A stretch of DNA of 63,162 nucleotides, the filler included, from Stramenopiles sp. TOSAG23-6 (lineage: Eukaryota): NCBI GenBank assembly GCA_900128565.1. It is 40 parts of 40 records of this genome, joined end to end, with 100 filler letters (N's around TTAATTAATTAA, not from the genome) between each part and the next. Parts side by side here need not be neighbours in the genome. Positions count along the whole stretch, not along the records: positions 20,639 to 22,123 come from LT638987.1; positions 22,224 to 23,707 come from LT638988.1; positions 23,808 to 25,291 come from LT638989.1; positions 25,392 to 26,874 come from LT638990.1; positions 26,975 to 28,456 come from LT638991.1; positions 28,557 to 30,038 come from LT638992.1; positions 30,139 to 31,620 come from LT638993.1; positions 31,721 to 33,201 come from LT638994.1; 32 more parts are not named here. The stretch is one strand, 5' to 3'. Every line of letters starts with the position of its first letter. The stretch's first letter is position 1. The notes below the pieces were generated by a model. The model ran no database searches and was not told the origin of the DNA. It worked only from the letters and a program-made list of their open reading frames with translations. The translations under genes were made by a program, and so were the position numbers. This document shows, one piece after another, positions 1 to 63,162 of the stretch.

Positions 1-13177: not shown

Positions 13178-13560
13178 GATGCTAAAAAAATCTTTCTGTG
13201 GATTTCGTAAGATCTTCAAAGATAGTAACGATTTTCGTCGGTTATGTTATCTAGTAAATTACTGCGTTGCATTTTGCCATTATCCGAGCAAAATATAACG
13301 GCTAAAATCCGTGCAGAATCCTTGATCAAAAAAGATACCCTTCTTCAAAGATAATATACACAGTATCTTAGGATACGTAATGAAAATATTCACATCTCTG
13401 GGAAAAAGAATTTTTCAGCGTTGGAGTCATTCAAAATGATTGTGATTGTGATGAGGGAAAACACGATGTTGCTGCAGCTGTAATAAGTACTATCGGTAAT
13501 CCTTCTATAACAATCGCCCGAGTAGGAAAGGAAAAGTACAAACTCTCTTGCCTTCAAGAC

Positions 13561-14194
13561 ATGAAAGAGGAGGATAATTTCTTCTTTAAAGTAATCGATA
13601 ATCAATACTCTAAAATGAAGTTGACAACTGATAATGAATTAAATCTTGATCTGTTGTCTTTCGGAAACGCCGATGTCAAAACTGAAACTTTCGATGTTCT
13701 CAGCTTGAGCTTTGAAGCAATGACCGTGTACGAAGACAGAAACAAAAATAAACACTTCGATGAAAGTGATCGTATCATTGGTGATGCTAATAAAAGATTT
13801 TTTCAGAAAGCATTCAAAATAGATGCAGATGATAGCGGGTTACTGTTCAGCAATGACGAAGATATCAGCTTACGCGCTAGCGACGCAAAATCAATATCCT
13901 GCAAATCTGAACTCCCTAAGTATGGAAGTGACTATGAATTATCGTTCACAATGCCAGAACATCCTGAATCGGAAAGCTCTGATGATAAGCTAATTGCAAT
14001 AGAGTTTAGTGTAGTCACAACGCTGAAAGCTCCTCTCTCGAAAAAGATGACTCAAGATTGTGGTAAAAATACTATTAGATTCCATGATGAATCGGGTATG
14101 GTACAAGCTCTAATTTCTCCGTCGAAACTTGACGTCGATTCAATTTCTTTTGATGAAATAAGAAAAACAAGCAAGGAAAAGCTGCAATACTCAT
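13561..14194 (+). CDS. Hypothetical protein, partial
   Basis: More than 200 codons open, and the frame is also open upstream to ~13384; no family recognised. Confidence 0.55.
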
Positions 14195-14481
14195 NNNNNN
14201 NNNNNNNNNNNNNNNNNNNNNNNNNNNNNNNNNNNNNNTTAATTAATTAANNNNNNNNNNNNNNNNNNNNNNNNNNNNNNNNNNNNNNNNNNNNAGTTTA
14301 TGCTACACAAATTAATTTTGATATAATAGCAGGTAAAACAAGCAGTAATCATTCATCATCAGAGGAGATAAGAGCATTAATAGATGCGGAGAGAGAGAAA
14401 CTTCGAGAAGCAGAATATAATATATTAGCAGCAGCTGAACCGACATCAATACAAGCATCGCCAGCTCTCTTTTCAAATCAC

Positions 14482-14998
14482 TTGGCCATGGCGTATTCAA
14501 ACGCAGCTTGTATTCGACTTACTTCGGAAACAAGTCGGTGGGGTCATGGAATATTAGCTCAAAAGTTATTTGAGACTGCAACAGAGATGGCCATTAATTT
14601 GACTCCAGACAATCCAGTTTCAGACATGAGCACATTGGAAAGTGTGTTACATAACCACTCAATTGCTTTAGCTGNNNNNNNNNNNNNNNNNNNNNNNNNN
14701 NNNNNNNNNNNNNNNNNNNNNNNNNNNNNNNNNNGCTGGGCAGTACGACCGCGCCGTGAATACATTACAACGGGCAGTAAGTCTTGCATCATATGGTGCG
14801 AAACTCGGAGGACAAAAAGCCTCCGAGCATTTAGACCTTTATGATAAATGGAATCTGGAACTTTCGCGTTTGCAATCTTTAGAATTGGAAGTAAAGAGCT
14901 GGACAAGTGTTGAAATAGGAAGTTCAGTAGGATCTCATGCAAAAACAAAAATGGGAAAACTTGATGCTGCATGTGAAGTAATGTTACTATGGTGGTAA
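14482..14998 (+). CDS. Helical (TPR-like) protein C-terminus, gapped
   Basis: Open frames on both sides of an internal N gap; LHNHSIALA...GQYDRAVNTLQRAVSL. Confidence 0.5.
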
Positions 14999-15022
14999 AT
15001 TAAAAACTTATTTATGATAAAG

Positions 15023-15781
15023 TTATAAAAAAGCTATTACAGAAATCATTGTGAAAACCTGTAAATTTTCAACAGAACTTTTCCCAGATGAATAGTTTTG
15101 GAGTTCCTTCCAATATGACTTATCATATTCTAGAGCGGTTCTACTTAAATGTCTAATGAAAGCAATTTCTTCAAATAGCCCCTTGATTCTTCCATAATCA
15201 GTCTTATCTTTGTCAAATACCAATGAATAACTACTATGGCAAGAAGTTGTCTTGAACCATCGTGGATGTTTCACTAAGAATGGTTTTACTTCACCATAAT
15301 TGTAGTGTGAACCAGTAGCTATAATTTCAGCGTTATTTCGCTTTGCAACTTCAGGTAAATATTCAATAATTGTCTCAATTAAACCTGGACTTTCCCTCTG
15401 ATCATTCAGCAAATGCTAAACAGGAGAGGGGATTAATCNNNNNNNNNNNNNNNNNNNNNNNNNNNNNNNNNNNNNNNNNNNNNNNNNNNNNNNNNNNNNN
15501 NNNNNNNNNNNNNNNNNNNNNNNNNNNNNNNNNNNNNNNNCGCCACCAATAATAACATCATTGATTTTCGCAAGATAAACACCAAACCCCAAATCCTTAC
15601 TTTTTATGTCATCTTGGATTACCTTAATTTTCGTTTTATACACATCGCAGATTGTACGGATATTTGCTTCCGCAAACTTACCCTGAGCTTGAGGCTTACC
15701 GAAGCCTTCTATTTCTTGTTTCTCAAAAGCCACAAATATTTCGTCACACTCTTCATATGTTGCAGCAAGATGGATAGTAAT
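15023..15781 (-). CDS. Hypothetical protein C-terminus, gapped
   Basis: Open frames 15541-15781 and 15023-15438. Confidence 0.45.
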
Positions 15782-15888
15782 NNNNNNNNNNNNNNNNNNN
15801 NNNNNNNNNNNNNNNNNNNNNNNNNTTAATTAATTAANNNNNNNNNNNNNNNNNNNNNNNNNNNNNNNNNNNNNNNNNNNNTGTTCTG

Positions 15889-16006
15889 AACTGGGAGATT
15901 CGCAATCATTCGAACAATTCTTTCGCCTTTTACTAAAGAATTCCGTGGTTACGAATTGCTAATCCCACTGATCCCAATGTTTGGATATACAAACTCTCAC
16001 GAGTTA
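15889..16006 (+). ncRNA. U5: U5 snRNA
   Basis: TTCTTT-CGCCTTTTACT-AAAGAA invariant loop 1, CCG internal loop, TGGGA/TCCCA basal stem, Sm-like AATGTTTGG, 3' hairpin. Confidence 0.95.
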
Positions 16007-16009
16007 CTG

Positions 16010-16213
16010 ATACCTTCTCGGCCTTTTGGCTAAGATCAAGTGTAGTATCTGTTCTTATTAGAGTGAAATCTAATATTCAGGTCATAGACCTGTAATTTTT
16101 CACACTAATTTTTCTAGGATCGATATGGGCGAGCAGTCGTTTACGATAGCCCCCTAATCAAGCTTGTCTTTTGCATTGCACTATCGCTCTGTGACGAGCG
16201 CCCGAAAGGGCAT
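16010..16213 (+). ncRNA. U2: U2 snRNA
   Basis: ATACCTTCTCGGCCTTTTGGCTAAGATCAAGTGTAGTATCTGTTCTT canonical 5' domain, AATTTTT Sm-like sites, ATTGCAC loop IV. Confidence 0.98.
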
Positions 16214-16229
16214 CTGTTTTTCCTTCTCA

Positions 16230-16388
16230 AAACGTACATGGAGTGATTTGGAGGTGGTCAATATGGCCTCTAAATCCGAGTGAAGCAAGACCTGATCACT
16301 TTGGTTGTTTGTAAAGCTCGGTGCTGCTCTTCGGAGTATGCGGATTCTCAATTTTTTGTAGGGCTCTGCAGCGCGTGCGCTCTTAGCC
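16230..16388 (+). ncRNA. U1: Variant U1 snRNA with altered 5'-splice-site recognition arm (AAACGUACAUGG)
   Basis: Helix H GGAGT/ATTCT; SL1 GATTTGGAGG/CCTCTAAATC with loop GGTCAATATG; SL2 loop TGATCACTT; SL3 with TTCG loop; Sm site AATTTTTTG (16350-16358); GC-rich SL4; located between U2 and U4. Confidence 0.85.
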
Positions 16389-16394
16389 ATCTGT

Positions 16395-16529
16395 ATCTTT
16401 GCGCTTGGGGCATTACCTTTACCATTGACGTTCGCTGAGGTTGGGTTATTGCTAGTTGAAAACTACATTCCAAGTTCATGGTTCTTCCTAGTGTTGAACC
16501 TAATTTCTCAAACGTCTCTCACGAGATAC
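16395..16529 (+). ncRNA. U4: U4 snRNA
   Basis: ATCTTTGCGCTTGGGGCA (U6 stem II arm), TTGCTAGTTGAAAAC (stem I arm), AATTTCT Sm-like site, 3' hairpin. Confidence 0.92.
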
Positions 16530-16531
16530 TG

Positions 16532-16660
16532 ATGCCAATTACCTTCGGGTATTGTGCTAAGATTGTTTTTCTTAATTTCTAAGGAAAATGCAAGATGCTA
16601 CTGGAGTAGTTTTTAATGCAGTTCGATTCTGCGTCGTCTTTTGAAGTTATTTTTTACATT
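16532..16660 (+). ncRNA. Unidentified structured RNA, fifth unit of the snRNA cluster
   Basis: Follows the same TCTCACGAG.TACTG|A junction as U5-to-U2; CTTCGG hairpin, U2-like GCTAAGAT, U12-like CTTAA...TAAGGAAAAT, two further hairpins, U tract. Confidence 0.5.
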
Positions 16661-16865
16661 TATTTGTTGTTTTATTAAATTTTTTTAATGTTTGAATCAA
16701 TGCATTCGCTTGAGATGCGAATTCATAATTTACTATTGTAACAATTCCTCGTGAAATTGCATGATTTTTTGCACTTCTCTGTAGAAAAAAAAGTGAGACT
16801 GGTAATATTACAAACATTTTTATTATATTTTATAAAGTCTCATTTTTGTTTCTTTCTCAACAGAC

Positions 16866-17367
16866 TTATTCCATAAATCCATAATCGAGTTCAACTGTTT
16901 TGCTGCGACCGGTTGAGTCATTCTTTGCGCGAAATTTCAGTTCAGTTGCACCAAAGATTGCATCAACAGAAAAATTCTCAATGCCATTACAGGAAATCTT
17001 CATCGTGCCAATTTTGCGGCAACAAGGAGATGTCACCCAAAATGGCGGCCTACCTATTTGCGACGTTGATACGTAGAGGTCAAAGTGAACTGAACGTTGA
17101 GAAAAAGTCGTAGAATAACCACCTTTCGTAATTGCTTCATTGACTTTCACCTCCTGGCCCCGCTTAACCAACACGGAAAAATAATTCCTTATTCTCCGGA
17201 TTCCTTGTTCGTCGAGATAAGACTTACCAAGTGCATCTTGGCGTTGATGCTCAGGGTTAGATGAATTAAATACTGTTGCTATAGATACGCCATAGTGAAA
17301 TCGTGCCTTGCGTGAGACAAACATTGCTTTTGAATCTGCAAACATGCATGCCCCTGTGACTACTGCA
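16866..17367 (-). CDS. HSPA12-like atypical Hsp70, C-terminus
   Basis: AVVTGACMF...VSRKARFHYG...FSVLVKRGQEV...FGATELKFRA. Confidence 0.85.
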
Positions 17368-17468
17368 NNNNNNNNNNNNNNNNNNNNNNNNNNNNNNNNN
17401 NNNNNNNNNNNTTAATTAATTAANNNNNNNNNNNNNNNNNNNNNNNNNNNNNNNNNNNNNNNNNNNNA

Positions 17469-18904
17469 GGTTGTGTGTCTTTTTCCTTACATATGAAATT
17501 TTGGTAGGATTCTGAAGTACTAGCTGTTGTTGTTGTTGTTGATGATATCCACTTGGCCACTTCCACAGAATCCGTATTTAAATTCTCATTGTTTTTAGTA
17601 TTACCTTTTGCAAAAGTCGCATTCGTAGAATGAGAAGTCGATGGAGTTTCTGTCAAATTACAATTTAGAGATGGAAAAACTTCTTCACTAATAATCATGT
17701 TTTCCATATTTTGAAGAATCGAAACATGACCTCTATTCTTTGGTATAGGACAATCAATTGATTGAGTTTCATAAAATAAAACTGATGGTTTATACATATT
17801 AGTCCTGCAAGAGCGAACTACAGAATTCCAATCAGGGCCTATTTCTGAGACAATAGCATCATCAAATCTTAGCCATACGCCACTTGCAGTATCTTCAAAC
17901 ATAGCAATATAATGTGACATGTAGTAGCAAAACATACCCTTCAATCTAGCTCCCCTCGATTGCTCATATCCTAATTTTGATAAATCTATCCAAGGATCAA
18001 TTGCATCAAGAAGTTTACAAACAACAGATTTAGGTTCGTTAGCAGATGCCCAAGCTAGTCCAATAGTGAAAATAGGCGGCGGATGGAGTAAGTGATAAAT
18101 AAGATTATATTCACAACCTCCTAAAACTCTAATTTCTTTAGTGACTTCACACAATAAATCATCAAAATTTAACAAAGGATTTCGTGATTTTCCTTCTGTG
18201 AGTAAATTAACCCAACTATAATGAAGAAACGTCTCTGTCAATTTAGATTTTGGAGGGACATCATATTCTTTTTGTTCTGGTGTTCTCTCAATACCATTAT
18301 CAGCATNNNNNNNNNNNNNNNNNNNNNNNNNNNNNNNNNNNNNNNNNNNNNNNNNNNNNNNNNNNNNNNNNNNNNNNNNNNNNNNNNNNNNNNNNNNNNN
18401 NNNNNNNNNNNNNNNNNNNNNTTTTTTACGAATCGTTAGGTACGGAATTTTGTACGAAAAATAAATTCGATTTTTTTGTTAAAAAAAAAATTAAAACATA
18501 CATTTTTCACGACCTTTTTCAGTCAGTTCAGAATCTTCTCTAAACTTCAGACCAAAAACTCTAGAAACCAGACTTGAACAATTCGTATCAACGAGAGAGT
18601 CATCTGAATTTCCACAAAAATGAGAATGCAATAATGTAAGAATTTGAAGGTGTGCCTCAGATGCGTCACTCATATCCCCTTCAGTAAATTCAGAAAATGC
18701 ATTTGCAAGAGATCTTCGAAGTCCCGAAGATGTAACTAGACGTTGAGATGATTCGTTTAAATTGTCAAATACAACTTTGAGCGCATGAAGGACACTATCA
18801 TTATTATCATTCTTTCGATTACAAAACTCATCTTCTCTTTCATTAATATAACGAAAAAAACGTTCCCGCCATGCATCTAAATGCCACAGAGCCTGAACAA
18901 CAAC
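17469..18904 (-). CDS. USP53/54-like ubiquitin peptidase (C19), partial
   Basis: VVVQALWHL, MSDASEA, GMFCYYMSHY, WLRFDDA, KPSVLFYE. Confidence 0.85.
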
Positions 18905-19053
18905 ATGGATTATGAAAAAATATTTCAATAAAAAATTCGTTAGGTACAAAATTNNNNNNNNNNNNNNNNNNNNNNNNNNNNNNNNNNNNNNNNNNNNTTA
19001 ATTAATTAANNNNNNNNNNNNNNNNNNNNNNNNNNNNNNNNNNNNNNNNNNNN

Positions 19054-19097
<44 letters not shown>

Positions 19098-19234
19098 TTT
19101 TTTTATAAAAATTTTGTACCTAACAATTTTTTTTTTTTTTTTGTTAGCTACAAAATTTTTATTGTACATTTGTCTACATATATATTTATATTTATATTTA
19201 TATTTAGGGTTGGGGTTGTATAATGAAAACGTAC

Positions 19235-19877
19235 ATATTTCTTTTGAATGACTGGAACACCACGCGATTGCAGAAATGTATTTTGAAAAAATATTTCAAA
19301 ATTTTTTTTTGAAAATTTGTTAGGTACAAAATTTCGTATGAAAAAAAAAATTCCGAAAAAAAAAGAAAAAAAACATACATGTTTCACGTCCTGCATTTTT
19401 TCTTTTTTTTGAAATGTTTTTTATTATACAATTTGTAGTTTTTTCATTGGCTCGAACCATGACTTTTTTTTGATGTTTTTGATGTTTTTGATGTTTTTGA
19501 TATTTTTGATGTTTTTGATATTTTTGATGTTTTACATTTTCAACTAGATTGTTTGGAGTCATTAGGGTTAGGGTTTCCTTTCTAGGATCTTTTTTTGTTG
19601 TTGTTATTTGTAATAAATTAGAAATTTGATTATATAACGTTTGTTTTTTAGATAATTCTTTTTGTTTTTTTTTCTACTCTTTTATTTCGTGTTTCATCAA
19701 GATATTTTTGAGCTTTGCGTTGAGCCTCCTGTAATGCTAATATATATATAAATATATAAATATTTTGTTAGTAAAAAAAATTTAAAAAAAAAAAAAAAAA
19801 AAAATTTAAAAAAAAAAAAATTTAAAAAAAAAAAAAAAAATTAAAAAAAAAAAAAAAAATAAAAAAAAAAAAAAAAA

Positions 19878-19917
<40 letters not shown>

Positions 19918-20538
19918 ACCCAAAATTTAAAAAAAAAAAATTGTAAAAGTCAATTAAACATACACGAACAGCTCCACTTTGTTCAGTCTTAATATCTTTT
20001 AGTTCTTTTTGACGTATTTCAAGAATATTTTCAACATTTGTTAAATCATTTACATTGTCTGTAGTGCTTGTAGTAGTAGGGTTAGGGTTATCCATTGATT
20101 TTGTTTTTTCAACAGTAGGGTTAGGGTTATCCATTGATTTTGTTTTTTCAACATTCATCCAAGCAATGCCTAAACGTCGTTCACATACTTCAATTTTTGG
20201 AATAAAACTGTCACGAACATTTTTGACTTTTGTATATGCATCAAGATTTTCTTTTTTTCTTTTTTCGATTTCGTGTTTTGATTGGACAATTTTATTACGT
20301 AACAAAATTTCATATAAAAAATTTGAATTTTCTGTTCCTATCAAAATTTCAAGATTTTTCTGATTTATATTTAAACTATACATTTTTAAAAACTCATCAA
20401 ATGCAAGTATTTCAATTGTAGGGTTAGGGTTTGTAATATCATTTTGTTGAATTGTATCATTTTGTTGAATTGTATCATTTTGTTGAATTGTATCATTTTG
20501 TTGAATTGTATCATTTTGTTGAATTGTATCATTTTGTT
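19235..20538 (-). CDS. Coiled-coil hypothetical protein, multi-exon
   Basis: Exons separated by family introns (19276-19378, 41-nt exon 19235-19275); 18-bp NDTIQQ and QKH coding repeats. Confidence 0.55.
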
Positions 20539-20638
20539 NNNNNNNNNNNNNNNNNNNNNNNNNNNNNNNNNNNNNNNNNNNNTTAATTAATTAANNNNNN
20601 NNNNNNNNNNNNNNNNNNNNNNNNNNNNNNNNNNNNNN

Positions 20639-21241
20639 AAAAGAATCCAATTCTTGAAATTCAGCAGGAATAAAAGACAGGGTTTCGTGATTGGGTATTA
20701 CTAGCTGCAGAGCTCTCCTAATATTTACTAATTTATTACTGCGACAGTACCCTCCGACAGCTGCATTGAACACACGGACACAATGAATATAGCTGGTGTT
20801 GTCTAATACGCTATCATATGCGTATTTTTCGAAAAAATCTAGGAGTAAACTTTGTGTTTGCTCAGCTCGCCCATTCAAAGAAGAATCGTAAATAGCAAAA
20901 CTAAACAAACTGGACCCTAGACCCGCCCGAAGTGTTGCATGATTAGACGAGTTTTTTAAATCATACGTATTATCTAATGAAGTATGATGAGTTCTCTCAA
21001 CACGAGTGTCTACAATTTCTGAGATTTTGCGAGAGACAGTTGCCGACTCTGATGAAAGAATTTTTGGCTTCAATAGACGCCGTGGGAGCCATTGTTGCTT
21101 CATTAGCGACGTTTGTCTAGCTGCACCAACTAGTGAAGTATTACTCCCACTAATATCGGCCACTTGCTTCAAAATCTGAGACAATAGAAACTGTGCACTA
21201 CCAGCAAATTGCTGGTTTCTTGGTCGGTGAATCCATTTCAT
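20639..21241 (-). CDS. Hypothetical protein with a PPR-like motif
   Basis: VRVFNAAVGGYCRSNK; the frame may extend upstream. Confidence 0.45.
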
Positions 21242-21521
21242 TTTCTGGGCTTACTAAGTGCACGAAAATTCTCGCTTTAGGTGAGGTTTCTGTTGGGACG
21301 AAAGCATCGTGGATGACACGCGTGTTCGATAAAAATAGATACCCGGTACCAGACGGACTTCGATACCCGGAAACGCGGAGATTTTGTTTTTGAATTTTTT
21401 TTCAAAAATTTGAAAAATTTTTAATGTCGATCCTGTACTGTATCTATCTTCAACTAATATTGTTGCTTGATTTACTATCGTATACACACTGTCATTCTAC
21501 AAAATATACACATACATATAC

Positions 21522-22123
21522 ATGATAATGGTAATATGGTATATTCTATTAGCACATTGTTTTGTCATGGTAATTTCGAACAAGATACAAAAAGTCCAGC
21601 AGCAACAGTCACTTAGTTCATATTTCACTTTTGAAGAAGCTCCGGAGAATACTGAAAAAACTCCCCTGTTTGATCCTATTTCGTTGCCACAATGGCCAAC
21701 AAGAACTTTCACATCGAGCGATAATAGCGATGTTTCTTATCCATCACATTTGCAATCATCTTCATTTTTGGAGACATCTGCAAACGATTTAGGGTTAGGG
21801 TTAGGCTCGTCTGGTTTTAAACACTGGGACGGAACTTTTCTCAACGAAAATCCACTCTCTCAAGTATCTGAATTTTTGGACAACCAAGATCGTAAATACG
21901 AAGTGCTAGTAAAGAGACATAATGACTCTACAATTGAATCTACAGGGGAAAGATTTATGTCACTTTTGGAAATTGGACAATCAACAAGTATAAAAATGAA
22001 AAAAGTACACGTACGTATTTCATGATGAATTTTAAATTTATTTTTTTTTCGTACGAAATTTCGTACCTAACAATTTTTTTTCTACAATATTTTTTTACAA
22101 TACACGCTTTTTGTGAGATTTGT
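21522..22123 (+). CDS. Secreted protein, possibly with a saposin-like domain (intron 22011-22105)
   Basis: Signal peptide; spliced junction KVH|AFCEIC. Confidence 0.55.
22011..22105 (+). other. Introner-family intron, GT...AC, AC duplicated
   Basis: CAC|GTACGT...CAATAC-AC|GCT; contains the perfect palindrome GTACGAAATTTCGTAC. Confidence 0.8.
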
Positions 22124-22269
22124 NNNNNNNNNNNNNNNNNNNNNNNNNNNNNNNNNNNNNNNNNNNNTTAATTAATTAANNNNNNNNNNNNNNNNNNNNN
22201 NNNNNNNNNNNNNNNNNNNNNNNTGTACGTAANAAAAAAAACAAAAAAAACATATTTTTCACAATACAT

Positions 22270-23707
22270 TTCAAAGCATCTGAATTAAAAGAATTATTTT
22301 CAGTCGAAAGTTTGAATCTTAAAAGCTCTCACTCACAGTCTGAATTATTGAAGCTTCATGGAATTGAACTTTTGATGTCTGGAGAACATTCTAATCACAT
22401 TAAGACGTTAGTAAATATGCCTGGTGTTTTTGGTCTCACTGATCATACAGCTGTGTTTACTAAAGGTATTGCTTCACCTGTTTCGTCGCACACCCAGAGC
22501 TGCGACGTCACTGCGGAAGGTACTAAAAGAGAAAATTCTGCAAATATTAATTGTGTTGAACGTGCAAAGGAGGAAGCAAAAGCTGCAAGATGTAGACTAA
22601 ACACTAATTATGTTGAGCGTCGAACCGCAAAGAAGAATAGGAATATAAATGATGCGAAAGAGAATTTGAATACAGAAAATATAAAACTTGGTACAAATAG
22701 AGATGGTTTAGATGTCGATGATGTAAAACTAGAATTGAAATATTCTTTGTCGAAACTAAATAAAAACAATTTGAGAGAAGATAATTCCGATGTTGTCAAT
22801 GAAGATGTAATTGATATTGATTGTCATGAGAAAAAAGATAAAGTTGAAAATATTTTGGAATCTATTGATATTACCCGTAATTTAACTGATGCGTTTAATG
22901 AAATGGATATATGTAATAATAATGACGATATTCCGTATAATACATCTGAATTTGTTATTCTAGATAATAATGTAATGTCTCAAGATAGTGATCATGATAT
23001 TGATAATAATATAATGTCTCAAGATAGTGGTAATGATAGTGATAAAACCGAATGTACAGTCGTTATATCAGATTGTATAGACGATAATAGCGTTGAATAT
23101 ATTAAAGAAATATCTGTGAAAGTTGATGACGATTGTGAAAATGATGAAAATGATCTTCAAAATGATTCTGATGACACAGTATGTACTATAGTTATGTCGG
23201 ATTCCCCAGATGCAAATAGTAACAACACTGAATTTGTACCAAATTATGTACCTAAATCTTATAAAAATAATTCCTTTAATGAACGAAAAATTTCAGAAGC
23301 CAGTAAAAGAGCAGATAGTGATGAAGAAGAATTGTATGAAGCCAGTAAAAGAGATGAAGAAGAATTGTATGAAGCCAGTAAAAGAGCAAATAATGATGAA
23401 GAAGAATTGTATGAAGCCAGTAAAAGAGCAGATAGTGATGAAGAAGAATTGTATGATAGCTTCTTATCTTGTAATAGTAAAATAGATTCACATATAGAGA
23501 GTGATGCTGAAAACAATACAATGAATGAAAAAGATCTTTCTTACACTGGGATTTGTGAGTCACCTATAGTAAGTACTACAAAACAATCTATCCCGACGAA
23601 ACCTACAGGCCAGTTACAGTTAATTCATTCACTTCAAGAATCACCTATCATAAGAACAACGAAAAAACAAATTATGCTATCACCATTAAATACTCCAATA
23701 AATTCAT
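22270..23707 (+). CDS. ERCC6L/PICH-like SNF2 helicase, post-helicase region and acidic tail
   Basis: FKASELKELF (compare RYFSKQELRELF) and HIKTLVNMPGVFGLTDHTAVFTK; EEELYEASKR repeats. Confidence 0.6.
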
Positions 23708-23807
23708 NNNNNNNNNNNNNNNNNNNNNNNNNNNNNNNNNNNNNNNNNNNNTTAATTAATTAANNNNNNNNNNNNNNNNNNNNNNNNNNNNNNNNNNNNN
23801 NNNNNNN

Positions 23808-25291
23808 TGTACGTAACAAAAAAAACAAAAAAAACATATTTTTCACAATACATTTCAAAGCATCTGAATTAAAAGAATTATTTTCAGTCGAAAGTTTGAA
23901 TCTTAAAAGCTCTCACTCACAGTCTGAATTATTGAAGCTTCATGGAATTGAACTTTTGATGTCTGGAGAACATTCTAATCACATTAAGACGTTAGTAAAT
24001 ATGCCTGGTGTTTTTGGTCTCACTGATCATACAGCTGTGTTTACTAAAGGTATTGCTTCACCTGTTTCGTCGCACACCCAGAGCTGCGACGTCACTGCGG
24101 AAGGTACTAAAAGAGAAAATTCTGCAAATATTAATTGTGTTGAACGTGCAAAGGAGGAAGCAAAAGCTGCAAGATGTAGACTAAACACTAATTATGTTGA
24201 GCGTCGAACCGCAAAGAAGAATAGGAATATAAATGATGCGAAAGAGAATTTGAATACAGAAAATATAAAACTTGGTACAAATAGAGATGGTTTAGATGTC
24301 GATGATGTAAAACTAGAATTGAAATATTCTTTGTCGAAACTAAATAAAAACAATTTGAGAGAAGATAATTCCGATGTTGTCAATGAAGATGTAATTGATA
24401 TTGATTGTCATGAGAAAAAAGATAAAGTTGAAAATATTTTGGAATCTATTGATATTACCCGTAATTTAACTGATGCGTTTAATGAAATGGATATATGTAA
24501 TAATAATGACGATATTCCGTATAATACATCTGAATTTGTTATTCTAGATAATAATGTAATGTCTCAAGATAGTGATCATGATATTGATAATAATATAATG
24601 TCTCAAGATAGTGGTAATGATAGTGATAAAACCGAATGTACAGTCGTTATATCAGATTGTATAGACGATAATAGCGTTGAATATATTAAAGAAATATCTG
24701 TGAAAGTTGATGACGATTGTGAAAATGATGAAAATGATCTTCAAAATGATTCTGATGACACAGTATGTACTATAGTTATGTCGGATTCCCCAGATGCAAA
24801 TAGTAACAACACTGAATTTGTACCAAATTATGTACCTAAATCTTATAAAAATAATTCCTTTAATGAACGAAAAATTTCAGAAGCCAGTAAAAGAGCAGAT
24901 AGTGATGAAGAAGAATTGTATGAAGCCAGTAAAAGAGATGAAGAAGAATTGTATGAAGCCAGTAAAAGAGCAAATAATGATGAAGAAGAATTGTATGAAG
25001 CCAGTAAAAGAGCAGATAGTGATGAAGAAGAATTGTATGATAGCTTCTTATCTTGTAATAGTAAAATAGATTCACATATAGAGAGTGATGCTGAAAACAA
25101 TACAATGAATGAAAAAGATCTTTCTTACACTGGGATTTGTGAGTCACCTATAGTAAGTACTACAAAACAATCTATCCCGACGAAACCTACAGGCCAGTTA
25201 CAGTTAATTCATTCACTTCAAGAATCACCTATCATAAGAACAACGAAAAAACAAATTATGCTATCACCATTAAATACTCCAATAAATTCAT
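23808..25291 (+). repeat. Duplicate scaffold of 22224-23707
   Basis: Identical except that one N is resolved; identical ORF set. Confidence 0.97.
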
Positions 25292-25391
25292 NNNNNNNNN
25301 NNNNNNNNNNNNNNNNNNNNNNNNNNNNNNNNNNNTTAATTAATTAANNNNNNNNNNNNNNNNNNNNNNNNNNNNNNNNNNNNNNNNNNNN

Positions 25392-26874
25392 TTTAAAGTA
25401 GAGAGTAGAAATTTTTTTTTAAAAAGTAGATTAAAAAAAAAAAAAGCCGTTTTTCTTTTTTTTCTTTTAATGCATATTGTTTTGCATTATCATCAAATAT
25501 CTCCGTAAACTCGGATGTTGATTTATCTTTTTCTTGCATCTGATTTGTTAGTCGTTTGTGATCTGCAAGCCTTATTTTAACAATTTCTTCAGCATTTGCG
25601 TAGTATCGAAATATTTGCTGCAATTGTAATGAATTATCCCAAACTAAATCTTGACAATAATTACTACCAAAGATACTTTTTCGAAACCAACTCGCATCAG
25701 TACGCCGTGCAATCTATAAAGAGAGTTGGACTAATTTCACATTTTCCAAGAATATACTCCCCTGCATCAATTGCTACAGATTTGAAAATACTGATGACAT
25801 CATCGCGAGAAAACTCGATATCTATTTTCTCTTGTAATTCTTCTGTCACTGACGTGACTACACCTTTTTCTTTATCTGCTCTTGATAGAATCCGCGTATC
25901 TTCGATAAAGTTTAAAAATTCCTCTTCACTCAATTGGCGCTGTCCTATTTCGTCCTTAAAATCAATACCAGTAGACAGGCAATAATACTGAAAGACACAT
26001 TGGTTATCTTCTGCAGTCATTCGAAGGTATTTATTTACGCTATCTGTCATCTTATAATAGTCTACAATTAAATTGTATTCAACAGCAATTTGTTTTAATT
26101 GACTAAAGGATATTCGACAAAAAATCAATTGGGCACGGAGAGATTCTTCCTGGACCATTCCAAAGATATTAGTGTGCATATCAGCAACTGTTTTCTCAGC
26201 CAAAGCTTTTTCTTTTTCTACATATTGCTTATGATGGCTCATTATGTCTTCAAGCTGTTTAAAGAATATATCCGTTTCAGATTGGAGTCGNNNNNNNNNN
26301 NNNNNNNNNNNNNNNNNNNNNNNNNNNNNNNNNNNNNNNNNNNNNNNNNNNNNNNNNNNNNNNNNNNNNNNNNNNNNNNNNNNNNNNNNNNNNNNNNNNN
26401 NNNNNNNNNNNNNNNNNNNNNNNNNNNNNNNNNNNNNNNCATACGTTCTAAACTATTTTCTTTTTCTTTTCGAAGATTTTTTAATTTATCAATTTTTTCC
26501 ATATTTCTTTTATTACTGCTATCATGAGCTAAATGAATCCACTTTTCAAATATTTCACGTTTGTCAATCATTTTCATCATTTTAAATGTCTTCTCTGCCA
26601 GTTTAGTTTTGTACTGTTGCTGCTTTAGCTGTATCAGGATTTTATTTCTCCAATGACATACGTTCTAAACTATTTTCTTTTTCTTTTCGAAGATTTTTTA
26701 ATTTATCAATTTTTTCCATATTTCTTTTATTACTGCTATCATGAGCTAAATGAATCCACTTTTCAAATATTTCACGTTTGTCAATCATTTTCATCATTTT
26801 AAATGTCTTCTCTGCCAGTTTAGTTTTGTACTGTTGCTGCTTTAGCTGTATCAGGATTTTATTTCTCCAATGAC
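25392..26874 (-). CDS. EF-hand-like hypothetical protein, gapped or frameshifted
   Basis: VFQYYC...LSEEEFLNFIEDTRI and LQQIFRYYA in different frames; ~215-bp duplication next to the gap. Confidence 0.45.
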
Positions 26875-27043
26875 NNNNNNNNNNNNNNNNNNNNNNNNNN
26901 NNNNNNNNNNNNNNNNNNTTAATTAATTAANNNNNNNNNNNNNNNNNNNNNNNNNNNNNNNNNNNNNNNNNNNNATAAATTCGATTTTTTTTTTTTTTTT
27001 TTACCGAGAAAAAAAAAAAAAAAAAAAAATTTTTAGGAAAAAA

Positions 27044-27087
<44 letters not shown>

Positions 27088-27148
27088 CAATTTCAAATAT
27101 TTCAAAATATTTCAAATTTTCAAAAAAAATAAAAGATATAAAAGATAC

Positions 27149-27726
27149 ATCATCACCATGCCCCAAACGACCATGATCTCCATGACCCCAGGTATATAGC
27201 AATCCATCATTACTTACAGCAGCAGTATGTTCACATCCACCATCAGTGAATGAAATGATGATTTCATTATCAACAAAATAAGAAACTTGAGTCGGTATTT
27301 GTTTATCTTCATTATCACCATGCCCTAGTTTTCCATTATTTCCAGAACCCCATGTATACAATACACCTTGATTTGTTACAGCCATTGAATGATCCCAACC
27401 ACAAGCAACATGTATTTTGGAAAAATATTTCAAATTTTTTTTTTTAGTTTTTTTTTCCATAAAGAAAAAAAAAAAAAAAAAATCTTTTTGTTTTCTAAAA
27501 AAATTTACTATGAAATTTTTTTTTTTGAAATTTAAAAAACCAAAAAATAAAAAACATACATGTACAACATGTTCTTCCGAAAGGGCAAGAATTCTTCGAG
27601 GAAACGTTTCTCTAGAAACACTACCATGACCTAAAACGGGTGGGATGACTGGATGCCTTGAATCACTATATCCAGAACCAAAGGAAAAAACACTTCCATT
27701 AATAGTCAAAGCAATAGTGTGTTCCC
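27149..27726 (-). CDS. RCC1-repeat protein (intron 27410-27559)
   Basis: VVH|VACGWDHSMAVTNQGVLYTWGSGNNGKLGHG. Confidence 0.93.
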
Positions 27727-27793
27727 ATGCATTGTGGAAAAATATTTCAAAATTTTTTTTTTTTTTTAGTTTCAAAAAAAAAAAAAAAAAAAA

Positions 27794-27827
<34 letters not shown>

Positions 27828-27919
27828 TATTTTTTTTGTTTTTTTGTTTTCTATGAAAATTTCGTATGAAAACAAAAACATAAAAAACATAAATATTTGA
27901 TAGAATGATAAAAACGTAC

Positions 27920-28341
27920 ATAATAGATGGTTTACGATAATCACCCCAAATTTCGTGTGGTTTGACTTGTGTCATTTTTGTATATGCTTCAAACGCTTTA
28001 TCAGCTGATATTTCTGGAGTATGTGTGAGTTTTGCTGTGCGATGTGGAGATGGTTTGATCCATACACTTCGAGCGACGACTGCATGTAGTATAGCAAAAT
28101 ATATCAAATTCGAAATTTGTGAGAAAAAAAATTTATGAAATTTTGTTAGGTATGAAATTTCGTATGAAAAAAAAAAAAAACGTACAAATGATTTTTTTTT
28201 CTCTTTCTGTTTCAAATCTGTCGAATGTTGTCGTTCTGCTGCTTTACTTCGTAGAGCACGAATGCTTCTCAGTGGAGATTTGACCACATAAGAAACTAAT
28301 TGTAAAGTTTTCGACATGTCAGATCCTAAGGGAGTGTCATT
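27920..28341 (-). CDS. Two exons of a hypothetical protein (intron 28084-28185)
   Basis: Open frame bounded by family introns. Confidence 0.55.
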
Positions 28342-28556
28342 ATGTATTTTGGAAAAATATTTGAAAAGAAAATTCGTTAGGTACAAAATTTTTATAAAAA
28401 AATAAATTCGATTTTTTTTTTTTTTTTTTACCGAGAAAAAAAAAAAAAAAAAAAAANNNNNNNNNNNNNNNNNNNNNNNNNNNNNNNNNNNNNNNNNNNN
28501 TTAATTAATTAANNNNNNNNNNNNNNNNNNNNNNNNNNNNNNNNNNNNNNNNNNNN

Positions 28557-28790
28557 TATTTACTTCCTGTGATTTTTTCATGTCTTTCGATTTCGGGTGT
28601 AGCATTTATGACAAAAAAGTGGATTATTGAACCAATAGAAATAGAAAAAGCTCAAGATTGCCGTGATAAGTTAGTTGCCTATGTCAAGTGCATGGAAAAG
28701 CATAAAGGTATACGCCCTGACCCGTATGAGTTAGAGTGGTGTAATGATGAACGTGATGCATATAGAGAAAGCAGGGGGTTGGATACGTAA
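28557..28790 (+). CDS. Small membrane-anchored Cx9C-type protein C-terminus
   Basis: Hydrophobic segment then CRDKLVAYVKC...WCNDERDAYRE. Confidence 0.55.
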   Translation, partial: YLLPVIFSCLSISGVAFMTKKWIIEPIEIEKAQDCRDKLVAYVKCMEKHKGIRPDPYELEWCNDERDAYRESRGLDT

Positions 28791-28853
28791 AAGCGTTTAT
28801 TTATTTATAATATTTAATGAATGTTAATTTGAAAACATATCGTTTCGTCGTTG

Positions 28854-30038
28854 CTAATCATCCAAGAACGTCGTCATGGATTCCACATAGTCATCACCTA
28901 TTGCTGCTTTCAATAACTCAGTTAACTCTTTTTCAGTTTCTTTAATTGTTTTTTCGTTTGTATTTGACTCTTTATTGTATATACCATTATCTTCTTTTTG
29001 CTCTCTAGGTTCATATGAGTGTCCAGTAAGCGATGATTTATGATCAAGTGTAGATAGTGAAGTATTTTGAATTTTTAGTCTTTTCGTGTGACTGTCGTTT
29101 CTCATTTTGGGTGATCTACCACCTGTCTTCGGCATTTTAGCTGCTTTAAGCGCAGAAGAAAGATCATCAGAAGAAATGCCCATTCGATCCACGGTTCGAT
29201 TGATCTCTTTTGAATTCTTCAAAACCACTTCAAATTCAATTCTAGGAGAAGACGGAGGAGCTCCAAAAGGACAACCATCCAAAACTTCATCTGACTCTGA
29301 CTCATCACTATCCCATGACTTCAATGATGGATCAAAATCTTCCGTCGACAATTCCAATTCATTCAACCTTTCTCCTCTATTTTTATTCTCGCCTTTTGTA
29401 TCAAAAAGAACCATTTTATCACCATCGTTTAATTTTTCCGGGATGGACCTAGAGCTACATCTCCCACGCCAACGTGCAAATAAGCGGGATATTCTCACCG
29501 AGCTGGGATGTTCAGTGCCCATAAGTGACCACTGTAATTTCAGAGCACGATCCATTAGCCGAAGACCTAAGTAAGGGTCACAACTTCCAACATTTTCCAT
29601 GCCTGCTGCAAGTTTTGCGCGGTTTGAGTTGATAACATTTAATTTTGCAATTGCTAATTGTGTCATTGCTTCAACCACTGAAGCATGTTTATCACCATGC
29701 CAAGATTTTGTTTCTATTAATATTTCTTTGCAGATTTGCTCCTGATCAACGTGTGGGCATCGAATTGCATTTAGCTGTGTTATGCGTCGCTTTGTAATCG
29801 TAATTTCTGGGGATACTTCAAAATCGGAAATGTCCCGCCATAGATTAAAATCAACAAATTTCTATTTTTTGCGATGGATAACGCTTTATTTATCAAATGA
29901 GAAGCATGTAGTTTCCGCTGCATCTCTTCTGCAACGTTCCACGACCAATGCGATGCAGCTCTGGATATAACATGAGTCTCATTATCTTCCTCTCGTAACA
30001 ATATATGAAAGGTACCTCGCCACTTACACCATGTCCAC
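28854..30038 (-). CDS. TPR-like protein C-terminus
   Basis: HGDKHASVVEAMTQLA and LMGTEHPSSV kinesin-light-chain-type motifs. Confidence 0.6.
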
Positions 30039-30192
30039 NNNNNNNNNNNNNNNNNNNNNNNNNNNNNNNNNNNNNNNNNNNNTTAATTAATTAANNNNNN
30101 NNNNNNNNNNNNNNNNNNNNNNNNNNNNNNNNNNNNNNAGGTATAAAATTTACTACAAAAAAAAACTCGATTGTAAAGAAAACAAAACATAC

Positions 30193-31620
30193 AATCGCAT
30201 CTGGAAGAAATGTTAAACCATTACTATTTAAAGACAATGTCATTAATGAATTACGGAATACATGTATTTCGGGAAAATATGTCATATAATAAACCACATT
30301 TAGTTTAGGTATAAAATATTGTAATATTTTTTTTTTTTAAATTTATAAAAGTTACCCAGCCAATCCTTCGAGGAAGTTCATTAAGGCTTTGTCCAGTTAA
30401 TCGAAGTGATTTAAGATTTTTTATACTAAATATTCTTGAATCTAAAACACGAAATCCTTTCCAACAAGCATTCAAGTCGCCCTGTGATGTAAAATACAAT
30501 ATTATATTTGTTTTATAAATAATTATATTATATTTGGAAAAAAAAAATAAATTCAAAATAAATTCAAAATTGATATAAAAATAAATTCAAAATTGATTAA
30601 CCAGGAGTACTTACTGTTTTTGTTGCAGATTCAATGATTGGTCTCCACAATTCAAGATATGCTGCTTTTGACCTTTGTTTTTCTTCATCTTGTCGAATAC
30701 GTTTCTCTTCCATCATTTTAAATATATTGTAAAAAATATTTCAATTTTTTTTTCAAATTTTGTTAGGTACAAAATTTCGTACGAAAAAAAACCAAAAAAA
30801 ATAAAATTCATAATGAAAACGGACGTCTACGTTTTCGATATTCGGCTCGTAATTCATGATTAGTTAAATTAATCCAACTGTGTGACATTTCATTATCATG
30901 TGTACTATTTAAATTAGAAATTCGAATATCTTCTTGTTGCTGTGCAATTCTTTTTTGTTGTATGACTGAAAGTGAAAAATATTCTGCAGATCCAACAACA
31001 TTCTTTTTTAATGATAATTCGTGTTTTTCTTTTTTTTTAAGATTTGAAAGATATTCTTGTAATGTTGTATTTTCTTCAACCTGTGTGCTTGTAGGGTTAG
31101 GGTTTACTTTCTTTTTACGGTTTTGAATACTTCCCTTAAATATTTCTTTTCCTGTAGAATCCGTAGTTAATTTTGTACCTAATGAATTACCATTACGATA
31201 TTCTGGAACAGATTTTGATAATAATAAACCAANNNNNNNNNNNNNNNNNNNNTCGTGATGCATTTTTTTTTTGTTCTAGATTTCGTGATTTGCTTTTCAT
31301 TTTTTTTAATATAGCTTTTGCTTCAATAAATCGTCTTTGTTTTCTCGTCATTTTTTTATTTTTATTTTTTTTCATATGAAATTTGTTACTTGAAGGTTTA
31401 GTGTTTAGCTTGTTTTTTGTATCTATAGATTGAACTTTTGCAACGTTTCTTTGATCATTCATTTTTTGTTTTATTTGTTTTATTTTTTTCATTTGTTTTA
31501 TTTTTTGACGTTGCAATGCTGCTTGTTTTCCCCTTTTGTATAACTGTCTTTTTCGTGCTGCTATGATCCCACCATCAATACCCAGTGGTTCATTACCAGA
31601 ACTACTCATGTCATCACAAC
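30193..31620 (-). CDS. Leucine-rich-repeat protein, partial (introns 30722-30824, 30482-30614, 30262-30355)
   Basis: Spliced YRKRRLKMMEEK...ATKT|GDLNACWKG...LKSLRLTGQSLNELPRRIGW|VFRNSLMTLSLNSNGLTFLP. Confidence 0.8.
30482..30614 (-). other. Canonical GTAAGT...CAG intron
   Basis: ACA|GTAAGT...CATCACAG|GGC keeps frame; lacks the family core motif. Confidence 0.8.
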
Positions 31621-31739
31621 NNNNNNNNNNNNNNNNNNNNNNNNNNNNNNNNNNNNNNNNNNNNTTAATTAATTAANNNNNNNNNNNNNNNNNNNNNNNN
31701 NNNNNNNNNNNNNNNNNNNNTTAGGTACAAAATTTCGTA

Positions 31740-31818
<79 letters not shown>

Positions 31819-31864
31819 TAAAAATATAAAGAAATAAAAAAATTAAATCATAACAGAAACATAC

Positions 31865-33082
31865 ATGGTTTGTACAAAAGATACACTTTTTTGTATTTTT
31901 CGTATCATCTGATGGATTTCGTGTATTAGACGAGTCTTTATTTAAAGATGTAAACCCTAACCCTAAATCCATTTCAGAATTATAAAAAATACTTTTAATT
32001 TTTTTGACTAAAAAATGAGTCATTATATAAACATTACCGGGTACCTCACATAGTGCTTGCCATAATGAAAGCATACATTTTGGAATTTGAATAATATGTT
32101 GTTGTTGTTGCATGTGATGTACAAAAATATTCTAGAATTGAAATTTTTGTAAGCAAGAAAAAAATTTTTGAAAAAAAAATTTTTGAAAAAATTTGAAAAA
32201 AAAAATTTTTGAAAAAAAAANAAAAAAAAAATTTTGAAAAAAAAAAAAAATCCACAAACAACAAACATACATTCCATTTTTTTGAAATCTGGATTCTAAT
32301 TTTTCATAAAAATTATTTCCATTAAAAATGACGTCAGAAGAATCATTAAAAATTGAGCAACTATTAAATTTCTTCTTATTTGTATTTCGCATCATTTCAG
32401 TTAATATAATTAATTCATTAAGAAATCCTGTTTGAACGTTTTCAATATTTTGATATTGCCTAGGGTTAGGGTTATTAGGGTTAGGGTTACAATTTGAAAA
32501 AAGAACAATTTTTTTTGCCCATGGTATCGAAGCATTTATGATGCATAATTGTGAGCTCAATGATTGGTGAATCACTTGGCGTGTCATTTCTAGTAAATAA
32601 CGACAAGCATATGATGAAATAGTATATTTCGTGTTTTTTTGTACAGTCAGTGGTGTTGTGACACGTGGCATACTCACTTTCACAACTGATTTTTTTTGAT
32701 TTTTTTGATTTCGTGTATGTTGAACATTTAAATGTTGATTTAAATGTTGATTAGGGTTAGGGTTAGGGTTTGGACATACTGTTGACAATGACTCAACTAA
32801 TGAAGAACATAACAATTCAGACACTTTGTATTGAAATTGTAGAATAGCTTCAGAATTATTTGGAATATTTCGACACGAAATACCAACATTATGTATTGTG
32901 AATTTTTTTTGTTGATGTTTCATTCGTTAGAAAAAATGTTTTTCGTGTTTCGTTTTTCGTGTTTCGTTTAGGTACAAAATTTTGTATGAAAGATAAATTG
33001 GTAAATTGGTAATATGTACATACATGAGCTATAGACTTCCAAATTTGATGTTCAGTCATGGACACATGGGACGGTACACCAC
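31865..33082 (-). CDS. Multi-exon hypothetical protein
   Basis: SIAH|NVGISC across intron 32891-33023; the phase across 32117-32270 is unresolved. Confidence 0.5.
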
Positions 33083-33301
33083 ATGCATTGTGAAAGAAAA
33101 AAAATTGAATTTTTTTTTAAATGTATTAGCTACAAAATTTTCTATGAAAAAAAAAAAAAAAAAAAAAAGTGAAATTTTTTTTTTAAAATTAAAACAAAAT
33201 TNNNNNNNNNNNNNNNNNNNNNNNNNNNNNNNNNNNNNNNNNNNNTTAATTAATTAANNNNNNNNNNNNNNNNNNNNNNNNNNNNNNNNNNNNNNNNNNN
33301 N

Positions 33302-34025
33302 CCGCGTCTCAGAGCCAGAGTTAAAGGCTATGGTTGATGAAATATTCGGGGATGATGTTGCAGCGGTGTACACTGAAGAAGGTGCTGAAATATTATCTAA
33401 TTCACACCGGCAAGAAATTTTGATGAAAGCACCTCCAATGGTAAAAGACTTCTTATCTAGAAATTTCTCAAAGTCGGAGGTTCTATTACTATGTAAAGAT
33501 CTACCTAGAGATGATGTAGGAGGACTGAGTTTCCACGATTTACAAGCAAAGATTTTAGCACTTCGAGCATCAAGGATAGAAAAATGCAAACTTATGACAC
33601 GAAAAGAAGAACCTAAAGTTGAAAAACGAAACAAAAAGAGAAAAGAATCTGGAAAGAAATGGGGCGAAATTGAGAAAATTCATGATACAGAAGGCTTTAA
33701 AATTATGAACAGATTATTGCATCGTAATGCATATCAAATAACATCAGTTGGGGATCCAGGAAATCCTGCAATAGTACAAAATGTCCGCATTTTGAGAGAA
33801 CGCTATGTATGTTTTAAATTAAAATTAAAACATCTTTTTTTGTATCAAAATTTGTACGTTAACAAAACATTTGAAATTAAAATATTTTTAACAATACATG
33901 AAGGTTTAGAAATGGAGGAGTCTTGGGACCAAGATTGTTGTGGTAGATCAAACACTATGCAAACATTATATCCTTTTACAAATGAAAGAATTTCAAAAAT
34001 GCGAGAGGCAAAACATGGAAAGTAA
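33302..34025 (+). CDS. Hypothetical (EF-hand-like) protein C-terminus; 93-nt stopless intron 33807-33899
   Basis: GGLSFHDLQ; junction RERY|EGLEMEESW. Confidence 0.65.
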
Positions 34026-34090
34026 ATCAGTTATCAATAAAATAATTGATTTTGTAACCTGCTTTTTTTATTTTTTGAAAGTAAGAACAT

Positions 34091-34782
34091 TTACTCGTCT
34101 TNTTCTGTTTCTTCATCTTTTGTTAGGAGACCTCTAGGAGTAGGACATGCATTGCTCTCTTTTTGATCCTTCAAATATTTAGTACTATCACCTTTTCGAT
34201 AAATAACCGTTGTATCAGGCTCAGCAACATAAGTTTTGTCGTTTGTGGATTCTTTTTCTTCACCGTCGCCGCATGTAAAGAAAAATGAAACGAATATGAT
34301 TTCACTTTTACCATCTTTCGATATTATGAAACCCTTGCAGCCACCGAATAGATTTTCACACTGCCACTCACATCTGCTAATAAGATCAACTTCCTCGATA
34401 TGATCAAACTGATACTGTTCCACAGTATGAGCATCGTTATGTGGAACTTTTTTACATGAGGTACTACCCTCTTTATTTTGTTCTGTACACCACTTCTCCA
34501 TTTTGGAATCAATTTCGTTAGCAGAATCTTTGGTCGGCCGAGCATTTTGACAAGTATAGCCTATTTTTTTTATGTAGTCATATCTTTGCAAGGTACATCT
34601 GAATCGTACATCATGATTGCGTTGTACTTCACATTGGGCATGCTTCCGGCACAGTTTCGTTTCAGGTTGAAACTCGACAGCAAGACATTTCTTATCATCT
34701 GCGTCACAAAGTTTAAGGCACTCATCTACATCTGCTACTACCACCTCCTCACCTAAAACTGCACCAAAACAAGAAGCGAAAG
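34091..34782 (-). CDS. PAN/apple-like Cys-rich extracellular protein C-terminus
   Basis: VDECLKLCDADDKKCLAVEF and CEWQCENLFGGCKGF. Confidence 0.65.
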
Positions 34783-34975
34783 NNNNNNNNNNNNNNNNNN
34801 NNNNNNNNNNNNNNNNNNNNNNNNNNTTAATTAATTAANNNNNNNNNNNNNNNNNNNNNNNNNNNNNNNNNNNNNNNNNNNNATGTACGTTTTCGTTTCA
34901 ATTTTTAATTGATTTATTTTTTCATACGAAAATTTGTTCCTAACGAATTTTTTTTTTTTTAATTTCACAATACAT

Positions 34976-36343
34976 CACTATATCATTTTAATGAGCAACT
35001 GACAAAGGCATCATCGGAAAATGTGAACAAGTTAGACATCACTCAAAAACAACTACAACAAGTGATGCATGAAAAAAACGCGATACACCAAATGCACGAT
35101 GAAGCTAAAGTATTACTAAAGAGTCAATCAAAATTAATCACACAATTAAAATTTGATAAAAATTTACAAAATTCAAACTTGAAGTTGAAGAATTCAAGAA
35201 TTCAAGAGTTGCAACATATCATTACTACTTCAGGTACCACTACCAACAACATTGAAGAACATACGATGGAGAAAACAATAATAAAACTAACAAACAAAAA
35301 TAAAGAACTATCATCAAAGCTAGTAGCTGCAGAAGAGTATATATCAAATATACAGGATGAAAAAAAACTATTGAAGTCACAATGTAGTAGTTGCATTGAT
35401 GTTCATCGAAATAACAATGATTTGCAAAAAAGAATTCAAATTCGAGAATCAGAAATAAATTTACTCAAAGATGTAAAAATTGCAAATCTTAATCAAAAAG
35501 TTACAATGCAACAAGAAAAAGGTATTAATCAAATGGAAATTAAATCATTGAAGAATAAATTGAAAGTAGTGGGAAATCAATTGAAGTCAAAGGTGGATGA
35601 ATTTGAAAATCTCTCTCACAAACTCAATTCTACACGAAATACTCTACATAAAACGGAGGACGAAAGAAATAGATTATCATTGCAATGTGATGAACTAAGA
35701 AACACAATTTCAAAATTAAAAAAATCTGAACAAATCNTAAAAGAATTAAAAGCTGATTATACGGCATTACAAATAAAGCATACAAAAGTAGTAAAACAAT
35801 ATCAATCAGAATGTAAAGATGTACGTTTTCAAAATTGAATTTCGATTTTTTTTTGTACCAAATTTTGTACCTAACAAATTTTTACTAAAAATAATATATT
35901 TCCAAAATACATGTTGAATCATTGTATAGTGAAAAGATTAGTCAAGTGATTAAAAAAAATGATAGCATGAGTAGTCATCTTAGAAATGATATCAATATGG
36001 TACAACTTGCTCTTGGAGATACACAAAAACGTCTTTTACACACAAATCAAGAAAAACAAAAAATATCCCTTGAGTTGACGAATGAAAAAAAACTTCGCGA
36101 GAAATTACATTTGATCAATAAACAACAAATGGATCAAATATCTAGAAAGTTTTGGTATCAAGAATCGAGTGAAGCTGAACTTTTAAAACAGATTGAATCA
36201 TATAAAATATCTGAAGAAAAATATCAAAATGAAATTGTAGCACAGAAAAACACAAATGAGCTACTTGAAGAACGGAAAAATCGATTTAACGAAAATGAAT
36301 GTCGAATCATAGATTTCCTTGAAAATGAATCGAGTCTTGAATA
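34976..36343 (+). CDS. Long coiled-coil protein, internal exons (intron 35821-35912)
   Basis: ECKD|VESLYSEK; the apparent TAG at 36342-36344 is TA|GTACGT, the next donor. Confidence 0.75.
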
Positions 36344-36822
36344 GTACGTTTTCATCAGAAATCNNNNNNNNNNNNNNNNNNNNNNNNNNNNNNNNNNNNN
36401 NNNNNNNTTAATTAATTAANNNNNNNNNNNNNNNNNNNNNNNNNNNNNNNNNNNNNNNNNNNNTGAAGGGTGCCCATACAAAGAAATTCTGTGACATTTG
36501 GAAAACACAACTGGTCAGTCTAAAGTTTTGTGTTCTACTATACCTAGTTAGACTTGTGCAAGTACGTCACTGGTCAACGATCAATGGGTGCTGCTGAAAT
36601 AAAAAATAGTTTGGACAAACCTGCTCTGGTATGGAGGGGAAAAAAAAATTTAAAATTTTGAAATTTCCTACCAGTCTGCTGCTGCTGAGTTTTCTCTCAT
36701 ACTACGTTTTTATTCTGAAAGAAATGTTCAATGAATAAATCATACAGGCAATATATGTAGAGACAGTTGTCAAGAAACAACAAGTGAAATGACACTGAAA
36801 ATATTTACTATTCCCTGAGAAT

Positions 36823-37489
36823 ATGTCATTTACTGTCCAGAAGTATTTGGGCAGCCGTTTGGATAACCGTTTACCAAGTCCACGTTCCAAATTTATGGAT
36901 CGTGACCTCGAGAAGATGGATATAACAGGCATTGACGAAAACAACACAGATAAAGTCTTCTGGGGTGTCTTCACAACAGCTTCAGAACCCTATGCAACGT
37001 ATGTATATATTACACATGCCCGATGTGCTAGTTCAACGACACTTTTATTATATATTATACTTAATATATGGTCAATAGTGTTTGTATTTGGAGTTCACTG
37101 TTTTCAAATATACATTGGCGTGACATTTTTAGCACGTGAAAAGTCTTGCGAAAAACCACTCCAAATGTGGCACTTACTGTACGGAACAGCTGCACTAATT
37201 GCAAAATCACTTTCTACGATATTAGTTCCATTCACACTCATGCATGATTCCAATTATCGGAAAGCTTTCGAGCCTTGTCGGTGTCTAAATTTTCTTCGTT
37301 TTTTTTATTGAACTAATTTTTCTTTCAGTGGGAACATTTTGGATGCAACAAAGGACTCGTTATGAATGTTCTACAATGTTGATATCCAGTACAGTTATTG
37401 TTGTATGGTGTCTATGGATTAGCATTATTTTTAATTTCTTAGTCATCAGTAGTGCAATGATTGCTATTATACTCTGCTTTGTAGACTGA
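36823..37489 (+). CDS. Multi-pass membrane protein (one extra T in a T8 run near 37300)
   Basis: IYIGV...SCEKPLQMWHLLYG; removing one T gives RFFIELIFLSVGTFW and a further TM helix. Confidence 0.6.
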
Positions 37490-37637
37490 GCAAAGAACTT
37501 CAATAATAAAAAAAAAAAATGGAAATATGTTATTTTTACTGTAAAATTTGAACCAACTTCAACGTTGTTTGATCAGATCTTATATGAAATTTTGTACCTA
37601 AAATAAACAACTATTAAATCGCACTTTCAAAACTAAA

Positions 37638-37889
37638 CTAAGCTGCCGTAAATTCTGCTGGAAAGTTGCTATATCCAGCAGTAATGATACCTACAATCAC
37701 ACCAAAGATTCCGAGCGCAGAGCCAAAAATTTCAACAATTAAAATTTTCACAAATAAAGAAGGATTTTGTGCGTCACTCAATGCACAACTACTCCCTGCA
37801 ATACCGACACATATACCCGAACCTATATTAGTAATCCCTACTGATAAACCTGCGGATAATACGGCAAACGACGAATAGTAAGCCGAATA
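37638..37889 (-). CDS. VMA16: V-ATPase proteolipid subunit c'', last exon
   Basis: [45 protein letters not shown]. Confidence 0.93.
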
Positions 37890-38819
37890 ATGCATTATGA
37901 AAAATATTTCAAAATTTAAAATCGTTAGGTACAAAATTTCGTACNNNNNNNNNNNNNNNNNNNNNNNNNNNNNNNNNNNNNNNNNNNNTTAATTAATTAA
38001 NNNNNNNNNNNNNNNNNNNNNNNNNNNNNNNNNNNNNNNNNNNNCAAAAAAGTGATGCGCCAGCAAGTATAATAGACGCAGGGGAAAAAACGTTCAATTC
38101 CATAAAGCTCGCTTTACAAAAAGATGAAATACGTTAGTTTGTTTTGATACTATCGTTGAAAAATGATTAAATAAGAATAATAAAACGAATTCTATAGAAA
38201 GTGAATCTTTGCACATTCGAGTTCGAAAGTCTCTAATCACTTCATGTGCAATTAACGAATTTTGAATTTACTCAGTGCCATAGCCTTTCAAAGTGGAGGG
38301 TATAGAAACAAGAATTATACTCTAAAAAACACTAGGGTTATCTATATATTTCATCCTATCTACGGAGATACACCGCATGCGATAAAGGATACAAACAATA
38401 CGAAACCCTAACCCTAAAGAGAATGAACCAAATCGAACAATTTTTTTTACAACTCAACGACCGTGATGGATGCATTTCAAACAAATTCTCTCAGTAAAAG
38501 AGTTTCAATCAGGAACTTATCGAATACCCGGTTAGAGTATACGATAAATGAATCTTGATCTCAAACTTAAATAGGTTATTTCTTCAATGAGAATAGTTGG
38601 AAATTCGTGTTTACTTGAACAAGTTGAGCCATCATGTTGTATAATAACGATCAACTTGCATTACGAGTAAATTGTCATTCCACATACATCTGCGGTATCG
38701 CTGGATTTGTAATCAAAGTCATCCAGTATATAATGGCTATTTCACTTTGAAATACCTTGTTACTACATACGACGGAAAACAAAACTTCATGACTGATAGA
38801 ATATATTAGTTTAACTTAC

Positions 38820-39114
38820 ATTTCTGGTAGTATGCGACGATAGATTTAGCAATAGCTTGACGGATAGCATAGATCTGAGAAACATGACCTCCACCTTTTA
38901 CACGGACACGGATATCAACCTTACCGAAGTAATCAGCTCCGAGCAATAAGACTGGTTCAACAGCCTTCTGGCGAAGTGGAGCTGGTTCGAGAAGCTCGAT
39001 TGGCTTTCCGTTGACACGGACTACACCGCGTCCTGCCTTGCAGTAGGATACTGCGACAGCAGACTTCTTGCGTCCGAATACTTGTACAGACTGAATTTTT
39101 TTAATGCCGTCCAT
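38820..39114 (-). CDS. RPS16: 40S ribosomal protein S16 (uS9), first exon
   Basis: [14 protein letters not shown]...[30 protein letters not shown], followed by a GTAAGT donor at 38819. Confidence 0.97.
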
Positions 39115-39625
39115 TATACTGATCTTGGTTTGCGTCGTCGCGAAAAANNNNNNNNNNNNNNNNNNNNNNNNNNNNNNNNNNNNNNNNNNNNNNNNNNNNN
39201 NNNNNGCACGGGAAAAAGGAGGCAAAAGCAACACACAGAGAGAAGAAGCGCACGAGGGTGGTCAAAAAAAACACTGAACACAAAATTTGGACAAACCTGT
39301 TTTTTTGAAATGAAACTTTTTTTTTTAACTTTTTTTGTCAGTTAAATTTTTTTGAGAGATCTTCGATTTACTGTTGTATTTATTGAGTCCTCCCAAAAAC
39401 AGCCACGATAATGCTTATTGCGTTCTTCTGGTGATAAAGTTTTAATTTGTGTATATCATGTTTCAAAGGAAGAAAAATCAAAAGGCCGAAAAAGAGCCAG
39501 ATATATTTGATTTTTCAAAAGATAGNNNNNNNNNNNNNNNNNNNNNNNNNNNNNNNNNNNNNNNNNNNNTTAATTAATTAANNNNNNNNNNNNNNNNNNN
39601 NNNNNNNNNNNNNNNNNNNNNNNNN

Positions 39626-40195
39626 ATATTTGTGCGTGAAATGAGCGTTTCAGTCAATGACGCAAATATTTCGAAATCGGAGTTAGTTTCGATGGGTGGA
39701 TTATTTCAACCTGCAGTGTTTGAGGGAACTCCTGCAATTTTAGAGATTCCTTTAAAAATACCTCCACATAGTTCAGCTATAATTTCTGTACCATTTGAAG
39801 CTGCGTTTTTACATTTGGAAGATTTTCCAGCTGATCCCTCACGTGGATTGGATCTTCCAGTATCTGTTGTGTCTGTAGTAGATGGATATGGAAGAGATAG
39901 TAAAATAGACAATGAATGTGATGAGACGGATGATTCAATAGAAAGTTCACCTTTAGTTGAATACATTGGGTTAGTTTGTGCAAAAAAACATCAATTGAAA
40001 AATGCTATTGGAAAAGAAAAGTCGTTTAAGCGTGATCATGTGCGGATTTATTCAAATTTACTTCTTGTTTTTATGCCCATGCCAGACTTTTCAATGCCGT
40101 ATAATGTAATTACTTTGAGTTCAACTCTTATTGCATTAATAACAGGTTCTTTAATAAATCTATATACACGCAAACGAAAAGGGAAAAAGGAATAA
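39626..40195 (+). CDS. PIGT: GPI transamidase subunit PIG-T/Gpi16, C-terminus
   Basis: FPADPSRGLDL...PDFSMPYNVITLSST. Confidence 0.93.
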   Translation: MFVREMSVSVNDANISKSELVSMGGLFQPAVFEGTPAILEIPLKIPPHSSAIISVPFEAAFLHLEDFPADPSRGLDLPVSVVSVVDGYGRDSKIDNECDETDDSIESSPLVEYIGLVCAKKHQLKNAIGKEKSFKRDHVRIYSNLLLVFMPMPDFSMPYNVITLSSTLIALITGSLINLYTRKRKGKKE

Positions 40196-40272
40196 GTAGT
40201 GAAGATTGATAAGAAAAAGAAGACATAAGAGATTTTAAAATGGTTGTTTTTTTTTGTTCAATTAAATTTACT

Positions 40273-41106
40273 TTATTTCACTTTATCAAGAAAATCACGA
40301 ATCTGTCCATCTAATGCATTGGCTAAATGACGTGTAACATGTCCACAACTATTTTGCTTTGTGTTACGAGTCAATCGATAAATATAGTCGTGTAGATCTT
40401 TTACTGTAGAAATGAAATCTTTACAGCGGCGAATCCGATCATCAAAACTTATAGGTTGTGAACTTACTGTACCAACTATACCATCTTCAGAATCTTTCAC
40501 AATATTTATTGTATCTCTAATATAATCAACATGAGATGAAATCAATGCTCGAGTTACTTGAATAGCAGAAATACAATAGCTTGCGTTAACTTTTGGTTGT
40601 TTTGATTGATGAGCATACTGAAATATGGAAGGTATAATTGATAAAAGTGCACAACTTTCTTGAAGAGAAAATCGTGCCCTACTAACATCNNNNNNNAAAT
40701 ATCTATTATTATTTGCTGAGGTTTTGCTGTAGCTATCAGTTTGATTTGTTTAATAAAATCAATGGTATTACCATTGTTCCATGATTTCTTAAGAGGTTCA
40801 ACAATATTTAATCTGTGATTCATTTCATCGATAAAATCTTCACTCTTATGACAGATTTCTAATTGAATATGATGGTCCATAGTATTAGCATTGTTGTATG
40901 GTGGACTCAAAAAATCATTGTAGTCTAAATTCACAATGTAATCTCTCCTAGATGAAATCATCATATTGTTATTAGTACTATCGGTATTTGTTGTGCCTTG
41001 TTTTTCTTCATTATGATGTCTATTTAAATTATCTAACGAATTTATCATTTTGTCTTTAGTAGGTTCAACTGATGATGATACATCCCTGGCTGCTTTTTTA
41101 CTCTCA
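40273..41106 (-). CDS. Katanin p80 C-terminal (con80) domain, gapped
   Basis: FIDEMNHRLNIVEPLKKSWNNGN...ISFDDRIRRCK. Confidence 0.7.
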
Positions 41107-41206
41107 NNNNNNNNNNNNNNNNNNNNNNNNNNNNNNNNNNNNNNNNNNNNTTAATTAATTAANNNNNNNNNNNNNNNNNNNNNNNNNNNNNNNNNNNNNN
41201 NNNNNN

Positions 41207-42642
41207 TTCGCATCGCTCTAACCTATTAGATTATGCTTTACTGCATTTAACAGTTTCACAAATATATAGAGCAGAAAATATTGAGAGCCAAAATGATGCT
41301 TTCATTAGTGAAAATATACAAAATGATGCCTTCATTAGTGAAAATATGAACATTTTAAGCCTTTCAATATCAAAAATGTCATTTGCTTCCTTTCAAATAG
41401 CAATGTTACTACACACACTCAACAGAGATCTTCCTGTGCGTTTAAATAATATAAAATGTTCATCGAAGTTGCTCTCAGGTATAAAAGGTAAAAGCACACC
41501 TTGTAGTAAATACTATGCATTTTTTGCTCTCAGTTTGCAAGTAGATTATGGTCGATTAACGTATGAAGAGATATCACTGGTTTCTAATCAATGGAATTCA
41601 GATTCAAAATGTATTGTAGAATTGAGTGGCATTACTCCAAAATACAATGGAATCATTGATCATGAGAAAAGTGAAACCAAAATGGATAATTTCACCTTTG
41701 CCTCTTTATCTCTCAGAAGTATTAGTCAATATAATTTAGCAGTTGCGTGGGCAAAAAACTTAAAGTCAAAATACGGTCATGGTTTTAACCCAAATATAGG
41801 CGGTAAATGGTGGTCCGCACCCCTGACATTAGTGACTAAAAGCATTGACAGCCTTCGAAAAGTAATCCATCACCACGTATGTTTTATTTTTTTTTCAAAT
41901 TCGATTTTTTTTCGTAAGAAATTTCGTACCTAACGATTCTCTCCTGTTCTTTATAGAATTAGAGAAAATATGGCACAATTGCTGAAACTGGCAGGTGTAT
42001 TACAAATAAGATTACATGCTGCATCTGGAAACATTCATGAAGTACAAAATACCCAACTGAGAGATGTTTTAGAATTCTACAATAGCAAAGAAGAGTTTGC
42101 AAAAAAGTATAAACTTGACTTTGAAAGTTTGTCTGTTGATTCGTATAAGAAAATGGATATTACAGCACGAGCTCTTGAAACATTATCCGGTATCTTTAAT
42201 GAATTTGGTATTAATGAGAGTAAGAAAAAAGAAACAAACCAAAAATGCAATGTAGAATCGTCTTTATATACTGAAGAAAAAGGCATGTGTGACTTAAGCA
42301 TAGGCGTGAATGTAGTAGATGATCAAAATAGTAATGATCAAATGCGACTATCTGAGGCAATACATAAATTTTTGAAGAGTTCAAATGTATCCAATAATGC
42401 GTCAATTATAGATCAAGTGGTACCGGAAGCTCTAATGAAGCATCCCTTTATGTTTGATTGGAATGCAACTCTTTTAGCCGGCGAACCGCTAACCAAGGTG
42501 GCTAGCAATATTGCGTATGAAGCATGTAAAGCAGCAAATTTGTCTGTCGACTCTGCAAGGTTTTCATCTGATTGTGTATCTGATTTAACTCGTAGATGGC
42601 TGACTATTTTACCCCACTCAATCACTGAGCAAGCTAAGCCTA
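41207..42642 (+). CDS. Hypothetical helical protein, internal exons (intron 41877-41954)
   Basis: Two long ORFs in the same frame separated by a family intron containing a stop. Confidence 0.65.
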
Positions 42643-42939
42643 TGTATGTTTTATTTTTTTAATTTCGATTTTTTTTTTCATAGGAANNNNNNNNNNNNNN
42701 NNNNNNNNNNNNNNNNNNNNNNNNNNNNNNTTAATTAATTAANNNNNNNNNNNNNNNNNNNNNNNNNNNNNNNNNNNNNNNNNNNNATAGGTTTAAATAG
42801 ATTAAAAATAAAAAAAATGAGCTTGAAAAACTTTTTTTTTATATTGACTGCATATTTCAAGTAGAAAAAAAAGAAAAAAAAGGTAGTTTAATCCAAATGT
42901 ACATAATAGTTTTTTTTCTTTCTTTTCAATCCTAATTAT

Positions 42940-43524
42940 TTATTCAAGAGTTACATTAATATGTGGATTCCTTGTCAATAAGACGGTTAAAAAACCAGTA
43001 ATTTTTTTATTTTTATCTACGTCTATCCCATATGAATCTATCCGGCCTTTTAATGGTAATCGAGCTTGCAATGGGAACTCAAATGTAGGAATGTAAAAAC
43101 CTCGTAGAGGGTCAGGTTTCCCCAAAGGTATCGTGACTTCTCCGGCAAAGTCGTCCTTCCCCATACTGTCTTTATCCCAAACTTGCAGAACAATCCTTGT
43201 GTTCATTGAGTGTAGTGAAGGAACATGTTTTAAGTGATACCAGCTAGGGCAACCAGTATTATCATGTTTTATTGTAGCAGTCTTGAATCTCAGTTTCTTC
43301 AATTCTGCAGAAGAATGATGCCTCGGATCGATCCATGGAATATCATCAAAAAACATTACTTTAACGTAAAAGTCGCCCCTGTGTTTTTCGATATTCAGTT
43401 CACAGTTGCGAACATTTTCTGCTTTCATTATGACGAGTTTGAATGGGTCTATTGCAAATTCTGTTTGTTCTTTACGACACTGAAGCATACGACAACATTC
43501 TGTCCCCATTATGGCGTAGAGCAA
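42940..43524 (-). CDS. C2-domain protein
   Basis: DFYVKV...PSW...LQVWDKDSMGKDDFAGEVTIPL. Confidence 0.85.
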   Translation of the reverse strand: MLYAIMGTECCRMLQCRKEQTEFAIDPFKLVIMKAENVRNCELNIEKHRGDFYVKVMFFDDIPWIDPRHHSSAELKKLRFKTATIKHDNTGCPSWYHLKHVPSLHSMNTRIVLQVWDKDSMGKDDFAGEVTIPLGKPDPLRGFYIPTFEFPLQARLPLKGRIDSYGIDVDKNKKITGFLTVLLTRNPHINVTLE

Positions 43525-43805
43525 ATGTAAAACGATTTGATGGTTGACCAGTTTGGTAATCGTTGGCGTTGGTAATTCAGTAATTCAATTGTACCAATTG
43601 TAGCGAATTGTAGTCGTTACAAAACAAACCTGGAAAACCTCCGCGGGACGACGATTTCGTGGTCCCAGAGCAGAGTACCGGGTACGTGGGTTTTCGTTTT
43701 CGAAAAAGAGAAAAGAGAGAAAAGGAGAAAAGATTCGAATTCGAATAACAAAAAAAACAAAAGACTTTTTTTTATTGAATTGTGTCGAGAGAAAACATAA
43801 AAAGC

Positions 43806-44265
43806 ATGGCACAGATTGGGAATTCACATCCCATAACTCTTGTACGCGAAGTAATTGATGATGATCTTTCGAAAATGACATCTCTTGATGAAAAGATGGT
43901 ATCTGAACTTCAAGCTCCAGGAAAATTGCCTATGCCCCAGTATGGAGCTAAATGGTTTGAGCGTCACTGTTCTCCAAGCCGTACGGCTTTTAGTAACTAT
44001 CACTCGCTTGCCGCGATTATTGATGGCAAGTCTGTAGGTTTTATCATATACTATAGATGTGGTCCTAGTGTTGGTGATGCAGGTGATACCTCAGCTAGTG
44101 TGGAAAATAATACAATGAAGAAAAAAACAAAGAAAAAAAAAAAAAGAGTTCTTTTAGGTCGAGATGCGTGGGCAGAAATTCTTTGGATATGCGTGGATAA
44201 AGAATACCGTCGACGCGGTATTGGTAGAACATTAATTTTATCAACTGCACAGTATGTGCGCCTTG
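43806..44265 (+). CDS. GNAT acetyltransferase, partial
   Basis: AEILWICVDKEYRRRGIGRTLI motif A. Confidence 0.88.
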
Positions 44266-44794
44266 NNNNNNNNNNNNNNNNNNNNNNNNNNNNNNNNNNN
44301 NNNNNNNNNTTAATTAATTAANNNNNNNNNNNNNNNNNNNNNNNNNNNNNNNNNNNNNNNNNNNNAGACAAAGTGTATCGAATGTTTTAGGAGATATTGA
44401 TTTTGATTTTTATCACACTAGTTTTGATTCTGTTTGTACGTTTTTAGTAACCCTAACCCTAAGAACTTTCAAAAAAAAAAATTTAATACAAAATTTCATA
44501 CCTAACAAAATAGTAATCAAAATTTTTTTAAATATGTACCAAAATATATTTATAATCAGTGCAATTGTGAGTAGTATAATTTTATTTATATCACATAAAT
44601 CAAAAATGTCAAGAATTAATCCTGCTTATAATCAAGTTGGAACTTTTGCCAATATTGGAGATGAAGCTCAAATGTTCAATCCATTTGGTTCATTTTCTAC
44701 CACTACAACTAGACCAAAAGGTACAAAAAAATGGTAGAAAAAAAAAAAAACAGATATCAATTTCAAACCCTAACCCTAATAAAAATGATAAAGA

Positions 44795-45493
44795 TTACTT
44801 ATTATTAATATTACGCACAGACTTACAATATCCCTCATGTTGTTTCTCTCCAACTGGCCCATTCTCTTCAAAAGAAAACAAATGTTCCTGTTTCACTCTA
44901 TCTCCATCAAAGACAATTCCCTCCTCTATTAAAATCTGTTTTTTTCGTGCTACTTCTGGTGAATTTCCATCCCAACTACCTGAGAAACCACCAAGACGTA
45001 AGTCTGAAGCAATAACTCTGTGACAAGGGATCATTGGAGCCCAATGATTTCTCCGCAATGCACCTCCTACAGCACGATATGAATTTGGTGAGCCTAAACC
45101 GATTGCAATGAATTTATATGTTGATACCTTCCCTTTTGGAATTTGGAAACAAAGTGACAATACTCTGCGTTGAAAGTCAGAAGGTTGATTTGTATCTTTT
45201 GTTCTGGCAAAAATAGCGTCTATTGAATCATGAGTTTTATTTGACATACGAATACGGTAAATTCCTCTATGTGATTTAGGATTGGCTATAACTTTGCCGC
45301 CTTTTGTAAAAACAACGATATTCTCTTCTGCCAATTCTAAAGCAATCTTTTTCACAATTGTCATAATCTTGAGCTCTCTCCATTTTTTTGGTTCAATACT
45401 GCGAGCTACTTCTGATGGACATATTGTCTTGGATACACCCCGTAGTTTCGTTAATCGAATTATTTCATCTCTAATTTGTTGTACAATTACCAT
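44795..45493 (-). CDS. DUF3253 winged helix fused to O6-alkylguanine-DNA alkyltransferase (Ogt/MGMT) domain
   Basis: KTICPSEVAR...WREL...RGIYRIR followed by IPKGKVSTY...RAVGGAL...IPCHRVI. Confidence 0.85.
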   Translation of the reverse strand: MVIVQQIRDEIIRLTKLRGVSKTICPSEVARSIEPKKWRELKIMTIVKKIALELAEENIVVFTKGGKVIANPKSHRGIYRIRMSNKTHDSIDAIFARTKDTNQPSDFQRRVLSLCFQIPKGKVSTYKFIAIGLGSPNSYRAVGGALRRNHWAPMIPCHRVIASDLRLGGFSGSWDGNSPEVARKKQILIEEGIVFDGDRVKQEHLFSFEENGPVGEKQHEGYCKSVRNINNK

Positions 45494-45944
45494 TATAATA
45501 AGGCTATATATCCTTTTATATATAGTAACTCGAAGTGGAGAGTGACTTTGTGATTTTGACTGACACGACACGAGNNNNNNNNNNNNNNNNNNNNNNNNNN
45601 NNNNNNNNNNNNNNNNNNTTGTATGTATTTATTTTATTATATATAGCTTTTATATATCATTATCTGAAACCATACCATTAGGGTTAGGGTTAGAATTAAC
45701 TTCTTCAAGAAAAGGAAAACTAGACTGTGTGCCTTTCCTAGTAACACTTATTCCCGAGACTTCATTTGCTAGTATACATGATTTCTCTATAGAATATTTT
45801 TGTGATAAATAATGCCCTAAAGCCCCATGGGTTTCAAAAAATATNNNNNNNNNNNNNNNNNNNNNNNNNNNNNNNNNNNNNNNNNNNNTTAATTAATTAA
45901 NNNNNNNNNNNNNNNNNNNNNNNNNNNNNNNNNNNNNNNNNNNN

Positions 45945-47422
45945 CGTGAGGAAAATCTTGCATGGTGTCTCTCGACAGAATTTCCTGCTGCTCGAGCTAA
46001 GTTTGTCGCTTCATTGCGTGAAATCATGCCAGGTTTATTGCATAATATTGCTGATCTTGTACGTTGTCTCATTTAATTTCAATTTTTTTTTGGTTTCATA
46101 CGAAATTTTGTACCTAACATGTTTACTTTTTTGAAATATTTGTTCACAATACTTCGATCTCAAATTGTGAAAGAAGTAACGTCTTCTTTATCAGCTTTTT
46201 CTCTTGTATTAGGGAAAGATTTGGATCCTCTTGCAAGCAAACTAATTGAAAGTTTATTGAAATTAACGTATATTACAATTCAATGTATTCGAGATTCGGG
46301 GTCAGATTGTCTGCGTAACATTATTCTATGTACGTCGACTGGCTTTCCTCGCGCAGTGATTAAAATTTTAGACGGCGCCAATTCAAAAAATGAAAAGTTG
46401 AGATGTCATGCAATGGCATGCCTTGCATTGGCTCTACGTCAATGGAATCCTTCCAGCTTTTCCAAAACAATTACTGAAGTGACTGCATCTATTAAAGCTG
46501 GCATAAGTGGATCTAGTCCTGATGTCAGGAGTACTGCAAGACAAGCACTTTTATGTCTAGAAATATCTTTCCCTGAAGAAGCACACCGTGTTGAAGCAGG
46601 TTTAAATCAAAGAAATATTCGTCAAATGCAACGTGATCGTTCAGAATTTTCTCCATCTCGTTTTGATACACTAGGACCAACACTTGGATCTACAGTAACA
46701 GATTCATCTTGTGCGGTTCAAAAATCATCTAAATATGGAAATTCTAAGCATCGGAGTAATGATAAAGCAACGACTACTATTCCCACAAGGAATCATCCTA
46801 AAACGAAATCAGTTTTTTCTCATAGTTACAGTGAATCTACTGGCACCAGCAATACTAGTGGTCCAGTAAGAGTTCACCAGCGTGATGAAAGAAGAGCTCC
46901 TTTTCACAATGCATCTGATTCTCATAGAGGAGGAAATTTATCTAAAGCTAAATGTCATTCTAATGAACATATGTCTACACAAGCATTACGGGTTGTAGCT
47001 CCAGCCCAACGTCATAGTGGACATCCATATCAAGGCGNNNNNNNNNNNNNNNNNNNNNNNNNNNCATCGTACACAACATTCAAGGATACATAGCCATACG
47101 AAACACAACCAAGATGAAAGTAGTACAAGTCTTGGCGGTGCTCGGAGAGTTACAACGAATACGTCTTCTATATCTCAATCATCACACGGTGCAAACATTT
47201 CTACGGATGTTCAACGTGATGAACAAGGAGCTCGTAGAATAGCTTCGACGACTTCAGAATCACATGTCACATCTGGTGTGCGCAAGCAAACAGTTAATAC
47301 AATGTCTGACATGGAACTCACAGATTCAGAAACTGCAAAACAACTTACATTGTCACAACTACTTCGTTTATCAGCTGATGATCAATGGCATAGCCGAGCT
47401 GCTATATGCACTGGATTTTCAA
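45945..47422 (+). CDS. CLASP N-terminal TOG-domain protein (intron 46059-46154)
   Basis: IADL|RSQIVKE conserved DLRS motif; PDVRSTAR. Confidence 0.85.
46059..46154 (+). other. Introner-family intron, GT...TT, TT duplicated
   Basis: GAT CTT|GTACGT...CACAATAC-TT|CGA TCT restores DLRS. Confidence 0.88.
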
Positions 47423-47522
47423 NNNNNNNNNNNNNNNNNNNNNNNNNNNNNNNNNNNNNNNNNNNNTTAATTAATTAANNNNNNNNNNNNNNNNNNNNNN
47501 NNNNNNNNNNNNNNNNNNNNNN

Positions 47523-48365
47523 GAGGCAGAAGGTTGTATAAGATATCGGCGAGTGTTTAATGCAATTCAACGTCAGGTGGAAGAAGAAGTCAAAACAAAT
47601 TCAGGTTTAGATAGCGTTCCTCTCTCTGAAGCGATAGCATCATCAGCAGTAAAAACAGCAATGTATGTTTTTCATCATAAAAAAAGTTTCAATTTTTTTT
47701 CATACGAAATTTCGTACCTAAACAAAAAAAATATTTTTTTTTTTTTCACAATACATGGACATTGGCGCTAAAGCTATCGTAGTGCTTACACAAAGTGGAG
47801 CCACTGCCCGTTTAGTTGCTAAATATCGTCCAAGTCAACCAATATTATGTCTAACACCATCCACAGACACTGCACGAAATACAAATGGATTACTCCGGGG
47901 TGTGACATCGCGTGTTATGTACGTTTTTTTTGTACCAAATTTTGTACCTAACGAATTTTTTTTTTTTTTTTTTTTCATTCATTTCAAATTTTTTTTTCAT
48001 TGAAAATTTTGTACCTCATAATTTTTTTTTCTAAAAAAAAAATATGTTTTCACAATACATGAAATCAATGGAAGGTTCAGATGGCATTCTTAGACAAGCA
48101 GGTCTGTTAGCCAAAGAATTAGGGTGGGTGAATTCAGGGGATCTTTACGTAGCTATTCACGTATGTTTTTTTTTTGGTACGAAATTGTATACCTAACAAT
48201 TTCTTTTAAATCATTTGTTTCATCATTTATGTCCTTTTTTTTTTTTTTTAAATTTTTGTTACTTAACAAAACATTGAATGTCTGAAATATTTTTTCATAG
48301 TACATGGACAAATTGAAGGTCTTAGTGGTGAAACTAATTTGATGAAAGTACTAACAGTGTCTTAG
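47523..48365 (+). CDS. PK: Second pyruvate kinase, C-terminal exons (introns 47663-47756, 47919-48060, 48161-48305)
   Basis: EAIASSAVKTAM|DIGAKAIVVLTQSGATARLVAKYRP...SRVM|KSMEG...VAIH|GQIEGLSGETNLMKV. Confidence 0.93.
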
Positions 48366-48382
48366 TTTTATGTTTTTTTTTT

Positions 48383-48566
48383 TAAATAAAAGTAGAAATA
48401 TAAGACATTTCTTATTGTATGTTTTTTTTTAAAAAAAAAAGTAGAAATATAAGACATTTCTTATTGTATGGTTTTTAAAATAAAAGTAGAAATATAAGAC
48501 ATTTCTTATTGTATGGTTTTTAAAATAAAATAAAAGTAGAAATATAAGACATTTATTATTGTATGG
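48383..48566 (+). repeat. ~46-50-bp tandem repeat x4 between convergent genes
   Basis: AAAAGTAGAAATATAAGACATTTCTTATTGTATG repeated four times. Confidence 0.9.
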
Positions 48567-48597
48567 TACAATATATAAGATATCATATGCTAAAAGT

Positions 48598-48943
48598 TAT
48601 AATTCTTGTTCAAATTGATTAATGACGTCATTACTACGGTTTATAAATTGTTGAGCCATTGTCACATGAAAATTCAATGCGATTCGTTCGGCGCGTCGTA
48701 CGTAAGCCAAAACTTTCTTATTCATTGATGCTGAAACGTCACTACATGTTTTTCTATCATTTTCTTCAGAAAATTTACCATTATACGCAGGACTTTTAAT
48801 TTTTTTTTGAATAATTTGTAGAAATTGAGTATATGCTAGAGTTTCATTTTCCTTGGAAACAAATCCTAAGAATGAATTGTCTTTATCCCACGAATTCTCT
48901 ACTTTTGAAAAATCATTTTCAGTAAGATTTGATAAACGAAGGC
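48598..48943 (-). CDS. Last exon, SET/Rubisco-LSMT substrate-binding-like (absent from the ORF track)
   Basis: LRLSNL...FVSKENETLAY...LAYVRRAERIAL, open to a stop and preceded by a family acceptor. Confidence 0.6.
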
Positions 48944-49152
48944 ATGTATTTTGGAAAAATATTTCAAAAAAAAAAACTTAAATTTGTTAGGTACAAAATN
49001 NNNNNNNNNNNNNNNNNNNNNNNNNNNNNNNNNNNNNNNNNNNTTAATTAATTAANNNNNNNNNNNNNNNNNNNNNNNNNNNNNNNNNNNNNNNNNNNNA
49101 TAAAAATTTTGTACCTAACGATTTTTTTTTGAAATATTTTTCCAAAATACAT

Positions 49153-50512
49153 GTCCGAGGAGACATTTGAGAGTAAAGAAACAATAACAAAGGCCTATAT
49201 AGAAATGCTTACAAACAAAAGAGATGAAGAGTGTATTTTAGCAGAAAGAGGCATTAAAAAAGATGACAATATGTATGTTTTCAGGATCAATTTTAAAATA
49301 TTTTTTTTTTCGTACGAAATTTTGTACCTAACAAAAAATTTTACTAAAAAAAATATTTTCCCAAAATAAATGGAGTTACGATATGTAAAAGCATCCTTCA
49401 TTAGCCCAGATGAAAAGAACAAAAAACTCTGTGACACATTGCTAAAAAAAATGCATGTTTGTTTTCAAAATTGAATTTTTTTTTTTTTTTTGTAGTAAAT
49501 TTTGTACCTAACGATTTTTTTATCCAACAACAAAAAAAAAAAATATTTCTTAATATAACATACTATTGCTGATACAGAGGATAATGATGATCAAGTAGTT
49601 GTTTCAAGAGATCTGACTAAGGAACAAATCGATATAGTGAATCAACTAAAGGAAAAATTTGCAAATGATCCTCAACTGATACAAAAAATCAATTTTGCTT
49701 TAAATGGAATATTATCTCGAGAAAAAAGACGAATCATGTATGTTTTACTTTTTTTTTTTTTTACAAAAAAATCGAAATTTTTTTTTTATAAAAATTTTGT
49801 ACCTAACGATATTTTTTTTATTTTTTTTTTCAAATATTTTTCCAAAATACATGTTGTTTGTATTGGGTCCTTCAGCTGCAGGAAAAACATTTTCTACCCA
49901 GCTTTATCTTCAAGATGTGTTAGACAAAAACACTTATGATGTATGTTTTAATTTTTTTTTTTTTTTTACGGAAAAAAAAAAAAAAAAATTTGAAAAAGTT
50001 GAAAATGTTGTACCTAACAATTTTTTTTTTTAGAAAAATTTTGAAATATTTTTCCAAAATACATGCAAATCGATGCTTTTTGTCAATAGATGGAGGAAAT
50101 ATTCGTGAAGTGTCTGAATTTTGGAATGAACTCAAGCGAATATTACAATACTTCAAAGATAATAAACATGCAAAAACAAAAATTGATAATATTGTGGGAT
50201 TTAAAGATGCAAACAAAATGATGAACAAATGTTCAAAGAAATTTAAAAAGAAAATTTTAAAGAAATTTCAAGGGTATCAAATGGATCTAATTGTACCTGA
50301 TACTGCCGCGATGGATGGCATACTCAAAGCATATGCAGGAGGAGTCAAAACTGTCTTGACAGCCGCCAAAAACAAATTGACGGGTAATGTCGAAAAAATT
50401 GCTAAAACTGCTGTTAGAGCTGGTTATGAAATCATTTGGAGCGCTGTTCTAGCTGATAAAACAAATACGAAAGCACAAGGAAAATCGCGTGCAGTTCAAG
50501 AAGGTAAAATAT
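49153..50512 (+). CDS. Zeta-toxin-like P-loop kinase, multi-exon
   Basis: RRIM|LFVLGPSAAGKT...TYD|ANRCFLSIDGGNIRE...LIVPDT...SRAVQEGK. Confidence 0.65.
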
Positions 50513-50516
50513 GTAT

Positions 50517-50557
<41 letters not shown>

Positions 50558-50739
50558 AAATAAATTTTTTTTTTTNNNNNNNNNNNNNNNNNNNNNNNNN
50601 NNNNNNNNNNNNNNNNNNNTTAATTAATTAANNNNNNNNNNNNNNNNNNNNNNNNNNNNNNNNNNNNNNNNNNNNAATCGTTAGGTACGAAATTTCGTAT
50701 GAAAAAAAAAATTAAATTAGAAATTCATATGAAACGTAC

Positions 50740-51295
50740 ATATAATTGAAGATTTTCCGTTTTCAAAACATTTGACATTTTTTCTCTCGTATAAATAAGC
50801 TCTATTGCTTAAGGGCCATGGCCATTGTACAACCCAATACACAAGCTCTTTTACATTAGTCACGGAATTTTTTTTATATTTGTCATCTTTTGAAATAATT
50901 CTCAGATCACCTACACTGGTATCCCATTTCTTTCTATACTTTAAATCTTGTGTCAATGTCTGAAAAACTGAGTTGAGGTTAGTGGGTGCACAACCGTTAA
51001 CACGGTATTCCACAACTGTTGGCGAACCTTCGAGAGGTCGACGAAAAATACAAACATGATCATCACAGGATTTGATTCCCCTGTAAAATAATTCCCAGCC
51101 TTGAGACTCAAAATCTGTATCTAAAATGTTGAATTCCGGCTCACTCGTTTTGCCTTCACAGGAGGCAGTGTGCATTCCACCCCGAAAAACAGAATAAACC
51201 AAAATAGGGACGCGCAAGCATCGAATACCTTGTATAATCATGTTTATAGGAGCGAAATATAATACACTTTTAAGCGTAAGACGTCTACAGGCCAC
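50740..51295 (-). CDS. START-domain (PCTP/STARD7-like) protein, first exon
   Basis: DLKYRKKWD, VYWVVQWPWPLSNRAYLYER. Confidence 0.9.
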
Positions 51296-51671
51296 ACAGC
51301 AAGTTGTTGTAATCTACAACATCGCGGGATGACACACTATCACTGTTGACATCCATCACAACAGAACTCGAACTGACTGCGACTGCGACTGCGACTGATT
51401 AAAAAATTTAAATATTTTTTTTTTCGTTCATTTTGAGTGGCCACTCGTTCTGTTGGCCACCTCTCCTCCTTGGACAAGGTTAGAATTTGACAACACTAAT
51501 ATATACGTTTTGAGACTCTTGACTATCTTCCGATTTCGAATCTAAAATAAAAATCATAGCATTTAATGACAGTGTCATTCACATATAGAAATTATTTTGC
51601 TTTCTGTTGTATATAATCTTCATTATATCTCTTAGAAAATTCAAAATTATATTGAATCATTCTGCAGCAAT

Positions 51672-52150
51672 ATGAGCGAGTCAATTTCTGTGCCAAAACA
51701 ACATTTGAAACGTCAGCAGTGGTCGCGAGGCTCTCTTTCTGCACTTCCCCTTCACGATGTCGTTAAACGAATGGACCACGCTCGAAAAACAAGTATTTCT
51801 GTTGTTGAATGGTATAAAGCAACTGCGGAGTGTCAGAACCGATATGCTGCTTCAATGAAACATTCAGTTGGAATTGGAGAAAAGGGGTGGGGTAGTTGGT
51901 TTGGAAGCAAAGCTAGCAGTTCTGCAGTGAAAGAAGCTCCTCGTATTGCACCACCAGCTAATGAAATCATTCACGGGATTTTGAATTTGGTAGCAAAATA
52001 TACGCTCTTTGAAGGCAGACGTCGTCAGCGATTAGGTCAGATTGTTGAAACAGACTTAGGTGCGTCACTTGAACAATTGAATCTAGAGCACATTGCTACT
52101 CATAAAGACTTACTTACAATACTTTCACGAATAAAAAAGGAGCATGATAT
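51672..52150 (+). CDS. F-BAR-like helical protein, N-terminus
   Basis: WYKATAECQNRYAASM and a helical pattern; weak family call. Confidence 0.45.
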
Positions 52151-52250
52151 NNNNNNNNNNNNNNNNNNNNNNNNNNNNNNNNNNNNNNNNNNNNTTAATT
52201 AATTAANNNNNNNNNNNNNNNNNNNNNNNNNNNNNNNNNNNNNNNNNNNN

Positions 52251-52325
52251 CTCTGCATAGCCCAATAATGTCCATCCACCACCATCTGTCACCTTGTCAC
52301 AGTACACTTGAATACCTGCATAAAG
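52251..52325 (-). CDS. Fibrinogen-C-like exon (absent from the ORF track)
   Basis: IQVYCDKVTDGGGWTLL after a canonical ...AAACAG acceptor. Confidence 0.7.
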
Positions 52326-52472
52326 CTGTTTGGATCAGTTGTTGGTATAAAGAGTTGATTATATTTTGTCATTTTTGTCATTAATTTTTTTTCATAGTAA
52401 ATTTTGTACCTAACAAAAAAAATTATAAAAAAAAAAACATTTTTTAAAAATTAATTCTCTAGTTTATTGTAA

Positions 52473-53157
52473 TTATAGTTGGACAATTCCATATTGTACT
52501 AAGAGTCCAATTATAGCAAAGAATAATACAATGATATCTCTCTGACTAATACCAATTGTTTTTTGATGACAAGAAGAAAGTTCTACAACTTTTGTTTTGT
52601 CTAATAAATCATTATTTGAAATAGAATTGGTTTTTTAATAAATAGTCTTTTCTATCTACTTGTGGACGTTGTAGAGAATGTTTTGTGTACATATTATTAT
52701 TTTTAAATAAAAGAGATATGTCTTTGTTATATGTAGAATTTGTACCACCATTAGTACCATTAGTAGTACCACCATTAGTACCATTAGTAGTACCATTAGT
52801 AGTACCATGTTTCACTATTTTCTCTTTTTTATTCTTCATGTCAACACTTTTTGTTGTAAATGAAGTAACAACTGCAGCAGATGCCAAACAAAATAATATC
52901 GCAAATGGTAATGGAGCATGTTTTGTTGCTGCGGCAGCAAATGGAGTAATCCATGAACAATCCATCCCTTCATAGACGGCCCATTGCTCGGTGTTATTAT
53001 ATGGATTCATAATAGGTTTACATGAACAGAGTCCATCTAAGCATTCACCATTAGGATAACTACAATTATTTAAACATCCTTTTTTTGAACAATCAAGTGT
53101 ATACCATTTCGCATCACAATCACACCGACTTGCGGGGTATTCCCAAACACATGTTCC
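52473..53157 (-). CDS. EGF-repeat membrane protein, last exon
   Basis: GTCVW...CDC...DCS...CLNNCSYPNGECLDGLCSC then a TM helix; probable extra A near 52635 (ORF track stop is at 52612). Confidence 0.8.
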
Positions 53158-53267
53158 ATGTATTGTGAAAAAAAAAAAAAACAAAAAAAAATTTTTAGGT
53201 AACAAATTCCATCCAAAAAAAAAAATTTCTAAAAAAAAAAAAAAAGTTTTTCATACTGCAAACATAC

Positions 53268-53638
53268 ACCAATTGATTTTCACTTTCAAACCAACGCAAT
53301 GCTTCTTGTGTAATACGCCGAATATTATACTCTACATTAGATATAACCTCTTTTTGTTTCATAGTATCAAAATTAATAGAAAATTTTGTACCATTTTCTT
53401 CAAATTCGATAGAATTTGTTTTGTTATTTTCATCATTTTTTCGTGTTTCTAAATAACGACACGTGGCATCTTGAAATGATATAAAACGACCTTTTGAATT
53501 TTCCCATTGCCAAATAAAACGTTTATTTGACTTTTCAGATATATCCAATATATCAGAATTATTTTCATGATGAAACGTCGAAGGAAATGTTTCAATATCA
53601 AAAACACGAAAACAAATCACACTTTGAGGTTTTGAAGA
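53268..53638 (-). CDS. WWE-domain exon
   Basis: FIWQWENSKGRFISF...LE...FSINFDTMKQ...IRR. Confidence 0.75.
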
Positions 53639-53825
53639 ATGTATTTTGGAAAAATATTTCAAAAAAAAAATAAAAAAAATTGTTAGGTACAAAATTTCGT
53701 ACGAAAAAAAAATTCGATTTTTTTGNNNNNNNNNNNNNNNNNNNNNNNNNNNNNNNNNNNNNNNNNNNNTTAATTAATTAANNNNNNNNNNNNNNNNNNN
53801 NNNNNNNNNNNNNNNNNNNNNNNNN

Positions 53826-55300
53826 CTCTGCATAGCCCAATAATGTCCATCCACCACCATCTGTCACCTTGTCACAGTACACTTGAATACCTGCATAAAG
53901 CTGTTTGGATCAGTTGTTGGTATAAAGAGTTGATTATATTTTGTCATTTTTGTCATTAATTTTTTTTCATAGTAAATTTTGTACCTAACAAAAAAAATTA
54001 TAAAAAAAAAAACATTTTTTAAAAATTAATTCTCTAGTTTATTGTAATTATAGTTGGACAATTCCATATTGTACTAAGAGTCCAATTATAGCAAAGAATA
54101 ATACAATGATATCTCTCTGACTAATACCAATTGTTTTTTGATGACAAGAAGAAAGTTCTACAACTTTTGTTTTGTCTAATAAATCATTATTTGAAATAGA
54201 ATTGGTTTTTTAATAAATAGTCTTTTCTATCTACTTGTGGACGTTGTAGAGAATGTTTTGTGTACATATTATTATTTTTAAATAAAAGAGATATGTCTTT
54301 GTTATATGTAGAATTTGTACCACCATTAGTACCATTAGTAGTACCACCATTAGTACCATTAGTAGTACCATTAGTAGTACCATGTTTCACTATTTTCTCT
54401 TTTTTATTCTTCATGTCAACACTTTTTGTTGTAAATGAAGTAACAACTGCAGCAGATGCCAAACAAAATAATATCGCAAATGGTAATGGAGCATGTTTTG
54501 TTGCTGCGGCAGCAAATGGAGTAATCCATGAACAATCCATCCCTTCATAGACGGCCCATTGCTCGGTGTTATTATATGGATTCATAATAGGTTTACATGA
54601 ACAGAGTCCATCTAAGCATTCACCATTAGGATAACTACAATTATTTAAACATCCTTTTTTTGAACAATCAAGTGTATACCATTTCGCATCACAATCACAC
54701 CGACTTGCGGGGTATTCCCAAACACATGTTCCATGTATTGTGAAAAAAAAAAAAAACAAAAAAAAATTTTTAGGTAACAAATTCCATCCAAAAAAAAAAA
54801 TTTCTAAAAAAAAAAAAAAAGTTTTTCATACTGCAAACATACACCAATTGATTTTCACTTTCAAACCAACGCAATGCTTCTTGTGTAATACGCCGAATAT
54901 TATACTCTACATTAGATATAACCTCTTTTTGTTTCATAGTATCAAAATTAATAGAAAATTTTGTACCATTTTCTTCAAATTCGATAGAATTTGTTTTGTT
55001 ATTTTCATCATTTTTTCGTGTTTCTAAATAACGACACGTGGCATCTTGAAATGATATAAAACGACCTTTTGAATTTTCCCATTGCCAAATAAAACGTTTA
55101 TTTGACTTTTCAGATATATCCAATATATCAGAATTATTTTCATGATGAAACGTCGAAGGAAATGTTTCAATATCAAAAACACGAAAACAAATCACACTTT
55201 GAGGTTTTGAAGAATGTATTTTGGAAAAATATTTCAAAAAAAAAATAAAAAAAATTGTTAGGTACAAAATTTCGTACGAAAAAAAAATTCGATTTTTTTG
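53826..55300 (+). repeat. Duplicate scaffold of 52251-53725
   Basis: Same sequence and ORF set. Confidence 0.97.
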
Positions 55301-55400
55301 NNNNNNNNNNNNNNNNNNNNNNNNNNNNNNNNNNNNNNNNNNNNTTAATTAATTAANNNNNNNNNNNNNNNNNNNNNNNNNNNNNNNNNNNNNNNNNNNN

Positions 55401-56508
55401 AATTGGTCAATGTTCTCAGAGTGATAAATTATTTACACTGGATTTAGATGGCCAAGTCTACGTAGGTCATGGTTCTATGATGTTGAACAGTTATTTCAAA
55501 GAATGGAACAAAGACACTCAAACGTATGGGCCAATTACACCCGAATTGGAATTTATAGCTGAACAACTTTCACCTTATCCCGCATTTCCTAATAAATCTC
55601 ATGAGACATTTATGTGTTGGTTTGAATGTTTTGCTGCTCGAATGTACACAAAATATTATAAATCCAATGGTCCTTATTGTCTTGTTTTATTTCCAAGAAC
55701 AGAAAATGTTCCAATTGGCTTACATCCTATTTGGGATTCATTGAAGGATAAATCGAATGATTACAGTGGCAAACATTCTGTTGTGTATGATCCTTCAGAA
55801 GAAGGATCTACTTTTTGTATGACACGTGGAATTCATGCACATGCTTCATGTGTTTTCCTTTCTGAAACAAACTCTGGATGGGCATATTCGATAAGACTTG
55901 GACTTCATGAACCTGAAAAGCTTGGGTATAAGAATGCTCAATTGTTATGTCGACATTGGGCCATCACGAATGCTTCTGGAGAAACAAAGCATGTAAGTTT
56001 TTATTATGAATTTCAAATGTATATTTTTTCATACGAAATTTTGTACGTAAAAAAAACGATTTTTTTTCCCAAAATATTTTGTACCTAACAAATGTTTTAC
56101 TACAATTTTGTTTTCACAATACATGTACGTGGTGCTGGTGTAGTTGGGGAGTACCCTTTTCTTACATTCCAATCAGAAAATTCAAATCCTGAATCTGATA
56201 ACGACGACACACCGAATGGGGTAAGAGCACGTATCGATCGTCAAGGTCCATTTGGTCTAATGGAAGGAGGCTGGAGTGATGGTGACTTTGTCTATCAATC
56301 ACAAACTGGTCCTATTGAAGGCGTGTCAAGAAATCATAATATTCCAATGGATGTTGGACAGGATTCTTGTGGTTATTTTGGTGGGGATTTATTATTTGTA
56401 CCAACAAATAATGCAAATCTTTCTAGAGATGAACAATCCCACAAAACAAATAGTTTTGATGTTGTAGTGAATCGATTCAAGCTGAAAATTCCGAAAATTA
56501 TTTTTTAA
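55401..56508 (+). CDS. ApaG-domain protein (FBXO3/SKIP16-like), intron 55993-56124
   Basis: WAYSIR...AQLLCRHWAIT...TKH|VRGAGVVGEYP...FVYQSQT. Confidence 0.88.
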
Positions 56509-56974
56509 TTGAATATAAAATTTAGCAATATATACATTACTGATTTCCTTTTAGAAAGAGTATCGTTTGCATGTGTATGTGTGCTATATTAATAAGAGAC
56601 CCGCGAAGAGGACAGTAGGGTACCTATTTTGAAACTGACTCTTTGAAATTTGAATGTCAAAATGAATCAAGAGATTTCCAATTTGATTGTCGAATGATAA
56701 GCCCGTACCATTTAGGCGAAAATTACGCTTTTGGGCGTCGGCGAAATTGGCCGTTTTTTTTTTTTTTTTTTCGTAGATAATTTTGTACCTAACCCCATGG
56801 TCAAGCATAAATGGAGATAACTTAAANATGTCTAATTTCATTNATATTCAATATTTTTTCAAAGTAAATAGCAGNNNNNNNNNNNNNNNNNNNNNNNNNN
56901 NNNNNNNNNNNNNNNNNNTTAATTAATTAANNNNNNNNNNNNNNNNNNNNNNNNNNNNNNNNNNNNNNNNNNNN

Positions 56975-58280
56975 CCAGTAGCTGGTAGTCGTGGTTTTCG
57001 TTTACGTCCTCCCATCTTTTTGTACTCTGTATAAAAATCATGACTTGATCCAAGGATTTCATCATTAATGCTCATACACATGTCGAGAAATTTTAAACCA
57101 TTTTGACTTTTGTTTTCAAATTGTTTCGCGGCATTAAGAAGAAAATCTGGATTTTTAAGGAGAGTATTTCCGCCGTAAAAATGAATATTATGAATATCAT
57201 GATTCAATATACCAAAAACTACCAAATTGATATCATTTCCATCTTTAATTACGTCATGTATAAAGTTAGCATCTTCAGAAAGATCTGCTTGGTGCAACTT
57301 GTGTTTCAACTCAAGCATTTCTTCAACATAGTGGCTTCTCGCATCCGTCAAGTCATAACCAGGTCGTTGCATTTTTTTTAGGACAGAACGAATAAAACTT
57401 CCATCCAAACACGTTTGTGATTTTTCTAGAGCAGGCCACACCTTAGACAACCTCGTATCAAATTCACGATATGCACTCGTATGATTCCCTTTTTGTAAAA
57501 ATGTTAAATACTCCAACATAAATGTCTTGTTAGTATTTAGTGCACTAAAATCTCCCACAAGATCCATAAATGACTCGTATAATTCTCTTTTAGGTTGTGT
57601 ATACATTACACGCAACATAAAATCTGGATCTTTGAATAGCTCTATCTTACCAAGCTTTTTCACTTTCTTTACAAACTTTGTAAACTGATCATAAGCATCA
57701 ATCATCGGGCTGATAGTGGTCAGACACTCCAAAACAATATCTTTGTTATCAAGTACATCAGGGTGTAAGATTTCTGGTAGTAGTAGGACGCTTGCGTCGA
57801 GTCATGAATAAGTTTTAACGCTTTAAGCATAAAATCTGCATCATTCAACAAAGAATTATCAATATTTCCATCAGTCTTATACAATGTGGGATTGATACGC
57901 ATTGCTTGTAGAAGAAAATTTTTGTCATTACGCAAAGAATTATCAACATACCTATACGCCCGGGCCCGGGGATAGGTTCCCATTGCTTCTAGCATAAACT
58001 TTGAATCAGCTTTCAAATTGTCGTTAAGTTTTTGCCAAAAGCAGTAGTTCAAATTTTCTCGTGTAAGTAATGCCAGTGCTCTTAACATGAAACGCGAATC
58101 AGCATAATCAGCAGCGCTCAATGCCTTAAAATTTTTCTCTGCGTCCCTTTTGTCGGCGGAGTTAAAAAACTCTTGTCGCGTGCCGTGCTTTTTGCGCCTT
58201 TTGCTATCACTCGCTTTGCTTTGGTTCAACTTCAAGCATAACATAGTAACAATCAACAAAGTTCTTTGAATAAATCTCAT
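56975..58280 (-). CDS. DUF4116-like repeat protein (one frameshift near 57770)
   Basis: Repeats of LxxDxxFMLxA; the two ORFs join if one A is added (YYQK-ILHPDVLDNKDIVLECL). Confidence 0.65.
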
Positions 58281-58547
58281 TTTCTTTTAATTGTGTTTTG
58301 GTGAATTAAATTTGTAATATTTTATTGTACTGTAGCTTACTACTGTACCAGTAAAAAAAACACTTTTAGCGCTGACTTTATCACCTGATTATTTTGTATA
58401 CAATATTCATACTTAATTAATGATGACGCGCCGTTTTTCGTGTTTTTNNNNNNNNNNNNNNNNNNNNNNNNNNNNNNNNNNNNNNNNNNNNTTAATTAAT
58501 TAANNNNNNNNNNNNNNNNNNNNNNNNNNNNNNNNNNNNNNNNNNNN

Positions 58548-59052
58548 TATCGGATACGTGATTCATTATCAGTAGTAGTAAAGGAACGCTTGCTCCATCG
58601 ACTGAATGAAATGCTTTTTCGTATAACTCCGAACCAGATTCAATGTTAAGTGCTTCTAATATATTTGAGCGAGTATATTTATTTTTGTTTTCATGACATT
58701 CAGGTTGTAAAACAGATAAAGAATAGTGATAACCGCTTAGCTTTAAATACTCACAAATTGCACTGTTTAACACTTTTTCTCGGAGAGACAATTTCTTTTT
58801 GTTTTCAAAATCGGCTGGAATGAAAGGAGCCGCTGCGGGATCCGCCCCTTTCATGTGTGCTGTACGCTGGAGTTCCAAGACAACACGTGCTCGCAGTTGT
58901 GATTTTAACGAATCTACGACTCCACTATCGGAAAGACTTTGGTATAAACGTGATTTTAGTTGCTTCAAAGGAATCTTTGGAGGACCACTTTGCAGTCCAT
59001 GTCGTTTAGTTGAGTGTTTTACATTTTCTACATTTACTTTTCCAACGGGCAT
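58548..59052 (-). CDS. OFD1/FOP-like LisH centriolar protein, N-terminus
   Basis: LKSRLYQSLSDSGVVDSLKSQLR...LNSAICEYLKLSGYHYSLSVLQPE. Confidence 0.85.
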
Positions 59053-59435
59053 TTTTTTTATCCGTATTAGGTATTATACAACAATAGAAATGTATGTAAA
59101 CAAATGTCAACCTAGTTGAATGGAATAACGATTATTATTTGTTAATTCTAATCGAATGAACTTTTCTTTTTTTTTTTTTGGAGTTTGAACTTTGAAGTTT
59201 TGAAATTTCCCTTGTTTGAAAATTTTGAGAAATTCGAAATTGAAATACAGTCCCGGGTAACCTTCAAAATCTTCAAATTCTTCATTTTTTCCTTACTTCG
59301 TTTCTCCTTTTTTTTTGCTGAACAACAAACAAACAACTTTGTAAACATTCCTCAAAGTTTCGTTGACACTCTTTCTTTCCAACAACAATTTTCAAAAACA
59401 ATCCAATTTATCGAAGATTTATCAAAATAGTGTGA

Positions 59436-59899
59436 ATGAATTTAAAATTATCACCAAAAGGAGGCACGAAAATGTCAGATGCTGAAGTTTCTTTAAAATC
59501 TGCAGTCGATATTGTGTTTGTCTTACCTGATGGTGACCATGTTGAAGCATCCGTACGTAGTACTCTTTTTTTTTTTTCACATTTAGCAAAAACTGTACAA
59601 ACCAAACCACCACAACCGCAACTACATTGTAAGGACATTACTATACTACATTTTTATATCACTCATTTTCTATGTTGTATACGCTACACTACACTACACT
59701 ATAGTTTCAAAAAGGACAAACTGTTTTAGTTCTAAAATCATATCTGGAATCAAACTATAGTTTAGAAATGGCAAAAGTTAATTTGTTGTTAGATGATGAA
59801 AAATTAATGATTGATCCTCTTTGTTTGTCAGACTTTCAAACAATAATGGAGTCAAGTAAAGCAACTATTTATGTAAAGCGTCGAATGGAAGGGAAATAA
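59436..59899 (+). CDS. Small ubiquitin-like-fold protein (GT-AG intron 59553-59704)
   Basis: IVFVLPDGDHVEAS|FQKGQTVLVLKSYL...LMIDPLCLSDF; the intron is GTACGT...CTATAG. Confidence 0.75.
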
Positions 59900-60214
59900 A
59901 CAGAGAAAAAACTTAAAAAAATAAAATAAAAACTGTTTTGAATTTTGAAATTGAATTGTTTCGTTCATTCATTTCAATCATAAAAAAAAAAAAATCTAGA
60001 AATTTGTTTTTTGATATAGTNNNNNNNNNNNNNNNNNNNNNNNNNNNNNNNNNNNNNNNNNNNNTTAATTAATTAANNNNNNNNNNNNNNNNNNNNNNNN
60101 NNNNNNNNNNNNNNNNNNNNATGTATGTTTTATTTTTTTTCAAATTCCAATTTTTTTTTCATACGAAATTTTGTACCTAACAACTTTTTTTTGAAATATT
60201 TTCCCAAAATACAA

Positions 60215-61480
60215 AAGGCTATAGCGGCGACTTTAAAACGTCTCAAAGACATAGAAGAGAAAATTGCTGATGTTCCATTTATGCAGATCAAGAATGTAAA
60301 GAGTGAGGCTGAAAAAAAAATGGAACGTTCGGCAATGGCAGATTTTTTTACAGGGGAAAAAATTCGAATACAGAGGCAAATGAAAGAGGAAAAATTACAC
60401 CGTACAAAACTGAAACACGAAAAGGACCGTCTGAAAATTGTTTTAAAATTAGCAAATACTGATGAAGAAACAAAATTGAGTAGTTGGCACCTTATACCTC
60501 CAGACTTAAAAACTGCAAATGTTGTATTGAACAAGGATGATTGGCAAGACTTCAGGGTGTATATAGATTTAGATAAAAAGTTGCCGGGGGTCCGCCCAAA
60601 AGGCAATGTAACTGTACGTTTTCATTTCAATTTTCGAATTTATTATTTTTGTTTCATACGAAATGTTGTACCTAACGATTTTTTTTTAGAAATATTTTTT
60701 CACAATACATGTCATCAAAGGTTTACCACCAAAGGAGTATCCAACAGAAGCAGAAATGAATATGCGCGGAGTGTTAATCGTTCGACGAAAAACTGGTGAT
60801 GATGGTTGGTTTCAATTCAATGATAAGATGGATACATTATTTCATGGTTCTTGGATGGATGTATGTTTTATTTTTTTTTTACTATGAATTTTTTTTTTCG
60901 TACTAAATTTTGTACCTAACAATTTTTTTTTGAAATATTTTTCCAAAATACATGGTATTCGACAAGGGAATGGAACAGAAGTTACGAAATATTCACATTT
61001 CGTCGGACCATTTTCAAGAGGTATTTCGAGTGGCCGTGGTGTTTTAGCTTGTAAAGATGGTGTTAAATTTGAAGGTAAATTAGGTATAAAAGTAAAACAT
61101 ATTGACAGTGAAGGGGGATTATTAGTACCAATTTTATATGAAAATGAATACCATAATGGAGTTTTTCAAAGTAAAGGAAAAATTACATTTGCCGATGGAG
61201 CAATCTATGAAGGCCAATTTCTAGATGGCAGGATAACAGGAGAAGGTAAATATACATTACCTAATGATGAAGGTTATTATGAAGGACAATTTGAGAATGG
61301 TCTTCTTCAAGGAGAAGGTGTAAAAGTAGATAAAACAGGTATGATGTGGGAAGGTACATGGAATAAAGGCTTGTTAGATGGTTATGGAACTCAGACTTCT
61401 CTTGATGGACACTGCTTATATACAGGTACTTGGTCTAATGGCTTATGGCATGGAAAAGGGAAATTACACACACGTAGTAT
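60215..61480 (+). CDS. MORN-repeat protein (introns 60614-60710, 60861-60953)
   Basis: FHGSWMD|GIRQGNGTE; YEGQFLDGRITGEGKY repeats. Confidence 0.9.
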
Positions 61481-61691
61481 GTATGTTTTATTTTTTTTTT
61501 TAAATTTGAAATTGAATTTTTTTTTCGTACGAAATGTTGTACCTAACAATTTGTTTTAGATTTTTTTTTTNAANTATTTTNCNAAANTACANNNNNNNNN
61601 NNNNNNNNNNNNNNNNNNNNNNNNNNNNNNNNNNNTTAATTAATTAANNNNNNNNNNNNNNNNNNNNNNNNNNNNNNNNNNNNNNNNNNNN

Positions 61692-63073
61692 ATAACCACT
61701 TGCTATGTATTGTGAAAAAATATATTTTTTTAGAATTGTGAAAAAATATAATCTTTTAATAAAAAAAAAATTCTACATAAATAAATCAATTTTGAAAACA
61801 TGTAAAACTGAAACGTCCAAAATGTACTATGAAAAAAAAAAACGAGAAAAAAAATAATAATTAGGTACAAAATTATCTATGAAAAAAAACATACATGTAA
61901 AAGCCAAGAGTCAACTTCATCTTTACTTTTATCTCCTAACATTTCACGGGCATATATGTATGTTTGGAAAATATTTCAAAAAACATTTGTTAGGTACAAG
62001 ATATTTTGAGAAAAAAAAATAAATTCGAAATTGAAAAAAATTTTTACCAAAAAAAAAAAAAAATTCGAAATTGAAAAAGAATAAAACATACAAGACACAC
62101 AAATTCTCACGACATCATTAGAATCTATACTTGTTGGTAATGGTTCTTCAACAGCAGCACAATGGTAAAATTTTGCTAGGGACATCATTGANCTGTAATT
62201 TTCTTTGGATTCTTCATCANTNGCTGATTTGCATTTTTCTCGGAGAGTATCAATTGTTTTTTTCCCAGAAGAATCATTTTTTAGAATACCACCATCATAA
62301 CCATTTTTTAATGCACTCATAAAAGTTGTTTCAAGAATTTCATCCATCGATTTTGCCGACATCAAACCTCCTAGTAAGCCTGGACTAGTTGCTCCTGGTT
62401 TTTGTTGGGTCATCAAGTTAGGGTTAGGGTTAGGGTTAGGACTTTTTGTGATGGATGTCTTGTCTCCAAGATCTACAATACCCTGAGACGTTCTTATACT
62501 GTTTCCTCTAGGAAGACTCCTATATGATTTGGATGAAGAAGTAAGATTTTTTTCCATACTTTTCGGGGAAAAACTCAGAGGAGAANTCNAATTGGTTTTC
62601 TTTTTTNTTGGTGAAATTCTTCTGCGCCTGGCCGCGGAATTCGCNGCNGCAGTTACAGCTAATGATGAACTACTCCCATTATTTGATAATACTTTTGGTT
62701 CCATTGACTTTGGGTTTGAGGCTCTTCGTAACGCATCTTGGAAGCCTTTAATAGCGGCAGCATCGCTAGAACGTCGATTTCGGCTATCTCTTTTTCTAGG
62801 AAGAGCCGGAGCTGGTGAAGACTTTGCACGAGCCATTTCTAAAGTTTGCATGGGAGGTGGAGGTTCATCAGGCGGAGCAAATGAAGGAGGCGCAAAACTT
62901 GGAGGTGAAAATTTCGGATTTGGATGAGACGGCGGCTTTGGTATATACTGTTTAGGTGACGCCGCTTTTCGATTATTGGCACCAAATGCAGCAGAAACGT
63001 CAAAGAGAACATCATCATCATCACTACTATCATTACTATCACTAGAAAGGAAAGTAGATATCATCATTCTCAC
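61692..63073 (-). CDS. Pro/Ser-rich hypothetical protein (introns 61954-62091, 61705-61894)
   Basis: Long ORF, then spliced CVSYAREMLG...WLLH|SKWL. Confidence 0.6.
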
Positions 63074-63162
63074 AGTACCGTAGAACTATAAAACGTCTAC
63101 TCAATGACGTATTCAGTTGATATTACGTAGATTCAATTCTTTATTCGAGTAAAAATTGAATA

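Follow-up and report, generated by a model that had tools for sequence, protein, structure and literature searches.

Spliceosomal snRNAs are normally capped from their own transcription start, and their export and re-import depend on this cap. In conventional snRNA genes, an upstream element is located 40-60 nt before the start (PMC3464664, in part), and fish U2-U5 clusters have a spacing of 168-570 bp with a PSE and a 3' box (same source). Different snRNA genes are linked in several lineages, as in the U2-U5 clusters of fish, U1-U2-U5 of Soleidae, and U3-U5 of Euglena (excerpts of PMC3464664 and PMC2784804). In Giardia lamblia, the available part of PMC3510501 describes ncRNA precursors that are mono- or dicistronic and carry a 12-nt 3' processing motif. 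The locus studied here also links different snRNA genes; whereas the fish and Euglena genes are separated by 160-570 bp spacers and either have their own PSE and 3' box or are convergent, the genes of this locus are 2-23 nt apart on one strand. It may resemble Giardia, where snRNAs and snoRNAs lie in longer precursors that are cut near a common 3' motif, but the Giardia precursors are at most dicistronic in the part of PMC3510501 used here, whereas this locus contains four different spliceosomal snRNAs in a row, has an end motif of only 3 nt, and closes with a tRNA-like element.

A search of the open-licence literature in PubMed Central and bioRxiv (subscription papers being outside its scope) found no four-snRNA polycistron, and nothing on snRNA polycistrons was present in the available parts of PMC6461891, PMC2377427, and PMC12614181. 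Scans for relatives carrying the cluster, which demand exact matches and one fixed order and therefore do not imply absence, gave one match for the U5-to-U2 pattern in metagenomes (a lone plant-type U2), two matches for the U4 pattern in prokaryote genomes (a lone U4 and a weak partial match), and 1, 5, and 0 matches in viral sequences, none with an Rfam snRNA match. A full eukaryotic U4 snRNA (108.8 bits) was observed in a bacterial genome record (L037 808-940), where it is probably contamination.

The window, that is, the whole stretch of 63,162 nucleotides analysed here, is composed of 40 short contigs and 39 artificial linkers, has approximately 30% G+C, and contains eukaryotic genes that include an AMP-binding enzyme and pyruvate kinase. 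Near-identical contigs follow one another in pairs (22180-23751/23764-25335 and 52207-53725/53782-55300), probably reflecting redundant assembly. The initial annotation had placed four snRNAs on one strand within ~640 bp, and the Rfam search of the window confirmed this arrangement, with U5, U2, U1, and U4 in this order on the plus strand over 637 bp in total (Table 1). The spacers, originally given as ~3-16 nt, were roughly right: between the Rfam ends, U5 and U2 are separated by 2 nt and U2 and U1 by 23 nt, and U4 begins 5 nt past U1; the U2-U1 gap becomes 13 nt if U2 is taken to extend to 16216, over an additional GAAA hairpin and CTG. With gaps of 2, 23, and 5 nt, the individual genes have no space for an upstream element of their own at 40-60 nt from the start or for a 3' box behind the end, as had been argued initially for upstream promoters. 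We are nearly certain that the four snRNAs really form a cluster.

Table 1. Features of the snRNA cluster, in window coordinates.
Feature	Position	Strand	Remarks
Leader 3' end, CTG-terminated	15882..15888	+	Remainder on contigs C245 and C103 (L003/L004 1440-1508)
U5 snRNA, canonical loop I, terminal hairpin, CTG end	15889..16009	+	Rfam 15890-16007, 76.8 bits
U2 snRNA, extra GAAA hairpin, CTG end	16010..16216	+	Rfam 16010-16206, 138.8 bits
Pyrimidine-rich spacer, 13 nt, longest gap	16217..16229	+	
U1 snRNA, altered 5' end (16230-16240), Sm site 16350-16361, CTG end	16230..16393	+	
U4 snRNA, CTG end	16395..16531	+	Rfam 16395-16526, 76.0 bits
Structured trailer ("fifth unit"), 60 nt, two hairpins, Sm-like U-tract	16532..16591	+	
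tRNA-like element, 49 nt	16592..16640	+	Also 48 nt past the 28S rRNA end

U2, U4, and U5 exceeded their Rfam gathering scores. U1 matched over the full model length (16230-16389, 54.1 bits, E 2.9e-12), which is under the gathering score of 69.5; its four stems and Sm site are present, and its 5' arm and loops I and II deviate from the Rfam consensus. The branch-point recognition sequence of U2 and loop I of U5 agree with the Rfam consensus. The canonical Sm site has the consensus A-U4-6-G, which the U1 site fits; the U-tracts of U5 (15976-15984, by a G), U2 (16107-16117), and U4 (16502-16510) are interrupted. No match to U11, U12, U4atac, or U6atac was obtained by Rfam at E<=10 in 15600-17400, and ARAGORN found 0 tRNA genes in the window.

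The CTG-type motif that the initial annotation had noted at unit boundaries was recovered at each of the five unit ends. The leader and all four RNAs terminate in CTG (starting at 15886, 16007, 16214, 16391, and 16529, one per unit end), and in the RNAs this triplet is located 1-2 nt past the terminal hairpin. CTG occurs 16 times in 779 nt, and the chance of finding it within a 5-position window at the three Rfam-defined ends (U5, U1, and U4) is approximately 1e-3, a rough, after-the-fact estimate. The terminal hairpins of U5 and U4, described earlier as near-identical, indeed have the 10-mer CTCTCACGAG as a common core (15994-16003 and 16516-16525).

The cluster occupies the first 780 nt of contig G000:C6122, so the window DNA to the left of 15882 is not its genomic neighbour. 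A second copy opens contig C1146, is identical over its first 664 nt (to window 16545), and diverges beyond, and contigs C245 and C103, whose flanks are unrelated, run 55 nt into the cluster and then stop. The assembler seems to have collapsed a repeat that exists in two copies; therefore, the identity of the copies carries no evidential weight, and an upstream flank cannot be assigned to its downstream counterpart. Family searches of the assembly with U1 and U2 returned two matches each, namely the two cluster copies (41 and 47 candidates scored), and a DNA search of the assembly revealed no further close copies. U6, which is single in the genome, is located on another contig, keeps ACAGAGA, and pairs with U4 via stems I and II (dimer, -38.3 kcal/mol). 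The search for U6 and other clusters that had been proposed at the outset thus placed U6 apart from the cluster and found the cluster in two copies. Because the assembly has no U1 or U2 match outside these two copies, the cluster is the ordinary major-spliceosome snRNA set of the organism, not a second spliceosome. The earlier idea of a dedicated spliceosome accordingly finds no support as far as a second machine is meant, and holds in the sense that U1 is tuned to the organism's own non-canonical introns. U3 and SNAPC3 were not found in the assembly, which is incomplete, so that neither absence counts as evidence.

Words of the cluster were also present in public sequencing runs, which are marine or seawater samples with the exception of two. 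Three seawater DNA runs, all from one study distinct from that of the top holders, contained 0.92, 0.90, and 0.79 of 77 sampled 31-mers. By arithmetic, approximately 16% of 31-mer positions cross one of the four junctions, so a share of 0.92 would be hard to reach unless junction words were present. Seven runs recorded as RNA contained 0.16-0.36 of the sampled words, which may derive from conserved snRNA parts of other eukaryotes and were left out of the evidence.

Both copies are preceded by a 69-nt leader that aligns without gaps (45 of 69 positions identical) and ends at the first CTG, and a genome-wide search found the leader start pattern only at the two cluster copies. A CACGTG palindrome stands 64 and 62 nt ahead of the leader in the two upstream flanks, and CACGTG does not occur within the cluster. 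The 12-mer of the C245 copy recurs upstream of U6, at a distance of 68 nt from the Rfam start of this gene, which also has an upstream TATA box and a B-box-like sequence ~170 nt downstream (L012 760-790); yeast SNR6 likewise has a downstream B-box. The palindrome 12-mer TGACACGTGTCA has 57 genomic sites versus 0 for a control pattern, and all five of the other sites inspected resemble coding DNA. With 57 sites genome-wide, often in coding-looking DNA, the palindrome was rejected as an snRNA-specific element. Two roles considered for the leader were also dismissed: as a conserved hairpin, the two copies have no common fold and a joint fold of only -1.65 kcal/mol, and as a C/D guide, the leader has no antisense match of at least 10 nt to the partial rRNA or the snRNAs. 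A bacterial promoter scan gave chance-level results only.

The initial annotation had counted a fifth unit after U4 (16532-16591), and this claim was not upheld, the region giving no Rfam match at E<=10. Its fold has a z-score of -2.24 (6 of 200 shuffles equally good), and its sequence differs between the copies. U12, U7, and spliced-leader RNA were discarded as identities on the same Rfam threshold. A role in guiding recognition of AT-ending 3' splice sites was likewise rejected: the trailer contains an 8-mer complementary to one intron-end variant, and its pairing did not go beyond shuffles (7/60 and 6/60) in a test that covered 32 intron ends from 60 branch motifs, 28 motifs having no usable end.

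The element that follows the trailer can fold into a 6-bp acceptor-like stem with one unpaired base, a 4-bp hairpin with a UGG loop, and a 5-bp T-arm with a 7-nt T-loop, and it has no anticodon arm. In this fold it shows what is expected of t-elements and mascRNA, namely an acceptor stem, a D-like loop containing GG, and a T-arm whose loop has 7 nt. This 49-nt element terminates both cluster copies and recurs 48 nt behind the Rfam end of 28S rRNA. Ten exact sites of the T-arm 14-mer were found: six of rDNA-spacer type (of which two lie on contigs that include a 28S end), one in each of the two clusters, and one each on contigs C1110 and C128. With up to one mismatch there were 14 sites versus 3 for a control, and among the four one-mismatch sites only that on C155 scored with the element model R1 (22.5 bits, E 7e-4). 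In six aligned copies, 94% of cells pair in the three helices versus 27-58% when the alignment is slid, a count made with a structure drawn from these same sequences. Covariation amounted to one two-sided change in six close sequences (reached by 157 of 500 shuffles), and fold z-scores were approximately -1; the minimum free energy fold of the rDNA copy equals the proposed one, and that of the window copy has no acceptor stem.

Several loci carrying parts of this element were observed. C155 (L024 ~1100-1520) is probably an intergenic row of box C/D snoRNAs that ends in the T-arm-like hairpin; one unit carries, immediately ahead of its D box, a 13-nt antisense match to the 5' region of U2 and is likely a U2 methylation guide. 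On C1110 (L011/L045 903-1045), 94 bp that are 77% like the gene start upstream of the C103 cluster copy are directly followed by the tRNA-like element, with snRNAs absent; the cluster may have been lost from what was once a third locus. On C128 (L018 1488-1546, minus strand), the 3' half of the element and rDNA-spacer-like DNA lie right behind a long ORF, perhaps the trace of an insertion into the tRNA mimic. The rDNA spacer also contains a 5S rRNA (L009 695-813, L008), encoded on the same strand as the tRNA-like element, some hundreds of bases past it and after a CATTA/CATTT-rich repeat, and C3431 carries the tRNA-like element in tandem. The 18S 5' end and the rDNA promoter were not recovered from the assembly.

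Among candidate processing proteins, the genome encodes a PRORP-like protein with PPR and NYN parts whose PRORP score of 38.7 falls just short of the cut-off of 39.1. A basic stretch after its first Met resembles a nuclear signal, as far as the amino acid sequence suggests, and a homolog search with this PRORP-like region gave no match. In the excerpted literature, PRORP cuts t-elements and depends on the D and T loops of its substrates, whereas the anticodon arm can be missing (PMC3858429); the 3' end of MALAT1 is made by RNase P at a tRNA-like structure (PMC12095793); and Rnt1 recognises hairpins with NGNN tetraloops (PMC5027489). No junction endonuclease was identified, and the NGNN rule of Rnt1 is fitted by the U1 terminal loop only. 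A TGS1-like cap methylase ORF is present; this gene is not decisive on caps, because the snRNAs of Trichomonas are uncapped despite a Tgs enzyme.

These features suggest that the cluster is probably encoded as an operon-like unit yielding a single precursor, and one promoter, one precursor, CUG cuts, and an RNase P end would be the most economical reading of them. The promoter, marked by CACGTG 62-64 nt ahead of the leader, would drive transcription, most likely by Pol II, of a precursor in the order leader-U5-U2-U1-U4-trailer-tRNA-like element. The choice of Pol II reflects the nine T4-T6 runs within the cluster, whereas U6 meets a T4 7 nt past its end. An endonuclease would cut after CUG at every unit end, and the short spacers would be trimmed. 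RNase P, probably the PRORP-like protein, would cut before the tRNA-like element and close the 3' end, and it might also cut behind pre-28S rRNA; that the element is an RNase P cleavage site is a tentative proposal, which we put slightly below an even chance. The freed U5, U2, U1, and U4 would carry 5' monophosphates or be capped by some other route, as the internal snRNAs would have no transcription-made cap. The polycistronic precursor put forward initially thus gains partial support, from the anatomy of the locus (tight gaps, one leader and upstream motif, CTG ends, and a tRNA-like end element).

Other explanations of the locus were weighed against this single-precursor reading. The most probable among them, still an unlikely one, keeps the single precursor, possibly as a Pol III product, but has the end element act at the DNA level, as a TFIIIC B-box, boundary, or terminator, rather than as an RNA cut site. 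The T-loop core is identical to the B-box, U6 combines its downstream B-box-like sequence with the same upstream palindrome, 5S rRNA lies downstream of the rDNA element copies, and covariation in the element is not significant, all of which would suit a DNA signal. An RNA structure is favoured instead by the pairing of 94% of cells in the three helices versus 27-58% when slid (with the structure drawn from these sequences), by the U6 B-box, which by eye has no T-stem, and by the weak C155 copy, which retains the T-stem with a different pair; the T4-T6 runs, set beside the T4 behind U6, argue against a Pol III precursor. Transcription of the whole cluster by Pol I, as a mini rDNA-like unit, would explain uncapped products as well as a 3' element in common with pre-rRNA, and the same element does stand 48 nt behind 28S. 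This reading is very improbable, since the leader pattern is confined to the two clusters and the palindrome is shared with U6.

Separate transcription of each snRNA, from promoters inside the preceding gene or inside the gene itself, would reduce CUG to a homogenised mature 3' end. Human U1 and U4 likewise end in CUG, which fits such a reading, as do the TGS1-like protein, expected where snRNAs are capped, and the U3-U5 and U2-U5 linkages elsewhere that retain their own promoters. We nevertheless regard it as improbable: the upstream elements would overlap four unrelated, structurally constrained RNAs, both copies keep a gapless conserved leader, and the CACGTG common with U6 occurs just once, ahead of the leader and never inside. 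The internal promoters that the initial annotation had offered as an alternative were not borne out for the same absence of CACGTG inside the cluster, and the nine T4-T6 runs speak against Pol III read-through. Least probable of all, and very unlikely, is a chimera in which assembly or amplification joined snRNA genes that are separate in the genome. The 664 nt identical between the copies and the two contigs that stop 55 nt in are the pattern of a collapsed repeat and would be compatible with it; on the other side, four full-length RNAs share one orientation and a common end motif, no stand-alone U1 or U2 exists elsewhere in the assembly, and word shares are high in the runs of another study.

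The altered 5' end of U1 was compared with the introns of the genome. Introns of ~90 nt that start with GT, contain the branch motif GTACCTAAC, and end in AT or other non-AG dinucleotides are repeated in many window contigs (for example, 188-279, 46059-46154, 47663-47756, and 60861-60953), and some carry a 2-nt repeat at both borders. The first bases of U1, AAACGUACAUG (16230-16240), are the exact complement of CAT/GTACGTTT, where the slash marks the donor junction, and the G within AAACGUACAUG can pair with either C or U at donor +4. The host donor type is AT/GTAYGTTT. In the regions upstream of 41 non-redundant branch motifs, GTATGT was found in 17, GTACGT in 11, and GTAAGT in 2, that is, 28 GTAYGT hexamers versus 2 GTAAGT. 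Among 30 donor contexts, chosen by the pattern GYMYGT and probably including some false ones, the unselected positions mostly had A at -2 (22 contexts) and T at -1 (21), +7 (21), and +8 (22). The mean best duplex of host U1 with the 41 regions was -8.5 kcal/mol versus -5.05 +/- 0.26 for shuffled sequences, compared with -4.4 versus -4.8 kcal/mol (shuffled) for canonical U1, and host U1 paired better than canonical U1 in 37 of the 41 regions. We therefore consider it highly probable that U1 is co-adapted to the donor sites of its host.

In all four window introns tested, excision from GT to 2 nt past ATAC preserves the open frame; three end in AT and one in TT, no frame-keeping AG was present within 25 nt, and two of the four have no AT-AC register at all. 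Neighbouring excision registers often yield the identical protein, so the exact intron ends are not fixed by the frame. The 32 usable intron ends comprised 21 AT and 2 AG. Pairing of the first 60 nt of U1 with intron ends was equalled in 1 of 60 shuffles, among 14 regions tested, and was treated as chance. The snRNA sequences thus account for the donor and not for the AG-less acceptor, because the U2 branch-recognition sequence and U5 loop I match the Rfam consensus.

In Entamoeba and Mastigamoeba balamuthi, the U1 5' arm is likewise altered to fit atypical donors, and an ACGUAC core is common to Mastigamoeba U1 and the host U1, whereas lineages preferring GUAUGU retain canonical U1 (10.1101/2022.06.08.495308). 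Unlike in the amoebae, the change in host U1 also covers exon -1 and +7/+8 (an 11-nt match), and the introns mostly end in AT. The major spliceosome of Fritillaria borealis likewise handles introns that escape GT/AG, there with U2AF duplication and changed m6A marks and here with a change in U1 sequence (PMC13326754). A tRNA-like structure also marks an RNA 3' end in MALAT1 mascRNA and in plant mitochondrial t-elements, with the anticodon arm dispensable (PMC12095793, PMC3858429); unlike these, the present element lies behind an snRNA cluster and a nuclear pre-rRNA, its RNase P site is predicted, and its acceptor stem has 6 bp and one unpaired base. Yeast Rnt1 similarly uses one signal type for pre-snRNAs and pre-rRNA, and also for snoRNAs, but that signal is a hairpin with an NGNN tetraloop, whereas the one proposed here is tRNA-like (PMC5027489). 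Trichomonas vaginalis provides a precedent for capless spliceosomal snRNAs alongside a Tgs enzyme; there they are known, and here they are predicted only (PMC2588526).

The cluster would represent polycistronic ncRNA processing applied to the spliceosome. Four abutting snRNAs would require a biogenesis route other than the usual one and would make the dispensability of caps, separate promoters, and 3' boxes testable. More speculatively, and with rather less confidence than we attach to the RNase P site, the locus might be a spliceosome operon in which a CUG-end nuclease releases equal amounts of U5, U2, U1, and U4 from one precursor and the snRNAs function without caps; a tRNA mimic and a protein-only RNase P would replace RNase III in a 3'-end signal that pre-snRNA and pre-rRNA, and perhaps a snoRNA cluster, have in common, and the trailer or leader might be a further snRNA for AT-ending introns. 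The U1 described here is the first trans-acting change that fits the GT-AT introns of this genome, and its 11-nt match to the donor establishes GT as the register and implicates the major spliceosome. If RNase P does cut at the tRNA mimic common to the cluster and the rDNA 3' spacer, the enzyme would have a new task in the maturation of nuclear rRNA and snRNA.

What the first reader, a model, noticed from the sequence alone, without database searches (positions are those of the whole stretch)
16230..16388. Re-programmed U1 snRNA whose 5' arm matches the donor site of the non-canonical intron family
Seen: between U2 and U4 lies an RNA with U1 architecture (helix H, SL1-3, Sm site AATTTTTTG, SL4) whose 5' end is AAACGUACAUGG. 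Known: U1 is almost invariantly AUACUUACCUGG and pairs with CAG|GUAAGUAU, with C8 opposite +1G. The three substitutions (U2A, U5G, C9A) make this arm complementary to CAU|GUACGUUU, and G5 can also wobble with GUAUGU. That is the AT|GTAYGTTT consensus of the ~60 introns in this window, including the unusual exonic -1 T. The U1-70K and U1A loop equivalents are also altered (GGUCAAUAUG, UGAUCAC). Inference: a specialised U1 snRNP co-evolved with an introner invasion, either alongside or in place of normal U1. The pairing also places the cleavage at AT|GT.
Basis: partly seen in the sequence, partly recalled or inferred. Interest (0 to 1): 0.97.

Follow-up and report, generated by a model that had tools for sequence, protein, structure and literature searches.

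The report
U1 snRNA retuned to transposon-like introns
The small RNA that marks where introns begin carries three changed letters that make it fit the start of an abundant, repeat-like intron family ending in AT instead of AG, in an uncultured marine protist; this looks like splicing machinery and invading introns adapted to each other, but expression is untested.

Summary
Window 16230-16389 (+) matches the whole Rfam U1 model: 54.1 bits, below the curated 69.5, E=1e-10 window-wide. It has helix H, four stem-loops and the Sm site AAUUUUUUG, and lies in a head-to-tail array U5-U2-U1-U4 plus a fifth U2-like RNA. Its 5' arm AAACGUACAUGG differs from the consensus AUACUUACCUGG at exactly three positions. 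Each change restores pairing to the donor AU|GUAYGUUU of a repeated intron family (43 internal cores against 0.05 expected; 26 exact donors against 0.8). Across 34 curated donors this arm pairs 10.1 of 11 positions, against 7.4 for the consensus arm. An acetyl-CoA synthetase gene fixes one intron as 188-279, GT...AT, so the AT|GT cleavage is supported and an AT-AC reading rejected. The introns have a CUAAC branch-like core, a U tract, weak terminal inverted repeats and 2-nt flank duplications, as transposon-derived introns do. The organism is probably a marine stramenopile (MAST-3-like). Not shown: expression, whether a canonical U1 coexists, and which side adapted to which. Read laying failed and no genome is held. 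Verdict: real, probably functional; a new variant of U1/donor co-evolution.

The parts
16230..16389 (+). U1 snRNA gene (candidate), full length
   Evidence: RF00003 model 1-166/166, 54.1 bits (gathering score 69.5), E 1.7e-12 local, 1e-10 window-wide
16230..16241 (+). U1 5' arm AAACGUACAUGG, complementary to (C)CAU|GUACGUUU. The A at 16229 would extend pairing to +9 U.
   Evidence: pairing statistics; donor logo
16256..16265 (+). SL1 loop GGUCAAUAUG (position of the U1-70K-binding loop; consensus GAUCAaGAAG)
   Evidence: alignment
16293..16299 (+). SL2 loop UGAUCAC (position of the U1A-binding loop; consensus AUUGCAC)
   Evidence: alignment
16350..16358 (+). Sm site AAUUUUUUG
15890..16007 (+). 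U5 snRNA gene, 2 nt upstream of U2
   Evidence: RF00020, 76.8 bits
16010..16206 (+). U2 snRNA gene with canonical GUAGUA branch-binding sequence; 23 nt before U1
   Evidence: RF00004, 138.8 bits
16395..16526 (+). U4 snRNA gene, 5 nt after U1
   Evidence: RF00015, 76.0 bits
16532..16640 (+). Unassigned fifth RNA ('X'). It has a U2-like 5' end (AUGCC, stem-loop, GCUAAGAU) but lacks GUAGUA. It contains UAAGGAAAAU, a weak Sm-like site and a terminal hairpin.
   Evidence: no Rfam match at E<=10 except two noise hits; junction repeat and alignment to U2
188..279 (+). Family intron in the acetyl-CoA synthetase gene, GTATGT...ATACAT. Its boundaries are fixed by homology.
60614..60710 (+). Family intron; 5' flank CT, 3' end AT
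60861..60953 (+). Family intron in a MORN-repeat gene (AT|GTATGT...ATACAT|G)
22011..22105 (+). Family intron with flank AC and 3' end AC (duplicated flank)
46059..46154 (+). Family intron with flank TT and 3' end TT (duplicated flank)
19276..19378 (-). Family intron
35821..35912 (+). Family intron
38815..38820 (-). Donor of a non-family intron in RPS16, read on the minus strand as AAAU|GUAAGUUA. The exon ends at 38820 and GUAAGU starts at 38819.

Best explanation
This is a genuine U1 snRNA gene, or a faithful copy of one, from an uncultured marine protist that is probably a MAST-3-like stramenopile.

Its single-stranded 5' arm has changed at three positions. It now forms a 10-11 bp helix in the canonical register (C8 opposite intron G+1) with the sequence AU|GUAYGUUU(U). 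G5 pairs with C or wobbles with U at +4, A2 pairs with +7 U, and A9 pairs with exon -1 U. That sequence is the 5' end, plus the duplicated AT target site, of an abundant MITE-like intron family.

Besides the donor, the family carries a conserved UACCUAAC branch-type core followed by a U tract. Its 3' end is AAUAC plus 2 nt, usually AU, instead of AG.

Inferred mechanism:
1. U1 snRNP binds these donors strongly.
2. The canonical U2 binds CUAAC.
3. The major spliceosome removes the element together with one copy of the 2-nt flank, restoring the reading frame.

Shown: RNA family and architecture, complementarity, family structure, and one intron's boundaries. Inferred: expression, snRNP assembly, actual use in splicing, and the history (U1 adapting to the introns and/or the introns being selected to fit U1).
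For: U1 identity. The match covers the full U1 model at E=1e-10, next to intact U5, U2 and U4.

Pattern of substitutions. The Rfam consensus arm and the family donor disagree at exactly three positions: -1, +4 and +7. The arm is changed at exactly these three, each to the complementary base. Given three substitutions in 11 nt, I estimate about 1 in 4,455 by chance (my arithmetic: 1/C(11,3) x 1/27).

Pairing across 34 curated donors:
- This arm pairs 9.15 Watson-Crick plus 0.97 G-U of 11 positions; the consensus arm pairs 7.03 plus 0.41.
- 33 donors pair better with this arm, 1 the same, 0 worse.
- Mean duplex energy is -10.0 kcal/mol against -1.8.
- 3,000 random GT sites give 5.6 against 5.4 pairs.

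Positions not used to pick the donors are also enriched. Family-like sites, n=44: -2 A 28, -1 T 35, +7 T 35, +8 T 37. Other GTRYGY sites, n=102: 33, 46, 38, 36.

The family is real: 27 donor decamers against 0.81 expected and 43 cores against 0.05. In 14 aligned copies the 5' end, core and 3' end are conserved while the middle varies.

Against: - The score is below Rfam's gathering threshold (54.1 against 69.5).
- Both protein-binding loops differ from consensus.
- There is no expression, cap or Sm evidence.
- There are no relatives for covariation: the U1 pattern has 0 hits in metagenome contigs.
- The gene sits 5-23 nt from its neighbours, with no room for its own snRNA promoter or 3' box. 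The array could therefore be a processed polycistron or a non-functional chimeric retrocopy.
- Only 63 kb of the genome was seen, so a canonical U1 may exist elsewhere.
- Linkage of this scaffold to the intron-bearing scaffolds rests on the shared assembly and on the complementarity itself. Codon usage is only compatible: r=0.54, against 0.27-0.86 for other genes.
- The donor set was curated by me. I dropped 8 rows of the 44, plus rows with N.
Confidence: 0.65

Rival explanations
1. Reversed causality. The lineage's U1 arm and general donor consensus had already drifted to xAU|GUAYGUUU. The transposon-like element then spread because its end happened to fit, or evolved to fit, that U1. On this view U1 is the ordinary sole U1, not a specialised one.
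For: The only non-family intron I could define, in RPS16 (AAAU|GUAAGUUA), also has -2 A, -1 U and +7 U. It pairs 8 of 11 with this arm and 7 of 11 with the consensus arm (my count). No second U1 was found in the window. GUAYGU is otherwise a normal, yeast-like donor.
Against: Only one non-family intron was examined. The -2/-1 AU of family introns behaves as a duplicated insertion site (AC/AC and TT/TT cases), so part of the complementarity is to the target site rather than to the element. There are no relatives with which to order the events.
Confidence: 0.3
2. The array U5-U2-U1-U4-X is a non-functional chimeric retrocopy. Reverse transcriptase would have switched templates from one mature snRNA to the next, or the array is otherwise a dead copy. 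The U1 here would then be a pseudogene whose arm may or may not equal that of the working U1.
For: Full-length snRNAs lie head to tail with 2-23 nt spacers, each starting at model position 1. There is no room for separate promoters.
Against: The functional motifs of U2, U4 and U5 are intact, with high scores. The three U1 changes are all compensatory, which decay does not predict. No poly(A) tract follows X. A 21-nt junction repeat, CTCTCACGAG[T/A]TACTGAT[A/G]CC, precedes both U2 and X. That looks more like a duplicated gene unit or processing signal.
Confidence: 0.15
3. The family is excised by a structure-driven, non-spliceosomal route, as proposed for euglenid and diplonemid nonconventional introns. 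The U1 match would then be incidental to the element's inverted repeats.
For: The ends are weakly inverted repeats (GUAUGUUUU / AAAAUAC). The 3' end is not AG. The element's 3' end resembles the U1 arm.
Against: The consensus fold of 14 copies is weak (-0.94 kcal/mol, 6 pairs, 0 compensatory) and does not bring the two ends together. The introns have GU, a CUAAC core and a U tract like ordinary U2-type introns. RPS16 is far from kinetoplastid sequences: 86 bits against 138 for vertebrates.
Confidence: 0.05
4. The snRNA scaffold comes from a different organism than the intron-bearing scaffolds (contaminant of the assembly), or the 11-mer is a minus-strand donor of an mRNA.
For: The scaffolds are short and come from a fragmented assembly. 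The snRNA scaffold holds no family element.
Against: The three-for-three compensatory fit is itself hard to get between unrelated genomes. GC content (0.396) and codon usage are compatible. Minus-strand sequence after GTACGTTTT is the complement of the U2 flank, not a family intron. The plus strand matches the whole U1 model.
Confidence: 0.04

Closest known systems
Co-evolved U1 snRNA 5' arms in Entamoeba (AACAAAC) and Mastigamoeba (Roy & Bowser, bioRxiv 10.1101/2022.06.08.495308; abstract and outline read)
   Same: The U1 recognition sequence is changed so that it pairs fully with an atypical, lineage-wide donor consensus. It was found by a relaxed U1 search, and the evidence is complementarity.
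   Different: Here the matched donor belongs to a repeated, transposon-like intron family with non-AG 3' ends. The complementarity also covers the duplicated target dinucleotide. The lineage is different (probable stramenopile), and the gene lies in a tight snRNA array.
Non-canonical introns of Fritillaria larvaceans (Soo et al., NAR 2026, PMC13326754; sections 4, 21, 25, 29, 30 read)
   Same: 3' AT is the commonest intron end (44% in F. pellucida, 34% in F. borealis). A YAY triplet precedes the 5' splice site and ends the intron, as with (Y)AU| and CAU| here. U-rich tracts are kept, and introner transposons are discussed as the source.
   Different: In F. borealis the U1 5' end is strictly conserved. 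The authors state that divergent U1 was 'not the alternative employed', and adaptation there is by U2AF paralogues and m6A. Here the 5' end stays GU and the U1 arm is what changed. The organism here is not a tunicate: pyruvate kinase is 40-48% identical to vertebrate PKM, and RPS16's nearest named hits are stramenopile.
Introner elements of Amoebophrya (Farhat et al., BMC Biol 2021, PMC7789003; passages read) and introners of Aureococcus/Micromonas as cited there
   Same: Repeated intronic elements with terminal inverted repeats and short direct repeats overlapping the exon/intron borders. They spread like non-autonomous DNA transposons, and their termini are non-canonical.
   Different: In Amoebophrya no U1 snRNA was found and the splice motifs are highly variable. 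Here the donor is uniform and a matching U1 is present.
Transformed minor spliceosome of Physarum (Larue, Elias & Roy, bioRxiv 10.1101/2020.10.12.336362; part 1 of 4 read)
   Same: Massive gain of one intron class, with splicing signals said to have co-evolved with the snRNAs.
   Different: Those are U12-type introns ([AG]TATC[CT]TT, TTTGA branch motif). The family here has GUAYGU donors and pairs with a U1-type RNA.
Euglenid and diplonemid nonconventional or intermediate introns (PMC6221363 and PMC12621601; passages read)
   Same: Non-AG ends, a suspected MITE origin, and a search for alternative U1s that might match them.
   Different: Those introns lack U1 complementarity and rely on end-to-end pairing. 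Here U1 complementarity is extensive and end pairing is weak.

Membership tests
U1 spliceosomal RNA (Rfam RF00003) | Covariance-model match at or above the curated gathering score | tested here: not met
   54.1 bits against 69.5. The match is nevertheless full length (1-166/166), with E=1e-10 window-wide.
U1 spliceosomal RNA (Rfam RF00003) | Four-way junction: helix H, SL1-SL3, then Sm site, then SL4 | tested here: met
   By my reading of the alignment, helix H has 4 of 4 pairs and SL1 has 11 of 11, with a few non-standard pairs in SL2 and SL4. The Sm site AAUUUUUUG lies at 16350-16358. The free-energy fold recovers SL1 and SL2 but is not exceptional (z = -1.9).
U1 spliceosomal RNA (Rfam RF00003) | Single-stranded 5' arm complementary to the organism's 5' splice sites, with C8 opposite G+1 | tested here: met
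   10.1 of 11 positions pair on average over 34 family donors. The register is supported by the acetyl-CoA synthetase intron boundaries.
U1 spliceosomal RNA (Rfam RF00003) | SL1 and SL2 loops with the U1-70K and U1A binding consensus | tested here: inconclusive
   GGUCAAUAUG against GAUCAaGAAG, and UGAUCAC against AUUGCAC. Both are partly conserved. The proteins were not available to test.
U1 spliceosomal RNA (Rfam RF00003) | Expressed, trimethylguanosine-capped, Sm-bound RNA | not testable with these tools
Introner / MITE-derived spliceosomal intron | Many similar copies inside unrelated genes, in the sense orientation | tested here: met
   43 cores against 0.05 expected. Copies lie in acetyl-CoA synthetase, MORN, RCC1-like and other ORFs. 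One further copy was found in a metagenome contig, L001.
Introner / MITE-derived spliceosomal intron | Terminal inverted repeats and target-site duplication | tested here: inconclusive
   The inverted repeat is short and imperfect (GTATGTTTT / AAAATAC). The 2-nt flank equals the 3' dinucleotide in 13 of the 16 complete copies I compared. Only 2 of these are informative (AC/AC, TT/TT), and 3 mismatch.
Introner / MITE-derived spliceosomal intron | Removal from mRNA restores the reading frame | tested here: met
   Shown for one copy by homology: acetyl-CoA synthetase residues 546|547 are contiguous. Frames are compatible in the MORN gene by my reading. No RNA evidence.
U12-type (minor) introns / U11-U12 | [AG]TATCCTT donor, TTCCTTRAC branch site, U11/U12/U4atac/U6atac snRNAs | tested here: not met
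   The family donor is GTAYGTTT. Only 8 scattered [AG]TATCC[TC]T sites were found and not followed up. No minor snRNA was found by Rfam. RNA X has AUGCC and UAAGGAAAAU but no U12 match.
Euglenid-type nonconventional introns | No U1 complementarity; a stable structure joining both intron ends | tested here: not met
   U1 complementarity is extensive. The consensus structure is -0.94 kcal/mol and joins the 5' end to an internal CRUAC, not to the 3' end.

The most novel reading that the evidence does not exclude
The organism runs a second, home-grown recognition system for transposon-derived GT/AT introns. A variant U1 (this gene), and perhaps the U2-like RNA X next to U4, would work beside canonical U1 and U2. 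That would be an independently evolved analogue of the minor spliceosome's U11/U12 pair, encoded in one co-transcribed snRNA array.
Probability: 0.1. Interest if true: 0.95.

Novelty: new variant of a known kind. Interest (0 to 1): 0.72.

Why it matters
How genomes survive invasions of intron-generating transposons is an open question, as is whether the core spliceosome can be retuned to them.

In the best-studied case of non-canonical introns, Fritillaria, the U1 arm is unchanged, and the authors note that a divergent U1 was the obvious route not taken. In Amoebophrya no U1 could be found at all. In diplonemids no matching U1 was found.

Here a U1 arm fits a transposon-like GT/AT intron family base for base, including the duplicated target site. 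If it is expressed, it gives a directly testable system for snRNA/intron co-evolution. It also offers a simple explanation for how non-AG introns can still be defined efficiently, namely by very strong 5' recognition.

It also matters in practice. Gene models in this lineage read through such introns: the RPS16 models end in ..CKLN or ..CKSARS. Annotation of these uncultured marine protists may therefore be systematically poor.

Tried and rejected
Tools that gave nothing:
- No genome is held, so a genome-wide search for a second U1 was impossible.
- A U1 loop+Sm pattern had 0 hits in metagenome contigs.
- The intron-core pattern gave 1 metagenome contig (L001, one family intron), 0 viral contigs and 1 Bacteroidales MAG contig. 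I take the MAG hit (L002) as a chance 20-mer match and did not inspect it.

AT-AC reading of the family (|AUGUAYG...AUAC|). I rejected it for intron 188-279, because it would put D where 106 of 106 homologues have A. At mRNA level, slides of -1 to +3 nt remain indistinguishable for that intron. For AT-flanked copies the -2 slide cannot be excluded individually.

Lineage ideas dropped:
- Physarum: different donor motif.
- Diplonemid: RPS16 is far from kinetoplastid sequences.
- Larvacean tunicate: one search shows pyruvate kinase only 40-48% identical to vertebrate PKM. In one search, RPS16's nearest named hit carries a MAST-3-type label, followed by stramenopiles and animals at 70-75%.

RNA X as U12, a spliced-leader RNA or any Rfam family: no match. 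Complementarity of X to the family core or 3' region, checked by eye, was not convincing.

A search for transcript-derived proteins spanning the acetyl-CoA synthetase junction found no near-identical hits (best 67%).

Literature searches:
- Motif strings found nothing relevant.
- 'introner' + 'U1 snRNA', 'MAST-3' + 'splice' and 'uncultured stramenopiles' + 'introns' + 'MAST-4' found no report of this U1 or of GT/AT introns in MAST lineages.
- In the two MAST genome papers I ran term searches only and read the passages they returned. 'intron' occurs 0 times in one paper; in the other it occurs twice, and the one occurrence shown to me is in the methods.
- Supplements are closed and may hold more. 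Henriet et al. 2019 and Gawryluk et al. 2016 are not held (for the latter) and are cited only through other papers.

The protein-atlas look at the neighbouring ORF says eukaryotic and nothing finer.

Full report
**What the window is.**
The 63,162-nt window is not one locus. It is about 40 AT-rich scaffolds of roughly 1.48 kb (GC 0.19-0.41) joined by N...TTAATTAATTAA...N linkers (39 linkers; pieces). The finding lies in scaffold 15882-17367. That scaffold also carries the 3' part of a eukaryotic Hsp70-12-like ORF on the minus strand. No whole genome is held.

**The RNA.**
At Rfam gathering thresholds the scaffold holds U5 (15890-16007, 76.8 bits), U2 (16010-16206, 138.8 bits) and U4 (16395-16526, 76.0 bits), all on the + strand. 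With E-value thresholds the interval 16230-16389 matches RF00003 (U1) over the whole model (1-166 of 166). The score is 54.1 bits, below the curated 69.5. E is 1.7e-12 in the local search and 1e-10 against the whole window and all 4,227 families.

That scan found four matches in all with E<=1, so there is no second U1 in the window. The alignment shows helix H, SL1 (all 11 pairs standard or G-U by my reading), SL2, SL3, the Sm site AAUUUUUUG (16350-16358) and SL4. The unconstrained fold recovers SL1 and SL2 but is not exceptional (z = -1.9).

Formal Rfam membership by score is not met. Membership by architecture is.

**The arm and the donors.**
The 5' arm reads AAACGUACAUGG against the model consensus AUACUUACCUGG. 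The differences are U2A, U5G and C9A.

A repeated intron family fills the other scaffolds:
- Its internal core AWWTYRTACCTAA occurs 43 times against 0.05 expected.
- The donor decamer ATGTAYGTTT occurs 27 times against 0.81 expected. One of the 27 is U1's own complement.
- In 44 family-like GTRYGY sites, a set that still includes about 8 false members, the positions not used for selection are biased: -2 A 28, -1 T 35, +7 T 35, +8 T 37, +9 T 36.
- In 102 other GTRYGY sites the counts at -2, -1, +7 and +8 are 33, 46, 38 and 36.
- Position +4 is C in 17 and T in 27.

The canonical arm and this donor disagree at exactly -1, +4 and +7. The arm has changed at exactly the three partner positions. A9 pairs with -1 U, and A2 with +7 U. 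G5 is the only base that pairs with both C and U. By my arithmetic, three random substitutions in 11 nt would do this about once in 4,455 times.

I then curated 34 donors by dropping 8 rows: the U1 locus, six obvious non-members or overlapping sites, and one reverse-oriented copy. Rows with N were also dropped. On this set:
- This arm pairs 10.1 of 11 positions on average; the consensus arm pairs 7.4.
- 33 donors pair better with this arm, 1 equally, none worse.
- Mean duplex energy is -10.0 kcal/mol against -1.8.
- Random GT sites show no such preference (5.6 against 5.4 pairs).

**Where the introns are cut.**
The family consensus comes from 14 aligned copies, one of them from a metagenome contig. 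It reads (Y)AT|GTAYGTTTT..., T-rich stretch, CRTACGAAATTTTGTACCTAAC, T tract, GAAATATTTTTYCAMAATAC+AT|G.

Because AT usually flanks both sides, the intron could be read as GT...AT or as AT...AC. One copy decides between these readings. In the acetyl-CoA synthetase gene the 5' flank is CC.
- Exon 56-187 aligns to Salmonella Acs residues 504-546, ending ..AEAA.
- Exon 280-618 begins at residue 547, VVG.., with the same contiguity in several other solved synthetases.
- Of 120 homologues, 106 have a residue at the position before VVG, and all 106 have A.

The AT-AC-type reading would give D there. So this intron is 188-279, GTATGT...ATACAT. Slides of -1 to +3 nt give the same mRNA or protein and cannot be excluded. 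Cutting in front of GU is the reading that fits U1's canonical register.

**Nature of the family.**
The ends are short imperfect inverted repeats (GTATGTTTT / AAAATAC). The 2 nt before GT equal the last 2 nt of the intron in 13 of the 16 complete copies I compared. These include the two informative cases AC/AC and TT/TT. Three copies mismatch. This suggests insertion with a 2-nt duplication, with splicing removing the element plus one copy.

Scaffolds often break inside the element, as expected of a high-copy repeat. Only the 5' end, the core and the 3' end are conserved among copies (mean column identity 54%). That is the pattern expected if splicing or transposition signals are under selection.

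The core contains CUAAC followed by a U tract about 30-40 nt before the 3' end, an ordinary U2-type layout. The neighbouring U2 has a canonical GUAGUA.

A consensus fold is weak (-0.94 kcal/mol, 6 pairs, no compensatory change). It pairs the donor with the internal CRUAC rather than joining the intron ends. A euglenid-type structure-driven excision is therefore not favoured.

**Organism.**
My early guesses were wrong. Physarum's expanded introns are U12-type with other motifs. RPS16 is far from kinetoplastid sequences: 86 bits, against 138 for vertebrates and 113 for Euglena. Pyruvate kinase is only 40-48% identical to vertebrate PKM and about 50% to unnamed marine sequences, which argues against a tunicate.

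The RPS16 search gives three informative results:
- The window's own protein.
- Two relatives at 94% identity.
- A source-named protein whose label points to marine stramenopile group 3. It is identical to the window's product apart from a gap.

The next named hits are oomycetes, Blastocystis, pelagophytes, raphidophytes and animals at 70-75%. I therefore call it a probable MAST-3-like marine stramenopile.

Term searches of the two MAST genome papers returned no passage describing unusual introns: 'intron' occurs 0 times in one and twice in the other, and the occurrence shown to me is in the methods. Supplements could not be seen.

**Same organism as the introns?**
The snRNA scaffold has no family element. 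Its ORF's codon usage correlates 0.54 with the pooled genes, within the 0.27-0.86 range of the others. This is compatible but not proof. The strongest link is the complementarity itself.

**What remains open.**
1. Expression. Both attempts to lay reads failed, so nothing is known about the RNA's presence, ends or cap.
2. Specialised or sole U1. Only 63 kb were seen. The single non-family intron I could define, in RPS16 (AAAU|GUAAGUUA), also has -1 U and +7 U. It pairs slightly better with this arm (8 of 11 against 7 by my count). This leans towards a general U1 whose arm and the lineage's donors have shifted together. In that case the element may have been selected to fit U1 rather than the reverse.
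3. Gene or dead copy. The snRNAs sit 2, 23 and 5 nt apart, which leaves no room for individual promoters. A 21-nt repeat spans the U5-end/U2-start and U4-end/X-start junctions. AUCUGU follows the last stems of both U2 and U1. This looks like a processed polycistron or a duplicated unit, but a chimeric retrocopy is not excluded. The intact functional motifs of U2, U4 and U5 and the purely compensatory changes in U1 argue against decay.

**Comparison with what is known.**
- Co-evolution of the U1 arm with an atypical donor has been proposed for Entamoeba and Mastigamoeba (abstract).
- 3' AT ends with YAY triplets before both cleavage sites are the commonest class in Fritillaria. There, however, the U1 arm is strictly conserved, and the authors remark that a divergent U1 was not the route taken.
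- Amoebophrya has introner elements with inverted and direct repeats, but no U1 was found.
- Diplonemid workers looked for, and did not find, U1s matching their non-canonical introns.

The present case combines these threads: a transposon-like GT/AT intron family and a U1 arm that fits it, target-site copy included. My searches found no report of it.

**Verdict.**
The feature is real and probably functional. I file it as a new variant of a known kind (U1/donor co-evolution). It is of high but not extreme interest, because everything beyond sequence complementarity is still inference.

Noticed in passing
window 15890-16640 (+): Four spliceosomal snRNA genes plus a fifth RNA lie head to tail with spacers of 2, 23, 5 and 5 nt (U5-U2-U1-U4-X). 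A 21-nt repeat, CTCTCACGAG[T/A]TACTGAT[A/G]CC, spans the U5-end/U2-start and U4-end/X-start junctions. AUCUGU follows the last stems of U2 and U1. This could be a polycistronic snRNA unit or a chimeric retrocopy; I know of no described parallel. The scaffold starts only 8 nt before U5, so the array may extend upstream.
   Followed up: partly
window 16532-16640 (+): RNA 'X' has a U2-like 5' end (AUGCC, UUCG-capped stem, GCUAAGAU). In place of GUAGUA it has UUGUUUUUCUUAAUUUCUAAGGAAAAUG, which recalls the U12 branch-binding UAAGGAAAAU. It also has a weak Sm-like site and a terminal hairpin. There is no Rfam match. It is possibly a U2 paralogue with a different branch-site specificity.
   Followed up: partly
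whole window, e.g. 32750-32775, 44450-44465, 38405-38420, 8840-8850: Telomere-type hexamers CCCTAA/TTAGGG occur 45 times, inside introns and in frame inside ORFs. In ORFs they translate to runs of NPNPNP in many unrelated proteins. This may be a second kind of inserted element or intron.
   Followed up: no
window 38815-39114 (-); proteins P0121, P0151, P0122: Public gene models of RPS16 in this organism and in a 94% relative read through the intron after ..YYQK (ending CKLN* or CKSARS...). One model also skips 17 residues. Gene prediction in this lineage seems to miss these introns.
   Followed up: partly
window 27139-27148 (-): In an RCC1-like gene a possible donor reads GAU|GUAUCUUUUAUAUC, a U12-like GTATCTTT motif, unlike the family donor. 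It was not examined further.
   Followed up: no
window 22224-23707 vs 23808-25291; 52251-53725 vs 53826-55300: Pairs of neighbouring scaffolds encode identical ORFs. These are duplicate or allelic scaffolds in the assembly, so some family copies are counted twice.
   Followed up: no
alignment A1 columns 8-13 with 69-74: The family's internal CRUACG can pair with its own donor GUAYG and repeats nt 4-8 of the U1 arm (CGUAC). It might compete with or mimic U1 at the donor.
   Followed up: no
window 41877-41955 (+): A copy with the family 5' half and core lacks the AAUAC 3' end. The downstream frame would be restored by cutting after ..CUUUAU| (again AU), not after the nearby UAUAG (my reading).
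   Followed up: no

Follow-up and report, generated by a model that had tools for sequence, protein, structure and literature searches.

Introduction

Introners of Micromonas pusilla and other organisms are described as many near-identical short introns in unrelated genes of marine microbes, with a duplicated flank able to supply the acceptor (PMC11282704; Gozashti et al., PMC12130899). As reported, the Micromonas elements have GT/GC...AG boundaries and a 3-nt TSD beside clear TIRs (PMC11282704; PMC12130899), the TSD being co-opted as the acceptor (PMC11282704). For the U12 introns of Physarum, the proposed source is an element bounded by short inverted ends and flanked by duplicated TA, read as TIR and TSD; these introns are described as belonging to the minor spliceosome, with a TATCTT donor, a branch site near the 3' end, GT-AT among their rare boundary pairs, and a U12 snRNA binding site that changed along with the introns (bioRxiv 10.1101/2020.10.12.336362). 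In the marine protist Amoebophrya, most introns are reported to be non-GT-AG and to include repeated families with 3-5 nt direct repeats overlapping the boundaries, 8-20 nt inverted repeats in a hairpin and terminal dinucleotides that are not fixed, and U1 is reported missing (PMC7789003). Fritillaria borealis, as described, has non-canonical AG-AC and AG-AT introns with TIRs and an exonic TAC linked to the 3' site, for which a transposon origin and an adapted spliceosome were proposed (PMC11282704).

Here we describe an intron family in Stramenopiles sp. TOSAG23-6 (GCA_900128565.1) that resembles each of these systems in part. The window, i.e. the whole stretch of DNA analysed (63,162 nucleotides, filler included), gives a sample of 59 kb in short contigs. 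Its near-identical short introns in unrelated genes recall Micromonas, but they have an AT acceptor, inverted ends of 3-4 bases and a flanking repeat missing from 9 of the 11 copies that are informative. They share short inverted ends, a 2-base repeat, GT-AT boundaries and a changed snRNA with Physarum, yet their donor matches U1 and their branch motif lies ~36 nt from the intron end. Unlike in Amoebophrya, GT never varies and AT hardly does, and the window holds a matching U1; in contrast to Fritillaria borealis, the donor is GT rather than AG.

Results

The core 9-mer of the family occurs 58 times at ≤1 mismatch across the whole window, against 5.3 expected. Curation gave 30 full copies, against the 28 of an earlier sequence-only reading, with duplicate contigs counted once. 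Their lengths run from 73 to 193 nt (median 102.5), and they have the consensus donor GTAYGTTTT and the tail ...AATACAT; a palindromic core, GTACGAAATTTYGTAC, adjoins a CTAAC branch motif at the above distance (median) from the intron end. Nearly all introns seen in the window share this architecture, and its conserved blocks include known signal types, namely donor, branch motif and acceptor. The copy in the acetyl-CoA synthetase gene (188-279, + strand; CC/AT, exon end before intron end) is 87% identical over its whole length to copies in a MORN-repeat gene (60861-60953, +; AT/AT) and in a third gene (60123-60214, +), and this identity between unrelated genes runs through spacers with no known signal role. 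Among the 22 of 30 full copies that were aligned (those ≤125 nt), the MORN-repeat gene copy is nearest to the family consensus and the synthetase copy second. Two subfamilies differ jointly at their 5' and 3' ends, and the copies starting at 47919 and 55993 carry internal duplications. Judged by sequence, the copies form a genuine introner-like family, probably spliceosomal, in unrelated genes. A mobile origin of the family, as the sequence-only reading had proposed, is reasonable because near-identical multi-copy introns sit in unrelated genes.

The GT...AT boundary is best proven in the synthetase gene. Exons 56-187 and 280-615 align to residues 504-546 and 547-646 of 2p20_A, and removing the intron joins them seamlessly, with zero residues gained or lost. 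The pyruvate kinase exons also join in frame through to the stop codon, across introns at 47663-47756 (+, AT/AT), 47919-48060 (+, AT/AT, doubled core) and 48161-48305 (+, AC/AT). Over the 30 copies, a reading-frame test of the boundary two bases after the terminal TAC (TAC+2) fits in 21, as at 4228-4325 (-, AT/AT) and 28084-28185 (-, TT/AT), is uninformative in 4 and speaks against it in 5; at 19276-19378 (-, AT/AT) it gives no preference. The five copies off the rule are the long copy at 27727-27919 (-, AT/AT, TGCAT tail), 49453-49561 (+, AT/AT, GCATGT donor), 53158-53267 (-, GT/AT) and two where the test is unclear or against, the short 73-nt copy at 61822-61894 (-, AT/AT) and 61956-62091 (-, TT/AT). 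For the copy at 53158-53267, which has an identical twin in a duplicate contig (5' end at 54842), an alternative donor read from the sequence, GTGTAT, 2 nt upstream, would fit the frame.

The last two bases of the upstream exon had been reported to recur at the intron end in 19 of 28 copies and had been taken for the TSD of a GTAT...ATAC transposon. The repeat is real, present in 20 of the 30 full copies, a count that omits 13 copies with a 5' end only and 10 with a 3' end only. Eighteen of the matches are AT/AT. In addition to those above, they lie at 27410-27559 (-, in an RCC1-repeat gene), 32112-32270 (-, diverged, without the core motif), 32891-33023 (-), 33807-33899 (+), 34885-34975 (+, at a contig start with 2 nt of upstream exon left, hence excluded from tests needing that exon), 35821-35912 (+), 49273-49371 (+, TAAAT tail), 49738-49852 (+), 49941-50064 (+) and 55993-56124 (+, GTAAGT donor, doubled core). 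The two remaining matches, AC/AC at 22011-22105 (+) and TT/TT at 46059-46154 (+), are present as first described and are the informative ones. The former shares the string TACAC plus G; the frame test fits TAC+2 with only 18 nt of downstream exon before the contig end, and the upstream ORF has no Pfam family match. The latter shares CTT; the first residue of its downstream exon aligns to residue 90 of the CLASP2 TOG2 chain 3woy_A, the frame test is tied, and the upstream exon searched alone gave no match. These copies rank fifth (AC/AC) and third (TT/TT) in nearness to the consensus among the 22 aligned, which is where recent insertions still carrying their duplication would be expected.

Nine of the 10 unmatched copies end AT, in keeping with the 8 of 9 noted earlier; the other is the copy at 60123-60214, at a contig start, which reads AT/AA and whose boundary is provisional, with AG 3 nt downstream. 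Besides those already named, the unmatched copies are 30722-30824 (-, AC/AT, GTCCGT donor), 44436-44549 (+, TT/AT, CCCTAA insert), 60614-60710 (+, CT/AT) and 41877-41954 (+, exon end AC), which lacks the usual TAC tail and whose frame puts the end at TTTAT|, again GT...AT. A partial copy at 1-55 (+), with the 3' part only and its upstream exon outside the window, does read TAC-GT before the exon, as had been observed; an in-frame CAT| sits 3 nt downstream and could be the real acceptor.

Because AT ends 19 of the 30 upstream exons and 27 of the 30 introns, the AT/AT repeats carry almost no information on a TSD. In the 11 copies whose exon does not end AT, 9 introns still do. When the 3' ends were re-dealt among copies in 200,000 shuffles, the 20 matches compared with a shuffled mean of 17.4 (P(≥20) = 0.037), and the two non-AT matches with a mean of 0.27 (P(≥2) = 0.019, a post hoc value that rests on two copies). 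The matching is thus mostly no more than chance would give, with the non-AT pair as the exception. A comparison of the junctions over 8 positions in 28 copies gave P = 0.011. A measure of sliding ambiguity between own and shuffled partners gave P = 0.009 when averaged over copies and P = 0.002 when copies with at least 3 nt were counted; with the two non-AT copies removed, these values became P = 0.33 and P = 0.06. Of 28 copies, 20 have junction repeats of at least 3 nt where 14.7 would be expected, and the register varies (GTA, TGT, CTT, ATG, CAT). Such repeats weakly suggest that short repeats are left behind on insertion, and their varying register is incompatible with fixed GTAT...ATAC ends and a fixed 2-bp TSD. 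Matched and unmatched copies did not differ in closeness to the family consensus (P = 0.62).

The inverted ends on which the transposon proposal also drew are visible in the consensus as ATGTAT...ATACAT. Past the first 3-4 bases, the match between the arms did not exceed that of letter-shuffled arms (P = 0.62) or of arms from other copies (P = 0.94), and by position counts the match fails already at base 4 in the GTACGT subfamily. The inverted ends are thus above chance only as GTA(Y)/(R)TAC, a TIR of 3-4 bases. The 20 ORFs scanned, the largest among 64 with at least 130 aa, yielded no transposase domain.

A cluster of snRNA genes lies at 15890-16526, in the order U5 (15890-16007, +; 76.8 bits), U2 (16010-16206, +; 138.8 bits, with the usual GUAGUA branch-binding stretch), U1 (16229-16389, +) and U4 (16395-16526, +; 76 bits). 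U1 scores 54.1 bits against the Rfam model, short of the 69.5 needed for gathering; its E value, taken over the whole window, is 1e-10. Its predicted 5' end, AAAACGUACAUGG, is the exact complement of CCAU|GUACGUUUU and has three bases that depart from the Rfam consensus. Each of the three changes suits the donor consensus CAT|GTAYGTTTT, the T at exon -1 included, and therefore exon AT reads as splice code, as AG does elsewhere. Averaged over the 28 donors whose upstream exon can be read, the window U1 pairs at 11.3 of 13 positions, against 7.9 of 12 for the Rfam consensus; the changed bases pair with -1, +4 and +7 in 23, 27 and 25 copies, where the consensus U1 would pair in 0, 1 and 2. In the 30 full copies, A stands at exon -2 in 23 and T at -1 in 25, and the intron's final two bases are A in 29 and T in 28. 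With the cut copies added (by-eye counts), AT closes the upstream exon in 29 of 43 cases and the intron in 36 of 40, including 9 of the 10 copies with a 3' end only, against a background AT frequency of 10.4%. The U1 match is silent on order, i.e. introns first or U1 first.

Discussion

We lean, with somewhat better than even confidence, towards an introner-like spliceosomal family whose AT|GT...AT code is matched by a changed U1 and whose two-base repeat is mainly not a TSD, a reading drawn from sequence comparison. The usual AG|GT...AG code would have turned into AT|GT...AT in the host, with exon CAT and intron positions +1 to +9 pairing with a U1 whose 5' end changed accordingly, and AT would serve as the acceptor dinucleotide. 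The two-base repeat would then be mainly the same coincidence as the AG...AG of ordinary introns, and the 18 AT/AT cases once taken for TSDs would be explained by U1 pairing together with AT as a general acceptor. The family would have spread by copying, and the ~3 nt repeats in variable register hint at short-homology insertion rather than cut-and-paste with fixed ends. Against this stand AC/AC and TT/TT, which neither the splice consensus nor end-pairing accounts for and which are those behind the P of 0.019.

A rival origin is a non-autonomous GTAY...TAC DNA transposon with a 2-bp TSD mostly at AT, the second copy becoming an acceptor that drifts to AT and U1 adapting later; a flood of such transposon-made AT|GT...AT introns could have come before the change in U1. 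The AC/AC and TT/TT repeats both lie in copies near the family consensus, and in the seven nearest-consensus copies 2 of 4 non-AT exon ends match, against 0 of 7 in diverged or longer ones (Fisher P ~0.11). Precedents are described for Micromonas introners (PMC11282704) and Physarum U12 introns (bioRxiv 10.1101/2020.10.12.336362). We nevertheless consider this origin unlikely: a simple 2-bp TSD is contradicted by the nine non-AT exon ends lacking the repeat, among them 188-279, which despite its 87% identity to its nearest relatives would need two substitutions (CC to AT); the several junction-repeat registers are impossible from fixed ends; the inverted repeat is very short; the scan of 20 of the 64 ORFs yielded no transposase domain; and the window gave no clear instance of a copy outside introns. 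In another model the intron itself is the mobile unit, its excised RNA entering transcripts by reverse splicing at CAT|G-like sites and being copied into DNA, or a DNA copy integrating via few-base homology to the joined intron ends (TACAT-GTAYG), with no transposase, TIR or fixed duplication. Ends that always coincide exactly with the splice sites, the 21 of 21 frame-supported copies in sense orientation to their ORFs, a flank preference for CAT|G(TA) (C at -3 in 11 of 28 copies and G at +1 in 19 of 30), the variable junction repeats and the null TIR test all agree with it. But selection after random insertion would also leave sense-only copies in coding sequence, the repeat excess is weak once the two non-AT copies are set aside, and by itself this mechanism gives no account of introns ending AC and TT; we hold it slightly less likely still.

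It is improbable that mobility played no part, and that old introns are alike through strong constraint on splicing signals with the two non-AT matches due to chance. The shared architecture, the blocks of known signal types and the post hoc nature of a P value from two copies would allow it, but not the identity across signal-free spacers in unrelated genes, the subfamilies with joint 5' and 3' differences or the internal duplications. A shift of all boundaries by two bases, giving introns NN-GTAYGT...TAC (mostly AT...AC) and making the repeat an alignment ambiguity, is least credible, and we give it very little weight. Introns that start with A and end with C have a known compatible pair of termini, the mRNA of the 20 matching copies is identical under either boundary, and by our own reading the two boundaries differ by a synonymous codon alone in 3 of 4 AC/AT copies. 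The synthetase junction AEAA|VVG would, however, become AEAD|VVG, where residue 546 of 2p20_A is A; U1 pairing sets the cut before G; the donor is not U12-like; and the branch motif lies a median 36 nt from the intron end.

Under the altered splice code that we favour, U1 positions 8-11 (CAUG) might recognise the acceptor CAU|G as well, which would explain the joint change of both sites. Fission yeast U1 reportedly pairs with the 3' splice site AG (Reich et al., 1992, Cell 69:1159), and by that likeness the acceptor could be read by those U1 bases that pair with the exon end. If U1 reads both sites, one U1 change could move both from AG to AU.

Results

A GT–AT intron family in unlinked contigs

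The 63,162 bases are not a single locus. They consist of 40 contigs of 1,471–1,489 nt, ordered by falling length and joined by linkers of the form N44-TTAATTAATTAA-N44, with a G+C content of about 32%. Because the contigs are separate and were joined, neighbouring copies of the intron family come from unlinked places in a single AT-rich eukaryotic assembly, and the span 22011–46154 assigned to the element by the sequence-only reading is merely the distance from the first copy with an informative two-base repeat to the second. Two pairs of contigs are duplicates (22224–23707 = 23808–25291 and 52251–53725 = 53826–55300, with identities of 99.9% and 100%), so the assembly is redundant. Among nine matching sequencing runs, three of seawater-metagenome DNA from one study shared a fraction of 0.52, 0.36, and 0.32 of the words sampled from the window, and three metatranscriptome runs only 0.10, 0.07, and 0.05, which are shared words alone and evidence of neither habitat nor expression.

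Several repeats of other kinds were also observed. In one contig a 218-nt segment is exactly duplicated in tandem (26440–26874), and another contig is filled by a satellite with a 103-nt unit (11234–12518; 12.5 copies, 84% matches). The telomere-like CCCTAACCCTA occurs 28 times in the window at one mismatch or fewer, against 0.18 expected, e.g. at 7973–8340, 20077–20126, 32461–32768, and 62419–62441. Most occurrences share the orientation of the local ORF and translate as NPNPNP, and three introns carry the repeat directly after the donor (8831–8841, 19205–19215, and 44451–44461); the repeat contains CCTAAC, a branch-like motif.

Allowing one mismatch, GTACCTAAC occurs 58 times in the window against 5.3 expected, and none of 100 shuffles reached 58. 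By inspecting every GTAYGT site and every core, and counting twins in duplicate contigs once, we obtained 30 full copies, 13 with the 5′ end only, and 10 with the 3′ end only. As in introners, these 30 full and 23 cut copies, from 40 unlinked contigs, sit in unrelated genes, which include acetyl-CoA synthetase, pyruvate kinase, CLASP, RCC1-repeat, and MORN-repeat genes. Two different pieces of pyruvate kinase genes are present on separate contigs, 856–1437 (−) and 47523–48362 (+), and family copies interrupt both.

The introns are 73–193 nt long (median 102.5). They begin with GTAYGTTTT, continue through a T-rich stretch and the core GTACGAAATTTYGTAC into CTAAC, and end in AATAC plus two bases, usually AT, with a branch-like A at a median of 36 nt from the intron end. 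The upstream exon frequently ends in CAT and the downstream exon frequently begins with G. The core is a palindrome if G–U pairs are tolerated; in its consensus hairpin, pair 5–12 varies between G–U, A–U, and G–C, yet pair 1 is broken in many copies. The copies with donor ends at 9641 (−) and 53267 (−) both begin with GTGTATGT; at 53267 the reading frame is consistent with use of the first GT, which precedes the usual donor by 2 nt, and at 9641 CAT stands before that upstream GT.

The 22 copies aligned out of 30 have an average pairwise identity of 57%, with a maximum of 87% over ∼92 nt. Three copies in unrelated genes, 188–279, 60123–60214, and 60861–60953, are 87% identical over their entire length. 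Two subfamilies, GTATGTTTTA...CCAAAATAC and GTACGTTTTCAT...CACAATAC, differ jointly at both ends in the alignment of 22 of the 30 copies, and the long copies contain doubled cores. Whole-length identity, linked subfamily ends, and doubled cores amount to more than shared signals. The likeness therefore extends across the whole intron beyond the splice signals, and, judged by sequence, the family is introner-like.

Two cores lie in inverted orientation, 19104–19124 (+) and 19143–19163 (−), separated by a T16 run, in or beside the intron starting at 19234 (−). They represent an antisense copy or else a chimera produced during assembly or amplification; because an amplification chimera is possible if the DNA was amplified, we dropped them as proof of antisense insertion.

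Most copies end in AT, and their removal would probably restore the reading frame

The intron ends in the family offer no AG. In the acetyl-CoA synthetase gene, exon 56–187 corresponds to residues 504–546 of 2p20_A and exon 280–615 to residues 547–646; by this homology, excising exactly 188–279 (GT...AT) leaves a continuous protein with neither a missing nor an extra residue. The AG lying 4 nt beyond the end of this intron was rejected as acceptor, as the frame would break. In the CLASP gene, the exon after 46059–46154 aligns with CLASP2 TOG2 from its first residue. Removing three introns from pyruvate kinase leaves four exons in frame through to the stop codon, one of which matches PK_C and solved kinases. 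The upstream CLASP exon and pyruvate kinase exons 1 and 3 had no homology match, a Pfam search of three short exons returned no family, and the window does not include the synthetase exon that would precede the truncated copy (1–55).

We then compared the boundary two bases after TAC with shifts of −1 and −2 in all 30 full copies. This boundary fits the frame in 21, is contradicted in 5 (donor ends at 27919−, 49453+, 53267−, 61894−, and 62091−), and the test is uninformative in 4. The copy at 41877 has no TAC tail; by frame it ends in TTTAT, again with AT. Ciliate-type DNA elimination was dropped as an explanation, since splicing is indicated by a branch motif and by a donor complementary to U1.

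A local U1 matches the donors

One contig (15882–17367) carries U5, U2, U1, and U4 genes head to tail at 15890–16526 (+). The U1 gene, between U2 and U4, was found at 54.1 bits, which does not reach the gathering score of 69.5; over the whole window this corresponds to E = 1e-10. Its 5′ end is AAAACGUACAUGG, compared with the Rfam consensus AUACUUACCUGG, and the three differences face exon position −1 and intron positions +4 and +7. At these positions, the donors of 23, 27, and 25 of 28 copies pair with the local U1, compared with 0, 1, and 2 for the consensus U1. Overall donor pairing is 11.3 of 13 positions with the local U1 and 7.9 of 12 with the consensus.

As U1 pairs with the exon end, the exon AT belongs to the donor signal: on these alignments, T at −1 and A at −2 would act as AG does elsewhere. 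The coincidence of AT at both ends is thus the counterpart of the familiar AG/GT...AG/G, where the slash marks the exon–intron boundary. The acceptor CAU/G is complementary to U1 positions 8–11. Early pairing of U1 with the 3′ AG has reportedly been seen in fission yeast, and a single U1 change could have shifted the donor exon end and the acceptor together.

The spacers from U5 through U2 and U1 to U4 are only 2, 23, and 5 nt. This is too tight for separate promoters, so the snRNAs may arise from one transcript that is then cut. U5 and U4 have a common CTCACGAG(T/A)TACTGAT motif at their 3′ ends, and ∼150 nt downstream of U4 looks structured, with no match to an Rfam family.

The two-base repeat probably reflects, for the most part, the splice code

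The sequence-only reading had proposed an introner transposon with a 2-bp target-site duplication (TSD), short inverted ends, and AT target preference. Its counts are reproduced here. Against its 19 of 28 copies, 20 of 30 end in the same two bases as the upstream exon (18 with AT, one with AC at 22011–22105, and one with TT at 46059–46154), and 9 of the 10 non-matching introns end in AT, against its 8 of 9. The last two bases are AT in 19 of 30 upstream exons and in 27 of 30 introns; since AT is so common at both ends, dealing out the 3′ ends anew gives a mean of 17.4 matches [P(≥20) = 0.037]. The same shuffle gives a mean of 0.27 non-AT matches [P(≥2) = 0.019], and it is the non-AT matches alone that are informative on duplication.

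A junction identity test over eight positions gave P = 0.011, resting on the same AC and TT copies. Sliding ambiguity, i.e. the number of bases by which the intron boundaries can slide with the mRNA unchanged, averages 3.18 against 2.80 in shuffles (P = 0.009), and 20 of 28 copies reach 3 or more, where 14.7 would be expected (P = 0.002). Leaving out the AC and TT copies, P is 0.33 for the mean and 0.06 for the count. The repeat strings (ATG, CAT, ACAT, GTA, TGT, and CTT) are all fragments of the joined intron ends in differing registers, and an element whose ends and duplication are both fixed cannot produce such varied registers. In closeness to the family consensus among 22 copies, TT ranks 3rd and AC 5th, and the copies with exon ends CC and CT and intron end AT rank 2nd and 7th; divergence from the consensus did not differ with repeat status (P = 0.62).

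The direct repeat is real but is mostly accounted for by the local splice code. A transposon with a fixed 2-bp TSD rests on two of the 11 copies with a non-AT exon end (P = 0.019); simple duplication is contradicted by the other nine, and the junction register varies. Nor do the inverted ends stand as terminal inverted repeats (TIRs). In the consensus ATGTAT...ATACAT, two of the six bases per side are the AT in question, and pairing inside the element is confined to GTA(Y)/(R)TAC, with base 4 paired in 13 of 30 copies. Over the following 12 positions, a comparison of the opening 16 nt with the reverse-complemented closing 16 nt showed no pairing in excess of that with shuffled letters (P = 0.62) or with arms taken from other copies (P = 0.94). 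U1 carries an A run, which accounts for the run of T after the donor. The ends thus fall short of the roughly 8 nt or more of TIR that mark a MITE-type introner. In the suggested search for an element encoding a transposase, the 20 largest of the 64 ORFs with at least 130 aa were scanned, and none showed a domain of a transposase, integrase, or reverse transcriptase; contigs of 1.5 kb are too short to hold a full element.

Other intron and transposon classes also fit poorly. U12-type introns have the donor [AG]TATCCTT and a branch site 10–26 nt from the 3′ end; here the donor is GTAYGTTTT, the branch-like motif lies at a median of 36 nt, and only major snRNAs were found, so we rejected a U12-type (AT–AC) assignment. 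Helitrons have 5′ TC and 3′ CTRR ends and insert between A and T without duplication. Here the ends are GTA... and ...TAC(AT), and the AC and TT copies do not suit A/T insertion. Helitron introners without a TSD have been described (PMC12130899).

Discussion

The intron family is real and, from the likeness of its copies, probably mobile. In the metagenome, genome, and viral collections we found no related loci. A core 19-mer hit three metagenome contigs with unrelated flanks, which are chance matches, and a core 20-mer hit one Bacteroidales MAG contig in the genome collection and nothing in the viral collection. In the protein collection, the synthetase exon matched at ≤67% identity only, with no close protein, and the CLASP exon had no match. 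Comparison of contig pairs within the window revealed no intron present in one member and absent from the other.

As a suggestion rather than a result, intron copies could integrate via short homology, which would fit the varied repeat registers. The lineage would have had its major splice code rewritten from AG/GT...AG to AT/GT...AT, with a three-position change of the U1 5′ end, and one such U1 change may read the exon end as well as the acceptor. Nearly the whole intron set would be one ∼95-nt family, spread by re-insertion of intron copies through few-base homology to the joined intron ends; the repeats left by such re-insertion would be at least 3 nt long and would differ in register, unlike the TSD made by a transposase. 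Taken as a whole, with the code, the U1 change, and the spread by re-insertion all correct, this account is unlikely; the rewritten splice code with a changed U1, by itself, we consider fairly probable.

Known systems offer partial parallels. Micromonas introners have a 3-nt TSD, clear TIRs, and an acceptor co-opted from the TSD, and Fritillaria has AG–AC and AG–AT introns (both PMC11282704); Physarum U12 introns are attributed to a proposed transposon with short inverted ends and a TA repeat (bioRxiv 10.1101/2020.10.12.336362); and Amoebophrya introner elements carry 8–20 nt inverted repeats and 3–5 nt direct repeats (PMC7789003). The present family has the multi-copy habit and a non-AG acceptor in common with these, but is set apart by a GT donor that does not vary, an AT acceptor that hardly does, a U1 that matches, and the lack of a real TIR. 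Within the part of the literature covered, we found neither a lineage with GT–AT as its main intron class nor the core motif.

The more surprising result would be the AT/GT...AT code with its co-varying U1, as it appears from sequence. Introners are the main candidate for bulk intron gain, and short flank repeats are routinely taken as transposon footprints. In this case the repeat is mainly a product of the splice code, for a reason made visible by an snRNA gene among the sampled contigs, which calls for caution in TSD calls at splice junctions. If GT...AT is the rule and is matched by U1, the lineage would offer a natural experiment on the recognition of the acceptor dinucleotide and on the joint change of snRNA and introns, and most exon junctions in Stramenopiles sp. 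TOSAG23-6 would escape GT–AG gene finders.
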